Program-made: the position numbers and the translations under genes
Shown here: in pieces, positions 1 through 64,000 of the stretch
Numbering within the stretch: the first letter of the stretch is position 1
How the letters are laid out: every line of letters starts with the position of its first letter
Notes under the pieces: model-generated
What the model was told of the DNA's origin: nothing
Database searches by the model: none
The model's input: the letters and a program-made list of their open reading frames with translations, nothing else
Origin: a virus
Virus record (IMG/VR): IMGVR_UViG_3300034351_000048
Span: 1-64,000 of that record
DNA: 64,000 nucleotides
Direction: 5' to 3' (one strand)

Positions 1-188
1 AGATAAATTTGGAAAATTTGGAAGAGAATGAGAGAGGGATGCTTACGGATAATCAATTGAATGATGATAAAGTCTTTATACAACAATTTAAAGATGCTAT
101 GAAAAAGCTTGTTATTAATCCCGAGTTGGAAGAAATGGCGGGTAAGGTAATAGATTATGATCCAAATAAGGAGGAAGATAATGAATAA
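1..188 (+). CDS. hypothetical protein, 5'-truncated by window
   Basis: Open frame from position 3 to TAA at 186-188, overlapping the ATG at 181 of the next ORF. Confidence 0.6.
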   Translation, partial: INLENLEENERGMLTDNQLNDDKVFIQQFKDAMKKLVINPELEEMAGKVIDYDPNKEEDNE

Positions 189-498
189 CGAAAAGATAAA
201 TAAAACAATAGAAAATTTAAAAGATATTTTTGAAGGGTATCTTATCTATTGGCAAGATGATTTAATACGTAAATTTGATATAATATATCTTAAAAAATAC
301 GGCTATTATGAAGCATATATAAATTTCAGATATGATAATGAAGTAACATTTTCTATTTATGAAAAAGAGGACGGGTATTATATAAGCGATAATGATATTG
401 ATTACCCATTAGATGAGAGGAATTTATTATTTTTATTAGTAGAACCTTTATTAAACAGGCTTGATTATTATAGAGAACAGGAGAAAGAAGATAAATAA
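181..498 (+). CDS. hypothetical protein
   Basis: Track ORF 157..498; AGGAGG at about 168-173 favours the ATG at 181. Confidence 0.7.
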   Translation: MNNEKINKTIENLKDIFEGYLIYWQDDLIRKFDIIYLKKYGYYEAYINFRYDNEVTFSIYEKEDGYYISDNDIDYPLDERNLLFLLVEPLLNRLDYYREQEKEDK

Positions 499-499
499 C

Positions 500-526
500 G
501 TAGTAATAATCAACTATTATCACGAC
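500..526. repeat. 27-bp inverted repeat site 1 (GTAGTAATAA-tcaacta-TTATCACGAC)
   Basis: 10-bp arms, 7-bp spacer, 1 nt after the stop of the upstream ORF; matches five other sites. Confidence 0.8.
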
Positions 527-609
527 AATAAGAAATAAGAATTTATGGAAAAAAAAGCTAAGGTTTATAAAAGTTATTTAATTTTTCACAAAATAATCTA
601 TGTATAAAT

Positions 610-637
610 TTGACTTATTTCATAATATTATTATATT
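610..637 (+). promoter_or_regulatory. sigma70-type promoter
   Basis: TTGACT-N16-TATATT upstream of the KilA-N gene. Confidence 0.55.
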
Positions 638-666
638 TTAAATATCTAAATTTAAAGGATTATATT

Positions 667-1278
667 ATGAAAACAGAAGTAATAATGAAACGTAAATTAT
701 TTGATAGTGAAATATCACAGAAAAGTAAATCAGAGTTTTTTAGTGCAACTGACTTGGTTAGAGCGGGTAATAAATGGAGAATTAACAATAATATGCAGCC
801 TTTCAATATGAGTGAATGGCTTCAACAAAAAACAACAAAAGAATTTATAAATGCATTAGAAAATAAATATGGAACTGTTAAAATATCAGGTAAAGGTAGA
901 GGTAAGCATACGTGGGTGCATCCTTTCTTATTTATCGATATGGCATTGGCTATAAACCCACAATTAAAAATTGAGGTATATGATTGGTTATACGACCACT
1001 TATTAAAATATCGTAATGATAGTGGAGACAGTTATAAAAGAATGTGTGGGGCGTTATATGAAAATATGACTAATAAAAGAGAATTTCAAAATTATATAAA
1101 AGAAGTATCAAGGGAAATTCGCAAAGCTTGTGGTGTGGAAGATTGGCAAACAGCAACAGAGAATCAACTTGAGTTAAGAGATAAAATTCATGATAATATT
1201 GCTTTATTATCAGATGTTCTTAGAGATAACAAACAATCTGTTAAATTGAGCATATTAAAAACATTTGATAGGAGGTAA
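667..1278 (+). CDS. KilA-N domain DNA-binding protein
   Basis: FFSATDL...WLQQKTTKEFI...GRGKHTWVHPFLFIDMALAINPQLKIEV pattern; AAGGA before ATG 667 (the track TTG at 610 lies in the promoter). Confidence 0.85.
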   Translation: MKTEVIMKRKLFDSEISQKSKSEFFSATDLVRAGNKWRINNNMQPFNMSEWLQQKTTKEFINALENKYGTVKISGKGRGKHTWVHPFLFIDMALAINPQLKIEVYDWLYDHLLKYRNDSGDSYKRMCGALYENMTNKREFQNYIKEVSREIRKACGVEDWQTATENQLELRDKIHDNIALLSDVLRDNKQSVKLSILKTFDRR

Positions 1279-1573
1279 TATGTTTGAAATTTTATATATT
1301 AGTATCGAAATGTTAAAATATATAATAGGGTTTGATTGTAAGATAGAAAAGGAAAATTTCCCAGAAGCTAATTTATTATTTGATAATGGGATTACATCTA
1401 AGATACAAATTCAGGAAGATATCTTAAATCATAATACATATGTTTTTATAAATTTAAATGATGGATATAAGGATGTATGGGAGAAGATAAAATTTGATAC
1501 TATACATAATGATCATTATAATGTAATTAGAAAAGAATTAGAAAGAATAGTTAAAAATTTCATGGCGTATTAG
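1279..1573 (+). CDS. hypothetical protein
   Basis: Track ORF 1265..1573; GGAGG favours a start near 1279. Confidence 0.65.
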
Positions 1574-1582
1574 GAGGATACA

Positions 1583-1957
1583 ATGAAATATATTGAATTA
1601 TATGTGAATAATGAATTTGAGTTTACTATGCCTTTATTTCAAATTCATTATAGCGATGAACTATATGACGAGATGGCACCAAAAGAAAATGCGATACTTT
1701 TATATTTTAGGGATTATGATGATGAGGTGTATCGTGTAAAGATATCAGGAACAAAAGAATATACGCAATATATAGAATTTCTTATAAAGGGGGGAGGTGA
1801 TTTTATCAGGATAGATATAAACACTAAAGATAAAGAATTTTATTACTATTCCTTAGAAGAAAAAGTCCCTACTTTTCAGGTAGTTACACAGAAACTTCGA
1901 GATCATGACTACCACATAAATGAAAATGGTGAGAGTGTATTAGATGAGGAGGAATAA
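1583..1957 (+). CDS. hypothetical protein
   Basis: ORF with AGGAGG RBS. Confidence 0.7.
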   Translation: MKYIELYVNNEFEFTMPLFQIHYSDELYDEMAPKENAILLYFRDYDDEVYRVKISGTKEYTQYIEFLIKGGGDFIRIDINTKDKEFYYYSLEEKVPTFQVVTQKLRDHDYHINENGESVLDEEE

Positions 1958-2127
1958 TGAGTAATTGGTATAAAGTTTATAGATATATCTCTTTACACAT
2001 GGGGTGGTTATATCAAGAAACTGATAGACCTATACCTGAAAATTTATTATCTGATTTATATGAGCTTTTTCCAAAGATAAAGAAAAGAATAATTAAGAAA
2101 TGGTATAAAAACATATTAGAATTATAA
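1957..2127 (+). CDS. small hypothetical protein (56 aa, not in track)
   Basis: GAGGAGG RBS, TAATG overlap, MSNWYKVYRYISLHMGW...LEL*. Confidence 0.6.
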   Translation: MSNWYKVYRYISLHMGWLYQETDRPIPENLLSDLYELFPKIKKRIIKKWYKNILEL

Positions 2128-2136
2128 GGAGGAATA

Positions 2137-2697
2137 ATGAGTGATGAAAATAAGATATTAACATTCAATATAGGTAATAAAATTTATTTTAATGGTGATA
2201 TAGATACAGAAAATGTTAATAAATTTGTAGAAATTTTATATAGTATTAGTGATATTGATATGATCAATCTCGAGAGTAAAACAATAGAATTAAGAATACA
2301 CATAAATTCATATGGGGGTTATTTACATGAAGGTATAAGGCTTATGGAGATTATAAATGCTTATAAAAAGATATATACGGATATAACAATAATAGGCATA
2401 GTAAATTCCATATGTTATTCAGCGGCTGTTATGTTATTATTAACATGTGATAAAAGATATATAGGTAAATTTGGCAGTATTATGATACACCAGAGCCATT
2501 ATGGTTATACAGATTATCACCACCAAAACAAAGCTTATACTGATTTTTCAGAAAACCTTATGAATAAAAAGAAAGAATTTATATTGAGTAAGACAAAGAT
2601 TAATAAAGAACAATTAGAAGAAGCAATGAAAACAGATTTATGGATGGATTGTTATAATGCATTGGAATTAGGATTTGTTGATGAAATTACTGATTAA
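2137..2697 (+). CDS. ClpP-like serine protease (peptidase S14 family)
   Basis: IYFNGDI, INSYGG, CYSAAVML (catalytic Ser), IMIHQ (His), ALELGFVDEI motifs. Confidence 0.85.
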   Translation: MSDENKILTFNIGNKIYFNGDIDTENVNKFVEILYSISDIDMINLESKTIELRIHINSYGGYLHEGIRLMEIINAYKKIYTDITIIGIVNSICYSAAVMLLLTCDKRYIGKFGSIMIHQSHYGYTDYHHQNKAYTDFSENLMNKKKEFILSKTKINKEQLEEAMKTDLWMDCYNALELGFVDEITD

Positions 2698-2787
2698 AAT
2701 TCACTTAGTGTTATCTATCCTATAAGCAAACAACAACCCTTCAATAAATTTTATTTGAATTTTTTTTAATATTTTTTATAAATTTTG

Positions 2788-2846
2788 TTGACTTTTTATA
2801 ATTATGTAATTATATTATTATATGTAAGACTTAAGAAAGTTTTACA
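2788..2846 (+). promoter_or_regulatory. strong early-type promoter with 5' hairpin
   Basis: TTGACT-N17-TATATT followed by TGTAAGACTT-aaga-AAGTTTTACA; near copy at 9709-9767. Confidence 0.75.
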
Positions 2847-2874
2847 ATAAATAAAAAGATAAGAGGTAAGAAAA

Positions 2875-3828
2875 ATGAAAAAATTAAATAATTTAAAAAA
2901 AGAATTAGAAGAAAATAATTTTGGGGTTGTATTATCAAACGGTGTTATGACAATAACACATAATGCTTATGATGTTACATATAATGAATATGAAAATTTT
3001 GTTGTAGAGAAACTACGACAATTTACACTAACAAATGATGAGAGATGTGTTGGAAACAGTAATATCCATTACAGCACTCAATTTGGTGGAAGTTGGAAAT
3101 TTTATAGTCACTATGTTACGGATGGCTGGTTAAAAGTCGTTTTTGCCGAAACTAACAAAGACGATGAAAAAATAATTTTCTTATACAAGAACATTAAAAA
3201 TATTGAAATTGAAAATATCCTAAAAAAGGAAGAAAAAGAACGACAGAGAAAAAAAGAAGAAAAACTACGAGAAAAAGAAGAACAACAAAAGAACTATAAA
3301 AAGCTGTCATTCTCAAACGAAAACGAAATTGAAATTTTTTTCAAAAACCTTGTAGAAAAAATAAATGGAACCCAATTCGATTATATTGGGTTTAACATGG
3401 GTAAATTAGAAGAAACTTTTCAAATTTTGTTTATAAAAGAAGATTTAATCGTAATTGAAAAATTATGGGAAAAAAATTATAATAATATTTGGAAATATAC
3501 CAACATTAAAAAATATTGGGATGAGTCAATCTCATTTTCGGAAATGAGGAACTTTGACAATTACTCATACACCTGTCATAACCACAAAGATAGATGTAAT
3601 CATGCTATTAGGCAGGATCGGCACTACTCTCTCTTAATGAAAAACGGCAAGGCTGTTAAATCCAATAACCATGGCGGTAAAATAGACTGGCAGAGCTATG
3701 TAAAAAAGCATAGTAACAACGCCATAGTAATAACAAAGGATGAATGGGATTTTGACGATGCCCCAATCTCCTCTTATATGGAAATGCATCTTTATTATAA
3801 AGGCAAAATCATTAGAACTGTCTTATAA
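2875..3828 (+). CDS. hypothetical protein with own promoter (317 aa)
   Basis: ORF with GAGG RBS and a central charged coiled coil. Confidence 0.75.
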   Translation: MKKLNNLKKELEENNFGVVLSNGVMTITHNAYDVTYNEYENFVVEKLRQFTLTNDERCVGNSNIHYSTQFGGSWKFYSHYVTDGWLKVVFAETNKDDEKIIFLYKNIKNIEIENILKKEEKERQRKKEEKLREKEEQQKNYKKLSFSNENEIEIFFKNLVEKINGTQFDYIGFNMGKLEETFQILFIKEDLIVIEKLWEKNYNNIWKYTNIKKYWDESISFSEMRNFDNYSYTCHNHKDRCNHAIRQDRHYSLLMKNGKAVKSNNHGGKIDWQSYVKKHSNNAIVITKDEWDFDDAPISSYMEMHLYYKGKIIRTVL

Positions 3829-4038
3829 TCTAAAATGCCGGAGTTACAAACATTCTAATTAATTACAAACCCCGTAAATTTCGATACCTTTTTGTTACTT
3901 ATCACATTACATATCTATACTACAAAGCATTTCACAAAATATTATCTATTCAACACAAACAAATTTTAATAAAATTCTTTACAAACCCGTGAATTTTTAG
4001 TAATATTTATATATATATTAAAATTTTTGGAGGAATTT

Positions 4039-4218
4039 ATGAATAATAAGAAAGAAAATCAACCCCCAAATCTAAGAGAAGCTACCACATGCACAGATTG
4101 TAAACATTATAAATATCAAGATTTGGGATGCGGAGAATGGGAAGAAATTTGTCAAAAATATGATTTTATAATAAACGAATATTTAATTTGTGATGATTTT
4201 GAGGAGGTAAGTAAATGA
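4039..4218 (+). CDS. small Cys-rich putative metal-binding protein
   Basis: PPNLREATTCTDC...C...ICDDFEE; GGAGG before ATG 4039. Confidence 0.7.
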   Translation: MNNKKENQPPNLREATTCTDCKHYKYQDLGCGEWEEICQKYDFIINEYLICDDFEEVSK

Positions 4219-4511
4219 ATAAATATAAAAAAATTGTTAAAGATATATGTAAAAATTTGGATATAAATTATTTTAAGATAGAATATAAATCAGAAAGTGA
4301 AAATGTTGTTGATTTTTATGTAAGAATGAATGATGGGGATTATACTTACTCTTATTATTTTCTTATAGGAGAAGCACCCAGATGTTCTTTACATCTAAAA
4401 ATAGATAAGGCAAATGATTGTATATTTAGAAATGTTTATTATAAATTAGATGATTTTAAATTGACTTTAGAAACTGTGATGAAATTATTATTATGTAGAG
4501 ATAATTATTAG
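4215..4511 (+). CDS. hypothetical protein
   Basis: ORF; its last codons (CRDNY*) are encoded by repeat site 2. Confidence 0.7.
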   Translation: MNKYKKIVKDICKNLDINYFKIEYKSESENVVDFYVRMNDGDYTYSYYFLIGEAPRCSLHLKIDKANDCIFRNVYYKLDDFKLTLETVMKLLLCRDNY

Positions 4512-4521
4512 TTATCACTAC
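4495..4521. repeat. 27-bp inverted repeat site 2 (GTAGAGATAA-ttattag-TTATCACTAC)
   Basis: Overlaps the stop of 4215..4511; followed by an AAGGAG RBS. Confidence 0.8.
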
Positions 4522-4540
4522 AAACAAAAAAGGAGATGTT

Positions 4541-5020
4541 ATGTTACCACAATATTCATTCGAAACGATACAAAAAATGAGAGAAATCGAATTAGAGAAT
4601 AATTTAAAAAATAAAGAATTTGATTCTTTATTAAATAATTACAAATCAAAAAAAGTATGTGATTTTGTTATTGGAGACCAAATTAAAATCAAAGATGACT
4701 TTTATTATGGTTCTTGGTTTTATGAACATTGGGATTTAAATTCTTTGTTAGATAATCGTAGATATGATTCACCTACTTATATAAGTATGAAACATGATGT
4801 CAATAGAGAAATGAGATCGATAGAAAAATTCAGGAATTCTTTTAATCCTAATGAATTTATAGATTCTTTAAAAGGTAAAATCTTTATTATAAAGGATATC
4901 GTATTTACAAAAGAAGGTATGTATTTTGATCAACACGTTATAAGAATGCATATCCAAGATGAGAATTATAGGAGTTATTATATAACTGGTTATGAAATAG
5001 AAAAAACCACCCACGATTAA
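4541..5020 (+). CDS. hypothetical protein
   Basis: ORF with AAGGAG RBS. Confidence 0.7.
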   Translation: MLPQYSFETIQKMREIELENNLKNKEFDSLLNNYKSKKVCDFVIGDQIKIKDDFYYGSWFYEHWDLNSLLDNRRYDSPTYISMKHDVNREMRSIEKFRNSFNPNEFIDSLKGKIFIIKDIVFTKEGMYFDQHVIRMHIQDENYRSYYITGYEIEKTTHD

Positions 5021-5029
5021 GGAGGGATT

Positions 5030-5353
5030 ATGAAGGGTAAAGAATATGTCATGATAGATAATAAAAAATATTATTATGATTATATTATATTTGATTACAG
5101 GGATTTAATCGAAAACCCACCAATTGATAATTTGTATAACATTCATTTCTATAGATACATACCTATGTTTTTACGTATATATCGCACGAATCCAAGAAAT
5201 GAAGCTTATGTAGTAGGGTTTTCTATAAAAATAAGTAATGAGAATCTTTGTAAATATATAAATTATCGTAAAAAAGATTATAAAAAGTATGTTATAAATT
5301 ACATAAATAAACACTATAAAAATGAACTAAAAATAAATTGTCGTGATATGTGA
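5030..5353 (+). CDS. hypothetical protein
   Basis: ORF; its last codons (CRDM*) are encoded by repeat site 3. Confidence 0.7.
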   Translation: MKGKEYVMIDNKKYYYDYIIFDYRDLIENPPIDNLYNIHFYRYIPMFLRIYRTNPRNEAYVVGFSIKISNENLCKYINYRKKDYKKYVINYINKHYKNELKINCRDM

Positions 5354-5366
5354 ATATTATCACTAC
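5340..5366. repeat. 27-bp inverted repeat site 3 (GTCGTGATAT-gtgaata-TTATCACTAC)
   Basis: Overlaps the stop of 5030..5353; followed by an AAGGAGG RBS. Confidence 0.8.
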
Positions 5367-5380
5367 AAAGGAGGATATTT

Positions 5381-6363
5381 ATGCTTAATTTCAATACAAT
5401 TGCTTATTATAGATTAGAGTTTCTTTCCTATAAAGATTGGTATAATTTCTATATGTATTATAGTTTTAAATACTTTCCATTTGAGATAGATTCTTTAAAT
5501 ATAAACGTATTAGCAAATGTAGTGCATAACCGAACTATAAAGGGCATGTATTGTAATTATTTTCAAATGTGATAAGGAGAAAAGCAATGGCTAAAAAAGA
5601 AATAGAAAATTTAAAAAAGCATAACAAATTTAAAGTATATGAGGAAGATGGGTATGAACATCAACAAAGATGTAAACTAAGTTTATACAATCATGGTTAT
5701 AGAACACCTATTAACGGTTGTTCAAATTGCAAATATTATATAAAAGATAAAGGTTATCGAAATAAATATAAGTGTGAAATATTCGATATACAAACAGATG
5801 CGGTTGGTATATGTGATTTATATGAAGATTATTAAGGAGATATAAAATGAAATTATTATTACGAATTTTAGACTGTATCGTTATCAAATATTTAAAAAAA
5901 TATTATAATATTATAATAGGGTATGATGAAAAAAAGGAACTTAAGGGTTTAGCCTTACGCAACAGAGTATCGGGTAAAGTTATTTATACAGATAAATATA
6001 TAAAAGATATGGAGAGTAAAAATAATGAATAAATAGGAGGTTCAAATGGCTAAAAAAATGCTATCTTATAAATTCGATGGAATATATGAAATAGTAAATT
6101 TCTTTTATTGTGTTATAGACAATTTTGAATTGAAAATCCCTTTATCCTTTTTCAGAAAATATAATTTTATATTGCGGATAATGCATGACAAAGAATGTGA
6201 TGATAAAGGAAGGATATTACTATATAATAATATAGAAATAATATTAAATCAATTATTTCAAATTAATAATAAATCAAATTTAAAATTTTTCGATGGGGGT
6301 GGGCTATATTATATAATTGATATAAACAAAGAACAAATAAAATTTAAATTATGTATAAGGTAA
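5381..6363 (+). CDS. run of four small hypothetical genes (5381-5572, about 5587-5835 Cys-rich, 5847-6032, 6046-6363)
   Basis: Tightly packed ORFs, each with a GGAG-type RBS. Confidence 0.6.
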
Positions 6364-6523
6364 TATTATGACAGAACTAAAAATGCCGAATAGTAAATTA
6401 AATAAAATACTCAAAAAGAGAACTAACAAAAGAATTAGATATAGTAAAAAGACTTTAATTAATTATGGTGGTTATAAGAAATGGTATGATAAGTGGGGAT
6501 TAATTTAGATTTATATAAACATA

Positions 6524-6787
6524 CTATTCTATATAATGATCATATACAGTAATATACCCATTCGGTACAATCAATCCATTATAATAATCAAAGTTTTCAC
6601 ATATATCATCAAACATATCCGCAAGTTTATTTAAATCTTCTAATGTATTTAATTCTATCCAAATTGAAGTGTTATTAGTAGTATTTTCGGGATCATAAGA
6701 TGTTTTAAATACATGTTTTAATATTTTATTATATCCAGTTAAGGCTTCCTTTTCATCCCATCTTGAAGAACGTAATTTGTAAATCAT
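6524..6787 (-). CDS. hypothetical protein
   Basis: ORF with GGAG RBS. Confidence 0.65.
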   Translation of the reverse strand: MIYKLRSSRWDEKEALTGYNKILKHVFKTSYDPENTTNNTSIWIELNTLEDLNKLADMFDDICENFDYYNGLIVPNGYITVYDHYIE

Positions 6788-6936
6788 TCTATCTCTCCTA
6801 TTTTAACATTACAAAGCTATTAATTTCTTTATTTAAATTATTTAATTTTTTTAGTAGGTATCGTGTATATAACTATAGCTATTATACTAGCAATAATACA
6901 AAACCCCAAAATATATAGTGATATCATAATCACCTC

Positions 6937-7305
6937 CTAATTCGATTTGAAATGATGTTTACATTCAGGAATATCAATATTTTTATATTCATTTGTCTTT
7001 ATAAATTCACTTTCAAAATTCAAATTATCTTTATAAATATATAATTCTATATTCTCACCTTGAAAGTTATGGCCTGCTAAACAGGGTATAACAGGCTCTT
7101 TCAAACTTGGTTGTTCTGGAGCTAACATACATATGAAAAAAGCAACCGCTATAAAACAAAAAATAACGCCTATAACCATTATAAAATCTAACCAATCGGG
7201 TATGTGCTTACCTATTCCACATAATATAGATGGAAGACCTAAACATAAAAATATTACCACACAACACCCTAAAAACCCAAATAAATATATTAAATTACTA
7301 CTCAT
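6937..7305 (-). CDS. membrane protein, two predicted TM helices
   Basis: Two hydrophobic N-terminal stretches; GGAGG RBS. Confidence 0.65.
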   Translation of the reverse strand: MSSNLIYLFGFLGCCVVIFLCLGLPSILCGIGKHIPDWLDFIMVIGVIFCFIAVAFFICMLAPEQPSLKEPVIPCLAGHNFQGENIELYIYKDNLNFESEFIKTNEYKNIDIPECKHHFKSN

Positions 7306-7314
7306 AGAACCTCC

Positions 7315-7770
7315 TTATACAAACCATTCAGGCTTTTTTGTTTTCCAAGATACCATGTATCTCTTTTCATTCATATATAAATCTCTATAAGCTGTTACAA
7401 CATCCTTGTGTTTATGTTGTTCAGTAGTAACATTGGCAAAAGGTGTTAATCCTATTGGTAAATCAGGTGGAGTTAATGTTAAACACATATTGTAGGCTTT
7501 GTGGTTATAGCCATGATTAAATCTTTTTCTATACTCATTGTTAAGATGTTTTGTAAGCTCTCTAAGATACAACCAATTTGTTTTACTTTCATTACACCAC
7601 TTAACAACAGGGTGATATTCATGTGTCATTTTATACCCACAATCCAGGCCGTTTAATCGGCACACAGTAGACAATATCTGTGTATATTCTGTAATCATTT
7701 TTATTACATGTTTATCGCAATGGTAAGAAGCATTAGTTTTTGGATCTAAGTCTAAAATAAATATGTTCAT
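7315..7770 (-). CDS. pyrimidine-dimer DNA glycosylase (T4 endonuclease V-like)
   Basis: MNIFILDLDP...HCDKHVIKMITEYTQILST...HPVVKW...AYRDLY...W signature. Confidence 0.85.
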   Translation of the reverse strand: MNIFILDLDPKTNASYHCDKHVIKMITEYTQILSTVCRLNGLDCGYKMTHEYHPVVKWCNESKTNWLYLRELTKHLNNEYRKRFNHGYNHKAYNMCLTLTPPDLPIGLTPFANVTTEQHKHKDVVTAYRDLYMNEKRYMVSWKTKKPEWFV

Positions 7771-7779
7771 ATAAACCCC

Positions 7780-8413
7780 CTAAAATAAATTCAATTGATC
7801 TTGTAAGTTCATTGGTAAATATTTAAGGAATTCGTTATCTAAGATCAATCTTATATCCTTTTCAAGCTGTTTCAATTCAGGTTCGTTAATGTCCCATTCC
7901 TCATACTCACATTCTATTAACGATTCGATTGTTTTTTCTAAATTAGAATCAGTTTCTAATATCAGTTCATAATACCATGAATGATGATAGTTTATATTAA
8001 ATTCATCTTCAATCAAATAATTTAATTGTGTTTCTATATGATTTTTGAATGTTTTGTAATTATCGTATAGTTCTAAAGTTATTTTTGTTAATTGTTTGTC
8101 TAAGCTATTCATAATCATCTCCTTATTTTACCCATTCTGTTTTTATTAATTTTTTATAAATATCTATTAATTCTCTTACTCTGTTATTCCATCCAATATA
8201 ATTAGTAACATAACAAACCCGTTTTTCACTATATTCCATATTTTTTATTTCTTCTTTTATTTTTTCAAATATTTCATAAGAACTTCCATGCATATCATGG
8301 CTTTCGTAATATTTCAAATCAATATTACGTTTCATATAATGTTCATACAACATATCTTCTAATGTATGAATCATCCATTCTTTTTCATTTGCATATAAAC
8401 TTAAATTATACAT
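7780..8413 (-). CDS. two hypothetical proteins (7780-8118, 8123-8413)
   Basis: ORFs with GGAG RBS. Confidence 0.6.
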
Positions 8414-8493
8414 ATAAAATCTCCTTTTTTATAATAATATAGGGTGATGTTTGATCTCCACCACCCCGATCTATGTTAATGCTTATATTAACA

Positions 8494-8522
8494 ATAATAA
8501 TCATTTTATTATAAAAAGTCAA
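8494..8522 (-). promoter_or_regulatory. sigma70-type promoter
   Basis: TTGACT-N17-TATTAT, TTGACTTTTTATAAT class. Confidence 0.65.
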
Positions 8523-8534
8523 CAAATTTTAAAT

Positions 8535-8566
8535 AAAAAAATAGGAGTATAAAATAATATACTCCC
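8535..8566 (-). terminator. intrinsic terminator
   Basis: GGGAGTATA-ttattt-TATACTCCT followed by ATTTTTTT. Confidence 0.7.
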
Positions 8567-8666
8567 GAAATGTTTTTTCTGAGGTAAAGCAAAGCAATGA
8601 ATTCAAAGAATTCCATATTAAAATAATAAAATTTGTGGAATTTACAAATATTTAAGGTAAGAATTT

Positions 8667-9467
8667 TTAATTTTCAATCAATTTTAAGTATTGGTTTTTG
8701 TCTTTTTCACACATACACTTAATGTAATCATCACTTTCTATTTCTTTTGGTTTATCTTGACCTACCAATGCACCGAGTTTTTCCATAATAGCTTTTATAT
8801 TTTGGTAAATTTCTTTATAAGGAATACCCTCATCTATTTGTTTAATCATTTCTTTCATTGAGGTGCTTTCAGCAACTGTAATCTTAGCTAATTGAACATA
8901 ATCACAACAATCCCTAAGATTTTTATTGATTTTGTTTAGAGAATCTACACGAAATAAAGCTTTATTTATCATTTTTGTGATTAACATAAAGTATTTATCC
9001 GCGTGTTTACTTCCATTTTCTTCCGCATATTTCTGAAAAGCACGTATTCCATCTGTTAATTCATGCCTTTGTAGTTTCCCTTTTGTTCTTGCGTCAATCC
9101 ATTCTTGGTTATGATGATTTTCTTGTATATTTCGTAATTGTTTATCACGTTCAATAAAATATTTTCTTATACATCTTGCTAAATTATTATTTTCAGTCAT
9201 ACCAAGTTCTTTTGCCATATCAATAGATACATGATATTCTTTTTCAGGGCGGCCTTTAGATTTAACGTCATTTTTGACGATAATTATATAGTCTTCTTGT
9301 TCAATAAACCCATAATCCTTGATTCTCCTTTGTATCCATTTAGAGAATTCAGTTTTTATTTCTAAATATTCCCATAAATCCCTTGAATTTACAGTGTCTA
9401 TTTGTAATTTTTTGTTGTTTTCGATTTTTACTAAAGATTCAAACTCTTCTTTTTTAAATTGTTTCAT
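8667..9467 (-). CDS. AntA/AntB-family antirepressor-like protein
   Basis: VNSRDLWEYLEIKTEFSKWIQRRI..YGF...DY...EYHVSIDMAKEL...RKYFIE; paralogue of 59365..60198. Confidence 0.85.
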   Translation of the reverse strand: MKQFKKEEFESLVKIENNKKLQIDTVNSRDLWEYLEIKTEFSKWIQRRIKDYGFIEQEDYIIIVKNDVKSKGRPEKEYHVSIDMAKELGMTENNNLARCIRKYFIERDKQLRNIQENHHNQEWIDARTKGKLQRHELTDGIRAFQKYAEENGSKHADKYFMLITKMINKALFRVDSLNKINKNLRDCCDYVQLAKITVAESTSMKEMIKQIDEGIPYKEIYQNIKAIMEKLGALVGQDKPKEIESDDYIKCMCEKDKNQYLKLIEN

Positions 9468-9591
9468 AGTGTGAGTTCCTCACCATATTAAAATATCATT
9501 CACAAAGTGAACGTAGGCACATATTCCAATATGGTGAGTTTAAATGAGTGCCCATTTAGCCTAAAACCACCAATATTTTTATATGAACCTA
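9468..9591 (-). ncRNA. structured 5' leader A (candidate RNA switch)
   Basis: Long hairpin, loop UGGGCAC complementary to downstream GUGCCUA, small hairpin CGUUCAC-UUU-GUGAAUG, and CUCACCAUAUU pairing with RBS-proximal AAUAUGGUGAG. Confidence 0.7.
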
Positions 9592-9597
9592 CTATAT

Positions 9598-9626
9598 AAT
9601 ATACAAAATTTATCCAACAAAGTCAA
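9598..9626 (-). promoter_or_regulatory. sigma70-type promoter of the antA leader
   Basis: TTGACT-N17-TATATT. Confidence 0.7.
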
Positions 9627-9708
9627 ATTTTAGAATTCAAACTCTATCAATACTGAAAAGATTTTATAAAAATTATAAAAAATTATTTAAATTTATTTTA
9701 CAAAAGTG

Positions 9709-9767
9709 TTGACTTTTTATAATTATATTAGTATATTATTATATGTAAGGCTTAAAAAAGTTTTACA
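9709..9767 (+). promoter_or_regulatory. strong early-type promoter with 5' hairpin
   Basis: TTGACT-N17-TATATT; 9694-9737 is a 44-bp perfect inverted copy of 16974-17017. Confidence 0.75.
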
Positions 9768-9797
9768 AAAAAATTAAAAAAAAGAGAGGTAAAGAAA

Positions 9798-10897
9798 ATG
9801 GAAACAAAAAAAATTACAAAAAAAGTAAGAAGATCAATCAAAGAAAAGATATTAAACACTATCGAACAACATGAAAAAAGGTCAAAAAGTTATTTCTGGA
9901 AACCCAACACCAACGCTGGTGGAAGAAGATCAATAGAAAATAAATTTAAAATTGACCATCCTTCTTATTCCTTTACACATCAAGGGATAAAATATGAAAT
10001 AATTACAAGTTTAGATGTATCATGTAAGAATTATTACTATTCTTTGTCTGTATATGTAGATGCAGAAAAGAAAAATATTAAAACATTAAAAAAACTTATA
10101 TGACAAAATAAGGTTTTCGGTAATCCTTAAAACCGAAAATAACCATAAATGGAGGAGATTTTTATGGAAACAAAAACAAATGCAGAGCAAATCTGTAAAA
10201 GTTTTGTAGCTATAGCTGCAAACTATTCAAGAGAGCTAAGAATTTTAGAAAAAGATTACAAAAGCTTCCTAAATTATATTCTAAAGGAAGCTGACAAGCT
10301 ACCTGAAAGAGTAAAAGCAAAAATTATAAGCAAAATAAAAAAATTGGAGGGAATAGATGAATGATTATTTTAATATCAGAAAAATCAATAAATTACAATG
10401 TAAAAACTGCCTATATTTCAATAAATACAAATGTGATAAAGGGATTAATATAAACAAACAAATATGTAAATTTAATATATTCTTTAAATCTGAAAAAATA
10501 AAAAAGGAGACAACTTATGTTAAATAAGGAAGTTAAAGAGAGAAAATACAATATACATGAGTATGAAAACTATACAGAAAAAGAAGCTATACTTGAAAAA
10601 ATACATATGTATAGGTTAGCAAAAACGCCTGAATGGGAAATAAGAGAAAGGCTTATAGATAAAATTTCTAAAGAGTATATATACTTATTACCAACACAAG
10701 AAAGACCCGTATTAGATAAAATTGAAAGGGTTGAATATAAAACATCAGACGATCCTTTTGATCACAGTTATGGATACTATTATAAAGCCTATTTTAAAAA
10801 TAGTGAAATTGTTGCGGAATTCGGTGAAAGTGATATTGATGATGTATTAAAGGATTATTCAGGTATAATAACTGAGAAAGACATTAGAAAAGCTTAG
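9798..10897 (+). CDS. four hypothetical genes (9798-10103, about 10164-10364, 10357-10527 Cys-rich 56 aa not in track, 10517-10897)
   Basis: Contiguous ORFs with RBSs downstream of the 9709 promoter. Confidence 0.6.
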
Positions 10898-11286
10898 ATT
10901 TAATTTGTTCAAGCAATTCTTTGTAATTACTTTCCAACTCTTCCAAAGAATCAAAATCATAATTTTCTTTATTATCCTCAATTATAACAGTTATATAAAA
11001 ATAAGGATTATGCTTACAATTTAAGATATCTCTCCAAGGTTTTTCATTAAAATCCATATAAATTTCCCATACCTTATTATCAGGTAGATTTATTATCTCA
11101 TTTTTAATTTTTATTATCATCTTTTCCTCCATTTTTATCTTTAAAATCGTCACAAATATGGCTTTCATCTACACGAATTTTATATTTTTTACATTCGTTA
11201 TATGAAAGTTTTTGTGAGTCTATTTCTTTACATTTAACACATTCTAAACAAGAGATTACTTCTCTAAAATTAGGTGCTTGTTTCAT
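10884..11286 (-). CDS. two small genes (10884 to about 11120 hypothetical; 11104-11286 Cys-rich)
   Basis: 11104..11286 carries APNFREVISCLEC...C...ICDDFKD. Confidence 0.6.
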
Positions 11287-11900
11287 AGATTTTCCTCTTT
11301 AATTATAATTTTATTTATAACTTTTTTCACATTAGCTGTCAATTCCCTTACTGTAAGTTGTTTTTCATTGTTATACGGTTTTACATAATGAACAGAATTA
11401 TTTTTCAATTTACCATAATAGTATTTTATGGCATATAGATAAGCTTTATTCAGTTTCTTTAAATCTAAAGAAGATATATTCCAAGATTCATGGTTTCTTT
11501 TCATTAAGTTTTCATAACAATATTCTGATGTATTAGTTATATATATTGTATCGAATTTATCATAATTGCATCTTTCTTCATAATCAATACATTCAAAATT
11601 GAATATTCTATCTTTATTATTAAAACAATTTTTAGTAAAATAAGCATAGTTACTTAATATATATCTATCCGCTATAACATGTTTTTTATTAAGTATTCTT
11701 AATAAGATATCATTATAATCATATCTATCATGTGCATAATTTTCATATGTGTAATATCCTTTATTGGCTTTATCTTTATCTAAAAACACTGGATATTTAA
11801 CAAAATCAAATTTGTTATCATCTAATTCTTTTTGTAAAATATTATATACGGATGATTTACCACATCCATTAATGCCTTCTAACACTATAAGTTTTTTCAA
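11283..11900 (-). CDS. tmk: thymidylate (dTMP) kinase-like protein
   Basis: P-loop LIVLEGINGCGKSS and VIADRYILSNYAY motifs. Confidence 0.8.
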   Translation of the reverse strand: MKKLIVLEGINGCGKSSVYNILQKELDDNKFDFVKYPVFLDKDKANKGYYTYENYAHDRYDYNDILLRILNKKHVIADRYILSNYAYFTKNCFNNKDRIFNFECIDYEERCNYDKFDTIYITNTSEYCYENLMKRNHESWNISSLDLKKLNKAYLYAIKYYYGKLKNNSVHYVKPYNNEKQLTVRELTANVKKVINKIIIKEENL

Positions 11901-11917
11901 ATAAGCCTCCTTATAAA

Positions 11918-11952
11918 TAAAAATAAGCAGTATATAATATCTATATACTGCT
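11918..11952 (-). terminator. intrinsic terminator after the beta clamp gene
   Basis: AGCAGTATATA/TATATACTGCT 11-bp stem followed by a T-rich tract. Confidence 0.6.
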
Positions 11953-11974
11953 CTATAGATTAAAAAATAAAAAA

Positions 11975-13084
11975 TTAAGTGTTTTGTGTTCTCATTAAAG
12001 CAATCAAATGTATATTTTGGAAAGTTTCTTTATTATACAATTCAACCGCAAGATTGTTACTAAACAACAATGTTATTTGATCTGATTCTATAGTAGAGAT
12101 ACCATTCATTAAAAAATCTACATTAATACTAAATTCGGCATTATTTAAAGATTTGTTTATTTTTATCGGGTCTGATTTGAATTCGCCTTTGTTATTTTTA
12201 GCATGTATTATAAGACTGTCTGAAATAGATATTCTAATAGGAGATATATTGTTTCCGTTTTTACTAAACACCTTAGCTTTTTTTAGTTCTTTTAGAATTT
12301 CTGCTTTATTTATTTGTATTTCATTTTCAAATTTTTCAGGTAAAATTCTTTGGTAGTTAATAAAATTACCTTCTATCAAATTACTTATTAGTTCTACTTC
12401 CTCTGATACTCTAAATTTTATAAAGTTTTCTAATATTACAATTTCTATAGTTTTAGAATTAAATTTTAATAGTTCAGGAACTATCCTTTTTGGAACTGTT
12501 ATTCTGAATTCTAAATCGCCGTATTTTTCATCAATGTTTATTTCATATTTGGAAAGAACCTTACCAGAAGTAGCTACAATTGTAATGTAATCAGTCTTTT
12601 TCATTTTCTCTAAACATATACCATTTAAATCAAACCTCATTTCATCTTTACATATAGCATCTTTAACAAATTTAATAGCATTAATCAGCTCATTTGTATC
12701 TATTTCAAACTTTAAAGTTTCTTCCAAATCGTTTAGGATGTAGATTTCATCTTTGTTTTCTTCAATTACCTGAACTACAAATTGATCTTTGTTGATATAC
12801 ATTAGATTTTTATTTACATTTAAATTAACAGTTGAATCTTTGTCTAAACTATTCAAGATATCAAGTAAAAGAGTAGGATCAATAGAGAATATCAAGTCTT
12901 TTTCTTCTTTTATTTCATCTAAGAATAGTAAAACATACTGTTCATTGTTCCTAAAGAATACTTTCAAGGTGTTTTTTTCAACAAAAAACAAAAACTTATG
13001 AAAATGACTTGTATTTTTATCTATTAAATTTCTATACTTACTTAATTTTTCATATAAAAATTCTACATTTGTAGTAAAATTCAT
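11975..13084 (-). CDS. dnaN: DNA polymerase III beta sliding clamp
   Basis: 369 aa; DEMRFDLNGICLE, VATSGKVL, SNLIEGNFINYQRILP, INVDFLMNGI, LIALMR match DnaN motifs. Confidence 0.85.
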   Translation of the reverse strand: MNFTTNVEFLYEKLSKYRNLIDKNTSHFHKFLFFVEKNTLKVFFRNNEQYVLLFLDEIKEEKDLIFSIDPTLLLDILNSLDKDSTVNLNVNKNLMYINKDQFVVQVIEENKDEIYILNDLEETLKFEIDTNELINAIKFVKDAICKDEMRFDLNGICLEKMKKTDYITIVATSGKVLSKYEINIDEKYGDLEFRITVPKRIVPELLKFNSKTIEIVILENFIKFRVSEEVELISNLIEGNFINYQRILPEKFENEIQINKAEILKELKKAKVFSKNGNNISPIRISISDSLIIHAKNNKGEFKSDPIKINKSLNNAEFSINVDFLMNGISTIESDQITLLFSNNLAVELYNKETFQNIHLIALMRTQNT

Positions 13085-13482
13085 TTATTTTCCTCCTCAA
13101 AATCATCGCATATTAAATATTCGTTTATTCCAACTCCATATTTCTCACACTTTTCATAATCCCCTGCCCCCATAATAGGTGTAAAATCATAATATTTACA
13201 TTTAGTACATGTAGTAGCCTCTCTCAAATTTGGGGGGCCTATTTTCTCTAAATATTTGATAGGAACAATCCAGCTGTTTTCTTTTAATTTAACTTCAGTG
13301 TATATTCTATCAGGTATAATATTACTTTCCACAGTATAAGTTGCGGTTACAATTTTATTACTTAGCTCATTTACAAAGCAAGCAAAAGTTTTTATATCTG
13401 TAGTATCGTCCCCGTTGCATAATTTAAACATTGTTTCTATATCTTTGAATTTTACCTTATCACCTTTTTTAAATTTACTCAT
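13081..13482 (-). CDS. hypothetical protein with KFKKGDKVK N-terminus and fused C-terminal Cys-rich module
   Basis: C-terminus PPNLREATTCTKC...INEYLICDDFEE closely resembles the 4039..4218 protein. Confidence 0.7.
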   Translation of the reverse strand: MSKFKKGDKVKFKDIETMFKLCNGDDTTDIKTFACFVNELSNKIVTATYTVESNIIPDRIYTEVKLKENSWIVPIKYLEKIGPPNLREATTCTKCKYYDFTPIMGAGDYEKCEKYGVGINEYLICDDFEEENK

Positions 13483-13485
13483 TTA

Positions 13486-14044
13486 TTACCTCCTTATTAT
13501 CTCTCTTAATTCCCTATTAGATTCTTTTAACATTATATTACGTTTTCTTCTATAAAAATCATTAAGAATAACTGTTCCTTTTGCTATATCTACATATCCA
13601 ATAAAATCTTTTATAGCCCATTCAAATGAATCTAAATAATCTCTGTTAAATTCAGTTTCAGCCACATCTTTTCCAAGTTGAAAGGCTGCGGTTTCTACTC
13701 TTAACAATTCATTTTTATATTGTTCTCTTCTCTGTTCATCTACTATATAAGTAATAAATATAAAGATAAACAGGCAAGATAGGGCAGTAAATAGAACATA
13801 GCGAAAAGTCCATATATCAAACTTTGCATATTTCATTTGATTATTCCTCCTCATAAATCCATATATCATATTTTGGGCATTCACAATAATCTGGAGTTAA
13901 ATTTATCACCAACTCATTATTTTTTTTAATGGTTATTCTTTTAACTCCAGGATTAAATTCAAAATTCTGATCTATAGTCATATTTAAATCACCAAATCTA
14001 TTTTTTATATGTTCTAATTCTTTTATTAAATCCGAGATTTTCAT
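13486..14044 (-). CDS. two hypothetical genes (13486 to about 13836 with a TM helix; 13841-14044)
   Basis: ORF track and RBSs. Confidence 0.6.
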
Positions 14045-14448
14045 TTTATTTCCTCCAAATTCGGTCTAATTAGGTCAAACATGATATCACTTGTTTCTAT
14101 CGATAACTCGCGGATATCTTTTAAGTATTCAAGTTTTTTTGACTTAAAATCAAACCCATTTTCTATTAACAATTTTACAATTTTAGACCTTCGGGTTCTT
14201 ATTGCTAAATGCATAGGCGATTGAGATTCTTTAAATAAATTGACGTCAGCACCATTTTCTATTAGAAGCTTACAAAGTGGATAATCTTTATTATTTATAG
14301 CATACATCAATGAGGTCCAACCCATTGCGTTTATCTTATTTATATCATTAATATCCTTTTCATCAAGTGTTAGAACGTTTTGATTTTTTATTCTATACAT
14401 TAAACTTGTATATTCAAACATATTAAAATATAAATTAATTTTATCCAT
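14041..14448 (-). CDS. ankyrin repeat protein
   Basis: GWTSLMYAINNKDYPLCKLLIENGADVN and SPMHLAIRTRRSKIVKLLIENG repeats. Confidence 0.9.
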   Translation of the reverse strand: MDKINLYFNMFEYTSLMYRIKNQNVLTLDEKDINDINKINAMGWTSLMYAINNKDYPLCKLLIENGADVNLFKESQSPMHLAIRTRRSKIVKLLIENGFDFKSKKLEYLKDIRELSIETSDIMFDLIRPNLEEIK

Positions 14449-14471
14449 TACCTATTTCTCCTTTATTTTTT

Positions 14472-14498
14472 GTAGTGATAATCTTTTGTTAGCACGAC
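14472..14498. repeat. 27-bp inverted repeat site 4 (minus strand GTCGTGCTAA-caaaaga-TTATCACTAC)
   Basis: Supplies the TAA stop of 14489..14932; followed by the AAGGAG of the ankyrin gene. Confidence 0.8.
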
Positions 14499-15176
14499 GA
14501 TTTATTTAAAAACACTTCTATAAAAGCTTCAGCCTTTATATTATCATCTATTTTCTTTTGTTTTCGATTATCCCTATACTTAACAGTTTCTTCATAGATT
14601 ATTGGTTCTAACTCTTCCATTATAGATATAAACTTTATCATATACTTTTCATAATCTGTTTCATGAATATTATTTAATATTATTTCTTCAATATCAAAAT
14701 CTTTGCTAAATATTTTTTGTCTTACTTTCACATCAATACTTTTCAGAAAACCTAATTTGAAACGTATAATTGTAACATATAAATCATCAATATAATGCGA
14801 ATTTATATATTTGAAACTATAATAGTTGTGTTTATATATGCTTTTTAGAATTATCATCAAACAAAATATATTTTTATATTTTATCTTTAGTTCATCTAAT
14901 ACCAATTTTTTATTCATGAATTTATTCCTCATTTAACCATTCGTCATAACACGTTGTATCTCCAATAATTGTATTAGATACATTTAAGTAAGCTTTTTTC
15001 AGTCTTCTTTTAGAATAATCTTTATATTTATTTTTAAACATTTCTAAAAGATCGTATTCCTCATCGTATAGAAAATTAAATATTTGGCATGTTCCTAATA
15101 ACACACCCCCATCCAACTCATCTTTTATTCTTTCATCAAGAAAATCATACATTCTATTTTCTATTTTTGTTTTCAT
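14489..15176 (-). CDS. two hypothetical genes (14489-14932, 14922-15176)
   Basis: ORF track. Confidence 0.6.
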
Positions 15177-15190
15177 TTATATCTCCTTTT

Positions 15191-15220
15191 GTCTTGATAA
15201 TACATGCTTTGTAGCACTAC
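15191..15220. repeat. variant repeat site 5 (minus strand GTAGTGCTAC-aaagcatgta-TTATCAAGAC)
   Basis: Spacer 3 nt longer; shares TGATAATACATGCTT with site 6; contains the TAG stop of 15217..15486. Confidence 0.6.
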
Positions 15221-15486
15221 AAATTCCTTATCCATATAGTATGATTTTTCCAAAAGACATAATCTTTATCATTATGTCCTACAAATCCAGTTTCACCATC
15301 ATCACCAAAAAACTCACCAGAACATTCAGGATGAATGAACATAATTTCTTTTAACCCTAATAATAAGGAATCTATATCAAATTCTCCTTTTATAACAAAT
15401 CCCTTATCTAAAAATAACATATAATCGATATCTTCTTCATGTAATAAATTTTTTGTTTTTTCCAAAATTTCATTTATATAATACAT
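15217..15486 (-). CDS. hypothetical protein flanked by repeat sites 5 and 6
   Basis: ORF with GAGGTG RBS. Confidence 0.65.
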   Translation of the reverse strand: MYYINEILEKTKNLLHEEDIDYMLFLDKGFVIKGEFDIDSLLLGLKEIMFIHPECSGEFFGDDGETGFVGHNDKDYVFWKNHTIWIRNL

Positions 15487-15512
15487 AGTTTCACCTCTAT
15501 TTTATTTTTTTT

Positions 15513-15539
15513 GTAGTGATAATACATGCTTATTATGAC
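15513..15539. repeat. 27-bp inverted repeat site 6 (minus strand GTCATAATAA-gcatgta-TTATCACTAC)
   Basis: 3 nt after the stop of 15543..15809; followed by an RBS. Confidence 0.8.
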
Positions 15540-15542
15540 GAT

Positions 15543-16931
15543 TTATTTATCAGCTATCACAGTAATAATTATATTATGTAAATCATTCCTTATATTGCCA
15601 TAAGAGTCTGATATAAGATGTTTTTTTAAATCATTTATATTATCATATTCTCCATAGACATCATATCGAAAATTTCCATTTATATCTTTATATTCATAAA
15701 TATTTGTTTTTGAATCGTATTGACAATTACATATTATATAATGTTCTTTACCTTCAATATCAAAATCTTGATAATAAAAATAAAGTTTTTTTGATTTTTT
15801 ATCATCCATAAAATCTCCTTAAATTTTAAGAATTTTTTTATCTTTTAAAGTATTATATATATTATAATATATATTCCAATACCAAAAAAAACAGGAGATA
15901 ATATCCAAAACCAAGACCAAGTTATTATATTAGCCACTCTAAGTAATATAAAACATAAAGTCAAAAGTGAAACAGTTGTGGTAAGAATATTAAATATGAT
16001 AATTATAATTTTTCTTGTTTTTTCACTATTCATAATTACCTCTTTATGCTTCCATATGGCTTAATAATACATCTTCTAATATTATTTCTGTATCAGAAGA
16101 ATAATATTCAAACGCTTTATTAACTAAATTTTTCATATCTATATTTTCCTTTATCTTAATATTAACAAAAAAATTTCTAATATCATAATAATTTCTCATT
16201 TTAAAGTAAATATTTTCTGTATCAAGTCGAATTTCCATTATGAAATTCTTTGTGTATATAGTGTTATTTATAATATCTTTAGATAAATCTTGATTAATCT
16301 CTATAAAATCTCCACTTCTTTTCAGTTCGTATAAATCTTTTATGAATTTTTGTGAAATATCATATCTTTCTTTTAATGTTTTCATTTTTCCTCCAATTTT
16401 TTAATATATTTGTCAAAATTTGTGTAAATTTTAGGGAGAATCTTAAAGTTTATTATATCATTTACATTTACTTCAAATTCCCCTAATATATGATCCTCAT
16501 AATCACTCAAGATAAGATTATTTAAAGCATTTTTTATTAATTTATTTCTTTTTTCTTTTAAGTTTGTAGATATATTTTCTTTGTTTTCATGTAAACTTTG
16601 AAATATTATTATCTCAAAATTCACCAACTCGGTTATTTTTGTTTCAATATTAGATACTATTTCACTAATCATAGATCAAATCCTCCATTGTTTCATAAAG
16701 TTTATTATTATTGTCAGTTGATAATGTAGGATTGAATTTCATATATTTATCTTTGAAGTTACTTAAGAAGTCGATAGAAAAAACCCATAATTTATTGTCA
16801 GAGAAAGATAAATATACTTTTTGTTGGTTTATAACGGTTACTTTGATATTATAATAACCTTTTTTGAACAAATAATTCATGTTGTCATGTATTAATTTTG
16901 TTTGTTCGTAAGATAATTCTTGATTTTCCAT
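15543..16931 (-). CDS. five small hypothetical genes (15543-15809, 15845-16033 membrane protein, 16044-16385, 16382-16672, 16665-16931)
   Basis: Contiguous ORFs with RBSs; SWFWILSP two-TM motif in 15845..16033. Confidence 0.6.
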
Positions 16932-16973
16932 TTTTTAATCTCCTATTTTTTATTTTCTAATCTATATGTTATA

Positions 16974-17002
16974 AATATACTAATATAATTATAAAAAGTC
17001 AA
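16974..17002 (-). promoter_or_regulatory. strong early-type promoter
   Basis: TTGACT-N17-TATATT, identical to the promoter at 9709. Confidence 0.75.
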
Positions 17003-17118
17003 CACTTTTGTAAAATATTTTTAAAATAAATTTGAATTTTTTATTTAATGTTTTGTGTGTTTGCTTATTAGAAAAGTAAAATGGGTGGAATTAGAAAAAT
17101 TAAAAAAGAAATTTTATG

Positions 17119-17868
17119 TTATTTTTTGTATTCTTTGGCTACTTTCTTTCGTATATATTCAAACCCTTTTTTAGTAACTAAAGTTACGGGTTTATTTCCA
17201 ACTTCTTTAATCATTTTCTCTTTAACTTTGAAATATCCAAGTTCAATATAAGGTTGTTTAGGAACATTTGAACCATTCAGCATAAACAATATCTCTTCTT
17301 CTCTTAAGAACTTGAATAATCTTACAACTCCAATATCAATGCCTTTACTACTTAACAACTTTGCAACTTCATTCATAGTCATTAAATTTTCATCATTCAT
17401 AAAATCGTCGTAAGAATTTGCTTTTGGTAAAAGAACTTGTTTCTCAGCTTCTAATTTTTCATTTTCAAGTGCTAATCTTCCAGCTTCTAAGAGGGCTTCG
17501 GCATAGGATTGTGGAATGTTATATTGTTTTTCTTGTATTTCTTTTAATTTAAAATAACTTTTAACAAGTTTATTATACACATCCCATGCTTCGGATGTAC
17601 CAATACTTTTAGCGTGTTTCAAAGCTCCTGATTCTGTCCATAAGTATATAGGTCTTTGAGAATTCTCACTATTCGAAAATTTCGAATATTCTTTATTGGA
17701 CTTAGAAATAAGTATATAATCGATGTTTTCAGTATATTGATTTTTATTATTATTGAAATTTTGTTGGATTTTTATTGGTTTAACACCATAAAATTCTGCT
17801 AATTCTTTAGTTGTTAAGACTATTTTTTCTTTATATTGTTTTTGATTTAATTTTGTTAGGTCTGTCAT
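17119..17868 (-). CDS. ORF6N + ANT/KilAC antirepressor-like protein
   Basis: VLTTKELAEFYG...NFNNNK...LWTESGALKHAK; IPQSYAEALL; PKANSYD...LFKFLRE...PKQPYIELGYF...VTKKGFEYI. Confidence 0.85.
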   Translation of the reverse strand: MTDLTKLNQKQYKEKIVLTTKELAEFYGVKPIKIQQNFNNNKNQYTENIDYILISKSNKEYSKFSNSENSQRPIYLWTESGALKHAKSIGTSEAWDVYNKLVKSYFKLKEIQEKQYNIPQSYAEALLEAGRLALENEKLEAEKQVLLPKANSYDDFMNDENLMTMNEVAKLLSSKGIDIGVVRLFKFLREEEILFMLNGSNVPKQPYIELGYFKVKEKMIKEVGNKPVTLVTKKGFEYIRKKVAKEYKK

Positions 17869-17993
17869 AATTAGACTCCATCAACTATAAAAAACGCTCA
17901 TTCACCAAAGGTAAACGTAACCACAGCATTTAAATATAGTTAATGGATCAAAGAGGGTGGTTATTTCTCTTAAATCCATTAAAATAACTATAC
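17869..17993 (-). ncRNA. structured 5' leader B (candidate RNA switch)
   Basis: Long hairpin, loop UAACCAC complementary to GUGGUUA, small hairpin CGUUUACC-UUU-GGUGAAUG, and UCCAUUAACUAUA pairing with RBS-proximal UAUAGUUGAUGGA. Confidence 0.7.
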
Positions 17994-17999
17994 AAATAA

Positions 18000-18027
18000 A
18001 ATATAACATATTTATTTTAAAAGTCAA
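18000..18027 (-). promoter_or_regulatory. sigma70-type promoter of leader B
   Basis: TTGACT-N16-TATATT with a TG extended -10. Confidence 0.6.
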
Positions 18028-18317
18028 ATATTTAAGTTTAATTTTTTGAACCTCTCATCATTTATAACTTTATTTAGAGCTATTTTAAATAGCCTTGTAA
18101 CATTCGATTTGTTACATTTTAAGACCTTACTTATTCGAACATTCGAGTAATTTTCAAATACACGTAATCCGAATGCTAATTCTTGTTTTTCACTTAACTT
18201 TTCATCAATAATATCCTGAATTGTATGCTTATTTGTTTTATCTTTGAAAAGTTGTCTTATTATATCAATTTTTTTTAATGTGCTTAAATTTTCCATGTTT
18301 TCTAACGTATTTTCCAT
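18024..18317 (-). CDS. sigma70 region-4-like HTH protein
   Basis: LSEKQELAFGLRVFENYSNVRISKVLKCNKSNVTRLFKIALNKV pattern. Confidence 0.65.
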   Translation of the reverse strand: MENTLENMENLSTLKKIDIIRQLFKDKTNKHTIQDIIDEKLSEKQELAFGLRVFENYSNVRISKVLKCNKSNVTRLFKIALNKVINDERFKKLNLNI

Positions 18318-18336
18318 TAAAATATATCTCCTTTTA

Positions 18337-19565
18337 TTAAATTTTAGACCATTTTATTAAGCCCGTTAAGAATTCTACTAATTCACTTCTTTTTATTATA
18401 ATTTCACTTTCCCTACTGAAAGCCCCGGATGCTATTTTTATATATTCAGATTTTTTAGGTTCAAAAGAATCTATAAAAGTACCTCTTATGGATGTTCCCC
18501 ATGATATTTTATCATATAAGAAAGGCATATTGACCATTATAATGTAATTTTTGTAGTTCTTTTCGTTTTCTATATAGTGAAAAGTATCCTTATAAAGAAT
18601 AGCTTCTAATACTTCGAGCATATCTTTTGCTAACATCTCATCCATTTCTCCATCATAGGTAGTAAAATCAAAAATTTCATTCCCTAAATGTTCTAATTTG
18701 CTATAATCGTCACCACCAACACATGGATCATTTACCCAATCTTGGTAGTTTTTTTCAAGCATTTCAATATAATCATTCTCACTCATATAAACACCTTCTA
18801 TAAATCATATTTTTTTTAACGTTTCAGATAAAAAATCTTTAGTTTTTTCTTCTTTTGATTTTATTAGAGCTTCTTCTTTTTCCTTTTCTTCTATATATTC
18901 GTCATACAACTTTATTGATTCTGGAATAGCTTCTTTGAAGATATTAAGTATTGTTTCAATAGATTTTTCATTTAAATAAGGATTAATAGAAGATTCCTCC
19001 CAAAATTCTTCATGTTTATAATATTCAGTAAATCCTTTATCTTCTACATTTAGTTTAACATCTGGATTAGTAGGGTTATAATAATTCATTATCAACTCAA
19101 TTTTTTCATCTAATTGGAATTTATATACATATTTGTTACCACTACACTCTCTATAAAAGTCAAACATTCCTTTTTTATAATATGGATATGGTAAATGGCA
19201 ATTATATTTTTTCAAATGTTTAGCTCTAAATTTATCAAAAACGGTTTTAATTATACTAACATAATTTATATCACTATTATTCATTTAAGCCTCTCTATGA
19301 ATTTATCTAAATACAATATTTTTTCATCAGATTCTAAAAAATCTATAAATTTTAGGTTCAAAACATCCAATTTTAAATTTAAACTATCGGTTTTATTATG
19401 GCATCCAAATACCTTGATCTCTATATCAAGTTTTTTATTAATAAATTCTAACCATATACTAAATTTCTTACATGGTTCTAACATAGGGATTTCATAAATT
19501 ATAAAATTAAAATTTATCAAATTATCTAAATTATATACAACATCATTAATAATAATGAATCGCAT
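18337..19565 (-). CDS. three hypothetical genes (18337-18786, 18805-19284, 19281-19565)
   Basis: ORF track and RBSs. Confidence 0.65.
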
Positions 19566-19697
19566 TCAAACCTCCAAAATTCATGAATATACTATAAAAA
19601 TAATAAAAAATTTACAAAAATACAAAAAATTTTACAAAAAAATTTGTTTTAATTTAAAAGTGTTATTATTTTAATATATATAGTTAAAGGAATTTTA

Positions 19698-21401
19698 ATG
19701 ATTGATGTTTTTAATAAGTTATTACAAATAAACTCAGGTAAAAAGATATCTTTAAGTAAGAAAGAGATACAACAATTACCTATAGAATTACAATATGAGT
19801 TATATAAACAACGTATTGATTATTTTACGAGGGATTTTTTAGATTTATTTCTATATAAGCACCATAGGCGGTGGATTAATCATATAGACACACATAAAAA
19901 TTCTTTATTAATGGCTCCAAGAGATCACGGTAAAAGTGAAACAGTGGGTAAAGCATTAGTTACACATAAGATATGTTTTAATCTTAATATACGAATTTTA
20001 TTTATATCTGAAACAGTAGATAGTGTAGCGTTAAAATCTTTAAATCAAGTAAGACACGAATTAGAATTTAATGTAGAATTATTGGAATTTTTTAGAAAAT
20101 ATTATAAAAATCCAAGTTTTTCTTTTAGATTAAGAGGTAATACGTGGACTCAATCAGATTTTTTAGTAAATAGAACAAAGAACTTGAAAGAAAACACTGT
20201 TCACGCAGCTGGGGCTAAGACATCTATTACAGGCCAACATTATGATTTGATTATATGCGATGATATTATATCTGATAAGAGTGTAAGAGTAGAGAAACAA
20301 AGGGAAATTTTAAGAGAATGGTTTTCTAAAACATTAATAAACTTATTAGTAGATACAGAAGATTCTAAAATATGTGTAATAGGAACTCCAAAACATTATG
20401 ATGATATATATAAAACATTAGAAGAGGGAAATGTATTTTCTGTATTAAGAGACAAAGCTATTATAGAAGGTGATTTAAATTCTGAGTATTATCAATATAT
20501 TATAGATGAAAAAAATGATAGTGTGAAGGTTGTATTTCCACATGAAGAAGATAAATTAAGATATAAATTATTATGGCCTTATAATGAGAAAACAGGGCAT
20601 GGTAAAACTATAGAAGCTTTATTATTAAAAAAATATACGATGGACTCTATTGATCCAGGTCAATTCACACGTGAAATTCAGTGTGAAATTCTTGATGATG
20701 ATTTATCTCTTTTTAGTTATTCTTTATTAGATTCGGCTAAAGACATACATCTTTCTTATATAGATGATATAAAAGAATTACCTAATTGGTATAGTAGTAA
20801 AAACATTCGATATATAATTCAATCTTGGGATTTGGCAGTAGTGTCTGATAAAAATAGAGCTACTCAAAGAGACACCGATTATACAGTTGGGATTACTTTT
20901 GGATTAGATGAGAATTTCAATAAATATCTTTTAAATATATTTAGAGATCGTGGATTATCTCAATATGACTTAAAATCTAAAATATTTGAATTAGCAACTA
21001 TTTTTAACCCTGATGCGGTTATAATCGAAAGAAATGCGGCTCAAGATTTTATGGTTCAAGAATTGGCTGCGAGTACTAATATTCCTATATACCCACATAC
21101 AACTACTAAAATGAATAAAAGCGATAGTCTAAGAGGTCTTTTACAATTATGGCATACAAACTTATATAACCATAAGATAAAATTTCCTTATCATACAATG
21201 CAAGATAAGCGTAAAACAGATATTATTTTTAATGAGTTACATCGATATGGAAGTGAAAAACACGATGATACTATAATGTCTATATGGTTTACGTTGTATT
21301 TTATAAGTAATAGTGAATTAATGAAAGCTTATAGAGAAACCCATGCTTTTCAGAGACCTACAAGGTCAAATAGACCGCAAATCCAAAGAGGGAAGCTATA
21401 A
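19698..21401 (+). CDS. terminase large subunit
   Basis: Walker A APRDHGKS, Walker B GQHYDLIICDD, IGTP, nuclease motifs SWDLA, DYTV and HDDTI. Confidence 0.9.
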   Translation: MIDVFNKLLQINSGKKISLSKKEIQQLPIELQYELYKQRIDYFTRDFLDLFLYKHHRRWINHIDTHKNSLLMAPRDHGKSETVGKALVTHKICFNLNIRILFISETVDSVALKSLNQVRHELEFNVELLEFFRKYYKNPSFSFRLRGNTWTQSDFLVNRTKNLKENTVHAAGAKTSITGQHYDLIICDDIISDKSVRVEKQREILREWFSKTLINLLVDTEDSKICVIGTPKHYDDIYKTLEEGNVFSVLRDKAIIEGDLNSEYYQYIIDEKNDSVKVVFPHEEDKLRYKLLWPYNEKTGHGKTIEALLLKKYTMDSIDPGQFTREIQCEILDDDLSLFSYSLLDSAKDIHLSYIDDIKELPNWYSSKNIRYIIQSWDLAVVSDKNRATQRDTDYTVGITFGLDENFNKYLLNIFRDRGLSQYDLKSKIFELATIFNPDAVIIERNAAQDFMVQELAASTNIPIYPHTTTKMNKSDSLRGLLQLWHTNLYNHKIKFPYHTMQDKRKTDIIFNELHRYGSEKHDDTIMSIWFTLYFISNSELMKAYRETHAFQRPTRSNRPQIQRGKL

Positions 21402-21700
21402 TGAAATACAAATATTTTAGATATATAGAATCAGGTGTTATACAACCCCTTGATGATTTAGATAATATTAAAGAATTAAAGAAAGATAGGAATATAGAAT
21501 TATTATCCACACACCAAATTCAAGAAGAAATTTATGAAGTTATAAAAGAAACAAGGTTATTGTATAAAATTAGGAATAAAAAGAAATTGCTTGAAACTTG
21601 TATTGAACGTGTTAATTTTTATGTAGGATTAGATTTTGATGAATTTGATAAAGAATTTTCATGTTTTTACAACTATATCGTATCTAAAATATACACGTAA
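21401..21700 (+). CDS. hypothetical protein
   Basis: TAATG coupled to TerL. Confidence 0.6.
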   Translation: MKYKYFRYIESGVIQPLDDLDNIKELKKDRNIELLSTHQIQEEIYEVIKETRLLYKIRNKKKLLETCIERVNFYVGLDFDEFDKEFSCFYNYIVSKIYT

Positions 21701-21765
21701 TTATTTTAAATTTTAAATTTATTATAATTTTAATTATATTTATAAACAAAATAAAGGATGGAAAT

Positions 21766-22005
21766 ATGGATACAAATAAAACTTTTATATGGGATTTGTT
21801 TTTTAAGTTGTTTGATACAGCAGTAGGAACAATTATAATAATGGCTTGTTATTTTAGCTATTATTTAACATTAGAAATTCAAGAATGTATACAAGCAAAA
21901 GAATTTTTAACAGGTGAAAACTTTGTTATGAGCTTAATTTCTTTAGGTGTATTAATTGGAAGTATTGTAACAGCTGTTAAAAAGACAGTAGATAAGAATG
22001 CTTGA
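21766..22005 (+). CDS. small two-TM membrane protein (holin-like)
   Basis: Two hydrophobic segments and a basic C-tail, 79 aa. Confidence 0.45.
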   Translation: MDTNKTFIWDLFFKLFDTAVGTIIIMACYFSYYLTLEIQECIQAKEFLTGENFVMSLISLGVLIGSIVTAVKKTVDKNA

Positions 22006-22183
22006 AATTAAATGCTGTCATATCTGTAAATATTTTAAAAAGTGTAAAATTGTAAAACAAATACAGAGAAAAGAATCTAATTTAAAGAAAAAAACTGATT
22101 TTGGTAAATTGTTTTGTATAGAATTTGAAAAAATAAAAAGGATGGGAAGAGACTATAATGGAAAAGACAGAACAAACGAATAA
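21998..22183 (+). CDS. small Cys-rich protein
   Basis: CCHICKYFKKC...FCIEFE. Confidence 0.5.
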   Translation: MLEIKCCHICKYFKKCKIVKQIQRKESNLKKKTDFGKLFCIEFEKIKRMGRDYNGKDRTNE

Positions 22184-23966
22184 AACTAATAGCAATGTAA
22201 GACTAAAGGTGATTTCTAAGTCTACACAATCAACTTTAGCTACTTATTTTGTAACTTCAAATGATATTGTGGATGGGGGTATTTTAGCTCCCATTTTTAA
22301 TGAAAATTTGTATGATTTGATAAATGATTCAGCCCCTTTCTCAATTTCTATACGAACAATTGCCAAATATACATGCGATAATGGGTTTAAGTTAGTATTA
22401 AAACAAAAAGAGCATGAAGAATTGATAAAACAAAGTGAAAAATTAAAACGTAGGATAGAAGAATTACAACAACGACAATACAATTTAAATACTGAATTAG
22501 AAACAATAAAAAACGAAATTGGCAAATCCAATAATACAGTTACAAATGATGAAATACTTAAAGCAGAGGAAGATATAACTACACAAATATCTATATTACA
22601 GCATGAATTAAACGAGGCCCTCGATAAGGAACGCTATGAAGAAGAAATAAGAAAAGAAAAAGCTCATATAGAGAATATACTGAAAAATATTAATCCTGAA
22701 AAATCTATAAATACCTTATTAAAAGAGGGATTAATACAAGGTTTGATTTATGGGTATACCGGATATGAGGTTGTTTTCAATTCTTTAAAAGATAGATTCC
22801 AATTAATTAGAATACCTACGCATGAATTAAGAATAACACAAAGAGATAGGGAATTTACAACATATAAAATTGAAGATGAAAATGGAAATGAAGTAGAAAT
22901 GGATTGGAGATTTAGGAAATATGTTCAATATCAAGGAAATTTAGATATAACTGATAGCACTAAGTTTTCTACAGTTTATTTTAAAGATATAAACGATCCA
23001 AGAAATTTGAATTACACAACAGGAGAATATACTACAGAAACTCTACCAGATAATGTAGAAGCTAATCCTTGTATGTTTTTGAATTTTGGTATATTACAAG
23101 ATAGAGAATACCCTTATCCTATATGGTTAGGTGGATTCAATGATATAATGGGTTTCTATTACGCTACAAAATTAAATAAAAACTGGTTTGAAGATGGCAT
23201 GCTTGTATCTATGGCTGTTGTTGTCGATGGTGTTCTTGATGAGGATACATACAATGAATTAACCACATTATTAGATTCGGCTAAAGGTATAGAGAACTCG
23301 GCAAAACTGATTGTAATAGAAAACCTACAAAAGAACAACTCAGGATCTACAGTAGGATTAAATTTTAATTCAGGTATGGATAATAAATTTAATGTGAGTT
23401 TTGAAAAATTACCTGCTATGGATTTAAAAGATGGGCAGTTCTTAGAATACATTAGACAAACAATTAAAAATATTCGTATGTTGTTTAATATCCCTGCTAT
23501 TTTACTTGGATTAGAAGAAAGTTATAACAGAAATACTGCGATAATGGCGGTTGAAATGGCTAATCAGCAGTTTCAATCGTATCGATCCGAATTAGAAAAC
23601 ATGGTAAATAGAATACTTAAAGAAATAGGGATAAAATACCATGAATTTAAGCTTAATACTCCAAACATTACCGATTATAAAGAAGTTGTTGAGATGCTTA
23701 AACCTTTTATAGAAAATGATATCATACCTGTTAAGAATATACATGATATTTTTAATGAAATATTTAATACCGATGTTAAAGTAGAAGGTGAGGAAGATTT
23801 ATTAATTTCTGAATGGAAAAATGAACGTATTACAGAATTTGATAATATGAATAACACGGAAGAATCTAATGAAAATAGCATTGAAATACCTGAAAATGTT
23901 CAAAATGAAATCGGTAAAGTGTTACAAAAACATAATATAAACTATACATTTTTTAAAATAAAGTAA
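22158..23966 (+). CDS. portal protein (PBSX-like) with coiled-coil insertion
   Basis: Position after TerL; YPYPIW, NKNWFEDG, DGQFLEY...FNIPAILLG...YNRNTA motifs. Confidence 0.85.
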   Translation: MEKTEQTNKTNSNVRLKVISKSTQSTLATYFVTSNDIVDGGILAPIFNENLYDLINDSAPFSISIRTIAKYTCDNGFKLVLKQKEHEELIKQSEKLKRRIEELQQRQYNLNTELETIKNEIGKSNNTVTNDEILKAEEDITTQISILQHELNEALDKERYEEEIRKEKAHIENILKNINPEKSINTLLKEGLIQGLIYGYTGYEVVFNSLKDRFQLIRIPTHELRITQRDREFTTYKIEDENGNEVEMDWRFRKYVQYQGNLDITDSTKFSTVYFKDINDPRNLNYTTGEYTTETLPDNVEANPCMFLNFGILQDREYPYPIWLGGFNDIMGFYYATKLNKNWFEDGMLVSMAVVVDGVLDEDTYNELTTLLDSAKGIENSAKLIVIENLQKNNSGSTVGLNFNSGMDNKFNVSFEKLPAMDLKDGQFLEYIRQTIKNIRMLFNIPAILLGLEESYNRNTAIMAVEMANQQFQSYRSELENMVNRILKEIGIKYHEFKLNTPNITDYKEVVEMLKPFIENDIIPVKNIHDIFNEIFNTDVKVEGEEDLLISEWKNERITEFDNMNNTEESNENSIEIPENVQNEIGKVLQKHNINYTFFKIK

Positions 23967-24157
23967 TAGAATATATTACTTATCAATCCTTAACGCAAAT
24001 CTTAAAAAATAATTAAAAAAATTCAATAATTTTTACAAATCTTTTCAATACAAGGGTATAATACAGTTTAAGTTTGTATATTATATGTTTTTATTTTACT
24101 ATAGTATATATTAAAATGTTATATTACATATAGTTAAATTTAAATTGGAGAAATTCT

Positions 24158-25150
24158 ATGAGTAAAGCACTATTTAAATTATCCAATGTTGATATTCATG
24201 AAATTTCTGTTACAAAATCACCCGCAGTTGAGGAAGCTACAGTAATTGTAAGAAAATCTGATAATTCTATTCAAATAGAAACAAACATTATACATAAAAA
24301 TGATAAAGGCCAAATATTTCAATATGCATTAGTCCCAAATAAACCTGACAAACAAGGGGATGTAATAACCGATAGTGAAATAGAAAAAGCTACAGAGAGA
24401 TTAAAGAAAACAATATTTGACGGTGGATTACGTATAGGCAAGGAACATACGGACTTTAACAATGATGTTGTGGATTATGCTTTTACAGAGTATGACGATT
24501 CAGGATTTATAGCAAAACATTATGGGTTTCCGGAAGATAAAATAGTTAAAGGTGCTATGATTGTTGGAATGCAATTAACAGAATTCGGTAAAAGTGAATT
24601 TGATAATGGGAATTTTAAAGGAATTTCTATAGGTGGAATAGCAGAAAAAGAAGATATAGAAAAATCTATAAATAACAATTCTAATGATATAATAAAATCG
24701 TTATTATCTACAATTTTAGGTATAAAAACAGATATAAATTTAGAACAGTTAATAAAAAATGCTGTAAATGAACAAATAGAAATTTTAAAAAATGATAAAA
24801 CAGATAAATCGGAGGTTAAAAAATCTATGGCTGATGAAAATAAAGATCAAAAATTAGATGAAACAAAGACTGGAAATGAAGTTTCAAAATCTAATACAGA
24901 TCCAACACAAGAAAAGTTGTTAGAGCTTGAAAAAAGCTACAATGAACAGGTGAACAATAACAAGATTTTAATGGATTCTATAACAGAATTGAAAGATATT
25001 GTTAAAAATCTTAGTGGCAAACTGGATACAAATATAGAAACTGTAGATAAATTAGCAAAAGCTAAGGGTGTATCTAAAACCAATGATCCTCAACCATTTG
25101 AAAAAATGTTCCAAAATGGTTTATTCGGGGATGATGAAGATCAAAAGTAA
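24158..25150 (+). CDS. XkdF-like prohead protease/scaffold
   Basis: EISVTKSPA, ALVPNKPDKQGD, FKGISIGG, C-terminal coiled coil. Confidence 0.75.
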   Translation: MSKALFKLSNVDIHEISVTKSPAVEEATVIVRKSDNSIQIETNIIHKNDKGQIFQYALVPNKPDKQGDVITDSEIEKATERLKKTIFDGGLRIGKEHTDFNNDVVDYAFTEYDDSGFIAKHYGFPEDKIVKGAMIVGMQLTEFGKSEFDNGNFKGISIGGIAEKEDIEKSINNNSNDIIKSLLSTILGIKTDINLEQLIKNAVNEQIEILKNDKTDKSEVKKSMADENKDQKLDETKTGNEVSKSNTDPTQEKLLELEKSYNEQVNNNKILMDSITELKDIVKNLSGKLDTNIETVDKLAKAKGVSKTNDPQPFEKMFQNGLFGDDEDQK

Positions 25151-25170
25151 GAGCAAAGGAGTTTTAAATT

Positions 25171-26097
25171 ATGGGTAATGTAGTAGATTTAAGAAAAGCG
25201 TTATCAACAGATAAACTTGGTACATTGGGTGTTAGATCACCTGAACAGGCAAGAAGATTTATAGAAAAGCTTAGAGCTGAACCAACAACGTTACAATACG
25301 CAAATGTTGTTCAAATGAGTAATGAGAGTAGAGTTTTTAATAAATTAGATATAACAAGTAGATTTATAAAACCTGCTAATGAAGGTATAAGATTAAGTGA
25401 TGGAGATAAAGTAGATCCCGCACATAGCACTGTAACACTAACAACTTATAAATACATTGGTGAAATGGATATTACATATGAAACTATTGAAGATAATATC
25501 GCAAGAAACCAATTAATCCCACAACTTAGAAGTTTAATTTCTAGAAAAGTTGCTGAAGATATTAGTGATTATGTTATGAATGGCGATACTACAAGTTCCG
25601 ATGTTGAACTGAAAAGAATGAATGGGTTTTTGAAATTAGCTACTTCAAATGTATATGATTTAGTAAACAATCCTATTTCTTTAACACACTTTGATGGAGC
25701 TTTAGCTTTATTTCCTCTTAGATATAGAACTCAATTAAGAAACTGTAAATGGATTTTACAACCAAGAACAAGAGATACATATATTTTAGGATTAACAAAT
25801 GTAGATACAATGCTCGGTGATGAGGCAAGAAACACAAGATTAAACCCTAATCCTTTAGGTTATCCTATACAATTAGATTCTATTATCGATACTTATGCAA
25901 GTGGAAGTAATACAGACACAAGAGGTCTTTTTACAACACCTGAAAACATGTTAATAGGAATCTATAGACAATTTAATATTGATTTAATCGATGATAGACA
26001 TAGAGAAGTGTTTACACTTCATGTAAGTGGTAGAGTTGGTTGTCAATACTTAGAAGAAGAAATGGTTGTTAAATTAAACAATATTCAAATTGCTTAA
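25171..26097 (+). CDS. major capsid protein (HK97 fold, XkdG-like)
   Basis: SPEQARRFI, ITYETIEDNI, NGDT, MNGFLKLA, TTPENMLIG; position in operon. Confidence 0.85.
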   Translation: MGNVVDLRKALSTDKLGTLGVRSPEQARRFIEKLRAEPTTLQYANVVQMSNESRVFNKLDITSRFIKPANEGIRLSDGDKVDPAHSTVTLTTYKYIGEMDITYETIEDNIARNQLIPQLRSLISRKVAEDISDYVMNGDTTSSDVELKRMNGFLKLATSNVYDLVNNPISLTHFDGALALFPLRYRTQLRNCKWILQPRTRDTYILGLTNVDTMLGDEARNTRLNPNPLGYPIQLDSIIDTYASGSNTDTRGLFTTPENMLIGIYRQFNIDLIDDRHREVFTLHVSGRVGCQYLEEEMVVKLNNIQIA

Positions 26098-26119
26098 TTG
26101 AAAATTTTGGAGGAAGTGA

Positions 26120-26410
26120 ATGAAATTAGCTTTAAAGGTTGGATCACAATATTCGGTGGCAATACCTAATAAAAAATCAACAGGGCATAATGATAAGTTT
26201 TTAAAAATTAAATTTGTTAAGAATGAACCTGTTGAAGTAGATGAAACTTTAAAAACAAGTGATAATCAAAAATTAACTAAGTATCTTTTATCCATGAAAG
26301 AAATTATTTCACATGGTGGAGATACAATTGAAAGAAATATTTTTGATGAAATTAAAGAAGAAATAGAAGAAGATAATAAAATAGATACAAACAAGAAAGG
26401 AGCTAAATAA
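26120..26410 (+). CDS. hypothetical virion-module protein
   Basis: ORF after the capsid gene. Confidence 0.6.
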   Translation: MKLALKVGSQYSVAIPNKKSTGHNDKFLKIKFVKNEPVEVDETLKTSDNQKLTKYLLSMKEIISHGGDTIERNIFDEIKEEIEEDNKIDTNKKGAK

Positions 26411-26411
26411 G

Positions 26412-26786
26412 ATGGCTGATATAAATTGGATTAGATCCAAAAGACCATGTACTACAATTGTTGCTGCTAAAAGATTTATAAATACACAAGGAACAACCTA
26501 TCCTACAGGAGCGGGCGATGATTCTTTAGGGTGTAACATGGTTACAGGCGCTATAGGTGATTATTTATCTTATGCGGGTATTGGAGCCGAAATTGTAGCT
26601 ACATGTGCGGATTCAAGTGCCTTAACTTTAGGAACAAGCTTTGAATTAATGGTAGAAGCTTTAACAGGTAAATTAATCGCAGCTACCACGGGTGAAAAAG
26701 TAGTTGCTGAATTGATTGATATTTTAGGTACACCTGGAGTAGATGGAGATATTGTAGTAAGAGTTGTAAGTTATTACATGCCTTAA
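26412..26786 (+). CDS. capsid decoration/cement-like protein
   Basis: Gly/Ala-rich 124 aa, GKLIAA...DGDIVVRV, position after capsid. Confidence 0.55.
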   Translation: MADINWIRSKRPCTTIVAAKRFINTQGTTYPTGAGDDSLGCNMVTGAIGDYLSYAGIGAEIVATCADSSALTLGTSFELMVEALTGKLIAATTGEKVVAELIDILGTPGVDGDIVVRVVSYYMP

Positions 26787-26809
26787 TATTAATACACAGA
26801 GAGGTTATT

Positions 26810-27823
26810 ATGGAATTTAAAAGAATGGAAGATGGCACTATAGCTATAAAAAGTTATAAGGTAGCCAACGAAGCAATGGTTAAAGGTGATGCGTTAGACT
26901 CTCTTGGTGATAGAAAATCGACAACAGGTTCATGTGTTGGTATTATGGCAGAAAATACTTCAAGTGGAACTTTTTTTTACTATTATCCATTGAATACAAA
27001 CATTGCTAGAATAACAATAGCTACCGGATTTGATGCTAATACCGGTATAGAATTAAAATATACTCATGGTACAGGTTGGGAACAGGCAAGCTCTACAGAT
27101 ATAGTTGGTGCTGTATTGATTGAACCTGTAGACAAAACACCTACAGCCTCTACAATACTAGCTGGAGAAGATGTATATGCTGTTGTTATAAGAGGAGTAG
27201 GTGGGGCTTCTTCAGGAACTAATTTCTTATCCTTGACAGACACTCCAAGTGCTTATACTTCAAGTGGCAGTAAGTTACTTGCCGTAAATGCGGGTGGGAC
27301 TGCTGTTGAATTCACGGATGCTTTAGCTACAAAAAAGACAATTACAATTGCGGATACAGTAAATTCTGAATGTTTAGCATTAGTTCAAAATGATGTTACA
27401 AATAATCCTGACACCTTATTAATAACAAACACTGGAACAGGTAATGAAATTGAAGTAAACACAGATGAATTCGTAGTTGATAAAGGTTCTATATTACATA
27501 AAGGTCAAATAAGTGCTCCAATAGTAACACTTGTGGATGGTGCTACAATTACACCTGATTTCAATGATGGGAATGTTCAATCTATTACACTTGGAGATAA
27601 TAGAAACATGGCTAACCCATTGAATATGACAAGTGGAGCTAGATATACATTATTTGTTATACAAGATGGTACTGGTAGTAGAACTATAACTTGGGATACA
27701 GCTTATTTATGGGAAAGTGGCACAGCTCCAACATTATCTACTGGTGCAGGAGACGTTGATATTATAGAATTTATTAGTGACGGAACAAACATGTATGGAG
27801 TAGATTATTTAGATTTTAGCTAA
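26810..27823 (+). CDS. head decoration/fibre-like protein
   Basis: Cement-like N-domain, FLSLTDTPSAY module, QDGTGSRTITW...APTLSTGAGDVDII fibre-tip motif. Confidence 0.6.
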   Translation: MEFKRMEDGTIAIKSYKVANEAMVKGDALDSLGDRKSTTGSCVGIMAENTSSGTFFYYYPLNTNIARITIATGFDANTGIELKYTHGTGWEQASSTDIVGAVLIEPVDKTPTASTILAGEDVYAVVIRGVGGASSGTNFLSLTDTPSAYTSSGSKLLAVNAGGTAVEFTDALATKKTITIADTVNSECLALVQNDVTNNPDTLLITNTGTGNEIEVNTDEFVVDKGSILHKGQISAPIVTLVDGATITPDFNDGNVQSITLGDNRNMANPLNMTSGARYTLFVIQDGTGSRTITWDTAYLWESGTAPTLSTGAGDVDIIEFISDGTNMYGVDYLDFS

Positions 27824-27833
27824 GGGTGGAAAT

Positions 27834-30245
27834 TTGGAAACTAGGTTGATAAATGACAAATTAGCATATAAAATATACAAAACATCCATTGAAGATGTTA
27901 ATCAAGGCGATGGTATAGACCTAAGGGGAGACCGCTTAAACAGGGGGAACTCCCCTATCTTAGGTATATCAGCTTTGAATATTAAAGCAGGTCAAAATAT
28001 TTGGGTTTATCTACCTGGTACTGTTTCTGAAATAGTAATAAATGAAATTGTAGATTTAACATCCAATGCAGAATTATATTATGATGCGGATTTCGGCGGA
28101 TGGGTAAATTCAGCTTCTACAGAATATACAAATTTTATTATAACTAACCCTTCAAATAAAACTTTAACATCCACTTTACCTATAGGGACTAAAGTTGAAG
28201 GTATAATTATATATAGTAAAGATATAAATTCTTCCCCATCAACAATTTTTAATAAAATACAATTTGATACAACATATACACCAGGTACAGAACCCGAAGG
28301 ATTGGTATGGTGGAATTCTGATGATTATACATTAAATATCTCAACGGGTATTGGCCCTGTATTACAAGTAGGACAAGAAGACTATATAGTTGTATATAAT
28401 GCTAATGCTTATCAAATTGATAATGGGAAAGTCGTTCAACCGTCAGGTGGTTTAACGGGAAATATTATAAATATTGACAAAGCTATTGCAAATACTCATG
28501 AAGGTTTTGAACGTGCTATATGGGTAACAACAATGGATATCCCTGCCAGTTCTATAGGATTAGCTGTAAAATTTGGTAAGGTAAGAAATTTAGACACCTC
28601 AACTTTTAATCTTGGCGATACAGTTTATTTAAGTGATACTACAGCGGGTGAGTTAACTTCAACTCCTCCATCTTTTCCAAGTTATAGAGTTCAAATAGGT
28701 GGAATTGCTGTTAAGGATAGTACAAATGGGGAATTATTTGTATCTCCAAGAGGAGAAGAATCACAAGATACAGCAATTAATTTTTGGAATGGGGCGTTTA
28801 GGGAAAGTTTTGATTTTAGAATTGAAAGTAATGGCAGTGTTATAACCGGTTATCTTAATCCATCAAACGGGCATGATGATATGACAATGATATTTAGTGA
28901 TGGATTCTCAATGCTTACAACAATGCCACCTGTTGAAATAGTATTAACTGCAGGAACAGATACAAACCCACAGGTTAATTACGTATATGTTCCTAAATCA
29001 ACTAAAACATTAACGGTATCTACGTCATCTTTTCCTTACGATAGTGAGCATATCAAAGTTGCACAAGTTTTACTACAATCAGTTGTAAGTGTTCAGCATA
29101 ATGGTGCATTACGTAATCAAAATTGGAATGATCATATTGAAGATACTAAAACTTTTCAAGGTCACCTTTTACATATAGGGGAAAAACTTAGACAATTTGA
29201 AGCACAGTGGTTTTCTGGAACTTCAGGTTCTGTTACTATTAATTCAACTCCAACTCCTGATAATGTGTTTATAAAAGTAACTTCTGGTATAGTTTATCAG
29301 TTACATAGGCAAAATTTTCCTATATTAGATATGAATCCTCATACAATTGATGCTGTAGATATAGTGTTAAAAACATTCACAATAAGTGGAGATGGGGACT
29401 TAAGTTCTATATTTCCTGATGGTAGATTAATAAATGTAAATGGGTCAACTGGAAATAATGGGTTATATACAATAGATTCAACAACATATTCAGCACCAGA
29501 TTTTATTATAACAGTTGAAGAGCCTATACCAGATACAACCGCTGATGGATATATAGCTGATGATATACATGTTGTAAATAATTTTACAACTTCTTATAAA
29601 AAAATATTAAATCTTAATTCTGAAACTACAGATGCTTTAGGAAATACATTAGCAAATAAATCTTTTAGTTTTGTTTTATGGGGGGTAGCAAATAAATCAG
29701 GTGAACCCTCACATATAATGTTAAACTTACCTACTGGATCGTATGCAAGATTATCACCTGATTTGGCTGTAAATGATGCTAATAATTATTCAGTTTATTC
29801 TATACCAGATGAATTTAAGGGAGTAGGTTTTCTTATAGCAAGATTTACTTTCCAATTAGGACCTGTAGGACAATCATGGACATTATATAATACAGAAGAT
29901 TTGAGAGGTAAAATTCCTAATTCAACCGCTGGCGGTGGTGCTGGTGGTGGAGGAGTAACCGAGTTTACAGGACTTAACGATACACCCTCCACATATATAA
30001 GCGAAGCGGGGAATTTTACAAAAGTAAACGATTCTGAAAATGCGATAGAGTTTTCAAGCTTAAATGAAGATAGCTCTGGTAATATAAGCATAAGTGGGGT
30101 TCTTAAAATAGGTCAATTCAATGCAACTGAAGCCTCTGGATTGACACCCGCGAATGGGGATTTTATATATGTAACATCTACAAACGGAACTTTTACAAGC
30201 ATTGGTTTTTGGGGTTATGAAAGCGGATCATGGGTAAAATTATAG
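27834..30245 (+). CDS. large head fibre-like structural protein
   Basis: N-domain similar to 26810, GDTVYLSDTTAGELT and FTGLNDTPSTY modules. Confidence 0.6.
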   Translation: METRLINDKLAYKIYKTSIEDVNQGDGIDLRGDRLNRGNSPILGISALNIKAGQNIWVYLPGTVSEIVINEIVDLTSNAELYYDADFGGWVNSASTEYTNFIITNPSNKTLTSTLPIGTKVEGIIIYSKDINSSPSTIFNKIQFDTTYTPGTEPEGLVWWNSDDYTLNISTGIGPVLQVGQEDYIVVYNANAYQIDNGKVVQPSGGLTGNIINIDKAIANTHEGFERAIWVTTMDIPASSIGLAVKFGKVRNLDTSTFNLGDTVYLSDTTAGELTSTPPSFPSYRVQIGGIAVKDSTNGELFVSPRGEESQDTAINFWNGAFRESFDFRIESNGSVITGYLNPSNGHDDMTMIFSDGFSMLTTMPPVEIVLTAGTDTNPQVNYVYVPKSTKTLTVSTSSFPYDSEHIKVAQVLLQSVVSVQHNGALRNQNWNDHIEDTKTFQGHLLHIGEKLRQFEAQWFSGTSGSVTINSTPTPDNVFIKVTSGIVYQLHRQNFPILDMNPHTIDAVDIVLKTFTISGDGDLSSIFPDGRLINVNGSTGNNGLYTIDSTTYSAPDFIITVEEPIPDTTADGYIADDIHVVNNFTTSYKKILNLNSETTDALGNTLANKSFSFVLWGVANKSGEPSHIMLNLPTGSYARLSPDLAVNDANNYSVYSIPDEFKGVGFLIARFTFQLGPVGQSWTLYNTEDLRGKIPNSTAGGGAGGGGVTEFTGLNDTPSTYISEAGNFTKVNDSENAIEFSSLNEDSSGNISISGVLKIGQFNATEASGLTPANGDFIYVTSTNGTFTSIGFWGYESGSWVKL

Positions 30246-30254
30246 GAGTGAATT

Positions 30255-30755
30255 ATGAGTGATTATTACACAAGCCCTAAATATGGGGTTGCAGTTAAAG
30301 AAGGTTCTTCTTCTTGGATAGTAAAATTAAATGATTTAAATCAAATTTTAACAGATTCAGATTTAGAACAATTACAAAATGAATACAGGGAATATTATGC
30401 ACCTAATGCGGTCAAATGGTTATTATTTTTAGAAGTAGATACAAATTATATAGCTCAAAATCCATTGTTATTAACAAATATAGATGATTTAATAACAGGT
30501 TATCAAACATCACCACCTTCAACCGAACCAAATGTAGGAACTAAATATATTGTTAAGACTACGGGTTTAAGCGGATGGGCATCACAGGATGAAAAATTAG
30601 CGGTTTATATTAATACTGCAAATCCTTATGACCCAACTGATGCAACACAATGGGCGTTTTTAACACCTTCGGATGGGTATGTTGTTCAAAATAAAGCGGA
30701 TGATAAGGTTTATGAGTGGAGTAGTGCTATTTCAGCACAATGGGGTGAATTATAA
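30255..30755 (+). CDS. DUF2793-like structural protein
   Basis: TSPPSTEPNVGTKYIV...GWASQDEKLAVY...WAFLTPSDG. Confidence 0.6.
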   Translation: MSDYYTSPKYGVAVKEGSSSWIVKLNDLNQILTDSDLEQLQNEYREYYAPNAVKWLLFLEVDTNYIAQNPLLLTNIDDLITGYQTSPPSTEPNVGTKYIVKTTGLSGWASQDEKLAVYINTANPYDPTDATQWAFLTPSDGYVVQNKADDKVYEWSSAISAQWGEL

Positions 30756-31300
30756 TGTATTGTAGTATAGAGGAAGTCAGAAATAAAGATACTTTAAATT
30801 TAACAACTGCTATGACAGATAGTGAAATAGAAAATTACATTCAAGTTTCTATGGATATGATAGACCATTTAACTAAAAGTATTTTTGATGTAAGATATTT
30901 AAAGTTTACATATGATGATTTGAATATCTATGACTACTCTATATTTACACCCTATCCAGTAATTAGTTTGGATTATGTGAAAGATTATGATACTGAGATT
31001 GAAGTAAAATACACCAAAGGAAAAAGGAAAATAACGTCTATAATAAGCTATGTAGATAAATATAAATTTTCTAAATATACAACCGTTGAAGGTTATTTTG
31101 GTTATGAGGAAACACCTTTTGAAATCAAAGAGGCTACATGTATATTAGCTTTATGGATTATAGAATATAAAGATGATTTAAGTCCTAATATATTAAGAGA
31201 AAGTATAGATACTATTACGGTTCAATATGGCAGTAAATTACCTAATCAAGTATTGAATTTATTGTTTTCTAAGACAAGGACACGTATGAAGTTGATTTGA
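30755..31300 (+). CDS. head-tail adaptor
   Basis: MYCSIEEVR start, GYEETPFEIKEATCILA, RESIDTITVQY. Confidence 0.65.
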   Translation: MYCSIEEVRNKDTLNLTTAMTDSEIENYIQVSMDMIDHLTKSIFDVRYLKFTYDDLNIYDYSIFTPYPVISLDYVKDYDTEIEVKYTKGKRKITSIISYVDKYKFSKYTTVEGYFGYEETPFEIKEATCILALWIIEYKDDLSPNILRESIDTITVQYGSKLPNQVLNLLFSKTRTRMKLI

Positions 31301-31309
31301 GGTTAATAA

Positions 31310-31938
31310 ATGATTTCAAGATTTTTATGGGATCGATTTAAAGTATCCTTAACTATAAAAAATAATGATGAAATATTTTACATAAATGGAATTAGGAAAT
31401 TAAAAAATCCTGGAACTAAATCAAGTTTATTAACTTCCCCTGAAACAAATGTAGGGTATTCAAGTGAGAAAACACAAACTTTTTATATATATCCGAAAGA
31501 TAAAGAATTGTTAGAAGAAGGGTATAACATAATACATATAGGAACAGATAATTATGAAAATAATCCTTTTGTAATTAAATATATACATCCAAATGCTTAT
31601 AGATTAGGTAGTGCGATGTTTTATGTAATAGAATGTGAGAATGACAGAAAAATAACCTTAAGTGAGGGGGGAATTTTATAATGGAATTTAGATATAAATT
31701 AAAAATAGATTATACAGACACAAAATTAAAAAATGTTTATAAGGAATATGATAAAATCTACAATATACCAAATGAATTAGTAAAATACGCTAAAAATTTA
31801 AAATTTCAAGGAATTAATGTATTTGAAGAAATTTCAAAAATTGAAATCAAGAAAGTAGAAAAAAAAGAAAAGATTTCAAAAAATGAAGACTCTAAGAATG
31901 ACAAAGATAAAAAAGATTTCAAAGAAGAAAAAGAGTAA
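31310..31938 (+). CDS. putative head closure protein (31310-31681) and hypothetical (31681-31938)
   Basis: Synteny only. Confidence 0.45.
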
Positions 31939-31960
31939 AAAGTAAAGGTGTATTCACATA

Positions 31961-32389
31961 ATGGTTAATATTAGAGTAGATGATAGACAATTAAGAAATC
32001 ACATACTTAAATTAAATACCAGATTAAAAAGTGGTATGAAGAAAGTATTTAATAAATTGGCTAATGAGACATTAAAAAGAACTGATAAAAGATGGGATCA
32101 ACAGGTCAACCCTGATTTCGAACCTTGGAAACCTTTAGCATTTTCCACAATTATGAGAAAAGGGCATGCTACTATTTTATATGATACAGGATTATTACAA
32201 GATTCAATAGAAAAAGAAATATATAATGACGGATATAAAATATTTACAGATGTGGATTATGCCGTTTATCATCAATATGGAACACATAACATAGAAAAAA
32301 GAGAATTCTTAGGGTTTGAGGAAGAGGAAGTAAAAAGAGCAAGAGAAATAATAGTAAACTTCTTGGAAAAAGGTGATATACGTGAGTGA
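31961..32389 (+). CDS. virion morphogenesis protein (P2 gpS/Mu gpG family)
   Basis: WKPLAFST...LYDTGLLQDSI...YAVYHQYG...REFLG. Confidence 0.85.
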   Translation: MVNIRVDDRQLRNHILKLNTRLKSGMKKVFNKLANETLKRTDKRWDQQVNPDFEPWKPLAFSTIMRKGHATILYDTGLLQDSIEKEIYNDGYKIFTDVDYAVYHQYGTHNIEKREFLGFEEEEVKRAREIIVNFLEKGDIRE

Positions 32390-32930
32390 TGTAAACAGTG
32401 TGGCTAACATAGTATATAGTTTCTTAAAAACGAAATTAATAACAATAGGTATTCCATCCGAAAAATGTTTTTTATATGTTTTGGATGATACACCTACAAA
32501 GTTTTATGATATACCCGCTGCCATGATATACTTTGATATAGCTAATGATGAAAATATATTTACTAAACAGTATTCACAAAGAAATATTTCAAATACTGAA
32601 AATTATATTTATAATAAAGTTGTCAGTCAGACTTTAAATTGCATTGTTAATATCTTTGATTCAAGGGAAAAGATATTTTTACATAAAGATAGGTTTTATA
32701 CTGTATTTAATACAGATGTAATACCATATGAAGAAAACGATATTACAAATAACATAAAATTAAATTTTAAAAGAAATCAAATAGCATCTTTAGAATCTAA
32801 AAAACCAGGTGTATGTGTAGCACAGATTTTTATGGAATTTATGTACTCCTTATTTTTTATTCAAGAAGGTGGCTATAAAATTACAGATATCGATACAAGT
32901 AATGTAAGATATCGAGAAGAAATTCAATAA
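32373..32930 (+). CDS. putative tail terminator
   Basis: Synteny before the sheath gene. Confidence 0.45.
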   Translation: MIYVSDVNSVANIVYSFLKTKLITIGIPSEKCFLYVLDDTPTKFYDIPAAMIYFDIANDENIFTKQYSQRNISNTENYIYNKVVSQTLNCIVNIFDSREKIFLHKDRFYTVFNTDVIPYEENDITNNIKLNFKRNQIASLESKKPGVCVAQIFMEFMYSLFFIQEGGYKITDIDTSNVRYREEIQ

Positions 32931-32942
32931 TAGGAGGGTTAA

Positions 32943-34652
32943 ATGACACCAAGAACGATTACAAGATTAGCAGAAACCGCAAGTATACCAAATTTAGAAG
33001 ATGTTGATTTCACACCGTTAATTGTAGCTAACGGCCCAAGTGGTGCTATAAGTAGTGTAACAGCCGACGCAGGAAATACAGGTGATGGAACAGTTGCATT
33101 TGCTAATGAACCTACAGCGGATTTGGATTTAGTTATAGATGTAACAACAACAGGTGTAGTTGGTGTAATGGCTTTTAGATATTCAATCGATGGGGGAACT
33201 AATTATTCAGATCCTATATCTTCTGTAGGTCAAACAAGTGGAGTAGCTTTTGATTTTATAGAAAACATGACTATAACTTTAACAGATGGAACATCACCTT
33301 TTACATTAGGTGATAAATGGTACGCTACAATGAATGGATCAATGTTGGCTAATTATCCTGTATTAGTAACTCCTGATTCTGTAGATACTATAGTTAAAGG
33401 CGGACATTTATATGACGCTATAAAGATGTATTTTAATGCGAGTGTAAATACTTATGGATCACCAGGAAGATGTTATGCTATAAGACCTACAAATGATAAT
33501 GCGGGTAGTTTAGGAACTGTAACAAGTGTTATAACAGGTAATGGAACTATAGGAATCGCGGGGACACCTACACGAGATATGGAAATAAAAGTAGAAATAA
33601 TATTAGTAGGCGGTCAATGTGCAACGGCTAAATATAGATATTCTATAAACGGTGGAGATACTTGGAGTGATACTTATACAACCCCTGCATCTGGAACAGG
33701 TGTTTATATAGGTTATGGTGTAACAGTTACATTTACAGATGGTTCGGCTCCAAGTTATAACATAGGAGATTATGCCGAAGTTACTGCAACAGCACCTTAC
33801 GCAACTGATATATTAAAAGCATTTTCCGATAGTTTAAGCACTATATTAGTAAGAGATGATGTTAAATATAATGGAAATTTCGGGATGATATTAGTTGCAG
33901 AGGATACAGAATATTCAGAATGGCTATACATGACAGAAATTCTTGACCAAATTGAGGATGCGGGTTATCCACAATGGTGTATAATGCAACCGGATCAAAG
34001 AACCTCTGTTGAAACTGTTTCAGCATGGGTTACAGATACAGTTAATGAAGCAACACCGTTTTTTGATAAAAGAATTGCTATAACACCATTTTCTATAAAT
34101 ACAAATCTATATACAAATAAGAACTTTTCATCCATATTAATGGGTGTTTATTCAGTAGTTCCAGTAGGATTCGACGCAGGAGATATCAATTATGTAAATT
34201 TATTAGACTCAGGTATAACAAGTGTAGTTGATAAAGATGCTTTAAGAGCTTATAGAGATACTTTGGATGAGGCAAGATATGTAGTTGTATATGACAAACC
34301 AAATATTGACGGGGACTTTATAGCTAATTCAAACTTGATGAGTACAAGTGGTAGTTCATATAAATATATAAGAGATATTAGAGTAGCTAATAGAGTAAGA
34401 AGATTGGCACAGGTTAAAGGTGATACGATGTTGAAGAGGACTTATTTAAATAATGCCTCTTCTCTAATAGCAATAGCTACAGAAATAGAAACTTATATAC
34501 TGAATAATACTCGTGGCCAAGTTACAGATATTAATGTAGAAGTTCTTTCAAGTTTAACAGATTTACAGAATGGTACTGTTAGATTAAAAATAGTTATAGA
34601 TAAAACATTATTGCTTGATGAATTAGATATAACAGTTCAATATAGCGCATAG
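32943..34652 (+). CDS. tail sheath protein (DUF2586-like)
   Basis: Repeated RYSIDGG/RYSINGG inserts; LDEARYV, YIRDIRVANRVRR C-terminal sheath motifs. Confidence 0.8.
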   Translation: MTPRTITRLAETASIPNLEDVDFTPLIVANGPSGAISSVTADAGNTGDGTVAFANEPTADLDLVIDVTTTGVVGVMAFRYSIDGGTNYSDPISSVGQTSGVAFDFIENMTITLTDGTSPFTLGDKWYATMNGSMLANYPVLVTPDSVDTIVKGGHLYDAIKMYFNASVNTYGSPGRCYAIRPTNDNAGSLGTVTSVITGNGTIGIAGTPTRDMEIKVEIILVGGQCATAKYRYSINGGDTWSDTYTTPASGTGVYIGYGVTVTFTDGSAPSYNIGDYAEVTATAPYATDILKAFSDSLSTILVRDDVKYNGNFGMILVAEDTEYSEWLYMTEILDQIEDAGYPQWCIMQPDQRTSVETVSAWVTDTVNEATPFFDKRIAITPFSINTNLYTNKNFSSILMGVYSVVPVGFDAGDINYVNLLDSGITSVVDKDALRAYRDTLDEARYVVVYDKPNIDGDFIANSNLMSTSGSSYKYIRDIRVANRVRRLAQVKGDTMLKRTYLNNASSLIAIATEIETYILNNTRGQVTDINVEVLSSLTDLQNGTVRLKIVIDKTLLLDELDITVQYSA

Positions 34653-34664
34653 GAGGTAATAAGA

Positions 34665-35138
34665 ATGGCAATAAGTAATTTTCCTGATTCAATCGGTGAG
34701 GTTATCGGTTGGAGTCAAATGGTTATTACTATAAATGGAATAGTTTTCCCAGGTATACAAAGAATAAAAACACCTGATATAGAATTTGGAGTAGAAAACA
34801 TTTATGGTCAAGGGGTAAGTGGTATAGGTTATTCTGTAGGAAATACGGAACCAGATGTAGGTGCGATTGATGTATTAAAAGATAGTTATTTAGATATGTT
34901 AGTTCAATTAACTGCGAATGCTCAAGAAGTAGAATTAACAAATACACCATTGACAATTGTAATATCATCTGATCCAGATCAGAATGCTATCGTAGATCAA
35001 GTTATAGAAACATATAGAAATGTAAAAGTTACTAAGATAACTAAACCTGATATGAATCAAGGTGATAAATCATTTATGTATACTTTAGATTTAAGATTCC
35101 CTAATGAGGGTGATTTAGATATAACAAGGAAAGTATAA
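34665..35138 (+). CDS. tail tube protein
   Basis: Follows the sheath; GWSQ...IYGQG...GYSVGN...QGDK. Confidence 0.7.
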   Translation: MAISNFPDSIGEVIGWSQMVITINGIVFPGIQRIKTPDIEFGVENIYGQGVSGIGYSVGNTEPDVGAIDVLKDSYLDMLVQLTANAQEVELTNTPLTIVISSDPDQNAIVDQVIETYRNVKVTKITKPDMNQGDKSFMYTLDLRFPNEGDLDITRKV

Positions 35139-35139
35139 T

Positions 35140-35733
35140 ATGGCATTTGAAACCCTTGTAAATACTTTAGGAAATATAGAAAACACAGTGGGGATTATAA
35201 GTGGTCAAATAGCGGATTACGATGTAAGACAAATAACAGGTCTAATCCCCAACCTGTTTTTGCAACATGGATGGTCTTCCACAATGTATTTAATTAATGC
35301 GTTGTATCTACCAGGAATACAAGAATTTGAACCTCCTACTTTTGGAGGTGTAAATGATATATCCAATATGGATTATGAGGAAGTATATACACCTAATTAT
35401 AGTTTTCCAATAGGTAGAAGATATAAAAACGCTTCGGGTTCTAATAATTCTGATACACAAAGTGGGTATTTTAATGTATTAAGACAAGATTTAGTATCAT
35501 TCTTAAGATGGATAGAAACACCACAAGCAGACAAAAACAATATGTTGATATTAGAAGTTATGGGATCGGCAAGAGCCGAACCAACTGTAAATTCTATAAC
35601 TGTTTATAAAAATGTAAAATTGAAAAGTTGTAAAGAATCTACAAGAAAACAAGGTGATAAGGCATATACGGGTAGGATCAATTTAATTTTTACAGAAAGA
35701 CCTCATATTTATACGGCATTAGGGGAAGTTTAA
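35140..35733 (+). CDS. second tail tube-like protein
   Basis: Shares GWS, PGIQ, Y(R/K)NVK and QGDK motifs with 34665..35138. Confidence 0.6.
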   Translation: MAFETLVNTLGNIENTVGIISGQIADYDVRQITGLIPNLFLQHGWSSTMYLINALYLPGIQEFEPPTFGGVNDISNMDYEEVYTPNYSFPIGRRYKNASGSNNSDTQSGYFNVLRQDLVSFLRWIETPQADKNNMLILEVMGSARAEPTVNSITVYKNVKLKSCKESTRKQGDKAYTGRINLIFTERPHIYTALGEV

Positions 35734-35793
35734 ATTTGACTTATTTTTAAATTTGTATTATTTTAATTTAAAATATACAAAAAAGAGGAAAAT

Positions 35794-36084
35794 ATGACAA
35801 AAAATATAACTATTATAATATTAATATTCGTAATATTAGTATTATTTATAAACACTAACCAAAATAATCTAAGCTCACAAGAATTAAAAATAGATACTGT
35901 AATTTTCAGTGATTCTACACAAGATATATATGATGAATACCAAGAAATACTCAACAAAAATAATCCAAATACAAGTGATTTAAAGCGTCTTAATTCAATC
36001 TTTTTAACAATTATGTATGATAACATTAAAAATCAACAAAAGGTGTATAATAACCTTAAAATTTTAACTAAAAGTTGTAAATAA
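35794..36084 (+). CDS. moron-like exported/membrane-anchored protein
   Basis: Own TTGACT-N17-TATTTT promoter from 35737; hydrophobic N-terminus. Confidence 0.55.
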   Translation: MTKNITIIILIFVILVLFINTNQNNLSSQELKIDTVIFSDSTQDIYDEYQEILNKNNPNTSDLKRLNSIFLTIMYDNIKNQQKVYNNLKILTKSCK

Positions 36085-36095
36085 TCGGAGGAAAT

Positions 36096-36500
36096 ATGAT
36101 AAAAATAGAGGAAAAAACAAATTATCAACAAAGAATTGATAAGGTAATCAAAGAAGAAAAAGAGAAAAGACACAATCTTTTTGATTGGGAATTGGAAATA
36201 CCTGAAGAAGATGGAAAACATATAGATTCAGAAGGCAATAAATATAACATTTATTATTGTGTATATAGAATGCCTACTTCACAAGAATTTAAAGAGATAA
36301 AAAAGAAAGCAAGCCTCTTTAATTCGGGTAAATTACAAGATTTTGATAATGAAGATATACTCCAAAATTGTTGTATATTTCCAACATTTCAGGAAATGCA
36401 ACGTTTTGAAGAGGCACATTTAGGAACTTTTGATGAATTAGTAAAAGAAATTATATCTAAGACAAGTTTAAATGCGGTTAGCCGCTCAAAAAAGTTGTAG
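36096..36500 (+). CDS. tail assembly chaperone (lambda gpG analogue)
   Basis: Position before the tape measure; ends in slippery A AAA AAG. Confidence 0.7.
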   Translation: MIKIEEKTNYQQRIDKVIKEEKEKRHNLFDWELEIPEEDGKHIDSEGNKYNIYYCVYRMPTSQEFKEIKKKASLFNSGKLQDFDNEDILQNCCIFPTFQEMQRFEEAHLGTFDELVKEIISKTSLNAVSRSKKL

Positions 36501-36820
36501 ACTATGGTAAGGACTACTTTAAAGAGAACGAGCTGTTCAATTATTTGATTGAAACTTTCTTTGTACAAGATTATATTAAAAATAATCTTAGAAATAATGT
36601 ATTTTATAGAATAAAAAAGAATGTATTAGCTCTCTTTGGTAAGGAACCTAAAAATAAAGTAAACGAGTTTTTTACTAAAGATATAAATAAAGTAGATGTG
36701 TTCTCTGATGAATACCTTACCGCGGTTGGATATGTGTTATCCTTAAGAGATTTCTTTAAGGATATAATAAGAGATGGAACTATGGAAGCCTTAGCAGAGG
36801 TGTTGAAAAAGGTAAAATAA
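36488..36820 (+). CDS. -1 frameshift extension of the tail chaperone (gpGT analogue)
   Basis: The -1 frame from 36488 is open and in frame with track ORF 36545..36820, which lacks an RBS. Confidence 0.7.
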   Translation, partial: KKVVDYGKDYFKENELFNYLIETFFVQDYIKNNLRNNVFYRIKKNVLALFGKEPKNKVNEFFTKDINKVDVFSDEYLTAVGYVLSLRDFFKDIIRDGTMEALAEVLKKVK

Positions 36821-39800
36821 ATGGCTAAAAATGTAGATGTTTCGATACATTTTCTAACAAAAGGTAAAGATGCTGTTTTAAACTCTATGAAGAGTATAAC
36901 AGGTTCTATTGGGCATATGGCTAAAGTAGGTGCCGTTCAACTTGGTAATTTCTTCAAAGATTCTATTCAACTTGGCCAAGATTTTGAAATGGCTATTACA
37001 CAAGTAGGAGTTACAGCGGGAGCTACAGAAGAAGAATTTAATCAATTGTCTGAAGCCGCTAAAAAAGCAGGTGAAACAACTATGTTTACAGCCGTCGAAT
37101 CCGCGGATGCTTTAAATAATTTAGCCTCTGCGGGTTTTGGTGTTAAAGGTTCTATAGATTTATTACAACCAACTTTAAAATTAGCAGTTGGAGGAAATTT
37201 AAGTTTAGAAAAATCATCTAAGGTTGTAACAGCCGCATTAAAAGGATTTGGAGTTGAAAGCGAAAATGCTGAGGGGCTTTTAGATAAATTATTAAAAACT
37301 ACTCAAGTAAGTAGTATCAAAATGGGTGATTTAACGGCTGTTTTAGGTAATATGAGTGCTAAAGTAGTAGTATTCCAAGGGCACATTGAAGGTTTTATAG
37401 GGACTTCACTCGCAATGGCGGGTGCTTTAAAAGATTCAGGTATATCAGCAAGCAAGGCTGGGACTGATGTTGCGAGGTTAGTTGAGAGGTTTGGTGCGGC
37501 GGGTGAAAAGGAATCTGTAATAGCCAGTTTATTTGAAGGAGATGCGAAGGCTTTATTTGATACCGAAGGTAAAATGCTTGATGTTTTGGATATTGTAGAT
37601 AAGTTTCAAGAAAAATTTAAAGGTTTTAAAAATGAAGGGTTATTATTTAAGGATTTAAATTCTACTTTTGAGAATTTAATGCCAAGATTCAATGAGTTAT
37701 TACCTGACACTCAATCCGCATTAGATGCTATAACTCAATTATACGCGGCTCATCCTGATCAATTAAAAAAAATAATGGAAACTTTTAATAAGACTTCTAA
37801 AGATTCTCAAAAGGATTTTTTAATAGAGACACTTAATAAAAGTCAACAATCCTTAAATGCTTTAGGAAGACTTGGTACCGAAGGGGCTGTATCTTTTATA
37901 GGAAACTTGATAAAAGATAATGAGGAAATGTCAGAAAGATTCTTCAATAGTTTAGGCAAGTTTACAGATGCGGATACTTGGAACATAATGAAAGATTTAT
38001 TAGGAACAAAAGGTCTTTCTACTTTCTTCACATTAGTTAATCAAGGAACTGATAACATAAGAGCTAACGCTAAAAAAATAAATGAAGCAAGTGGGGAATT
38101 AGCCGCGGCCGAAAAAAAGTTCAATGATACTCTAAAAGGTCAAGTGGCTTTATTTCAATCGGCATGGCAAGGATTTCAATTAAGAACATCTGATCAATTA
38201 CAAAGTACTATAAAAAATACTATAGGAGGCGTTAGAAATTTATTATTTGGTGGGGAAGAAGTTCAAATTCCAGTGGATTTAGGCCTGGATGAGGCTGATA
38301 AGTTTATAAGTCAAAAATTAAATGAAGGTTTTCAAAAAGTTGATGGAAAACTTGTAAAAAAAGGTTTGTTAGATTTAATTGATTTAGAAGCTATAGGAAA
38401 CGCATTTAAAGGCCTTATGGATAGTGCTTTAAGTATGGCAAATAAACTTGTTCCAATTATAACAGATATATTTGATAAATTCAAAACAGGTGATTTTGGT
38501 GGAATTGTTACAATAATAATGGATATGGTAATTAAAGGATTAAATAAAATGGCTGAAAGGATACCCGCCATTATAAACTCTATTGCGGAAGCTTTACCTG
38601 GGATAATAACTTCCTTAGCAACATCTTTGCCTAAAATAGCTACAGCTTTAACAAAGATATTAACTACTTTATTAAGTAGTTTTATAAAAGTATTACCGAA
38701 TATAATAGAAGCAATATTAACAGAATTACCTAAAATTATCGAGGCGATATTAACAGAATTACCTAAAATTGTTGAAATGTTAATTGGGTTATTACCTGAT
38801 ATTGTAGAATCTTTAAGTGCCTTATTACCAAATCTTATTAATACTATAATAAGTGTTTTACCTCAAATAATAAATTCTATAATTCAACTATTGCCTACAT
38901 TGATAAATAGTATTATAGGAATATTACCAACGTTAATAAATGCTATTGTGGAATTATTACCTGGCCTTATTGCTGGTATTTTAGCTCTTTTACCAGGTTT
39001 AATTGAAAATATAATTGGGTTATTACCAACATTGATTCAAGCTATAATATCCCTTATACCCGAACTTATTGGTGGTATAATTGAAGTTTTACCATATCTT
39101 ATTCAATCTTTAGTAGAATTATTACCTGGTATCATTACAGGGATTATTGATCTTTTACCTGGGTTGATAGAATCTATTATTTCACTATTACCAACATTAA
39201 TTGAGGCTATTGTAACTTTAATACCTACTTTAATAGATACAATAGTTAATTTAATTCCAATTATTATAAATTCTATTATTACAATGATACCAGAAATAAT
39301 AAATTCAATAGTTGAGGCAATACCTCAAATTATAAATTCAATAGTCGAAGCTATTCCACAGATTATAACTTCTATATTAGATGCTTTGCCTGAAATAATA
39401 ATGAGTATTATTGAAGCTATACCAGATATAATATTATCAATAGTTGAGGCAATACCTCAAATTATAACAGCAATAAATGAAAAAGCTCCTGATATAATAT
39501 TAGCAATTTTAAAGGAACTTCCAAGAATAATTAAAGTCTTAGTGTTTGATTTACCTAAACAAATAATAGACGCGTTAATAGCTCAAGTTCCTAAATTAGC
39601 AACCGCGTTAGGTAAAGCCATATCTGGGGTTTTTAGTGGCATTAGTGGTTTTTTTGATAATTTATTTGGTAAAAGTGGCCCTCAAAAAAAAGCTAACGGT
39701 GGATTAATAACAGGCCCAAGTTCACCATTAGATTCTATTCCAGCTTTATTAACAGGTGGCGAGTTTGTAGTAAATGCGGATTCTACAAGGAAATTTTTAC

Positions 39801-40042
39801 CTTTATTGGAACAAATAAATACAAACGGGTTTCCTAAATTCGCTACAGGTGGCAAGGTAGAATTACCAAATATTACACCTACAAATGTTACAAATATGGG
39901 AAGTGAAACACAAAATAAAAACGTTAGTTTAAGTATAGGTAATATAAGTATAAATGGTGTAAAGAGTGATATAAACGCATCAGAATTGGCTGCTATGATA
40001 AAGAAAGAAATAGCAGACGAATTAAATTTATTGATATCGTAG
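36821..40042 (+). CDS. tape measure protein (TP901-core type)
   Basis: FEMAITQVG...AKKAGETTMFTAVESADALNNLASAG; 11-aa repeats; ALLTGGEFVVN C-terminal motif. Confidence 0.9.
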   Translation: MAKNVDVSIHFLTKGKDAVLNSMKSITGSIGHMAKVGAVQLGNFFKDSIQLGQDFEMAITQVGVTAGATEEEFNQLSEAAKKAGETTMFTAVESADALNNLASAGFGVKGSIDLLQPTLKLAVGGNLSLEKSSKVVTAALKGFGVESENAEGLLDKLLKTTQVSSIKMGDLTAVLGNMSAKVVVFQGHIEGFIGTSLAMAGALKDSGISASKAGTDVARLVERFGAAGEKESVIASLFEGDAKALFDTEGKMLDVLDIVDKFQEKFKGFKNEGLLFKDLNSTFENLMPRFNELLPDTQSALDAITQLYAAHPDQLKKIMETFNKTSKDSQKDFLIETLNKSQQSLNALGRLGTEGAVSFIGNLIKDNEEMSERFFNSLGKFTDADTWNIMKDLLGTKGLSTFFTLVNQGTDNIRANAKKINEASGELAAAEKKFNDTLKGQVALFQSAWQGFQLRTSDQLQSTIKNTIGGVRNLLFGGEEVQIPVDLGLDEADKFISQKLNEGFQKVDGKLVKKGLLDLIDLEAIGNAFKGLMDSALSMANKLVPIITDIFDKFKTGDFGGIVTIIMDMVIKGLNKMAERIPAIINSIAEALPGIITSLATSLPKIATALTKILTTLLSSFIKVLPNIIEAILTELPKIIEAILTELPKIVEMLIGLLPDIVESLSALLPNLINTIISVLPQIINSIIQLLPTLINSIIGILPTLINAIVELLPGLIAGILALLPGLIENIIGLLPTLIQAIISLIPELIGGIIEVLPYLIQSLVELLPGIITGIIDLLPGLIESIISLLPTLIEAIVTLIPTLIDTIVNLIPIIINSIITMIPEIINSIVEAIPQIINSIVEAIPQIITSILDALPEIIMSIIEAIPDIILSIVEAIPQIITAINEKAPDIILAILKELPRIIKVLVFDLPKQIIDALIAQVPKLATALGKAISGVFSGISGFFDNLFGKSGPQKKANGGLITGPSSPLDSIPALLTGGEFVVNADSTRKFLPLLEQINTNGFPKFATGGKVELPNITPTNVTNMGSETQNKNVSLSIGNISINGVKSDINASELAAMIKKEIADELNLLIS
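38560..39620 (+). repeat. 33-bp / 11-aa repeats in the tape measure
   Basis: About 30 units of (L/I)P-x-(I/L)I-x-x-I-x-x-x. Confidence 0.85.
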
Positions 40043-40050
40043 GTTAAAAA

Positions 40051-41406
40051 ATGGCAAGAGTTACTTATGATTTAAAAATATACGATGGAACATTAACACC
40101 TAAGTTAAATATACCTGGAGTAACAAAAGTTACTGTTAAACGTAAGCTTGAAGAACCAAGTGAAATAGAGATAATATTACCTACTTATGAGAATTTACCA
40201 AGAAAGTCAATAAAATTTGGAGATAAAATAGTTTGGAAACGTGGTTATGATGATGAAAATGAAACGGTGTTTATAGGTTATGTTACAGAAATGACTGAAG
40301 AACAGCCTTATACGATAAGAGGGAAAGATATTCTATATTTTATTTTCAGAAATACAAATACAGTACCCCCTGTATTTAGAAGAACTGATTCTCTTTTATA
40401 TATTAATGAATTTTTTTCAGAATTATTAAAAGATCCTTCTCATAAAACAAGAATAAAAGTTGATTGGACATTAAAAAATAATTTTTTTCCAATGACACGG
40501 TTATTTTATACGTATGGAACTCCTAGTTATAAATTTTATTTTGATAGACTAAAATTAATAACAATACCGAGAATAAATTACTATATGGATTTTAATGATG
40601 AGGAAGAAGAGGTATTAACTTTTTTTGAAGATTTAAATTTAGTAGCAATACCTCGGGTTACTATTTCTGATAATAATATCATTTCAAAATCTTTAAAATT
40701 AAAAAAACAAGTTCAAAAAAATATAAGGGTTTTTGTATATCAAGTATCGCCTTACACTGATTATAATGATGAAGGAAGAAAAAAATATGATTACAATGTG
40801 ACTATGTATCCTCCAAGAGGATTTAATTACACATTGAAACAAAAAACTGACTTCCCTTCAATATATGAGATCGTAGAAACTGCTTCTAACGTGGTTGTTA
40901 ATACTACTGTTGATTTGGCAAAATCCCCATTAGATTTGACTCTTGTTGCAACAGATCTTGATCGGGATGCGTCAATGCGATTATATGCAGTAAAAAAAGA
41001 AAATGAAAAAGAAATTGTCACAACTGGATTATTAAATCCCGATACATTAGAAGTAGAAATAGTAGAGTTTTATTTGAAAGTTAGTGATGTTAAAAGATTA
41101 AGAGATAATGCCATAGAAAAAGAAAGAGACCCGTTAACAGGAGAGGAAAGGGGCAGGTTTAATCCCAAGGATTATGCTATAGAACAATGGAAAAAACTTA
41201 CATTGTTCAATGGGTTAGTAGGTGGAGAATTCACAATATTTGGTAAACCACTTGTAAAGCCTGGAGACAAAATTGATTTAATATTAACTAATTTAGAAGA
41301 ATATCATTTTGGTCAATATGTCTCTGAAGTTGAGGATATAACCTATCAAGGTATAAAACAAAAAATAACTTTGAGAGAAAGGGATATAAATGAGTCAGCT
41401 AGTTAA
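40051..41406 (+). CDS. baseplate hub (gpD/XkdQ-like)
   Basis: GDKIVWKRGY...VFIGYV, GEFTIFGKPLVKPGDKI. Confidence 0.7.
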   Translation: MARVTYDLKIYDGTLTPKLNIPGVTKVTVKRKLEEPSEIEIILPTYENLPRKSIKFGDKIVWKRGYDDENETVFIGYVTEMTEEQPYTIRGKDILYFIFRNTNTVPPVFRRTDSLLYINEFFSELLKDPSHKTRIKVDWTLKNNFFPMTRLFYTYGTPSYKFYFDRLKLITIPRINYYMDFNDEEEEVLTFFEDLNLVAIPRVTISDNNIISKSLKLKKQVQKNIRVFVYQVSPYTDYNDEGRKKYDYNVTMYPPRGFNYTLKQKTDFPSIYEIVETASNVVVNTTVDLAKSPLDLTLVATDLDRDASMRLYAVKKENEKEIVTTGLLNPDTLEVEIVEFYLKVSDVKRLRDNAIEKERDPLTGEERGRFNPKDYAIEQWKKLTLFNGLVGGEFTIFGKPLVKPGDKIDLILTNLEEYHFGQYVSEVEDITYQGIKQKITLRERDINESAS

Positions 41407-42106
41407 TTCTATACAAAAAGCTATATATAAAACAATGGATAAACAATGTAAAATAATTGTAGGTACTATAACTGAAATCGACGAGGAAAATTATTCATGT
41501 ACTATTGAATCAGGGGAAAAAACATATCAAGGAGTTGAATTAGATACTATCCATTTAGAAGAAGAGAATAAGTTGTTTAGGAGTATTATAATAATACCTG
41601 AAATAAGCTCTTATTGTGTAGCTATATCATACAGAGACGATCAAATAAGTTTAATATCGGCTAAATTGATAGATAGGATTTTAATTGGTAATAAAGAAAA
41701 TGATTTTGTTTTCACTATAGATATAATAAACAATACTTTTGATTTACAAAGTGGGGAAGATATAAACATTAATATAACAGATAGTACTATAAATATTACA
41801 AATAAAAATTCAAGTGCGGTTTTAGAAAACGATAAAATAACTGTTAATTCTACAGCATTAGAACTAAATGGAAACGGTGAATCCGCACCTTTAGGGGATA
41901 CTATATCAAGTGCCTTAGCTTCTACTTTAGGATATATAAGTGACACTTTAGGATTTATTACATCACATACACATGTTGATCCTATAAGTGGATTATTGCC
42001 TATAAACCCTGCGGATATACCATTTATAACCGCAAAACAAGGAGAAGTTTCGGCGTTACAAGGACAAGAAAGCACGTGGAAAAGCACAAAAACGAAATTG
42101 GAGTAA
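41390..42106 (+). CDS. baseplate central spike
   Basis: OB-fold-like N-terminus, beta-rich middle, SHTHV metal-tip motif. Confidence 0.65.
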   Translation: MSQLVNSIQKAIYKTMDKQCKIIVGTITEIDEENYSCTIESGEKTYQGVELDTIHLEEENKLFRSIIIIPEISSYCVAISYRDDQISLISAKLIDRILIGNKENDFVFTIDIINNTFDLQSGEDININITDSTINITNKNSSAVLENDKITVNSTALELNGNGESAPLGDTISSALASTLGYISDTLGFITSHTHVDPISGLLPINPADIPFITAKQGEVSALQGQESTWKSTKTKLE

Positions 42107-42112
42107 TTTAAA

Positions 42113-42727
42113 ATGGCTACAAATTTACCATTAACGTTAAACGATCCTACATATTTATCACAACTTGGTGTTGCTTCTTATGACAATACAAGAATTTATG
42201 TTCCAACGGGTTATACTGATGAGTATATTAATCAAGAATTTTGGGAAAATAGAGTTGTAATTAATGGTAATATAATAAATTTTCCAATTTCTATTACAAA
42301 TATGACTGCTAAAAACAGAATATTTGAATACCCTGTAGAATCTGGATTAGGAAACGGGTTAGAATTTTCAGGTAGGGATCCTTATTCTTTTACTATAAAT
42401 ATTAAAATTCTTGATGATACTACGTATACATACGAAAGTTCTTTAAATCTGATATTAAATCTATTAAATACATCTGTTAATGAACAATTAACCATAGTGC
42501 ATCCTTTATTACTACAACATGGAATAAATCAATTTTATGTGTTAGGTTGGTCTAAAACAGATATAGATAGAACAAGTGAGATTAATATTAGTTGTAAAGA
42601 ATACAGAGATAATTTTGTAGAATTTTTAGGTTCGTTTATTTATGAAAATGATGAACAAGATATTAATAATAATTTAAATCCAACATTAATTGATGAGTTT
42701 ACAAATTATTTAGAATCTTTATCTTAA
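42113..42727 (+). CDS. baseplate/tube-initiator-like protein
   Basis: Synteny; IVHPLLLQHGI motif. Confidence 0.5.
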   Translation: MATNLPLTLNDPTYLSQLGVASYDNTRIYVPTGYTDEYINQEFWENRVVINGNIINFPISITNMTAKNRIFEYPVESGLGNGLEFSGRDPYSFTINIKILDDTTYTYESSLNLILNLLNTSVNEQLTIVHPLLLQHGINQFYVLGWSKTDIDRTSEINISCKEYRDNFVEFLGSFIYENDEQDINNNLNPTLIDEFTNYLESLS

Positions 42728-42736
42728 GGAGGAAAA

Positions 42737-43096
42737 ATGCTTGATTGGGATTTAGTTAAAGAAACGAGTGAAGAAACGGGAGTAATAGCAGGCGATATTA
42801 TTATAAATTCCAAAGGTGATATAAAAACTATAGGTGATTATACATCAGAATCTTATACAAATCTATTAACTGGAAATAATATTCTTAATGGGTTAATATG
42901 GGAAAGAACGGCTATTTTTAATTTATATAGAACTGATATAAGTGCGGCTATGACTTATATAGAAAGTTTATATGAAACAAATAATAAAATACAAAGTATA
43001 ATTGTTAGTTTAGATACGGATACAAATACTTTAATTATTACTTATACTACAAACAACGAATCAAATTTATTGGAGGTGCAGTTAAGTGGCATTTAG
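42737..43096 (+). CDS. baseplate wedge/sheath initiator (gp25-like)
   Basis: Synteny and size; GDIIINSKGDI. Confidence 0.5.
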   Translation: MLDWDLVKETSEETGVIAGDIIINSKGDIKTIGDYTSESYTNLLTGNNILNGLIWERTAIFNLYRTDISAAMTYIESLYETNNKIQSIIVSLDTDTNTLIITYTTNNESNLLEVQLSGI

Positions 43097-44201
43097 TAGA
43101 CCTACAATTGACGATATAAAAGCCGATTATATAGCGGCTGCGGTTTCTAATTTTCCAGAAGCAAGTGCTATACTTGATTGGAGTAATTTTTCTATTATAA
43201 GGGGGCATTCTCTTGCCTTTGTAGTAATGACAGATAAATTATATGAAAATTTAGAACAAGCAAGAAATGATATTTGGTATGATACAGCATCCGAGGATGC
43301 ATTAGAGCAACATTTGGAAGATAAAGGTTTAACAAGAGGTGTTGCAACAAAAGCAAGTGGAACCGTAAGAATAGGTAGTACAACTTTACCTACAAGTACC
43401 ATAACAATACCTGGACTTTTTCAGGTTTCTACAAGCGATGAAACGCCAATAGTCTTTGAAACTGATGAACAAGTAACAATAAGCCCGGCTACTCCTGTTG
43501 ATGGATTAGGATATTATACCGTTGAAGTCGATGTAACAGCTTTTCAAGCAGGCAGTGATGGGAATACAGTTCAGGGTGCTATAAATACAGTAGTTACAAG
43601 TTTAGCGGGTGTAAATATAGTGTATTCAACAACCGTAACAGGTGGTGGAACTGATGAAGAAAGTATCGCTTCCATGAGAGAAAGACTTAAAAACGTTATA
43701 ACTCCTGCACCACACACTAAAAGTTGGTATATAACTGAAGCAAGCAATTTTGCTTTTATAAAAGATGCTTATGTAGAATGTTCTTCAGAAGGCAATGGTC
43801 ATGTAAATATATTCTTAGCGGGGGTAGCTTCCTTATCTCCTGCTCAAATACAAGAAGTTGAAGATTATTTTAACGATCCTGAACAAAGCGAATGTGTTGC
43901 TAATGTAGTTACTGCAAGTGAAGTTATGGATGTTCCAATTAATATTACTATAAATGTTTATAGAACGGATACAAGTGTGGATGTAACCACTATACAAAAC
44001 GCAATAGATGGATTCTTTACTACTTTAGGTGTTAAAGAAGATTTTGTTTTGAGTGCATGTGCGGGTTATATAAGAGATAATGTAGATTATATTTACGATA
44101 TAACATTTACATTACCAACCGCAAATGTGGTTATAAATGCGGGGGAAGTAGCTACATTGAACACCTTAAATGTAAATCTTATTGATACTACAAATGATTA
44201 A
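43086..44201 (+). CDS. baseplate J-like wedge protein
   Basis: DTASEDALE...GLTRGVATKASG...AGSDGN...GGTDEES..SMRERL. Confidence 0.9.
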   Translation: MAFSRPTIDDIKADYIAAAVSNFPEASAILDWSNFSIIRGHSLAFVVMTDKLYENLEQARNDIWYDTASEDALEQHLEDKGLTRGVATKASGTVRIGSTTLPTSTITIPGLFQVSTSDETPIVFETDEQVTISPATPVDGLGYYTVEVDVTAFQAGSDGNTVQGAINTVVTSLAGVNIVYSTTVTGGGTDEESIASMRERLKNVITPAPHTKSWYITEASNFAFIKDAYVECSSEGNGHVNIFLAGVASLSPAQIQEVEDYFNDPEQSECVANVVTASEVMDVPINITINVYRTDTSVDVTTIQNAIDGFFTTLGVKEDFVLSACAGYIRDNVDYIYDITFTLPTANVVINAGEVATLNTLNVNLIDTTND

Positions 44202-44212
44202 GGGGAAATTAG

Positions 44213-45586
44213 ATGTATAGTTTTAATTTAGATGATATAAAAAAAGATGAAAATTTTCCTAAAAATCTTAATGTGTTAGAATATGATTATTTAAATAATA
44301 CAAACTTAAATAAACCAAATTCTATTAAATTATTAGAAACGGATTATAATTTCAGTGATCCTGCAAATGACAATATTAATGATTATGTATATAACGCTAT
44401 TTTTATTACAACTGCAACCGGAACAGACTTAGATAATTTGGGTAGAAACTTAGGTATACCAAGAATTTCAGGCGAAAGTGATAATGATTACAGATTTAGG
44501 CTATTAGGTTTAACGGGATTATTTGATGGATATGCTTATGTTCAAAAAATATTGGATTATTTCACATATTTTGGAGAAACTGTAAATTTTTGGTATAAAT
44601 ATTTTTTTGTTAAAAGAAAAAGTATGTATGATAATGCCATGTGTTTTGATATTGACGCAGGATCTAATCTTGAGGATAATTTAGCAAATGGTATACCTCT
44701 TACAGTAGCTTCTTATCTTAATTATACAATAAGATTCGATTTAGACCCTAAGGTTACAACATTAGCAGGGGGTTCTACATACTCCCCTGTTTTAGATAGT
44801 GTTATAAGTGGATTAGTTTTAAATGATTATACAGGATTAGACTTTTTAACACAAGCTGAAATTGATGCGCATATCTTAGCTATAAGTAAGTTAGCAAAGA
44901 TATGCTCAAAATTTATTGTTACACCTACACAAGTTCATATACCAGATCATAATTGGAATTTACAAGAAACAAGTGGAACTGATGTTTTTGATACAGGTTT
45001 TGTTGGTAGAAATGGAACAAATACAAACGCTACTGTAAATAATGCGGGTGTGTCTACAAATCATAAAAGTTATTATTTCGGTGGAACAGCTTATCTTAAA
45101 CATGATACAATTCCATCTTATCATAATTTCTTTTATTCAATTTGGATAAATACTACAAATACAAGTGGAAATATAATTAATATTGTTGATACAAGTGGAA
45201 ACTTAGATTGGGAACTTAAATTAAATACTAATGTATTAAGATTAGTCGTAGATAGGTTTGAAGGTTCACCATTAACTTACGATGGAACAACTACAGTGAA
45301 TGATGGAAATTGGCATCATATTGTTATAAAGAGTGATAATGATAAATTTTATTTATATATAGATACAGTTGAAGAATTCACACAAGATAAAACATTAACA
45401 AATTTATCAAAATGGGCTTATACAAGTAAGGCTGTAGAAATATATCATGGTGTAAGTTATGAAGGTGCTTCTTTAAATAATTACATCAATAATACATATA
45501 TGGAAAATATTCAATTTATTACAAACCCGTTATCATTGGCTTATGTAGATTATTATTACAATAATGGTGATGGAAGATTATTATAA
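44213..45586 (+). CDS. baseplate wedge protein with C-terminal LamG/ConA-like domain
   Basis: TATGTDLDNLG...RISGESDNDYR; VNDGNWHHIVI...LYID. Confidence 0.7.
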   Translation: MYSFNLDDIKKDENFPKNLNVLEYDYLNNTNLNKPNSIKLLETDYNFSDPANDNINDYVYNAIFITTATGTDLDNLGRNLGIPRISGESDNDYRFRLLGLTGLFDGYAYVQKILDYFTYFGETVNFWYKYFFVKRKSMYDNAMCFDIDAGSNLEDNLANGIPLTVASYLNYTIRFDLDPKVTTLAGGSTYSPVLDSVISGLVLNDYTGLDFLTQAEIDAHILAISKLAKICSKFIVTPTQVHIPDHNWNLQETSGTDVFDTGFVGRNGTNTNATVNNAGVSTNHKSYYFGGTAYLKHDTIPSYHNFFYSIWINTTNTSGNIINIVDTSGNLDWELKLNTNVLRLVVDRFEGSPLTYDGTTTVNDGNWHHIVIKSDNDKFYLYIDTVEEFTQDKTLTNLSKWAYTSKAVEIYHGVSYEGASLNNYINNTYMENIQFITNPLSLAYVDYYYNNGDGRLL

Positions 45587-45600
45587 AACGGAGGATATGA

Positions 45601-48243
45601 ATGAGTACAAGTTTAGATAAATATTCAAAATATAGAGATTCTTTAGGTGTTAAATTACCTATCAAACAATTTGTGGAAGATTTTGAATTAAACAGAGACA
45701 ACTTCTTAGATATGTCTCAAAATATACGTGAAGATTTAATAAATGATGGAATTTTAAGTGGATTATTAGGTTCAGGTGCAACTACTTCTCAATTCGACTT
45801 ATCAACTGGGTATTTTCAACAAACAAATATAAGAAGTGGATTAGAAACTATTTATAATTTAGATGTATCCTTATATGTGGATGATACTTATTATGTATAT
45901 ATCAATAATGCAGAAACTACATTAAATATATCTGTTCCACAAGATCCAGTATTAACATCACACCCTTACATACAAAATCAAGGAACTGTAACTGTAAGTT
46001 CTAATGACGCTTTATCTGGAATAAAGGTATGTAGTTTTATAACCGTAAGTGGTGTAATATCGAGTGTTGATAATAATACCTTTAGAGATATAGCCACAAT
46101 AAAAACTGTAACGGATGATACAAAAGTTGAATCAGATACACCTAATTCATATACATCGGGTGTGACAATTACTCAAGGCGTTCAAGCTGATTGGGGAATA
46201 AATGCGAGTAATATTTATAGTGATGTTATAGTAATAACTTATAAAACGGATTCTGATAATATAGTAACACAAAAAGTCTCTGGATTTGATTCAAGTTCAA
46301 GTGGGGATTTAAGACCTATAGCTACAAGAACTTCTACAAGTGGTTCAGCTTGGAGTAGTTGGTATATATCAGGTATAAGCACTACAAATTGGGAATTTTT
46401 ACACACAACTCAAGCGGGTAATGCTGATTTAGTAATGGCAAAAGATGGAAGTGGTGATTTAACATTTAAAAAATTAGAAAATGATAATTTCGATTACAAT
46501 AGAAATAGAACTGTATCTGTAACTGTCGCGGCTTACAATTCAACTGCAAAAGATAAAGCAACAGCTGACTATGTGTGTGATGGAACATCTGATGAGGTAG
46601 AAATAAACGCCGCGATTGTAGAAACCGGGGCTGCCAATGGGGGTATCGTAATGTTATTGCCCGGAACATATGCATTAGATGATACAATTGATATTACTTA
46701 TGACGATGTATATCTAAAAGGAAGTGGTAAGCAATCTACAGATATAAAAACAGTTGTTAGTGATACTTTCCATTCTATAGAAATTCAAGGTGCCTCGAAT
46801 ATAGTTGTTTCGGATTTAGCTATTACAAGAGCTGATTCTACTGGTTATGGTATACGTTGTGTTAATGCCATAGGAACTAATAGAATACAAGTAAATAATT
46901 GTCATATAGAAGGTGGGGCTTATAATGTAGCTATAGATTCAAATCAATTTTGTAATATTACAAATTGTGAATTAGAAGCGGATACTTCGGCTATTTTTGT
47001 AAATGACGGCGATAATATAGAAATTTCAAGTAATAATTTCACAAATACATCCACTCCTATTTCTATTAGTGTAGTAGGATTATCACCTTCTAAACTTAAA
47101 ATTTTAAACAACTATTCTGTATCAGATCAGTTTTTGACAATGACAGGTTGCGATGATAGTGTTATTTCAGGTAATACCCAAATTGCGGGAAATGATACGG
47201 CGATAGAATTAATCTCAAGCGATAACAATCATATTATTAATAACAATATATCTACTTCTACAACTTATGGTGCTATTGAAATAACAGGAACAAGTGAGGG
47301 TAATATTATTTCTGAAAATATTATAGAGAATAGAAGTTATGGTATTTTATTTAGTAATTCTACAGCGGGAAACAAATATTACAATAAAATCCAAAACAAT
47401 GTTTTCAATGATATGAATGGAACTATAATTACGCTTACATCTGAGTGCTTTAATACTGAAATAAACTCAAACAAGTTTATAGGTTCTAATGTTGCAGCGG
47501 CTGAACATGGTATATCCGCTACAAGTGATGATAATACAGTTATACAAAACAACCAATTTACAGAATTTGCAAGTGGGTTAAGTAGTGCTTTAATAGTATG
47601 TACTGGTAGCTCTGTTTTAAAAATACATAATAATACATTGATTGATAATTCTGCAAGTAACATACGATTAACAGGGTGTAGTAATACACAAGTTACATCT
47701 AACTATATTACGAGTGGAACTAATGGTATATATATAGAAAATGGTACTTATCATCAAATAAGTAATAATCATATTTTAAGTGTAGCAAATGAAGGTATAT
47801 TATGTACTAATACAGGTGGTGCGGGTGATGACAGTATAATAACAGGAAATATTATATATAATGCTTCCTCAGATGGGATAGGATTATCTGGAAATAATAT
47901 AACTATAACAGGAAATGGTATTACTCATTGTTCAGGATATGGGGTAAGGATATATACAAGTGGTAATTATTGCACTGTAACTGGAAATACCATTACAGAT
48001 AACGGTAATGCTGGGATTTATGTGGGTGATGGGGATTATAATACAGTAACAGGTAATAGTCTTTATAATAACACAACATATGAAATTTGGGTAAGAGGTA
48101 GTGGATTAAGAAATACAATCACAGGGAATAATTGTAGAGCGGGTATCATACAAATAGACGGCGATTATAACGCGATTGTTTCAAATATAGCTACTGTCAA
48201 CAATACAGGTACAGGTAATCAATTATCTACAAATATTGTATAA
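45601..48243 (+). CDS. tail fibre/spike with right-handed beta-helix (putative depolymerase)
   Basis: ADYVCDGTSDEVEINAAI...GGIVMLLPGTY followed by about 20 ITGN/ISNN parallel beta-helix repeats. Confidence 0.8.
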   Translation: MSTSLDKYSKYRDSLGVKLPIKQFVEDFELNRDNFLDMSQNIREDLINDGILSGLLGSGATTSQFDLSTGYFQQTNIRSGLETIYNLDVSLYVDDTYYVYINNAETTLNISVPQDPVLTSHPYIQNQGTVTVSSNDALSGIKVCSFITVSGVISSVDNNTFRDIATIKTVTDDTKVESDTPNSYTSGVTITQGVQADWGINASNIYSDVIVITYKTDSDNIVTQKVSGFDSSSSGDLRPIATRTSTSGSAWSSWYISGISTTNWEFLHTTQAGNADLVMAKDGSGDLTFKKLENDNFDYNRNRTVSVTVAAYNSTAKDKATADYVCDGTSDEVEINAAIVETGAANGGIVMLLPGTYALDDTIDITYDDVYLKGSGKQSTDIKTVVSDTFHSIEIQGASNIVVSDLAITRADSTGYGIRCVNAIGTNRIQVNNCHIEGGAYNVAIDSNQFCNITNCELEADTSAIFVNDGDNIEISSNNFTNTSTPISISVVGLSPSKLKILNNYSVSDQFLTMTGCDDSVISGNTQIAGNDTAIELISSDNNHIINNNISTSTTYGAIEITGTSEGNIISENIIENRSYGILFSNSTAGNKYYNKIQNNVFNDMNGTIITLTSECFNTEINSNKFIGSNVAAAEHGISATSDDNTVIQNNQFTEFASGLSSALIVCTGSSVLKIHNNTLIDNSASNIRLTGCSNTQVTSNYITSGTNGIYIENGTYHQISNNHILSVANEGILCTNTGGAGDDSIITGNIIYNASSDGIGLSGNNITITGNGITHCSGYGVRIYTSGNYCTVTGNTITDNGNAGIYVGDGDYNTVTGNSLYNNTTYEIWVRGSGLRNTITGNNCRAGIIQIDGDYNAIVSNIATVNNTGTGNQLSTNIV

Positions 48244-48890
48244 TGAATACAAATGGAGGTAAAATAATGAAAAACTTTTTATTTAAACTATATTTGGTTT
48301 TTTCTTATATATATACATATATGATAATTCTATTTACAACAATAATATTTAATTTATATTATTTTATTAAATTTAAAAAAATGGGTGTATATAATAAGAA
48401 AAAAAATGATTTGTTATATATGATAAATCACGTTAAAAATATACAAGATATGTTTGATTTACAAAAAACTCTTATACCAAATTATTATAATGATCCCTTA
48501 TTTGGGGCATTAAATTGGTTTTCAACAACATTAATAACATATCTTAGAACTTTTTATTTAAATCTTGAAAAACATTCCAAAAATTGTTATGAATACGCAA
48601 GAATTATAAAAGATGTTATAGATAAAAGTGATTTAGGAGAAACTTATTTTAAAACAGAATTAGTAAGTTTACTTTCTTATAAACCTTTTATAAAATACAA
48701 TCATGTTATTACACTTGCGTATAGAAAAAGCTCTACAAATAAAACTGTTGTGGATGTTTTTTCACCTTACGATTTAATTGAAACTGTTTTAGAAGAAGAT
48801 TTAAAGAGTAAATTATATAAAATAATGGAAAAATATTTTGAAAAAGACAATGTAAAATATATTCCATATTATTTAAGAATATTGTTTTAG
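48243..48890 (+). CDS. membrane-anchored protein, possible cysteine-peptidase fold
   Basis: N-terminal TM; NCYEYA and NHVITL motifs; likely start at about 48267. Confidence 0.45.
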   Translation: MNTNGGKIMKNFLFKLYLVFSYIYTYMIILFTTIIFNLYYFIKFKKMGVYNKKKNDLLYMINHVKNIQDMFDLQKTLIPNYYNDPLFGALNWFSTTLITYLRTFYLNLEKHSKNCYEYARIIKDVIDKSDLGETYFKTELVSLLSYKPFIKYNHVITLAYRKSSTNKTVVDVFSPYDLIETVLEEDLKSKLYKIMEKYFEKDNVKYIPYYLRILF

Positions 48891-48893
48891 AAT

Positions 48894-49187
48894 TTGGAGG
48901 AAACAATGGATAAAGAAAATAAAAAAGTAAAAATATTTAATTTATTACTAGTACTTATAGGCATTTTATGTACAAGTTTAGCGATACTTGTTATATCCAC
49001 AGGTATATTCGGGTTAGACTTGGAAGCCAATACCTTAATAGAATTTGGGGATGAGATTAATAATAAAGACGAAAGCTTGAAACAAGATAGAACCTTTGAA
49101 AATGTAGAAGGGGATGATTATTTATATAAATTTGAGATAGATTCTAATAAGAACTCTCAATTCTTAAAAAATTACAACAAAAAATAA
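48894..49187 (+). CDS. single-TM membrane protein
   Basis: Hydrophobic N-terminal helix; likely start at 48906. Confidence 0.55.
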   Translation: MEETMDKENKKVKIFNLLLVLIGILCTSLAILVISTGIFGLDLEANTLIEFGDEINNKDESLKQDRTFENVEGDDYLYKFEIDSNKNSQFLKNYNKK

Positions 49188-49205
49188 TAAAAAGTTGGAG
49201 GAAAT

Positions 49206-50327
49206 ATGAAGAAGATAGATAAAAAATCTTTGATAACATCTATAATTTCTATTGTTTTACTTATCCTATCTTTAGTATTTAGTAATAAAGTAAAATTGAA
49301 AATGGAATTATCTGTTCTACATACAGAATCATCTATAGTTATAGAAAAAGATAATAAATTATATAAACCAATAGATGGGCTGAATGAAAAAGATGGAATA
49401 AATGACGTATTAGAAATAGAATTAGCATTAAACAATACAAAATTATATTATCCAAATGTTGTTAATAATAAAATAGAAGAAGATGATATAAAATTAATTG
49501 AAGAATTTAACGATTTTTATTTTATAGATAAAGAAGTAGATACAGAGGATATTTTAAAAGATGTAAATTTTTTGAATAGATTGTATGAATTAACCACAAA
49601 AATTATAAAAAGAAATGACACCAAATATTTGAATCAAAGGTTAAGTAGTGATCCTAAAATAGCTTATAATAGTTGTGTTCCTTATTCAGCAACAATTGGG
49701 TTGCAAACACTTGGTATTGATATAAATCCAGATGATTTAACACATTATTTCAAAGGGGAATTAAAAGAATATGCTTTACAATACCATAGCATTGTAGATT
49801 ATGCAGTTAGAAATTATGGAAACTGGATTGAAACTTATGTAAGAGATAGAAAACTATACCAAATATTTGGTGTTTTAAAATATGGCATAAATATCCACCC
49901 TAAAGTGATGAAATCAAAATATTATTTAAAATTTGGTTATAAGAATATAAACTGGATAGAAAACTATATAAACAAAAATAACACAGGGTTAGTTATAAGC
50001 ACATTTTTACCTTATTTAGTAGATAACAAATGGGAACCTGAGAATAAAACTAAATTTAAGGGGGGGCATGCTGTTTATTTAAGAGATATATTATCTTTAA
50101 ATATAAAGGAAAATGATTATACAAGTAAAGAAATTCTCGGTGTTATTTTACAAGATCCTTTCGGTAATCCTAATACTAATTATGATTTATTAGATGGACA
50201 TGGAGTATTATTAAGAATAGACAAGTTTCAAAAATGTGTAAAAACAGACTTAACCGATAATAGGAAATTCTATAGTAGTGATGATGAAATTCGGGTTTTA
50301 TATTGGGATTTAAAAACAAATTATTAA
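49206..50327 (+). CDS. peptidase C39-like protein with signal anchor (candidate endolysin)
   Basis: YLNQR...NSCVPYS...GGHAVYL...ILQDPFG catalytic Q/C/H/D spacing. Confidence 0.7.
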   Translation: MKKIDKKSLITSIISIVLLILSLVFSNKVKLKMELSVLHTESSIVIEKDNKLYKPIDGLNEKDGINDVLEIELALNNTKLYYPNVVNNKIEEDDIKLIEEFNDFYFIDKEVDTEDILKDVNFLNRLYELTTKIIKRNDTKYLNQRLSSDPKIAYNSCVPYSATIGLQTLGIDINPDDLTHYFKGELKEYALQYHSIVDYAVRNYGNWIETYVRDRKLYQIFGVLKYGINIHPKVMKSKYYLKFGYKNINWIENYINKNNTGLVISTFLPYLVDNKWEPENKTKFKGGHAVYLRDILSLNIKENDYTSKEILGVILQDPFGNPNTNYDLLDGHGVLLRIDKFQKCVKTDLTDNRKFYSSDDEIRVLYWDLKTNY

Positions 50328-50337
50328 GGAGACAGTT

Positions 50338-51018
50338 ATGAGAAAGTTTATTATATATATATTAATTATATTTGCATTCATATTTTCCTCCATTTATGGA
50401 TGTGATAAGGGGTATAACCCTGATTTAGGCATACATGTAGATAAGAAATTAAGTTTTGAGTTAAACTCTATAGATTCTCAAAATCTTAAAAATAATATCT
50501 ATAGCCTCACAAAAGATTACTACAAAAAAGGTTATACTTCTTATCTATTTTTGGATAGGTATTATAATATACCAAAATTAAATGATGATAGTGAAAAAAA
50601 TGATTTGAAAGATATCTTGTTGGAATTTGACAATAATTTTAAATATAGAGATGGAACGTTTGATTGTGATAAGTTTTCACGAATATTTCAAGCTTTCTGC
50701 ATTCTGAGTAATAATGATGATATTATTAAGAATGAAAAGATGCTTTCAATTGGTATTTTAAATTTCTATTATACCAATTTACATAATGAAAAATCAGGGC
50801 ATAGTATTAATATTCTTGCTTACTTGAATGATAAAGATGAAATAGAAATAAGATTATTAGAACCTCAATTATTATCAACAAAATTTCTTAGATCATATGT
50901 AGACACATTTGAAGAAGATCAAAAGAAAAAAGATATAATTTTCCAATATGCTATTACTACAATAGATGATTATTTTGAAGATTTTAAAGATGTATATATA
51001 GGATTAATGTTATTTTGA
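50338..51018 (+). CDS. lipoprotein with papain/transglutaminase-like (MOA agglutinin C-terminal-like) domain
   Basis: Lipobox-like IYG-C; FDCDKFS...GHSINI...LEPQ. Confidence 0.6.
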   Translation: MRKFIIYILIIFAFIFSSIYGCDKGYNPDLGIHVDKKLSFELNSIDSQNLKNNIYSLTKDYYKKGYTSYLFLDRYYNIPKLNDDSEKNDLKDILLEFDNNFKYRDGTFDCDKFSRIFQAFCILSNNDDIIKNEKMLSIGILNFYYTNLHNEKSGHSINILAYLNDKDEIEIRLLEPQLLSTKFLRSYVDTFEEDQKKKDIIFQYAITTIDDYFEDFKDVYIGLMLF

Positions 51019-51659
51019 AAAAATTTAAAGAAATCCTAAAAAAAGTTTGGGAATTTATAAAAAAACATCTCGATAAAATAATAATTATTGGGGTTATATT
51101 AATTTTAATATTAAATATTTTTAATTTAAATAAAACTAACCCCGATATATCTAAACTTGAAAAAACGATTGAAGAACAAAGAAAAAAATTAGATAAAAAA
51201 GATAGCGAATTACAAGTAAAAATCCAAGAACTTAAAAATAAGAGCTCAGAATCAGAACTTTTTAGGCAAAAAGGTATACAATTACTAAACGAGTTAAAAA
51301 GTGCTAAAAATGATAGTAATTTTAACGCCTATTTGAATTATTTTACATTTGCTTCTGAGTTTTCTATTTTTAACGAGAATTTTGCTAAAGAAAATGAACA
51401 AACTTATATAATGCTTACTGGATATTATAACGAATTAGTTGTATATGATAATCAACTAAAAGAATATAAAAAAGCTGTAGACACACAAATATATAAATTA
51501 TCTGTAATACCTTATGTAATGGGTTGGAAATCAGATAAGTTTTATATAGGTGGTGGAATAGATTTAAGAGTTCCTATTAACTATAAATTTGCTATTATTG
51601 GAGGGGTTGGATATTATAATCAACCTTTTGTTAAAATTGGAATTGATATAAAATTTTAA
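51015..51659 (+). CDS. spanin-like protein (TM + coiled coil + C-terminal beta strands)
   Basis: N-terminal TM, heptad region, ends FVKIGIDIKF. Confidence 0.45.
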   Translation: MKKFKEILKKVWEFIKKHLDKIIIIGVILILILNIFNLNKTNPDISKLEKTIEEQRKKLDKKDSELQVKIQELKNKSSESELFRQKGIQLLNELKSAKNDSNFNAYLNYFTFASEFSIFNENFAKENEQTYIMLTGYYNELVVYDNQLKEYKKAVDTQIYKLSVIPYVMGWKSDKFYIGGGIDLRVPINYKFAIIGGVGYYNQPFVKIGIDIKF

Positions 51660-51664
51660 TTTAA

Positions 51665-51994
51665 TTATATTCCTATACTTGTATCTGATTTTGTATTACT
51701 ATTATCTACGATATTATGAGTTACTTTACACTTATCATCAAATATATCACTCCAAGTATTATTTGGATATTCACAATCTTGAAATTTACAATCCTTAATA
51801 ATACAATTATCAAAAGAAGCTTTCTTAAAGTCGCAATTTATGAATCTCATATGTTTGAATGTAATGTTTTCAAAAACAGTTGTAATAGTTTCGTTTTCGA
51901 TTGTTTCATTTTCAAAAGTTGTATTATTCCCGATAAAATAAAGTTCACTTTTCCCATCTATTTTATCGAACTCTAAAAATTTTTTAAAAGTCAT
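51665..51994 (-). CDS. pentapeptide-repeat-like protein
   Basis: FENIT FKHMR FINCD FKKAS FDNCI IKDCK FQDCE periodicity. Confidence 0.7.
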   Translation of the reverse strand: MTFKKFLEFDKIDGKSELYFIGNNTTFENETIENETITTVFENITFKHMRFINCDFKKASFDNCIIKDCKFQDCEYPNNTWSDIFDDKCKVTHNIVDNSNTKSDTSIGI

Positions 51995-52368
51995 TATTTA
52001 TTCTCCTTATTTGAAATCTTTTCCATAAAATTTTCTAATACACTTTTACATATAAATAACATATCGTTTTGTGTATAAAAATCTTCGTAAAATTTGATTT
52101 TTATTTTTCTTATTTCGACAAATTTAGATAAATTCTCATCTTCATAAATATTTTCTATAATTTCAAAATGTGAATCATTTATATCTATAAATCCATGACT
52201 GAATATGATTTCATATGATTTCTCATTTTCATAAAAATATTCTAAATATAAATATTGAGCTTTATCAGAAAAAGACATATCTCTTTCTATCTTAATATTT
52301 GGGTTATATTTATATATTATATTTCTGAATTCATTTTTTGTCTTATGTATAAAATCTAAATTATCCAT
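51994..52368 (-). CDS. hypothetical protein
   Basis: ORF with GGAG RBS. Confidence 0.6.
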   Translation of the reverse strand: MDNLDFIHKTKNEFRNIIYKYNPNIKIERDMSFSDKAQYLYLEYFYENEKSYEIIFSHGFIDINDSHFEIIENIYEDENLSKFVEIRKIKIKFYEDFYTQNDMLFICKSVLENFMEKISNKENK

Positions 52369-53138
52369 TATCGATTCTCCTTACCGAATAATTCAGAAGC
52401 TAAATCATACAAATCTTTTAATTTACCATTTTGATCTATAATATCTAATTTTGTTAATTTACCTGTTTCTTTTTGTTTTCTTTCTCTTGCGTATACATCA
52501 AAATGATATCTATACTTGAACTGTAAATATAACTTTTTCCAAGTATCATGCATACTCAAATATTTAGTTTGAGCGTATGTTCTAACAATAAGATTAATTT
52601 TTGATCTTGTAGTTAATTCATTTGCATTGTCATGAGAAAGGGGTAATTCATTAAAAGTATTCTCGTTTTCTTCCTGAACTTGTTTTATAGAATTTACATC
52701 TTCTTGTAATTTTAGCATGTTTTCTTCATGTTCAACTAATTTATTTACACAAGCTTGTAAAGCATATATATTAGACAAATCAGGCCTTTCTATTTGTTTT
52801 TCTTGTATTTCTTTTAATTTAAAGTAACTTTTAACAAGTTTATTATAAACATCCCATGCCTCAGGAGTCCCAATACTTTTAGCGTGTTTTAAGGCTCCTG
52901 ATTCTGTCCATAGATATATAGGGCGTTTTCCATTTTTGTTATCTTGAAATTCACGATAACTATTATCACTAAATGATATAATCAAATAATCAATATTTTC
53001 AATATATTTCTCATTGTTTCTATTAAAATTGTAACTTATAATTTTTGTATCAACACCATAAAATTCTGCTAATTCTTTAGTTGTTAATACAATAGTGTCA
53101 TTATATTGTTTTTGATTTAATTTTGAAATGTCGGTCAT
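52368..53138 (-). CDS. ORF6N-domain antirepressor-like protein
   Basis: N-half highly similar to 17119..17868 with a different C-terminus; the start at 53138 matches the paralogue and an AGGAG RBS. Confidence 0.8.
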   Translation of the reverse strand: MTDISKLNQKQYNDTIVLTTKELAEFYGVDTKIISYNFNRNNEKYIENIDYLIISFSDNSYREFQDNKNGKRPIYLWTESGALKHAKSIGTPEAWDVYNKLVKSYFKLKEIQEKQIERPDLSNIYALQACVNKLVEHEENMLKLQEDVNSIKQVQEENENTFNELPLSHDNANELTTRSKINLIVRTYAQTKYLSMHDTWKKLYLQFKYRYHFDVYARERKQKETGKLTKLDIIDQNGKLKDLYDLASELFGKENR

Positions 53139-53252
53139 GTTAAGACTCCTATTAAATAAAATATCATTCATTATAAAATGAAAGGGGATAAAAATTTCAT
53201 TTAATAGGATTAGAGAATTATCCCGGTTTCCTAATCCTATTAAAAATCTATG
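53139..53252 (-). ncRNA. structured 5' leader C (candidate RNA switch)
   Basis: 14-bp stem UUUAAUAGGAUUAG/CUAAUCCUAUUAAA, loop GGGAUAA complementary to UUAUCCC, small hairpin UUCAUU/AAUGAA, and UCCUAUUAAAU pairing with AUUUAAUAGGA. Confidence 0.7.
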
Positions 53253-53360
53253 TAAAATAAACCCCGAAGTATATAGATCGTAAATGAGGTGGTATCGGGG
53301 TTTATACTAAAAAATATTAAAGGAGATCAAATGAAAAAATTAATTTTCAATATTAGAAAA

Positions 53361-53444
53361 TGCGAAGTAAAGGAATCGAACCTTCAAGCTCTTACGAGCG
53401 GCAGATTTTAAGTCTGTTGCGTTTACCTGTTTCGCCAACCTCGC
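53361..53444 (-). tRNA. tRNA-Leu (anticodon TAA)
   Basis: Acceptor GCGAGGT/ACTTCGC+A, anticodon loop CTTAAAA, long variable arm GCTC-GTAA-GAGC, GGTTCGATTCC; CCA not encoded. Confidence 0.9.
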
Positions 53445-53503
53445 AAAATTACCACTTAACGTGGTAAAAACAATTTGCCAAAAAGTATTTTTATCATAAT
53501 TTA

Positions 53504-53586
53504 AATATACTAAATTAGATTAAAACAGTCAAATTTATTTTAAATAAAATTTAAAAGTTGACTTTTTATAATCATTTTAGTATATT
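53504..53586. promoter_or_regulatory. divergent sigma70-type promoter pair
   Basis: TTGACT-N17-TATATT on minus (53504-53532) and on plus (53558-53586). Confidence 0.7.
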
Positions 53587-53605
53587 TAAATTGTGGAGGT
53601 GAAAT

Positions 53606-54370
53606 ATGATAGATAAAGATAAATTAAGATTATCACCAACAAAAATTTTATTATACCAACAATGCCCTTATAAATTTAAAAAACAGGTTATAGATAAAGA
53701 TTATAAACCTTCAATATGGTTAGATTTAGGATCAGTTACACATGGTATTATTGAAGAACTCACAAAAAATCGTATGGAAAAAGATACAAGTTTTATAAAT
53801 TTGTTTATAGATGATTATTTAGATAAAACAGAATATAATAATACAGAAAAACAAGAAATTAAAAAAACATCCACAAATATGGTTGATACTTGTTATAATT
53901 CTATAGATGATTTTATAAGGAAATTGGAAGATTATTATGTAGAAATGTGGTTTGAAACTAATTTAAATGGATTTAAGTTTGTAGGTAAATCAGATTTAAT
54001 AGGTAAATCCAAAAACGGTAATTATTATATTGTAGATTACAAAACAAGTAAACCAAATAAAAAAACAGGTTTACACTATGAAACGGATTTTGACCAATGG
54101 TTAATGTATGCTCTATTGTTTAGAATAGATAAAAGATTAGAAGGATTGAACCCTATTTGTAGGGCTTGGTATTTAAGAACTAATACCATACATGAAAAAA
54201 AGTTCACAAATGATGATATAGATAAAATATTTATAAAAGCTCATTGTATATTGGATATGATAGACAATGACATATATAATTACAATAAAAGCGGTGAGCG
54301 AAAAGGATTTCACCCAAAAAGAAACAAATTTTGTAATTGGTGTGATTATAATAGGATATGCAGGAGGTAA
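53606..54370 (+). CDS. PD-(D/E)XK (RecB/Cas4-like) exonuclease
   Basis: LSPT..CPYK, GSVTHGIIE, GKSDLI, IVDYKTS, QWLMYA, CNWCDYNRIC (four Cys, likely Fe-S). Confidence 0.85.
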   Translation: MIDKDKLRLSPTKILLYQQCPYKFKKQVIDKDYKPSIWLDLGSVTHGIIEELTKNRMEKDTSFINLFIDDYLDKTEYNNTEKQEIKKTSTNMVDTCYNSIDDFIRKLEDYYVEMWFETNLNGFKFVGKSDLIGKSKNGNYYIVDYKTSKPNKKTGLHYETDFDQWLMYALLFRIDKRLEGLNPICRAWYLRTNTIHEKKFTNDDIDKIFIKAHCILDMIDNDIYNYNKSGERKGFHPKRNKFCNWCDYNRICRR

Positions 54371-55268
54371 TGTGGCAAATATTCTTAAAGAATTAAATGG
54401 TGTAAATTATCATACAATTGGAAAGTATCTTGGAAGTAATAAAGAACATATATTCTACCTTGTATATTTGGATGAGGAACAAAAATTACAAAAAAGAATT
54501 GAAGAAAACAAAGATAAAATATATTCTGATATAATACGAATACCTATACAAAGCTTTATAGATAATGATGTGTTTAAAAAGTGGAGTTCTAAAGATATTG
54601 TAGTTGATTATTTCAGTGATAAAACAAAAATAGAAAAAAAATTAGTAAATGATTTTATAGATGGAAAAGAAAATTCTTATGAAATAGCATTAGAAATAAA
54701 TAGGTATATAAAATTCTTTGATTGTGAGTTAAAATCTATACATAGAAATAAATCGTTAAAAGAACAAAAAAAACAAAAGATAAGAGTTATAATGAACCGA
54801 TTGTTTGATTTATTCTATGATTACAATATATCTTTAAAATCTTTTATTATGATAATGGAATCAAGCAAAGGTAAACTCTATAATGCTGTAAATAATTATA
54901 GAATTAGTAGAAATATACAACAACATTTAAACCTATTTTTACATGATTTTCCTACTAAATATGAAGAAAAGAAGAGATTATTTTTAGAATATATTGAACT
55001 ATACAAAGATGTTAAAAACATGCTATGTGTTTATAGAGACAAAATAAATAAAGAGAGATTTAAGCTAAACTATCAATACTACAAAATATTTTTAGATACT
55101 CCTATAGTAAAGGTTCAAAAGCTTATGGATATTTATACATACGTGAGAAATAGAGGTTTAATGTCTGTTGATGAGCCTTTAAGATTAAATTTTAATGAAA
55201 ATATAGAGAAGTTGAAAGTCTTAAATCAAATTGCGGATATAAAAGAATTTAAAGATTTGGCTTTGTAA
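54371..55268 (+). CDS. hypothetical protein
   Basis: Track ORF 54267..55268; AGGAGG favours a GTG start near 54371. Confidence 0.65.
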
Positions 55269-55544
55269 AAATATTTTATTTAAATTTGACTTTTTTAAAT
55301 TTATTGTTATATTTTAATATATATTATTTATCATAGATTAATTAATTGCTTCCCATAACCTCTTTTAAAAAGAATTATGAGGAGTTGGAATTCAAAATCA
55401 ATATCTTCAATAGAAGAAATAATTTGCTTTACATGCCTTTTATATGAGCTATGGTCGGAACTCATATGATAAAAATCTAAACACCTCTTAATTTTTCAAA
55501 TAAAATTACTTGACTTTTAAAATAGTTTTATTATTATTTATAAG

Positions 55545-55666
55545 TATAAACTAAAAATTAACCAGATTAAGATATATACCGACTTTCTTAATCTTGTTAG
55601 TTTATATGTTGTCGGTACATCCACCTTTGGTGGGTGAACATATTTTCTAACAAGGTGATAAAAACC
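55545..55666 (+). ncRNA. structured 5' leader D (candidate RNA switch)
   Basis: Long hairpin, loop UACCGAC (55577-55583) complementary to GUCGGUA (55611-55617), hairpin CAUCCACC-UUU-GGUGGGUG, AUCUUGUUAG pairing with CUAACAAGGU; promoter TTGACT at 55510. Confidence 0.7.
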
Positions 55667-56350
55667 ATGTCAAATTTAATAAAAATAACAAATAACATCT
55701 CAATTGAAGAAATACTCTACAAAGGACAAAGAGTATTAACTTCAAAGCAACTTGCCGAAATTTACAATTGTAATGAAAGGCAAATCCGTCAAAACTTTAA
55801 TAATAATAAGGATAAATTTATTGAAGGTAAACATTATGTTAAGCTTATTGGAGAAGATTTAAAAGAATTTAAGAAAGATATTAAAACAAAAAATTTAGTA
55901 AATAAATACACACCTGAATTAAATTTATTCACTTTGAAAGGTTGCTTATTACAAAGTAACTTCATTACATCTATCAATGATAAAAATTTACAGTCTATTT
56001 ATAAATATTTTGGGGTTGAAAATAATCTTACAATAGGTAATTCTATTCAAAGAACAGAGTATTATTATTTAGATGAACTTAGAAAGGCTTTCGATGGAAT
56101 ATTTGATATAACTTCACAATTGACTATAGGAATGTATAGAATAGATTATTACATACAGAAATACAATATAGCAATAGAATGTGATGAAAACAATCATAAC
56201 GATAGAGATAGAGACTATGAAATACAAAGAGAAAAGTTTATAAAAAAAGAATTAGGTTGTAAAATTATACGATTTGATCCTAAATTTATATCTATTGGAG
56301 AATTAATAAATAAAATCTTATGTGCTATAAAGGAGATGGATAATGAATAG
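55667..56350 (+). CDS. ORF6N + DUF559/Vsr-like endonuclease domain protein
   Basis: YKGQRVLTSKQLAEIY...FIEGKHY; YRIDYYI...IAIECDENNH...IIRF. Confidence 0.8.
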   Translation: MSNLIKITNNISIEEILYKGQRVLTSKQLAEIYNCNERQIRQNFNNNKDKFIEGKHYVKLIGEDLKEFKKDIKTKNLVNKYTPELNLFTLKGCLLQSNFITSINDKNLQSIYKYFGVENNLTIGNSIQRTEYYYLDELRKAFDGIFDITSQLTIGMYRIDYYIQKYNIAIECDENNHNDRDRDYEIQREKFIKKELGCKIIRFDPKFISIGELINKILCAIKEMDNE

Positions 56351-57107
56351 TATTGTTAAAATAACTGAAAATATCATGATAGAGGAAATAATTTATAATG
56401 GCAAAAGAATGCTTACTTCAAAGCAATTAGCAAGTATCTATGATACAGAGTTGAAAAACATACAATATAACTTTAAATATCATGAAAATAAATTTATTGA
56501 AGGTAAGCATTATATTAAACTTTCTGGAAATGAATTAAAAGAATTTAAAGACTTACCTGGAATTTCAAGGTTAGTTTCTAAAAATACCCCCACGCTGGTT
56601 TTATGGTGTGAAGAAGGTGCCGTTTTAATGGCTAAAACTATAAACACAGATCAAGCATGGGAAGTTTCACATAAGCTTGTAAATTTTTATTTTGAAAATA
56701 AAGATCAAAAACAAATTCCTGAAAACCTATCTAAACTTGAAATATTAAAGATGGCTTTGGAAAGTGAAGAAAAGAGAATAAAATTAGAAGAAGAAAATAA
56801 AAAATTACTTCCAAAAGCTGAATTTTACGATGCCGTTACACAAAGTGAAAACTGGACTTCTATTGGAAAAGTTTCAAAAATATTATCAATTAAGAATTTA
56901 GGTAGGAATAATTTATTCAAAAAATTAAGAGAATTAGGATTATTAAGTCCTGAGAATGAACCTTATCAACCTGGTATTGAAGCTGGATATTTTAAAGTTA
57001 TAGAAGAACCTTATGAAAAATCCGACGGCAGTGTAGATATATACTACAAAACCGTCGTTTCTCAAAAAGGTATTGACTATATACTAAAAAAATTGAAAGA
57101 ACAATAA
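56343..57107 (+). CDS. ORF6N + ANT/KilAC antirepressor-like protein
   Basis: LTSKQLASIY...FIEGKHY; PKAEFYDAV...GRNNLFKKLRE...PYQ...GYF...VSQKGIDYI. Confidence 0.85.
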   Translation: MNSIVKITENIMIEEIIYNGKRMLTSKQLASIYDTELKNIQYNFKYHENKFIEGKHYIKLSGNELKEFKDLPGISRLVSKNTPTLVLWCEEGAVLMAKTINTDQAWEVSHKLVNFYFENKDQKQIPENLSKLEILKMALESEEKRIKLEEENKKLLPKAEFYDAVTQSENWTSIGKVSKILSIKNLGRNNLFKKLRELGLLSPENEPYQPGIEAGYFKVIEEPYEKSDGSVDIYYKTVVSQKGIDYILKKLKEQ

Positions 57108-57168
57108 TTGATAAACAACCCCCTGGTGTAGGGGGTGTAACTATATTAACTTAGAGGAGATTTTACAT

Positions 57169-57927
57169 ATGATTTTACCAATCATCTTTAATAAAGATAA
57201 TAAAACTAATCTAAAAAGGCAAATTTTAAAAGAAAAAAAATTAACTCCAACCGAAAGATTAATTTTAATGGATATATGTGATTACATTGATATTGGCTAT
57301 CATAAAGAGAAAATCAACTATGCTTATTGTTCTTATATACACCTAAGTGAAGAATTAGGAATTTCTAAAAAAACTGTTATAAATTCTATAAAAAAATTAG
57401 AATATTTAAAATATATAAAAATCGAAAAAACTAAAAATTCTACTAATAAATATTTTTTATTATCAAATAATTTTACAAAAAATAAGAATTTTGAAGATGA
57501 TACAAGTAGTGAAAAAATTACACCACCTAAAAATATAGAACAGAATAACATTAAAGATGAATTTATACCTAAAGAAGGTAGTGAAAAATTTACACTGGGG
57601 GTGGTGAAAAATTTACACCCAATATATAAGAATATAAGAATTAAGAATTCTAGAATAAAGAAATTTAAAAAAAAGAAAGAAAAAAATTTGATTAATAATA
57701 AAAATTTTATATCATTTACAGATGAGTATAATAAATTTAAAAAAGGAGCTTTTATGAAAGATCCAGATGATATGACTTTAGAAGAGAAAAGAGAAGAGGT
57801 ATTGAAAATGTTTGAGAATGTTCAAACAGAGGAAGAAATATTAAAAAAAAGAAAGAAAATGGAAGAACAAAAAAAGAAGTTTATGAAAGAGTGTGAAGAA
57901 AAAGAAAATAATGAATTTTATTATTAG
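57169..57927 (+). CDS. replication initiator (N-terminal winged HTH)
   Basis: LTPTERLIL...SYIHLSEELGISKKTVINSIKKLE...NKY; internal iterons; precedes DnaB. Confidence 0.75.
   Translation: MILPIIFNKDNKTNLKRQILKEKKLTPTERLILMDICDYIDIGYHKEKINYAYCSYIHLSEELGISKKTVINSIKKLEYLKYIKIEKTKNSTNKYFLLSNNFTKNKNFEDDTSSEKITPPKNIEQNNIKDEFIPKEGSEKFTLGVVKNLHPIYKNIRIKNSRIKKFKKKKEKNLINNKNFISFTDEYNKFKKGAFMKDPDDMTLEEKREEVLKMFENVQTEEEILKKRKKMEEQKKKFMKECEEKENNEFYY
57506..57662 (+). repeat. putative replication origin iterons
   Basis: GTRGTGAAAAAWTTACAC at 57506, 57578 and 57601 followed by AT-rich TAAGAAT repeats. Confidence 0.7.
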
Positions 57928-57935
57928 GAGATTTT

Positions 57936-59261
57936 ATGACTGATACACTTAGAATGAGTTTACCTTATAATGAATATGCTGAAAAGGCTTTATTAATAAA
58001 GATATTACAAAATATAGATAACGATATCATGGAAAACATGGTGTCGAGGCTTAAACCAAATGATTTTTATAATTCTGAATATAAGAAAATTTATAAGAAA
58101 TTTTATGATTTATATAATGCTGATAAGGAATTTACAAAATCTAATTTAATTGAAACTATGAATGACGGTTCTATTTTAGATGATACTCTTAGATCACTAA
58201 TGGAACCAAGTTATAACACGGATACTACGAACACTTTAATTAATGTGATAAAGCAAAAATCCTTATTGAGAGTTTTTATAAAAAAACAAACTGCCTTAAT
58301 TGAGAAGGCTTATCAAAGCGATAATTTAGAATCTTTAACAGAAGAAGCTAACCAGATATTTACACAATTATCTAATATGACTACAGATCAGGATTTGAAA
58401 CAAATTGGAGAAGATTTTGACAACTTCGTTTATGGGTTAGAAAAGAAAGTAGTTGGGCATATTATACCAACTTATTTGAAAGATCTTGATAATACAATAG
58501 TTGGGTTTAAAAAAGGCGAGTTTGTAACTTTAGCCGGTAGACCTGGAATGGGTAAGAGTGCTTACATGTCAACAATGGCAAAAAATCAAGCTCAACACGG
58601 ATTTAAAGTTGGTATTTATAGCTTAGAAATGACTAAAGATACCGTTTTTTCAAGGTTGGTTTGTGATATTTGTAATGTTGATTCAAAAAAGATTAGACAA
58701 CGAGATTTTACAAACGATGAAATAGAAAGAATTGTTGATAAAAGAAAAGAGATTAGAGATTTACCAATATATCTTAGTGATAGTCCTTATACGGATGTAT
58801 TAAAAATAAAAGCAAATGTCCGTAAATTACATAAACAAACAGGTATTGATATTCTATACATAGATTACCTTGATTATTTACTTAATTTTTCTGATAAAAA
58901 TGTAAATGTTAAAGATCAAATAGCAAACATCACAAAACATTTATCGCAATTAGCTAAGGAACTTGGAATAGTTGTTGTGTTACTATCACAATTAAACAGA
59001 GATATTGAAAGCCGAAAAGACAAAACACCTAAACTGTCAGATTTAAAGAATAGTTCAAATATTGAACAAGAAAGCGACATGGTGTTATTTGTGGATAGAC
59101 CTGACTATTACACTGATAAAAAGTATGAAGATAAAGAATGTGAAATAGCTTCTATACATATAGCTAAAAACAGGTCGGGTTCTCCTGGTAAGATAGATAT
59201 AGAATTTGAGAAGAAATATATAAGATTTAAAGATTTATCATCAGAAAATTTTGATTCTTGA
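57936..59261 (+). CDS. dnaB: replicative DNA helicase
   Basis: LAGRPGMGKS, SLEM, IDYL, LSQLNR, DLKNSSNIEQESD, IAKNRSG. Confidence 0.95.
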   Translation: MTDTLRMSLPYNEYAEKALLIKILQNIDNDIMENMVSRLKPNDFYNSEYKKIYKKFYDLYNADKEFTKSNLIETMNDGSILDDTLRSLMEPSYNTDTTNTLINVIKQKSLLRVFIKKQTALIEKAYQSDNLESLTEEANQIFTQLSNMTTDQDLKQIGEDFDNFVYGLEKKVVGHIIPTYLKDLDNTIVGFKKGEFVTLAGRPGMGKSAYMSTMAKNQAQHGFKVGIYSLEMTKDTVFSRLVCDICNVDSKKIRQRDFTNDEIERIVDKRKEIRDLPIYLSDSPYTDVLKIKANVRKLHKQTGIDILYIDYLDYLLNFSDKNVNVKDQIANITKHLSQLAKELGIVVVLLSQLNRDIESRKDKTPKLSDLKNSSNIEQESDMVLFVDRPDYYTDKKYEDKECEIASIHIAKNRSGSPGKIDIEFEKKYIRFKDLSSENFDS

Positions 59262-59364
59262 TAAAATTTTATTATATTATAAATGATTTTCTAATTTTGA
59301 AAATTTAAATTGTTCATAATTACCCTCCTTTATTGGAGGGGTATTTTAACAAAGAGGAAATAAG

Positions 59365-60198
59365 ATGAGAGAATTTAATAGAAATGAGTTTGAATCTTTA
59401 GTAAAAATCCAAAACAATAATAAGTTACAAATAGATACTATAAATGCCCGTGATCTATGGGAATATTTGGAAGTGGATACTCGATTTAACGATTGGATAA
59501 AGAATCGTATTTATAAATATCAATTTGTTGAATCACACGATTATATATGCCTTACTAAAAAAAAAGAAACGCGTAGAAATGACGGTCAAAAAGGCTCTGC
59601 AGTCATTACTGAATACCATATTTCTATTAATATGGCAAAAGAGTTGTCTATGGTAGAAAACAGTAATCTTGGTAGGGCAGTAAGATTATATTATATAGAA
59701 TTAGAAAAAGAATTAAAAGAAATTAGAAATAATGATGATAGACAAACGGCTTTATGGGAAACAATAAGAGTAGAATCTAAAATAGAAAGAAAAGATTTTA
59801 CTGATTCTATACAATCTTTAGTAAATTATGCAATTGATATGGGTGCGAGTGATGGCGTTAAATGGTATTATAAGCACATTACAAGTGCTTTAAACAAAGC
59901 TCTTTTTAGAATAGAATCTTTACAAAAAGTTCATAAAAACCTAAGGGATGAAATAAGTTATATTCAATTAAGTCATATTATCACATTAGAAACTATCCTT
60001 AGAAATAGAATATTAGAAATGGTAAATATGGGGTTTGAATATAAGACAATATATGAGAATTTAAAGGAATTATGTATACAACAAGGAAAACTTATAGGCA
60101 AAGAAAAACCACGATATATTACAGAAAAAGAATACAAATCATGTATGAATAAAAAGGAATTAAAATTATATAGCAAAGATCAAAATTTATTATTTTAG
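59365..60198 (+). CDS. AntA/AntB-family antirepressor-like protein
   Basis: INARDLWEYLEVDTRFNDWIKNRI...EYHISINMAKELSMVE; paralogue of 8667..9467. Confidence 0.85.
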   Translation: MREFNRNEFESLVKIQNNNKLQIDTINARDLWEYLEVDTRFNDWIKNRIYKYQFVESHDYICLTKKKETRRNDGQKGSAVITEYHISINMAKELSMVENSNLGRAVRLYYIELEKELKEIRNNDDRQTALWETIRVESKIERKDFTDSIQSLVNYAIDMGASDGVKWYYKHITSALNKALFRIESLQKVHKNLRDEISYIQLSHIITLETILRNRILEMVNMGFEYKTIYENLKELCIQQGKLIGKEKPRYITEKEYKSCMNKKELKLYSKDQNLLF

Positions 60199-60207
60199 GA
60201 GGAATTT

Positions 60208-60456
60208 ATGAGTAAAATTGATAAGAACTCACAGGCTTATGAAATAGTAAAAAATTTTTTATATTATATTTTATATACTTTATTAAGTCCGATTATCATT
60301 ATTATACCTACTTTGATAACGTTCGTATTATATAATAATGTTATTCGTTATACTTTTAATTTAAAAAATTTGGCTTTTTTAGAAATTTGGAGTATATTTA
60401 TTATTATATATATTATTATCTTAAGTTTTGTAAAATTTATTAAAAAATTTAATTAG
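60208..60456 (+). CDS. small membrane protein
   Basis: Two hydrophobic stretches. Confidence 0.55.
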   Translation: MSKIDKNSQAYEIVKNFLYYILYTLLSPIIIIIPTLITFVLYNNVIRYTFNLKNLAFLEIWSIFIIIYIIILSFVKFIKKFN

Positions 60457-60467
60457 GATTTAAAATC

Positions 60468-60770
60468 TTGGATAAAAAAAAGTTTATAGAAGAATTTCAA
60501 TTATACTTAGCAATAAAAGGCGAAAGATATTCACACAGAAAATTAAAATTTATTGTAAGTTCTTTTTTTGAACTTATGGAAAAGGTTTTAATAGAAAATG
60601 AAGAGAACATAAAATTCAGTGAATTTGGCGTATTTAGTTCTTATATTAGAAAGCCGAGAGATTCATATGATCCTTATAATCGACAGAAAGTAAAAATTAA
60701 AATGTCTCGATATCCTAAATTTAAATTTTCTAAGAAATTACTTACAAGATTTAAAAAGAAAAGGATATGA
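60468..60770 (+). CDS. HU/IHF-family DNA-binding protein
   Basis: IKFSEFGVFS...RKPRDSYDPYNRQKVKI...PKFKFSKKL. Confidence 0.8.
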   Translation: MDKKKFIEEFQLYLAIKGERYSHRKLKFIVSSFFELMEKVLIENEENIKFSEFGVFSSYIRKPRDSYDPYNRQKVKIKMSRYPKFKFSKKLLTRFKKKRI

Positions 60771-60949
60771 TTATGGAACATCAAACATGTGCTTGTTGTG
60801 GGATTACCTTATATGATTCATCTAAGATTAGAACAATCTATTTACCAGATCATAACAAAGAAATATTATCGCTTGTATGTATAGATTGTTATAATAGATT
60901 GAAAAGTCAAAAGCATAAAACAGAGGAGATAAAAGATAATGAATGTTGA
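60767..60949 (+). CDS. small zinc-finger-like protein
   Basis: CACCG...VCIDCY. Confidence 0.55.
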   Translation: MIMEHQTCACCGITLYDSSKIRTIYLPDHNKEILSLVCIDCYNRLKSQKHKTEEIKDNEC

Positions 60950-61280
60950 TTTTAAATATTATACAGAAAGATCGTTAAGGACCTGTAATTATTATAACGA
61001 AATAAAAAAACATAATGACAACCCATATTTGATTGAGGAATTAGATTATAAACGTATGAATAATAATGCTATGGGTATAGGTGGAGAAAGTGGTGAAATA
61101 ATAGATATTTTAAAAAAACATTTACATCAAGGTAAAAATTTGGATAAAGAACATTTAAAAGAAGAGATTGGGGATTTGTTTTGGTATTTATCTAATTTAA
61201 TAAATCAAATGGGTTTTGATTTAAATGAAATTTTGGAAGAAAATATAAAAAAATTAGAGAATAGATACTTAAATTGTTGA
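60939..61280 (+). CDS. MazG-like nucleotide pyrophosphohydrolase
   Basis: GIGGESGEIIDILKK...EEIGDLFWYL...NIKKLENRY. Confidence 0.9.
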   Translation: MNVDFKYYTERSLRTCNYYNEIKKHNDNPYLIEELDYKRMNNNAMGIGGESGEIIDILKKHLHQGKNLDKEHLKEEIGDLFWYLSNLINQMGFDLNEILEENIKKLENRYLNC

Positions 61281-61305
61281 CTTTTTATAATTATTTTATT
61301 ACATT
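61277..61305 (+). promoter_or_regulatory. sigma70-type promoter
   Basis: TTGACT-N17-TACATT, TTGACTTTTTATAAT class. Confidence 0.6.
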
Positions 61306-61341
61306 TAATATATCCTTACTAAATTATAAAAAGAGGTTTTT

Positions 61342-62253
61342 ATGAAATATATAAAAAATGATTTACCTAAAATGAGTATAAAAGGTAATGATTATGTTAA
61401 GGTGCACGAAAGAATCTTATTTTTTAGAGAGAATTACCCAGAATTTTCGATATTAACAGAAATATTAAATATTATTAACTCAAGTGTAGTTATTAAAGCT
61501 TCTATACTTGATGAAAAAAGGGAAATTAGGTTTACAGGATTAGCTTGTGGTTCTTTTGGGAATGAAAAAGAATTAGAAAAAACAGAAAGTGTGGCGGTAG
61601 GAAGAGCATTAGCTAACGCGGGCATTGGGATTATTGACGGCATAGCAAGTGCGGATGAGATGGCAAATTATTACAATAAAGCTGAAAATAATAATACACA
61701 AGATAAATCAACTCAAAGAACTAATACTAATACACAATCTTCTAAAAAACAATATAATAAGGTTAATAATGATGAACAATGGTATCAAATAGAAGAAAAG
61801 AAAAAAGGCTTCTTATATAAAAACAAAGATACTTTAAAAAAAGAATACTTAATTAGATACGATATACACAAGTTAGGAAATAAAAAATGGTATGTAAGTG
61901 AATCCCAAAAAGACAGGTTATTAGGAGATTATATAGATTCAATATCGGTTTTAGATGCGGATACAAAAAACGATACACAAGCCGTAACTTCTAATACTGA
62001 AAGAACAGATTTGACACCTATATTTATAGAATTATCAGATGTAATAGCGGATTCAAAAGAGTTGGCTCAGAAGTGTAAAGATCTATATGAGGATCAATCA
62101 GAAATGGGAAAAACTTTTAGAAAACAGATTATAGGATTTACAGGTAAAGATTTAAAAACGGTTACAGAAAAAGACCTTAACGAAATGATAAATATGATAA
62201 AAATTGGAGAAGATGAGATAATCAATAATATCAATAGTTTAGTAGCATTTTAA
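61342..62253 (+). CDS. Rad52/Sak-like single-strand annealing protein
   Basis: YVKVHERILFFRENYP...EKTESVAVGRALANAGIG...IASADEM. Confidence 0.7.
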   Translation: MKYIKNDLPKMSIKGNDYVKVHERILFFRENYPEFSILTEILNIINSSVVIKASILDEKREIRFTGLACGSFGNEKELEKTESVAVGRALANAGIGIIDGIASADEMANYYNKAENNNTQDKSTQRTNTNTQSSKKQYNKVNNDEQWYQIEEKKKGFLYKNKDTLKKEYLIRYDIHKLGNKKWYVSESQKDRLLGDYIDSISVLDADTKNDTQAVTSNTERTDLTPIFIELSDVIADSKELAQKCKDLYEDQSEMGKTFRKQIIGFTGKDLKTVTEKDLNEMINMIKIGEDEIINNINSLVAF

Positions 62254-62262
62254 GGATTATAA

Positions 62263-63006
62263 ATGATTAAACAAAATGTTTTAGAAGCTTTGAACAAAGA
62301 ATATACCCTTATAGACTTATCCACTGATGTGGATAAGTCCCTTCTTTTTATTAATTATTTCAGCACATTTTTTCCTAATGTTGAAAGCACTTCATATATG
62401 GATGATAATAATGATAGGGTATTAATCTTATTATTGAAAAAATATGATTTTAAAATATTTAAAACATTTATGGAATTAACTTTTCTTTACGATAATTTTA
62501 AAAAATATGTAGTTCTATTTAGAAAGATGAAAAAAGGATTAATACCTATTTACAAAATGGATTTTTATGATATAGAAAAACATAGGTTATTTTATAGTAA
62601 TCTGTTATCATCACACCAAAGAAATACTACAAAAGCAGAATTAATTAAGTTGCATTTTGAAAACGATACACAAGTAGAAATTTTTGATACATATATTGAA
62701 AAGATAAAAAAAGAATATCAAGAAGTAATTTCAAAAGTATTTGATTACAATGTGTTTATGTATCATATAAATAAATATAGTATTATACCCATTGATGATT
62801 TTGATGAGAGTGATATAGATTTATATAATACCATGCATATATATAATATAGATACAAAAAAGATTGAGTATGAAAAATGTAAATTTTTATGTTTGAAAGG
62901 TAAAAAGATGTATGTGAAAAAAAATGGTAAAATGATACCTTATCACGAATTTTTGATTGATGAGAAACTAAAAATATTTGATTTTATAATTGGAGAAAAG
63001 AAATGA
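62263..63006 (+). CDS. hypothetical protein
   Basis: ORF track. Confidence 0.65.
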   Translation: MIKQNVLEALNKEYTLIDLSTDVDKSLLFINYFSTFFPNVESTSYMDDNNDRVLILLLKKYDFKIFKTFMELTFLYDNFKKYVVLFRKMKKGLIPIYKMDFYDIEKHRLFYSNLLSSHQRNTTKAELIKLHFENDTQVEIFDTYIEKIKKEYQEVISKVFDYNVFMYHINKYSIIPIDDFDESDIDLYNTMHIYNIDTKKIEYEKCKFLCLKGKKMYVKKNGKMIPYHEFLIDEKLKIFDFIIGEKK

Positions 63007-63512
63007 GAGTTTTGGCAGTTGACCCATCTATATTAGATTTAGGCATAGTAGTTATAAATGATCTAAACGATAGATTAAATATAATGGATACAAGACATGT
63101 AAATTTTAAACCTTCCACTAAAAAAAACTTAAAAACTGTAAAGAAACCGATGTTACAAAGATTTAAAGAATATTCAGATGTGGTTTTAGAATATATAGAT
63201 AAATATACCCCCGACTATATATGTATAGAAATGCCTTTTGTAAGAGTATCACAAAGAAGTCTTATTCTTTTAGTAAAATTTATAGGATATTTACTAAAAT
63301 GTTTTATGCTTAAAGTAGATGAGGCTCATATAATAGAGATAGACCCACAAGAGGTTAAAGGATTTATTACGGGTAATAGGCGTGGATCAAAAGAGGAAAT
63401 AAGGGATTTAATGGGTAAGTATTTCAGAGTAGATATGAGTGAACTTACATTAGATCAAAGTGATGCTATTGCTATAGCTTATACATGCTATTTTACAAAA
63501 ATCAATTCTTAA
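63003..63512 (+). CDS. ruvC: RuvC-family Holliday junction resolvase
   Basis: VLAVDPS, ICIE, PQEVKGFITGNRRGSKEEI, DQSDAIAIA. Confidence 0.9.
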   Translation: MRVLAVDPSILDLGIVVINDLNDRLNIMDTRHVNFKPSTKKNLKTVKKPMLQRFKEYSDVVLEYIDKYTPDYICIEMPFVRVSQRSLILLVKFIGYLLKCFMLKVDEAHIIEIDPQEVKGFITGNRRGSKEEIRDLMGKYFRVDMSELTLDQSDAIAIAYTCYFTKINS

Positions 63513-63531
63513 AATTTAATAGGAAAAATAT

Positions 63532-63858
63532 ATGGAAGAAAAATTTAATTTAATTAAAGTTTCTTTAAATAACTATGATTTTTTGTTATTTATAACTGAA
63601 GTAATGACAGATATTACATTACACCGTATAGAGAATGAAAATAAGGGTTATGGGCTAAATAATTCGGATTTGGATTTTTGTTATAATTGTATAGAATATT
63701 CTAAAAATAAGATTTTATCAAACAAACAGAAAGCTATGTTAGAAAAGATAATGTATAAATACAGAAAACAACTTTTAGGAATAATTTTTCAGAATCAATT
63801 TTATGTAAATGAATTAAATAAATCTATAAAAAAGGAAGTGGCTAATGAAATTCTTTGA
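63532..63858 (+). CDS. hypothetical protein
   Basis: ORF track. Confidence 0.6.
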   Translation: MEEKFNLIKVSLNNYDFLLFITEVMTDITLHRIENENKGYGLNNSDLDFCYNCIEYSKNKILSNKQKAMLEKIMYKYRKQLLGIIFQNQFYVNELNKSIKKEVANEIL

Positions 63859-64000
63859 TATTGATGATAAAAGATTTTTGATAAAAGATACTATAAGAAA
63901 TAGAAAGACAATAAATATTAATTTGGAAAATGGAAACGGATATCATGAATGTAAGTTCTCATATGAATTTGATAAGATAGAACATGCTGAATATATAGAA
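63845..64000 (+). CDS. hypothetical protein, 3'-truncated by window
   Basis: ATG at 63845 (MKFFDIDDKRF...) open to the window end. Confidence 0.5.
   Translation, partial: MKFFDIDDKRFLIKDTIRNRKTININLENGNGYHECKFSYEFDKIEHAEYIE

Follow-up and report, generated by a model that had tools for sequence, protein, structure and literature searches.

A repeated, oriented element at gene junctions in the accessory region of an orphan phage, a candidate protein-recognised DNA control site

Introduction

In T4-type phages, the conserved intergenic repeats known as PeSLs and PmSLs proved to be promoters, and PeSLs have been proposed, and in part shown, to provide patches of homology through which modules are shuffled (PMC2839356, PMC4122927). 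Oriented intergenic repressor sites, the stoperators, are known from Cluster A mycobacteriophages (L5 gp71; PMC6550527, PMC9283540), and in halovirus HF2 intergenic repeats of 29 and 58 bp were identified as promoters by reporter assays (PMC8707807). Beyond T4-type phages and mycobacteriophages, the regulation and exchange of small accessory genes is poorly understood, and phage accessory regions are home to most of the unknown genes for host takeover and anti-defence.

Here we describe an element of an 80-kb orphan phage that resembles each of these systems in part. Like PeSLs and PmSLs, it is a short motif of regulatory appearance that recurs in gaps next to ORFans in an accessory (hyperplastic) region and points the same way as the genes; like stoperators, it occupies short intra-operon gaps, mostly in one orientation, with one asymmetric conserved block of 13-15 bp; and like the HF2 repeats, it is intergenic and conserved within a virus genome.

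Results

We analysed the first 64,000 nucleotides of IMG/VR record IMGVR_UViG_3300034351_000048 (the window), together with the complete 80,224-bp genome. The pattern of two 10-nt arms around a 7-nt spacer was matched at five sites (sites 1-5, Table 1; up to three mismatches were allowed and each site has one or two), against a chance expectation of 0.01 from shuffles, and a profile built from these five recovered the sixth, degenerate copy (15226-15182, minus strand, E 0.0012), which confirmed the six sites listed in a sequence-only reading of this DNA. That reading had placed them in the small-ORF accessory region only, and this held for the complete genome, in which the profile scan found no further copy and all six lie within 1-16 kb. 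The 3' arm, TTATCACKAC, occurs five times in the genome (0.22 expected), exclusively at element sites and always on the strand that encodes the neighbouring genes.

Table 1. Positions of the element copies, the promoters heading their operons and the candidate binders (window coordinates).
Feature	Position	Strand	Description
Site 1	500..526	+	GTAGTAATAA-N7-TTATCACGAC; begins 1 nt past stop of gene 181-498
Site 2	4495..4521	+	5' arm inside gene 4215-4511, stop within spacer; gene 4541-5020 starts 19 nt downstream
Site 3	5340..5366	+	5' arm inside gene 5030-5353; gene 5381-5572 starts 14 nt downstream
Site 4	14472..14498	-	5' arm holds stop of gene 14489-14917; ankyrin-repeat gene 14041-14448 starts 23 nt downstream
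Site 5	15513..15539	-	stop of gene 15543-15809 3 nt upstream; ORFan 15217-15486 starts 26 nt downstream
Site 6	15191..15220	-	degenerate (+3 variant), 10-nt spacer, GTAGTGCTAC-N10-TTATCAAGAC; 5' arm holds stop of gene 15217-15486; gene 14922-15176 starts 14 nt downstream
Promoter	2788..2816	+	TTGACT-17-TATATT, repeated family; heads operon holding sites 2 and 3
Promoter	16974..17002	-	TTGACT-17-TATATT family; heads operon 16931->11975 holding sites 5, 6 and 4
KilA-N domain protein	669..1278	+	candidate binder; directly downstream of site 1
97-aa protein	18024..18317	-	candidate binder; weak match to sigma-70 region 4 (helix-turn-helix)

None of the sites is a perfect palindrome. The element is an oriented module of ~40 nt, flanks included, that reads AAATAAAT (common to three or four copies), a weak half-site resembling GTMGTGATAA, a 7-nt spacer, a strong half-site TA-TTATCAC(T/G)AC, AAA and then the SD sequence. 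Its RBS-proximal half (TA-TTATCAC-K-AC-AAA) is nearly invariant, including the ACAAA tail ahead of the SD, and its distal half is degenerate; the strong half-site is the RBS-proximal one in 5/5 copies, and in 6/6 when site 6 is counted. Copies 3-5 share ~80% identity across 39-43 nt, flanks included. When the core alone was scored in a leave-one-out manner no orientation preference was seen, the orientation signal coming from the flanks and the better half-site.

The spacer was described earlier as fixed in length and variable in sequence, and so it proved, save for GCATGTA, which sites 5 and 6 have in common. In four of the six copies it ends in TA, giving TATTAT, with AGTTAT and GATTAT in this position in sites 2 and 4, respectively. 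The mismatch at arm position 3 reported for four copies is present at 4/5 sites, but this position is simply occupied by A or C in each half-site independently. When 8-mers in front of genes were counted, only two recurrent families appeared besides the SD, namely a sigma-A promoter family and the element. Searches of other genomes, metagenomes and viral contigs returned single chance matches only, no multi-copy genome was found among 185,579 species representatives, and no relative with usable DNA was found, although a 70%-identical terminase is present on another contig; a sample of five or six copies from a phage lacking relatives gives low statistical power.

All copies stand on the sense strand behind a stop codon and 3-15 nt ahead of an SD. 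Counted from the element start, the stops of the upstream genes end at -1, +17, +14, +10, -3 and +4, and the next start codon follows 14-26 nt past the element except at site 1, bearing out the proposed stop/RBS placement and its single exemption. Downstream of site 1 lie a 20-codon frame devoid of an SD, a sigma-A-type promoter (610-637) and then the KilA-N gene. The element occupies 5/7 of the co-oriented gene junctions of 21-60 nt between 1 and 19.7 kb. The C-R-D endings ascribed to two unrelated ORFs are real in both, but are followed by N-Y-stop in gene 4215-4511 and by M-stop in gene 5030-5353. Another repeat at gene junctions, 77 nt long, is found at 4144-4220 and 13079-13155.

The six copies lie inside operons that use the repeated sigma-A-type promoter family, and not at operon starts or terminators. 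The two site-bearing operons are early and both face convergent operons; the minus-strand one ends at a terminator at 11953-11925. The profile scan found no copy of the element in the sigma-A promoters. One of the phage's own consensus promoters has TATTAT as its -10, and in the element this hexamer is partly a consequence of the ATAAT/ATTAT palindrome. The sigma-70 scan called no promoter at the sites, the -35 position reading AATAAA, and the element contains neither a -35 hexamer nor a proper extended -10.

Among the phage's genes is one for a sigma-28/FliA-like sigma factor, yet the canonical sigma-28 promoter, TAAA-N15-GCCGATAA, was found upstream of none of its genes. A sigma-28 (FliA) promoter was likewise rejected for the element itself; copies 1 and 3-5 do contain TAAA, but their -10 block is unlike that of sigma-28. 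Many DNA-binding regulators are predicted in the genome, in which no classical repressor domain (HTH_3, S24) was found.

We then considered whether the arms act as RNA. Well-known RNA-level controls include the T7 early RNase III sites and the targets of T4 RegA/RegB, and the element resembles the former in being a small set of conserved, potentially hairpin-forming sites between early polycistronic cistrons. An intercistronic element in which a weak hairpin plus UUAUCACUACAAA forms a site for an endoribonuclease or RNA-binding protein, uncoupling the stability or translation of the downstream cistron, would fit the uniform sense-strand position between stop and SD, the 80% complementarity of the arms and the conserved single-stranded ACAAA tail. 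The folds themselves, however, are weak on the sense strand (-4.9, -8.9, -8.2 and -2.1 kcal/mol, with no hairpin at site 5; z-scores of -2.4 to +0.3) and slightly better on the antisense strand (-4.8 to -9.2 kcal/mol), no Rfam match was obtained for the element, and 10/10 arm substitutions break a pair with none compensated. The free choice of A or C at position 3 of each half is what half-site degeneracy, and not pairing, would produce. A stem of 10 bp is also too short for RNase III; the T7 stems are bipartite, strong and ~20 bp or more, and an RNase III hairpin, which requires about two turns of compensated stem, was rejected for this weak and uncompensated one. It is thus the sequence, and not an RNA structure, that is under constraint, which weakens the mRNA-hairpin alternative of the sequence-only reading, and we regard an RNA-level element as unlikely.

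Since the antisense strand folds somewhat better, with 3/10 disruptive changes becoming G-U pairs there, the copies could instead be read against the genes as weak intrinsic terminators of antisense transcription, each a hairpin ahead of (G/A)ATTTATTT, its 5' arm perfectly conserved; both site-bearing operons do face convergent ones. This appears very doubtful, as the stems are AT-rich and weak, the terminator scan called none of the sites (on the sense strand, an A run comes after the weak, AT-rich stem), the convergence points are 1-4.6 kb away and the phage uses ordinary GC-rich terminators elsewhere.

The other structured possibility was recombination. Imperfect inverted arms around a short spacer, between the end of one gene and the next gene, recall attC and dif/pdif sites; a 10-7-10 geometry is compatible with tyrosine-recombinase cores, and the copies in each operon form direct repeats. 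Moreover, sites 5 and 6, with their identical 7-nt spacer, flank one 89-aa ORFan (gene 15217-15486), as would be expected of a residue of integration, and this pair is the remaining hint of cassette behaviour. The sites might accordingly be core sites of an integron-like or Xer/pdif-like site-specific recombinase, from the host or unrecognised. The complete genome, however, gave no match to Phage_integrase, Resolvase or Y1_Tnp (HUH), extending to the whole genome the earlier remark that no recombinase is visible in the window; the remaining spacers are all unlike (five different spacers overall), and differing spacers block strand exchange by classical enzymes. Neither attC R'/R'' cores nor a dif 11-6-11 layout or XerD arm is present, other sequence collections contained single chance matches at most, and a search of the source-metagenome contigs, in itself a weak test, revealed no joints at the sites. 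The recombinase-driven cassette shuffling favoured earlier is therefore unsupported, and a core-site identity is far-fetched; equally improbable is its extension, in which these are attachment points for enzyme-driven, integron-like capture of single genes in a virulent phage by a host or unrecognised phage recombinase, with gene 15217-15486 as the latest cassette. What stands of that interpretation is the geometry and the junction placement; an operator was listed among its alternatives.

Individual families were rejected as well. Integron attC sites carry R''/R' cores (RYYYAAC ... GTTRRRY) and extrahelical bases on a folded bottom strand of 57-141 nt; the arms found here start GTAG/GTCG and end CTAC/CGAC around a 27-nt core that has no R'/R'' or extrahelical bases, and IntI is absent, no Phage_integrase match being found in six frames of the genome. 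Xer dif/pdif sites combine an 11-bp XerC arm, a 6-bp centre and an 11-bp XerD arm of the TTATG type; the element is 10-7-10 with TTATCAC, not TTATGT, in its 3' arm. A general tyrosine-recombinase core failed on the identity of the overlap, only sites 5 and 6 being alike. REP/RAYT systems consist of multi-copy, GTAG-headed imperfect palindromes accompanied by a Y1 (HUH) transposase; the element does have a GTAG/GTCG head, but Y1_Tnp is absent and none of the 185,579 species representatives carries multiple copies.

Shuffling could also proceed passively, the copies being seams devoid of a regulatory role that homologous or illegitimate recombination reuses to move ORFan cassettes. Upstream genes enter the element in all three frames and end at whichever stop occurs, the flanked genes are unrelated ORFans, the spacer common to sites 5 and 6 surrounds a single gene, the 77-nt repeat shows that duplication at the level of junctions occurs in this genome, and the phage encodes PD-(D/E)XK and RuvC nucleases. 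Nevertheless, arms and spacing are kept while the spacer is randomised, which indicates selection on the arms and not simple decay of duplicates, and the source-sample contigs hold no variant joints (again a weak test); purely passive linkers are, in our view, improbable.

Discussion

Taken together, the element behaves like a DNA control site recognised by a protein and, possibly, like a seam for gene exchange, and unlike a recombinase site or a stable RNA hairpin. Our best explanation, to which we assign a probability of roughly 0.4, is that it is a protein-recognised DNA site controlling transcription at chosen cistron borders. The constraint on sequence favours this candidate reading, which revives the operator proposed earlier as an alternative, and the lack of a gene directly behind site 1 counts against it. 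We infer that a sequence-specific protein, probably phage-encoded, would bind the double-stranded DNA and thereby affect transcription at these borders in the two early sigma-A-driven operons. Candidate binders are a KilA-N, Bro-N, AntA, Rha or ORF6N regulator, the 97-aa region-4-like protein, or RNA polymerase with the sigma-28-like factor.

Such a control site may work in two ways. It could be a factor-dependent internal 'middle' promoter, with TATTAT as the -10, CACTAC as the discriminator, A as +1 and a leader of 14-26 nt, the dyad overlapping the promoter core and acting as an operator; taken alone, this variant is possible but somewhat unlikely. Alternatively, by analogy with the stoperators of phage L5, it could be an orientation-dependent roadblock to elongation, which is rather unlikely. 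As a by-product of either, its 40-bp homology may double as a seam for the exchange of ORFan cassettes via the phage's general recombination, as with PeSLs.

If true, a module combining transcription control at gene borders with 40 bp of homology for ORFan swapping would join PeSLs and stoperators as a third type, and would offer a handle on the regulon of a KilA-N, Bro or Rha-type regulator or of a phage sigma-28-like factor, the targets of which are mostly unknown. As the phage carries only six copies and lacks relatives, and its host is uncultured, the element is a lead and not a test case.

Among the known systems, the HF2 repeats belong to an archaeal virus, contain archaeal promoter elements and are conserved across a genus. 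A PeSL joins a strong sigma-70 promoter to a GC-rich terminator stem-loop, whereas the phage element is an AT-rich 10-N7-10 dyad within which neither a sigma-70 promoter (-35, -10, N17; AATAAA occupies the -35) nor a terminator stem-loop was found; PeSLs also have mini-circle evidence and pairs of related phages in which breakpoints of gene insertion, deletion or replacement can be compared with the repeats, and the element is known from one genome. PmSLs, for their part, use the same TATTAT as a -10 box. Stoperators are 13-bp, non-palindromic sites of a temperate phage, present in tens of copies genome-wide and bound by a known immunity repressor that also binds an operator at the early lytic promoter; the phage described here has six copies confined to one region, a second half-site that completes a dyad, and neither an integrase nor a recognisable repressor. 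The short gaps and single orientation of stoperators do recur here, with all six copies at junctions and the strong half RBS-proximal.

Distribution and anatomy of the junction element

Allowing up to three mismatches, the consensus of the 10-N7-10 inverted repeat returned exactly the five positions listed for it in the sequence-only reading (expected number, 0.01), and a profile built from these five copies and run over the whole genome recovered the sixth copy only (15226-15182, E 0.0012), with none further in 80 kb. None of the sites is a perfect palindrome. The complete genome contains the 3' arm, TTATCACKAC, five times, in each case at one of these sites and on the strand that codes for the neighbouring genes. 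Placement between a stop codon and the next ribosome-binding site (RBS) also held: the next start codon lies 14-26 nt past the element, site 1 excepted, while the upstream stop ends anywhere from 3 nt before the element to position 17 inside it, the upstream frames entering in all three phases. Between 1 and 19.7 kb most junctions are 20 nt or shorter, and the element accounts for 5 of the 7 co-oriented junctions of middle size (21-60 nt). It is a real, statistically solid, oriented feature. A possible seventh, split copy (TTATCAC ... CTACAAAG, ~3905-3945) was considered and rejected: it has no 5' arm and was missed by the profile, and is therefore probably due to chance. It lies in the gap of 210 nt that follows gene 2875-3828, where TTATCAC stands 14 nt from CTACAAAGCAT, so that the two resemble a split 3' block of the element.

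When each copy was read in the direction of its own genes, the 3' (RBS-proximal) arm proved invariant save for T/G at one position and was followed by AAA, with TA as the two preceding spacer bases in four of the six copies. The 5' (distal) arm carries one to three changes in each copy. Four copies have GTAGTGATAA as their proximal half-site and one has GTCGTGATAA, and no two distal half-sites are alike. The mismatch at arm position 3 that had been described as conserved is in fact A or C, independently in both halves. Copies 3, 4 and 5 share AAATAAAT(C/T) upstream and are therefore ~80% identical over 39-43 nt; copy 1 has the same upstream flank, but shifted. Site 6 has one change in its proximal half, two in its distal half and a spacing of 10 rather than 7.

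Genomic setting

The window covers bases 1-64000 of an IMG/VR virus record (80,224 bp, ~25% G+C, from a mangrove metagenome). The 141-bp "direct terminal repeat" of this record lies within a single open frame of ~385 aa (genome 79252-80224, on to window 188). It therefore probably reflects assembly overlap in a circular or permuted genome, and the record is probably an assembly closed into a circle. Just upstream stand two tandem copies of the 16-mer TCCAGAATATGGACAT. The genome encodes a terminase, a structural module, a tape-measure-sized protein, DnaB, a primase, a family-A polymerase, a beta clamp, RuvC, a PD-(D/E)XK nuclease, several methyltransferases and many AntA, KilAC, Bro-N, ORF6N, Rha and KilA-N proteins. 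No HTH_3 or S24 repressor and no ParB was found in the complete genome, and the phage looks virulent. Of two further ORFs, one corresponds to the N-terminal part and the other to the C-terminal part of the N6_N4 DNA methylase model, with another methylase, the primase and the sigma-like gene lying between them; they represent either one gene that has been split or a pair of partial genes.

The genome also carries a family of promoter-bearing repeats (70-100 nt, 73-86% identity, consensus TTGACT-17-TATATT, flanks conserved). Sites 2 and 3 lie within the plus-strand operon behind the 2788 promoter, and sites 5, 6 and 4 within the minus-strand operon that starts at the 17002 promoter, has the beta clamp as its last gene and stops at a good terminator. 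Site 1 comes after gene 181-498, and beyond it lie the promoter at 610 and then a KilA-N gene. From these places in the promoter/terminator map, the sites are operon-internal, being neither operon starts nor terminators.

Features of the genome and their coordinates (window numbering unless marked)
Feature	Position	Strand	Remark
Element, sites 1, 2, 3	500, 4495, 5340	+	
Element, sites 4, 5, 6	14472, 15513, 15191-15220	-	
TTGACT-17-TATATT promoter repeats	~610, 2788, 8522 (-), 9709, 17002 (-), 18027 (-)		
Further copies of the promoter repeat	~53.58, 55.29, 65.47, 74.95 kb		genome numbering
Promoter repeat extents	2762-2865, 8471-8543 (-), 9669-9786, 16974-17042 (-)		
Terminator of the minus-strand operon	11953-11925	-	
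77-nt junction repeat	4144-4220, 13079-13155		inverted
Small paralogous-domain genes	4039-4218, 13081-13482, 11104-11286		
ClpP/head-protease-like protein	2137-2697		early/accessory region
Pyrimidine-dimer glycosylase	7315-7770		early/accessory region
Deoxynucleoside kinase	11283-11900		early/accessory region
Ankyrin-repeat protein	14041-14448		early/accessory region
KilA-N protein	669-1278	+	
97-aa protein resembling sigma-70 region 4	18024-18317	-	weak match
tRNA-Leu(UAA)	53360-53445	-	
N6_N4 methylase part-ORFs	68919-69497, 72709-73365		genome numbering
Sigma-28-like factor	70188-70985 (L018:6188-6985)		genome numbering; outside the window

The element is not a stable RNA hairpin

One reading proposed at the outset was an mRNA hairpin. 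Sense-strand folds reached -4.9, -8.9, -8.2 and -2.1 kcal/mol, site 5 formed no hairpin at all, and z-scores against shuffled sequences ranged from -2.4 to +0.3; the antisense strand folded slightly better than the sense strand. In an alignment of five copies 80% of cells pair, with no compensated pairs, every departure being a broken pair (10/10). The unpaired flanks are likewise conserved, and no Rfam family matches the element. The constraint is on sequence and spacing, not on a helix, and weak folding without compensated change speaks against the hairpin.

A proposed protein-recognised site with a possible role in transcription

The spacer of fixed length and free sequence, the pairing of a strong with a weak half-site and the conservation of ~40 bp suggest a DNA site recognised by a protein. 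The description that fits the element best is that of a repeated regulatory motif at gene junctions of the phage accessory region, whose mechanism we infer. Two versions, an internal promoter or a roadblock, taken together have in our estimate a probability of about 40%.

As an internal promoter, the A after CACTAC would be +1, giving a leader of 14-26 nt, and TATTAT (GATTAT or AGTTAT in two copies) would lie at -12 to -7. The element spacer and distal arm would occupy the promoter spacer, with AAATAAAT at -36 to -29, and the dyad, centred near -14, would act as an operator overlying the core. One consensus promoter of the phage itself uses TATTAT as its -10. The element contains no -35 hexamer, so such a promoter would need a phage factor. 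The phage encodes a sigma-28/FliA-WhiG-like sigma factor of 265 aa (match to PDB 1rp3 at E 1e-10; Sigma70_r4 scoring above its cut-off). None of the genes was found to have a canonical TAAA-N15-GCCGATAA promoter upstream, and the only recurrent upstream 8-mers besides SD sequences belong to the sigma-A family and the element. As a roadblock, a protein would sit on the junction site in one orientation.

Several known sites were tried and set aside. A Fur box has the TGATAA and TTATCA halves, but the gap is 7 nt, not 3; DnaA, CRP/Rex and Spo0A boxes and the IHF site matched poorly, and ECF-type and sporulation-sigma promoters misfit in spacing or blocks. An N4-type hairpin promoter and a parS-type centromere were rejected for a genome with neither a giant virion RNA polymerase nor ParB.

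Recombination at the junctions

The sequence-only reading favoured recombinase sites that shuffle gene cassettes. The 10-7-10 geometry does fit tyrosine-recombinase cores, but the other evidence opposes it. The complete genome encodes no tyrosine or serine recombinase and no Y1 transposase, the spacers differ among sites (pair 5/6 excepted), the arms contain neither attC cores nor the 11-6-11 dif layout, and the scans of other genomes and metagenomes described below gave only chance matches to the pattern. The sites are not integron-like or Xer-like. Contigs of the source sample contain no joints at the sites, a weak test, since contigs drop rare forms. Its unitigs break at promoter repeats (9708-9723 and 16972-17017), not at the sites, with a depth of 63 between the two breaks versus 74 outside.

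Site 6 has the spacer and neighbouring bases of site 5. Chance is unlikely to have placed identical spacers on either side of one ORFan of 89 aa, and both copies therefore go back to a shared duplication or exchange event, which would fit homology-driven or site-specific insertion alike. A separate junction repeat of 77 nt (83% identity) takes in the end of a small paralogous domain, ~25 codons long, and the RBS of the next gene, the beta clamp's included, and junction-level duplication therefore does occur in this genome.

Relatives and comparison with known systems

The DNA is present only in the source mangrove metagenome, apparently filed twice, with no RNA dataset among the holders. Pattern scans of IMG/VR, JGI metagenomes and GTDB (185,579 species genomes) gave isolated single matches only, mostly within coding sequence and without RBS context, which are due to chance. 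Neither megablast of 1-16 kb nor tblastn of the flanked genes found a match among phage records, and protein-seeded locus searches of IMG/VR (clamp, 317-aa protein, terminase) gave none either. Clamp homologues reach 26% identity at best, and an alignment-seeded terminase search found only relatives of at most 33% identity, in which the motif and any analogous palindrome family are absent. A terminase of 70% identity, P0005, is encoded on a Logan contig.

Among known systems, the stoperators of L5, where an oriented protein is bound at junctions, parallel the roadblock version (PMC6550527, PMC9283540). In T4-type phages, modular shuffling takes place at seams formed by the regulatory repeats PeSLs/PmSLs, which give mini-circles (PMC2839356, PMC4122927). 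The likeness here lies in ~40-bp copies that adjoin unrelated ORFans, not mutual paralogues, in the 77-nt junction duplication and in the encoded recombination nucleases; by this analogy, the copies may have a secondary role as seams for ORFan shuffling.

Follow-up and report, generated by a model that had tools for sequence, protein, structure and literature searches.

What kind of RNA element recurs upstream of several antirepressor-like genes of one phage, and how might it act on them? The phage is uncultured and originates from mangrove metagenomes, and its genome is complete and 80 kb in size. Four copies of the element, L1 to L4, are located within the analysed stretch of DNA (the window, 64,000 nt), and the fifth, L5, lies outside the window in the same genome.

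Five leaders with a common fold

A single type of folded leader precedes five genes, which code for AntA, three ORF6N proteins and one Rha protein, so the preliminary description of the locus was right in placing such leaders in front of antirepressor-like genes, as well as in the positions and strands of its four copies (Table 1). It fell short in their number, since the covariance model built from L1–L4 matched a fifth, divergent copy upstream of the Rha gene, and in the statement that they have little primary sequence in common: they are clearly homologous, with a mean column identity of 68%. In L1, L2 and L4, promoter-like sites indicate that transcription starts immediately 5' of the X1 strand. 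A promoter scan of the L3 leader region recognised no promoter of its own; L3 lies ca. 107 nt downstream of the tRNA-Leu(UAA) gene, on the same strand, and this gene probably supplies the L3-bearing transcript. A tRNA-like element adjoins L5, where it may have a role in processing. The ORF6N-DUF559 gene heads a co-oriented run, followed by the genes of an ORF6N-ANT protein, an HTH protein and DnaB. The phage is probably virulent; neither an integrase nor a resolvase was found in the complete genome, which makes classical immunity doubtful.

Table 1. Positions of the leaders, their structural elements and neighbouring features (L5 lies outside the window)
Feature	Position	Strand	Remarks
L1 leader	9468-9591	-	upstream of AntA gene 8667-9467; Pfam AntA; model R1 109.5 bits
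L1 P1 core	9559-9572 / 9532-9545	-	
L1 loop 7-mer / bulge 7-mer	9548-9554 / 9514-9520	-	UGGGCAC / GUGCCUA, includes one G-U
L1 P3; P2	9521-9526 / 9490-9496; 9497-9513	-	
L1 X2 over SD	9479-9489	-	
L1 promoter-like site	9626-9598	-	TTGACT-N17-TATATT
L2 leader	17869-17993	-	upstream of ORF6N-ANT gene 17119-17868; Pfam ORF6N + ANT; model R1 125.2 bits
L2 P1 core	17968-17981 / 17941-17954	-	
L2 loop 7-mer / bulge 7-mer	17957-17963 / 17918-17924	-	UAACCAC / GUGGUUA
L2 P3; P2	17925-17931 / 17892-17898; 17899-17917	-	
L2 X2 over SD	17877-17889	-	13 bp with X'
L2 promoter-like site	18027-18000	-	TTGACT-N16-TATATT, with TG
L3 leader	53139-53252	-	upstream of ORF6N gene 52368-53138; Pfam ORF6N; model R1 106.9 bits
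L3 P1 core	53229-53242 / 53202-53215	-	
L3 loop 7-mer / bulge 7-mer	53218-53224 / 53185-53191	-	GGGAUAA / UUAUCCC
L3 P3; P2	53192-53197 / 53158-53164; 53165-53184	-	
L3 X2 over SD	53147-53156	-	
tRNA-Leu(UAA) gene	53360-53445	-	promoter-like site 53532-53504
L4 leader	55545-55666	+	upstream of ORF6N-DUF559 gene 55667-56350; Pfam ORF6N + DUF559; model R1 133.5 bits
L4 P1 core	55559-55572 / 55586-55599	+	
L4 loop 7-mer / bulge 7-mer	55577-55583 / 55611-55617	+	UACCGAC / GUCGGUA
L4 P3; P2	55604-55610 / 55637-55643; 55618-55636	+	
L4 X2 over SD	55647-55656	+	
L4 promoter-like site	55510-55537	+	TTGACT-N16-TATTAT
L5 leader	outside window		upstream of Rha gene; 7-mers AGAUCGU / ACGAUCU; own X'/X2 pairing

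The common fold comprises the hairpin P1, formed by the strands X1 and X', and a 7-bp pairing of the P1 loop with the strand that adjoins a small hairpin, P2, on its 5' side, while X2, a copy of X1 situated over the Shine-Dalgarno (SD) sequence, rivals X1 for X'. A further helix, P3, absent from the preliminary description, encloses the 7-mer strand together with P2, so that this 7-mer bulges out of a longer hairpin. The long X1/X' hairpin described earlier is present in all copies (91% paired, 9 of 14 pairs covarying in the five copies), and all four quoted pairs of complementary 7-mers, distinct in each copy, proved exact, that of L1 with one G-U. MAFFT, which is blind to structure, brought the four loop 7-mers together in one column set and likewise aligned the 3' 7-mers of the four leaders in a second set.

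That compensatory changes reflect a selected RNA structure, as had been argued, is borne out by the four original copies, in which 20 of the 36 pairs are altered on both sides (0/500 shuffles). In L1–L4 93.6% of cells are paired vs 39.7–47.1% when the partners are slid by 1–3 columns, and none of 500 shuffles equals the leaders on any of five pairing measures. With L5 included, the respective values are 93.7% vs 38.6–47.1%, and 24/36 pairs are changed on both sides, again unmatched in 500 shuffles. The loop-bulge helix is paired in 100% of cells, with 7/7 pairs covarying on both sides in the five copies; P2 and P3 are paired in 97% and 88%, respectively. L5 provides an out-of-sample test, as a pseudoknot-free model put its AGAUCGU and ACGAUCU in the 7-mer columns, where they pair 7/7. 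The excess of G-U (14) over A-C (3) in the helices points to an RNA of the sense strand. No homologue outside the genome was found in ca. 190 loci, three known phages and 305 scored bacterial genomes; all the covariation therefore comes from five paralogues of one phage, which at present constitute the whole family.

Two competing folds and a proposed translational switch

The second copy of X over the ribosome-binding site (RBS), said earlier to let X' pair either way, is supported by the energies: cognate X':X2/SD duplexes reach −11.7 to −17.2 kcal/mol, and non-cognate X':X2 duplexes −2.5 to −10.6 kcal/mol. X2 of L5 (UAACAGGA) is likewise complementary to L5 X'. In upstream-to-SD complementarity the five leaders rank 2, 4, 5, 15 and 18 among the 117 ORFs of the genome. 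The X1:X' and X':X2(SD) pairings are mutually exclusive, and the two folds are ca. 0–10 kcal/mol apart. The constrained P1 and closed folds have, respectively, −31.8 and −30.5 kcal/mol in L1, −35.2 and −30.3 in L2, −22.0 and −22.8 in L3, −33.5 and −28.3 in L4, and −29.6 and −23.1 or −20.2 in L5, the last depending on the extent of the 5' part held unpaired; the unconstrained minimum free energy (MFE) structures of L1 (−36.8) and L2 (−35.2) contain X':X2. For every prefix ending after X' the MFE structure is P1 in all five leaders, and addition of X2 makes the X':X2 hairpin the MFE structure in four of them. Along the direct path that leads from P1 to the closed fold the barrier is 8–19 kcal/mol, and in L1 and L2 a weak local hairpin is possible at the SD region even in the open fold. 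The arrangement is that of an SD-sequestering two-state leader: the partner strand of the SD helix has an alternative upstream partner, P1 covaries, and X':X2 is cognate-specific. Computation establishes the helices with their covariation, and the competing pairings with their energies.

From these features we infer control of translation by the fold, formation of the 7-bp contact in cis and the direction of the effect, and we regard the leaders, with moderate confidence, as cis-acting two-state translational switches in the 5' UTRs of the five antirepressor-like genes. During transcription, X1 and X' would pair to form P1, seven loop bases of which may pair with the strand abutting P2 in a pseudoknot-type contact; the SD region (X2) would then be free and the gene translatable. 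Exchange of X1 for X2 as the partner of X' would produce a long hairpin composed of X':X2, P3, the 7-nt bulge and P2, burying the RBS. Because the secondary structures are close in energy, the 7-bp contact, which would favour the open state and tip the balance, could decide which fold prevails. The nascent RNA would be open, relaxing later towards the closed state, and a factor masking a 7-mer would push that gene to 'off'. The leader would most likely set, and perhaps time, the per-transcript output of a potentially harmful regulator. Geometric reasoning suggests that loop and bulge would stand at different heights were P1 full length and P3 formed, so the contact in cis would presumably need P3 open or the base of P1 frayed.

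Other readings of the 7-mers and of P2

The faster divergence of the 7-mers relative to the stems is left unexplained by a role in cis alone. The 7-mers are the fastest-diverging paired element (mean identity 31% vs 54–65% for stems): between L3 and L5, P1 is identical at 13/14 + 13/14 positions, but the 7-mers at just 1/7 + 1/7. Loop-to-bulge duplexes are cognate-specific as well (−8.7 to −11.3 kcal/mol vs +0.5 to −6.8 for non-cognate ones). Both features would suit RNA–RNA kissing in trans, as in P1/P7 c4 or plasmid Inc/CopA RNAs, with the 7-mers as address labels by which a putative short or processed leader RNA (the P1 hairpin) would hit the bulge or loop of other transcripts of the same gene only, which would provide feedback specific to each gene or keep out related phages. 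Classical kissing loops are of about seven bases, which fits the size found here, P2 with the U tract could terminate a short leader RNA in 3/5 copies, and the cis contact appears strained at full-length P1. However, no separate locus with at least 10 nt of complementarity beyond chance was found in the genome, and a consensus scan detected no antisense promoters at L1, L4 and L5 and weak promoter-like matches at L2 and L3, with totals not exceeding those of shuffles. Moreover, a loop in the same molecule should beat a partner in trans, and the bulge is away from the RBS. Kissing in trans is therefore doubtful, and the earlier proposal of orthogonal switches with a possible action in trans or in immunity finds neither an RNA locus of extended complementarity in the genome nor a consistent antisense promoter; distinct 7-mers are in any case expected from covariation among old paralogues. 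It is unlikely that the loop/bulge pairs serve as genuine address codes by which a leader RNA recognises solely its own kind in trans, via putative short leader transcripts or dimers. Were it so, five independent RNA-only circuits would act on the antirepressor-like regulators of a single phage, an RNA addressing akin to plasmid incompatibility determinants, multiplexed in one genome and with its code under diversifying selection.

As P2 with the U-rich tract is terminator-like in three of the five leaders, control could instead be transcriptional. P3, P2 and the U tract would act as a leaky intrinsic terminator whose stem carries a 7-nt bulge; with this bulge paired to the P1 loop, P3 would be blocked and readthrough allowed, X':X2 being a second, translational layer. 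The terminator scan flags P2 and its tail in L1, L2 and L4 (shuffles 0.0–0.6), and P3, with an A-rich 5' strand and a U-rich 3' strand, resembles A-tract terminators. Such attenuation is nevertheless quite improbable: neither L3, whose stem is too poor in G-C pairs, nor L5, devoid of a U run (AAUAUUGUCU), is flagged, the U run begins 3–6 nt past P2, and the conserved, covarying feature, X2 over the SD, is translational.

A sensor function, in which a phage or host factor would bind where the loop-bulge helix joins P2 (the conserved C at the P2 base, then UGA) and stabilise one fold, like a riboswitch or Com on Mu mom mRNA, would agree with the constant flanks of the loop 7-mer (4 and 2 nt, no indels), with the lack of any variation at C90-G128, U127 and the A after it across the five copies, and with the membership of all five genes in one functional class, as might be expected under a common regulator. 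It is very improbable, since very few unpaired bases are conserved, leaving no core like a ligand pocket, and L5 has a 19-nt insert in place of the apical half of P2. The scarcity of invariant unpaired positions and the absence of an Rfam riboswitch match speak against a ligand-binding riboswitch. Leader-peptide coupling as in the IncI/IncB rep genes, with translation of a mini-ORF from RUG at the P2 3' end into X2 opening the closed hairpin, is highly improbable in spite of RUG in the same column in 5/5 leaders and the frames it starts (L1, MIF-stop just before X2; L2, MSVFYS-stop inside X2; L3, 10 codons whose end overlaps the main start as AUGA; L4, GUG in the main frame; L5, MNIV-stop inside X2), as there is no usable SD (GGUGA is absent or touches RUG with zero spacing), RUG is paired at the P2 base, short frames end quickly by chance in A+T-rich sequence, and P2/P3 pairs account for its conservation.

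Relation to known RNA elements

At the gathering score, a tRNA was the sole Rfam match in the window, and the C4-clan models (RF01695, RF03163) and RF02996 gave no match at E up to 10 in the five leader regions. The architecture thus differs from c4/CI-type elements, as noted previously, no Rfam family matching it, C4, c4-a1b1 and int-alpA included; the leader fold is uncatalogued and strongly supported by compensatory changes.

The c4 RNA is a processed, stable small RNA of 77 nt, excised with RNase P, with loop boxes complementary to the RBS. The immI region of P1/P7 is summarised in PMC8198154 (citing Citron and Schuster 1990) as coding for the c4 antisense RNA with a1/b1, a'/b' and a2/b2 boxes. 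As there, an upstream RNA element in the same transcript would govern an antirepressor gene, short boxes vary between relatives yet stay complementary, and a middle element (here X') has two complementary boxes, one upstream (X1) and one at the RBS (X2). In contrast to c4, the variable 7-mer is off the RBS, pairing 5' of P2 ca. 35–45 nt before the SD, the RBS partner is a hairpin stem strand, X', instead of loops of a processed RNA, five copies per genome precede different genes, and there is neither a sign of lysogeny functions in this genome nor a covariance-model match.

In repZ/repA of IncI1, IncB/O and IncL/M plasmids, translation is activated by a pseudoknot and involves an Inc antisense RNA, as outlined in PMC8053102 (citing Asano and Mizobuchi 1998). 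Common to both is a hairpin loop whose pseudoknot with a short downstream stretch would bear on the translation of a gene with an otherwise buried RBS, and which may double as a specificity determinant; the loop/downstream complementarity is kept by covariation at 7/7 pairs in the five copies. The downstream partner lies ca. 35–45 nt before the SD here but next to it in the plasmids, the consensus scan found no consistent antisense promoter, a leader peptide is doubtful, and the genes are phage regulators rather than those of plasmid replication.

Leaders of the int-alpA type (RF02996) and those of lambdoid rha, KilA and ant genes are also folded, pseudoknot-capable and able to conceal the RBS, and the accessory phage genes behind them are of the functional class seen here (nuclease, antirepressor, Rha, KilA-N). 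The P22 rha leader, whose SD finds its pairing partner in a CCUC further downstream, inside the coding region, has another layout and was not matched by model R2. The likeness to int-alpA and rha leaders is one of function and context and does not imply homology.

The translational 'on' adenine riboswitch add and the lambda cIII mRNA are platforms of anti-anti-SD, anti-SD and SD strands. Here, too, one strand, X', picks an upstream partner or the SD, and a tertiary contact would steady the upstream choice; in contrast to them, the leaders have no recognisable aptamer, and the tertiary contact is a freely varying 7-bp loop-bulge helix.

Fold of the leaders and its covariation

All four stretches in which leaders had been described, in front of the AntA (L1), ORF6N-ANT (L2), ORF6N (L3) and ORF6N-DUF559 (L4) genes, read as claimed, and the elements listed for them are present in order, together with a helix, P3, that the preliminary description had missed. 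In a plain MAFFT alignment the four loop 7-mers share one column block and the four 3' 7-mers another. The structure written onto this alignment comprises P1, the hairpin of strands X1 and X' (14 pairs), the loop-to-3' pairing (7 bp), the small hairpin P2 (8 pairs), and P3 (7 pairs), in which an A-rich stretch 5' of the 3' 7-mer pairs with a U-rich stretch 3' of P2. Since P3 encloses it, the 3' 7-mer, which abuts P2 with zero spacer, is a 7-nt bulge of a longer P3/P2 hairpin. Standard pairs fill 93.6% of the cells in the four leaders versus 39.7–47.1% with the partners slid by 1–3 columns, 20 of the 36 pairs change on both sides, and none of 500 shuffles of the four-leader alignment matches any pairing measure. 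Each leader, folded alone, does better than its shuffles, with z = -3.6, -4.0, -1.9, and -3.6.

The family, described as having four members, has five in the complete genome. A covariance model built from L1–L4 without the pseudoknot (R1) matched only these four in the window, the next score being 22 bits; with filters off it found a fifth copy, L5 (26.7 bits), 5' of a Rha-family gene on the stretch beyond the window (L101). In the alignment of L5 to the model, loop AGAUCGU and bulge ACGAUCU occupy the columns of the other copies and pair 7/7, for which we estimate a chance of ca. 0.002 from composition (seven standard pairs at fixed columns in A+U-rich sequence). Moreover, UAACAGGA over the Shine-Dalgarno sequence (SD) of L5 pairs with its own X'.

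In the five copies the loop-bulge helix is paired in 100% of the cells and changes on both sides in 7/7 pairs; the respective values are 91% and 9/14 for P1, 97% and 5/8 for P2, and 88% and 3/7 for P3. The 7-mers diverge faster than every stem (mean identity among copies 31% versus 54–65%); L3 and L5 are nearly identical in P1 and in the loop flanks, with the 7-mers replaced on both strands. The helices hold 14 G-U pairs versus 3 A-C mismatches, an excess indicating structure in the RNA of the gene's own strand. A DNA-level reading, as an operator or a recombination site, is ruled out by this strand-specific excess and by changes that preserve pairing and not sequence. As judged from sequence comparison, the structural evidence is strong, for an uncatalogued element of one uncultured phage.

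Coordinates of the leaders and of features in their surroundings (window positions unless marked L101 or genome)
Feature	Coordinates	Strand
L1 (AntA)	9468-9591	-
L2 (ORF6N-ANT)	17869-17993	-
L3 (ORF6N)	53139-53252	-
L4 (ORF6N-DUF559)	55545-55666	+
L5 (Rha)	L101:9504-9646 (genome 73,504-73,646)	
Conserved RUG at P2 3' end, L1	9497-9499	
Conserved RUG at P2 3' end, L2	17899-17901	
Conserved RUG at P2 3' end, L3	53165-53167	
Conserved RUG at P2 3' end, L4	55634-55636	
Conserved RUG at P2 3' end, L5	L101:9610-9612	
Promoter-like site	9598-9626	
Promoter-like site	18000-18027	
Promoter-like site	53504-53532	
Promoter-like site	53558-53586	
Promoter-like site	55286-55313	
Promoter-like site (TATTAT)	55510-55537	
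Stem between tRNA-Leu and L3	53253-53300	-
tRNA-like element adjoining L5	L101:9403-9524 (genome 73,403-73,524)	+
Mosaic stretch with L3	52368-53262	
Its counterpart with L2	17119-18002	
Its counterpart with L5	L101:9504-10416	
Second AntA gene	59365-60198	+
Terminator-like hairpin and RBS of second AntA gene	59300-59364	
ORF6N-ANT gene in L4 operon	56343	
Bro-N-ANT gene	L101:293	
Bro-N-ANT leader	L101:205-305 (genome about 64,205-64,305)	+

Competing pairings at the SD and models of control

X2, the copy of X1 lying over the SD, competes for X'. Duplexes of X' with X2/SD have energies of -11.7 to -17.2 kcal/mol when cognate and -2.5 to -10.6 when non-cognate. Ranking 117 crude ORFs of the genome by how strongly the SD region is complementary to the 108 nt upstream (median -8.5 kcal/mol) puts the five leader genes in places 2, 4, 5, 15, and 18; gene 53606 owes its strong score to an artefact, its complementary stretch being situated upstream of its promoter. 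Constrained folding compared the P1 fold with a closed fold, in which X1 is blocked, and with the unconstrained MFE. P1 is the best fold in every transcript prefix ending after X', and upon addition of X2 a long X':X2-P3-bulge-P2 hairpin is the best one in 4/5. For a direct path out of the P1 fold into the closed one, the estimated barriers are 8–19 kcal/mol. The 7-bp contact as a bare duplex amounts to -8.7 to -11.3 kcal/mol, before subtracting a pseudoknot penalty, and by this energy would be well placed to decide the balance between the folds.

Energies of constrained and unconstrained folds of the five leaders (kcal/mol)
Leader	P1 fold	Closed fold	Closed fold, P1 loop region also unpaired	Unconstrained MFE
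L1	-31.8	-30.5	-27.3	-36.8, holds X':X2
L2	-35.2	-30.3	-30.3	-35.2, holds X':X2
L3	-22.0	-22.8	-19.8	-24.6, hybrid
L4	-33.5	-28.3	-28.3	-33.5, equals P1 fold
L5	-29.6	-23.1	-20.2	-29.6, equals P1 fold

With a modest lean we favour a cis-acting two-state switch, in which P1 and the 7-bp contact would make up the open fold and the long hairpin the closed one. The order of upstream partner, anti-SD strand, and SD, with a sensor-like domain carrying the covarying tertiary contact in between, follows the logic of translational expression platforms. In the simplest case no external signal would take part and the leader would set the translated fraction; possibly, the nascent RNA gives a burst of translation and then relaxes to the closed fold. 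Nevertheless, three observations do not fit such a switch easily. By our geometric reasoning, a full-length P1 together with a formed P3 would put loop and bulge at different heights, and a cis contact would then need a frayed base of P1 or an open P3 (a classical H-type pseudoknot with an 8–16-nt third loop). If the element acted purely in cis, drift would not be expected to make the 7-mers outpace the stems in divergence. Finally, P2 with the U tract resembles a weak terminator in three of the five leaders. Owing to these points, two other explanations are kept alive, kissing in trans coded by the 7-mers and attenuation.

Coded kissing is rather unlikely in our estimation. The fast divergence of the 7-mers and their replacement between L3 and L5, which keep P1, are predicted by selection against cross-talk or for new specificities, but the genome contains no trans RNA complementarity of at least 10 nt to the loops or bulges above chance. 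The YUNR U-turn is a motif of antisense loops; among the five leaders it is present in L1 only. The preliminary interpretation is upheld in part, as to a selected RNA fold unmatched in Rfam and the competing pairings of X', while its trans codes persist only as a rival to the cis switch. Attenuation, to which the terminator-like look of P2 and the U tract in those three leaders points, appears less likely still, and a protein or ligand sensor is improbable. Coupling to a leader peptide started from the conserved RUG hardly deserves credit, as the mini-ORFs have no usable SD and the RUG codon is paired in P2; they stop at or inside X2 (L1, L2, L5) or overlap the main start in AUGA (L3), and in L4 the frame opened by the RUG, a GTG start at 55634, continues into the main ORF.

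Homologue searches and known systems

The architecture had not been recognised as any c4- or CI-type RNA, and Rfam agrees: no family matched the leaders at the gathering score, and relaxing the cut-off to E = 10 added none of relevance, with C4, c4-a1b1, int-alpA, riboswitches, and small ribozymes all lacking a match. Homologues were sought in samples of viral, bacterial, and metagenome collections. IMG/VR scans with the ORF6N-ANT, AntA, terminase, and Rha proteins yielded no close relatives, and R1 found no homologue in 116 ORF6N-relative loci (80 from IMG/VR, 24 from bacterial genomes, 12 from metagenomes); its weak matches in L132 and L126 proved on reading to be a terminator plus RBS and a promoter region. 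A DNA pattern based on P2 had no match in 14 loci, and the sole match of a P1-stem pattern in 76 loci, L149, is a plain palindromic hairpin near a promoter and has neither P2 nor the 7-mer pairing. R1 did not match the Fusobacterium phages Fnu1 and FNU3, nor did R2, another covariance model of the leader, match P22; R2 gave two weak matches, both plain hairpins, in 151 Fusobacteriota genomes and none in 4 further genomes and 150 scored Clostridia genomes. With blastn, L2 had only short chance matches in GenBank phages. The tally is no homologue in 116 ORF6N-relative loci, 90 DNA-pattern loci, three known phages, and 305 scored bacterial genomes; the element may be present in relatives outside those sampled.

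Two known systems are the nearest in logic. P1/P7 c4 is an upstream RNA element in the transcript of an antirepressor gene, with repeated boxes and variable complementary codes (PMC8198154); in the IncI/IncB repZ pseudoknot, a loop-to-downstream pairing, also found in the leader, enables translation and doubles as a specificity site (PMC8053102). The leader belongs to neither, since the models had no match, its variable pairing lies away from the RBS, and no antisense gene could be recognised. The P22 rha leader differs in the layout of its pairings, and what connects it with the present leaders is a common theme and not demonstrated homology. By its predicted folds, the leader would be an SD-sequestering switch with a pseudoknot, a known kind; in sequence and structure its family is new. 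At ~125 nt the fold is compact and well defined, it is absent from Rfam, and the compensatory changes that speak for its tertiary 7-bp contact are unusually clean. The phage genes that it marks (AntA, ORF6N, Rha) form a single, poorly understood functional class. With a 7-mer pair that is free to vary, the element lends itself to tests by swap and compensation and, if it works, would offer a natural model for designing programmable translational switches that do not interfere with one another.

Genomic setting

The record is 80,224 bp long, has direct terminal repeats and a completeness rating of 100%, and its first 64 kb form the window. The DNA occurs in runs from two studies; one of these bears the label mangrove metagenome, a possible source of the DNA. 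The phage proteins are distant from all sequences reached: outside its own genome, the ORF6N-ANT protein has its nearest relative (P0002) at 45% identity, the best protein matches among GenBank phages are to Fusobacterium phages (32.5%), and the proteins structurally closest to the DnaB protein tend to be from Bacillota. Although the genome carries at least eight antirepressor-family genes (two AntA, four ORF6N, Bro-N-ANT, and Rha), no tyrosine or serine recombinase was found in it (neither Phage_integrase, PF00589, nor Resolvase, PF00239, was matched); "antirepressor" is probably a misnomer in this phage.

In L1, L2, and L4, promoter-like TTGACT-N16/17-TATATT/TATTAT sites put the transcription start just 5' of X1. 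L3 lies ~107 nt downstream of a tRNA-Leu gene. The TTGACT-N16/17-TATATT form is shared by six intergenic sites, suggesting one promoter class for early or accessory genes. The second AntA gene has no such leader, its 103-nt upstream spacer holding only a terminator-like hairpin (UACCCUCC...GGAGGGGUA, then UUUU) and an RBS, and the leaderless ORF6N-ANT gene is located inside the L4 operon. The Bro-N-ANT gene (rank 6 of 117 ORFs in upstream-to-SD complementarity) has a different structured leader, matched by neither R1 nor R2. Its 5' strand UACCUUAAUAUU is paired with AAUAUUGAGGUA over the SD, which is thereby buried in a long hairpin with an MFE of -28.8 kcal/mol (z = -4.45).

Leaders and genes form mosaics. 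L3 has P1 in common with L5, and its gene resembles that of L2 from the SD onward and over the first 120 residues of the protein (71% identity at 48% query coverage), which points to recombination inside or beside the leaders. Between tRNA-Leu and L3 there is a G+C-rich stem of 8 bp (AAACCCCG...CGGGGUUU), capped by a 29-nt loop and followed by a U-rich tail; the loop includes ACGAUCU, the bulge 7-mer of L5, probably by chance, as this 7-mer occurs seven times in the genome, on both strands. The tRNA-like element that directly adjoins L5 does not align convincingly with tRNA-Leu. It scores 38.6 bits with the Rfam tRNA model (gathering score 29), is not called by ARAGORN, and has a 7-bp acceptor stem, a D-arm, a T-arm, and an anticodon arm with a 58-nt insert; tRNA-type processing at this element might set the 5' end of L5.
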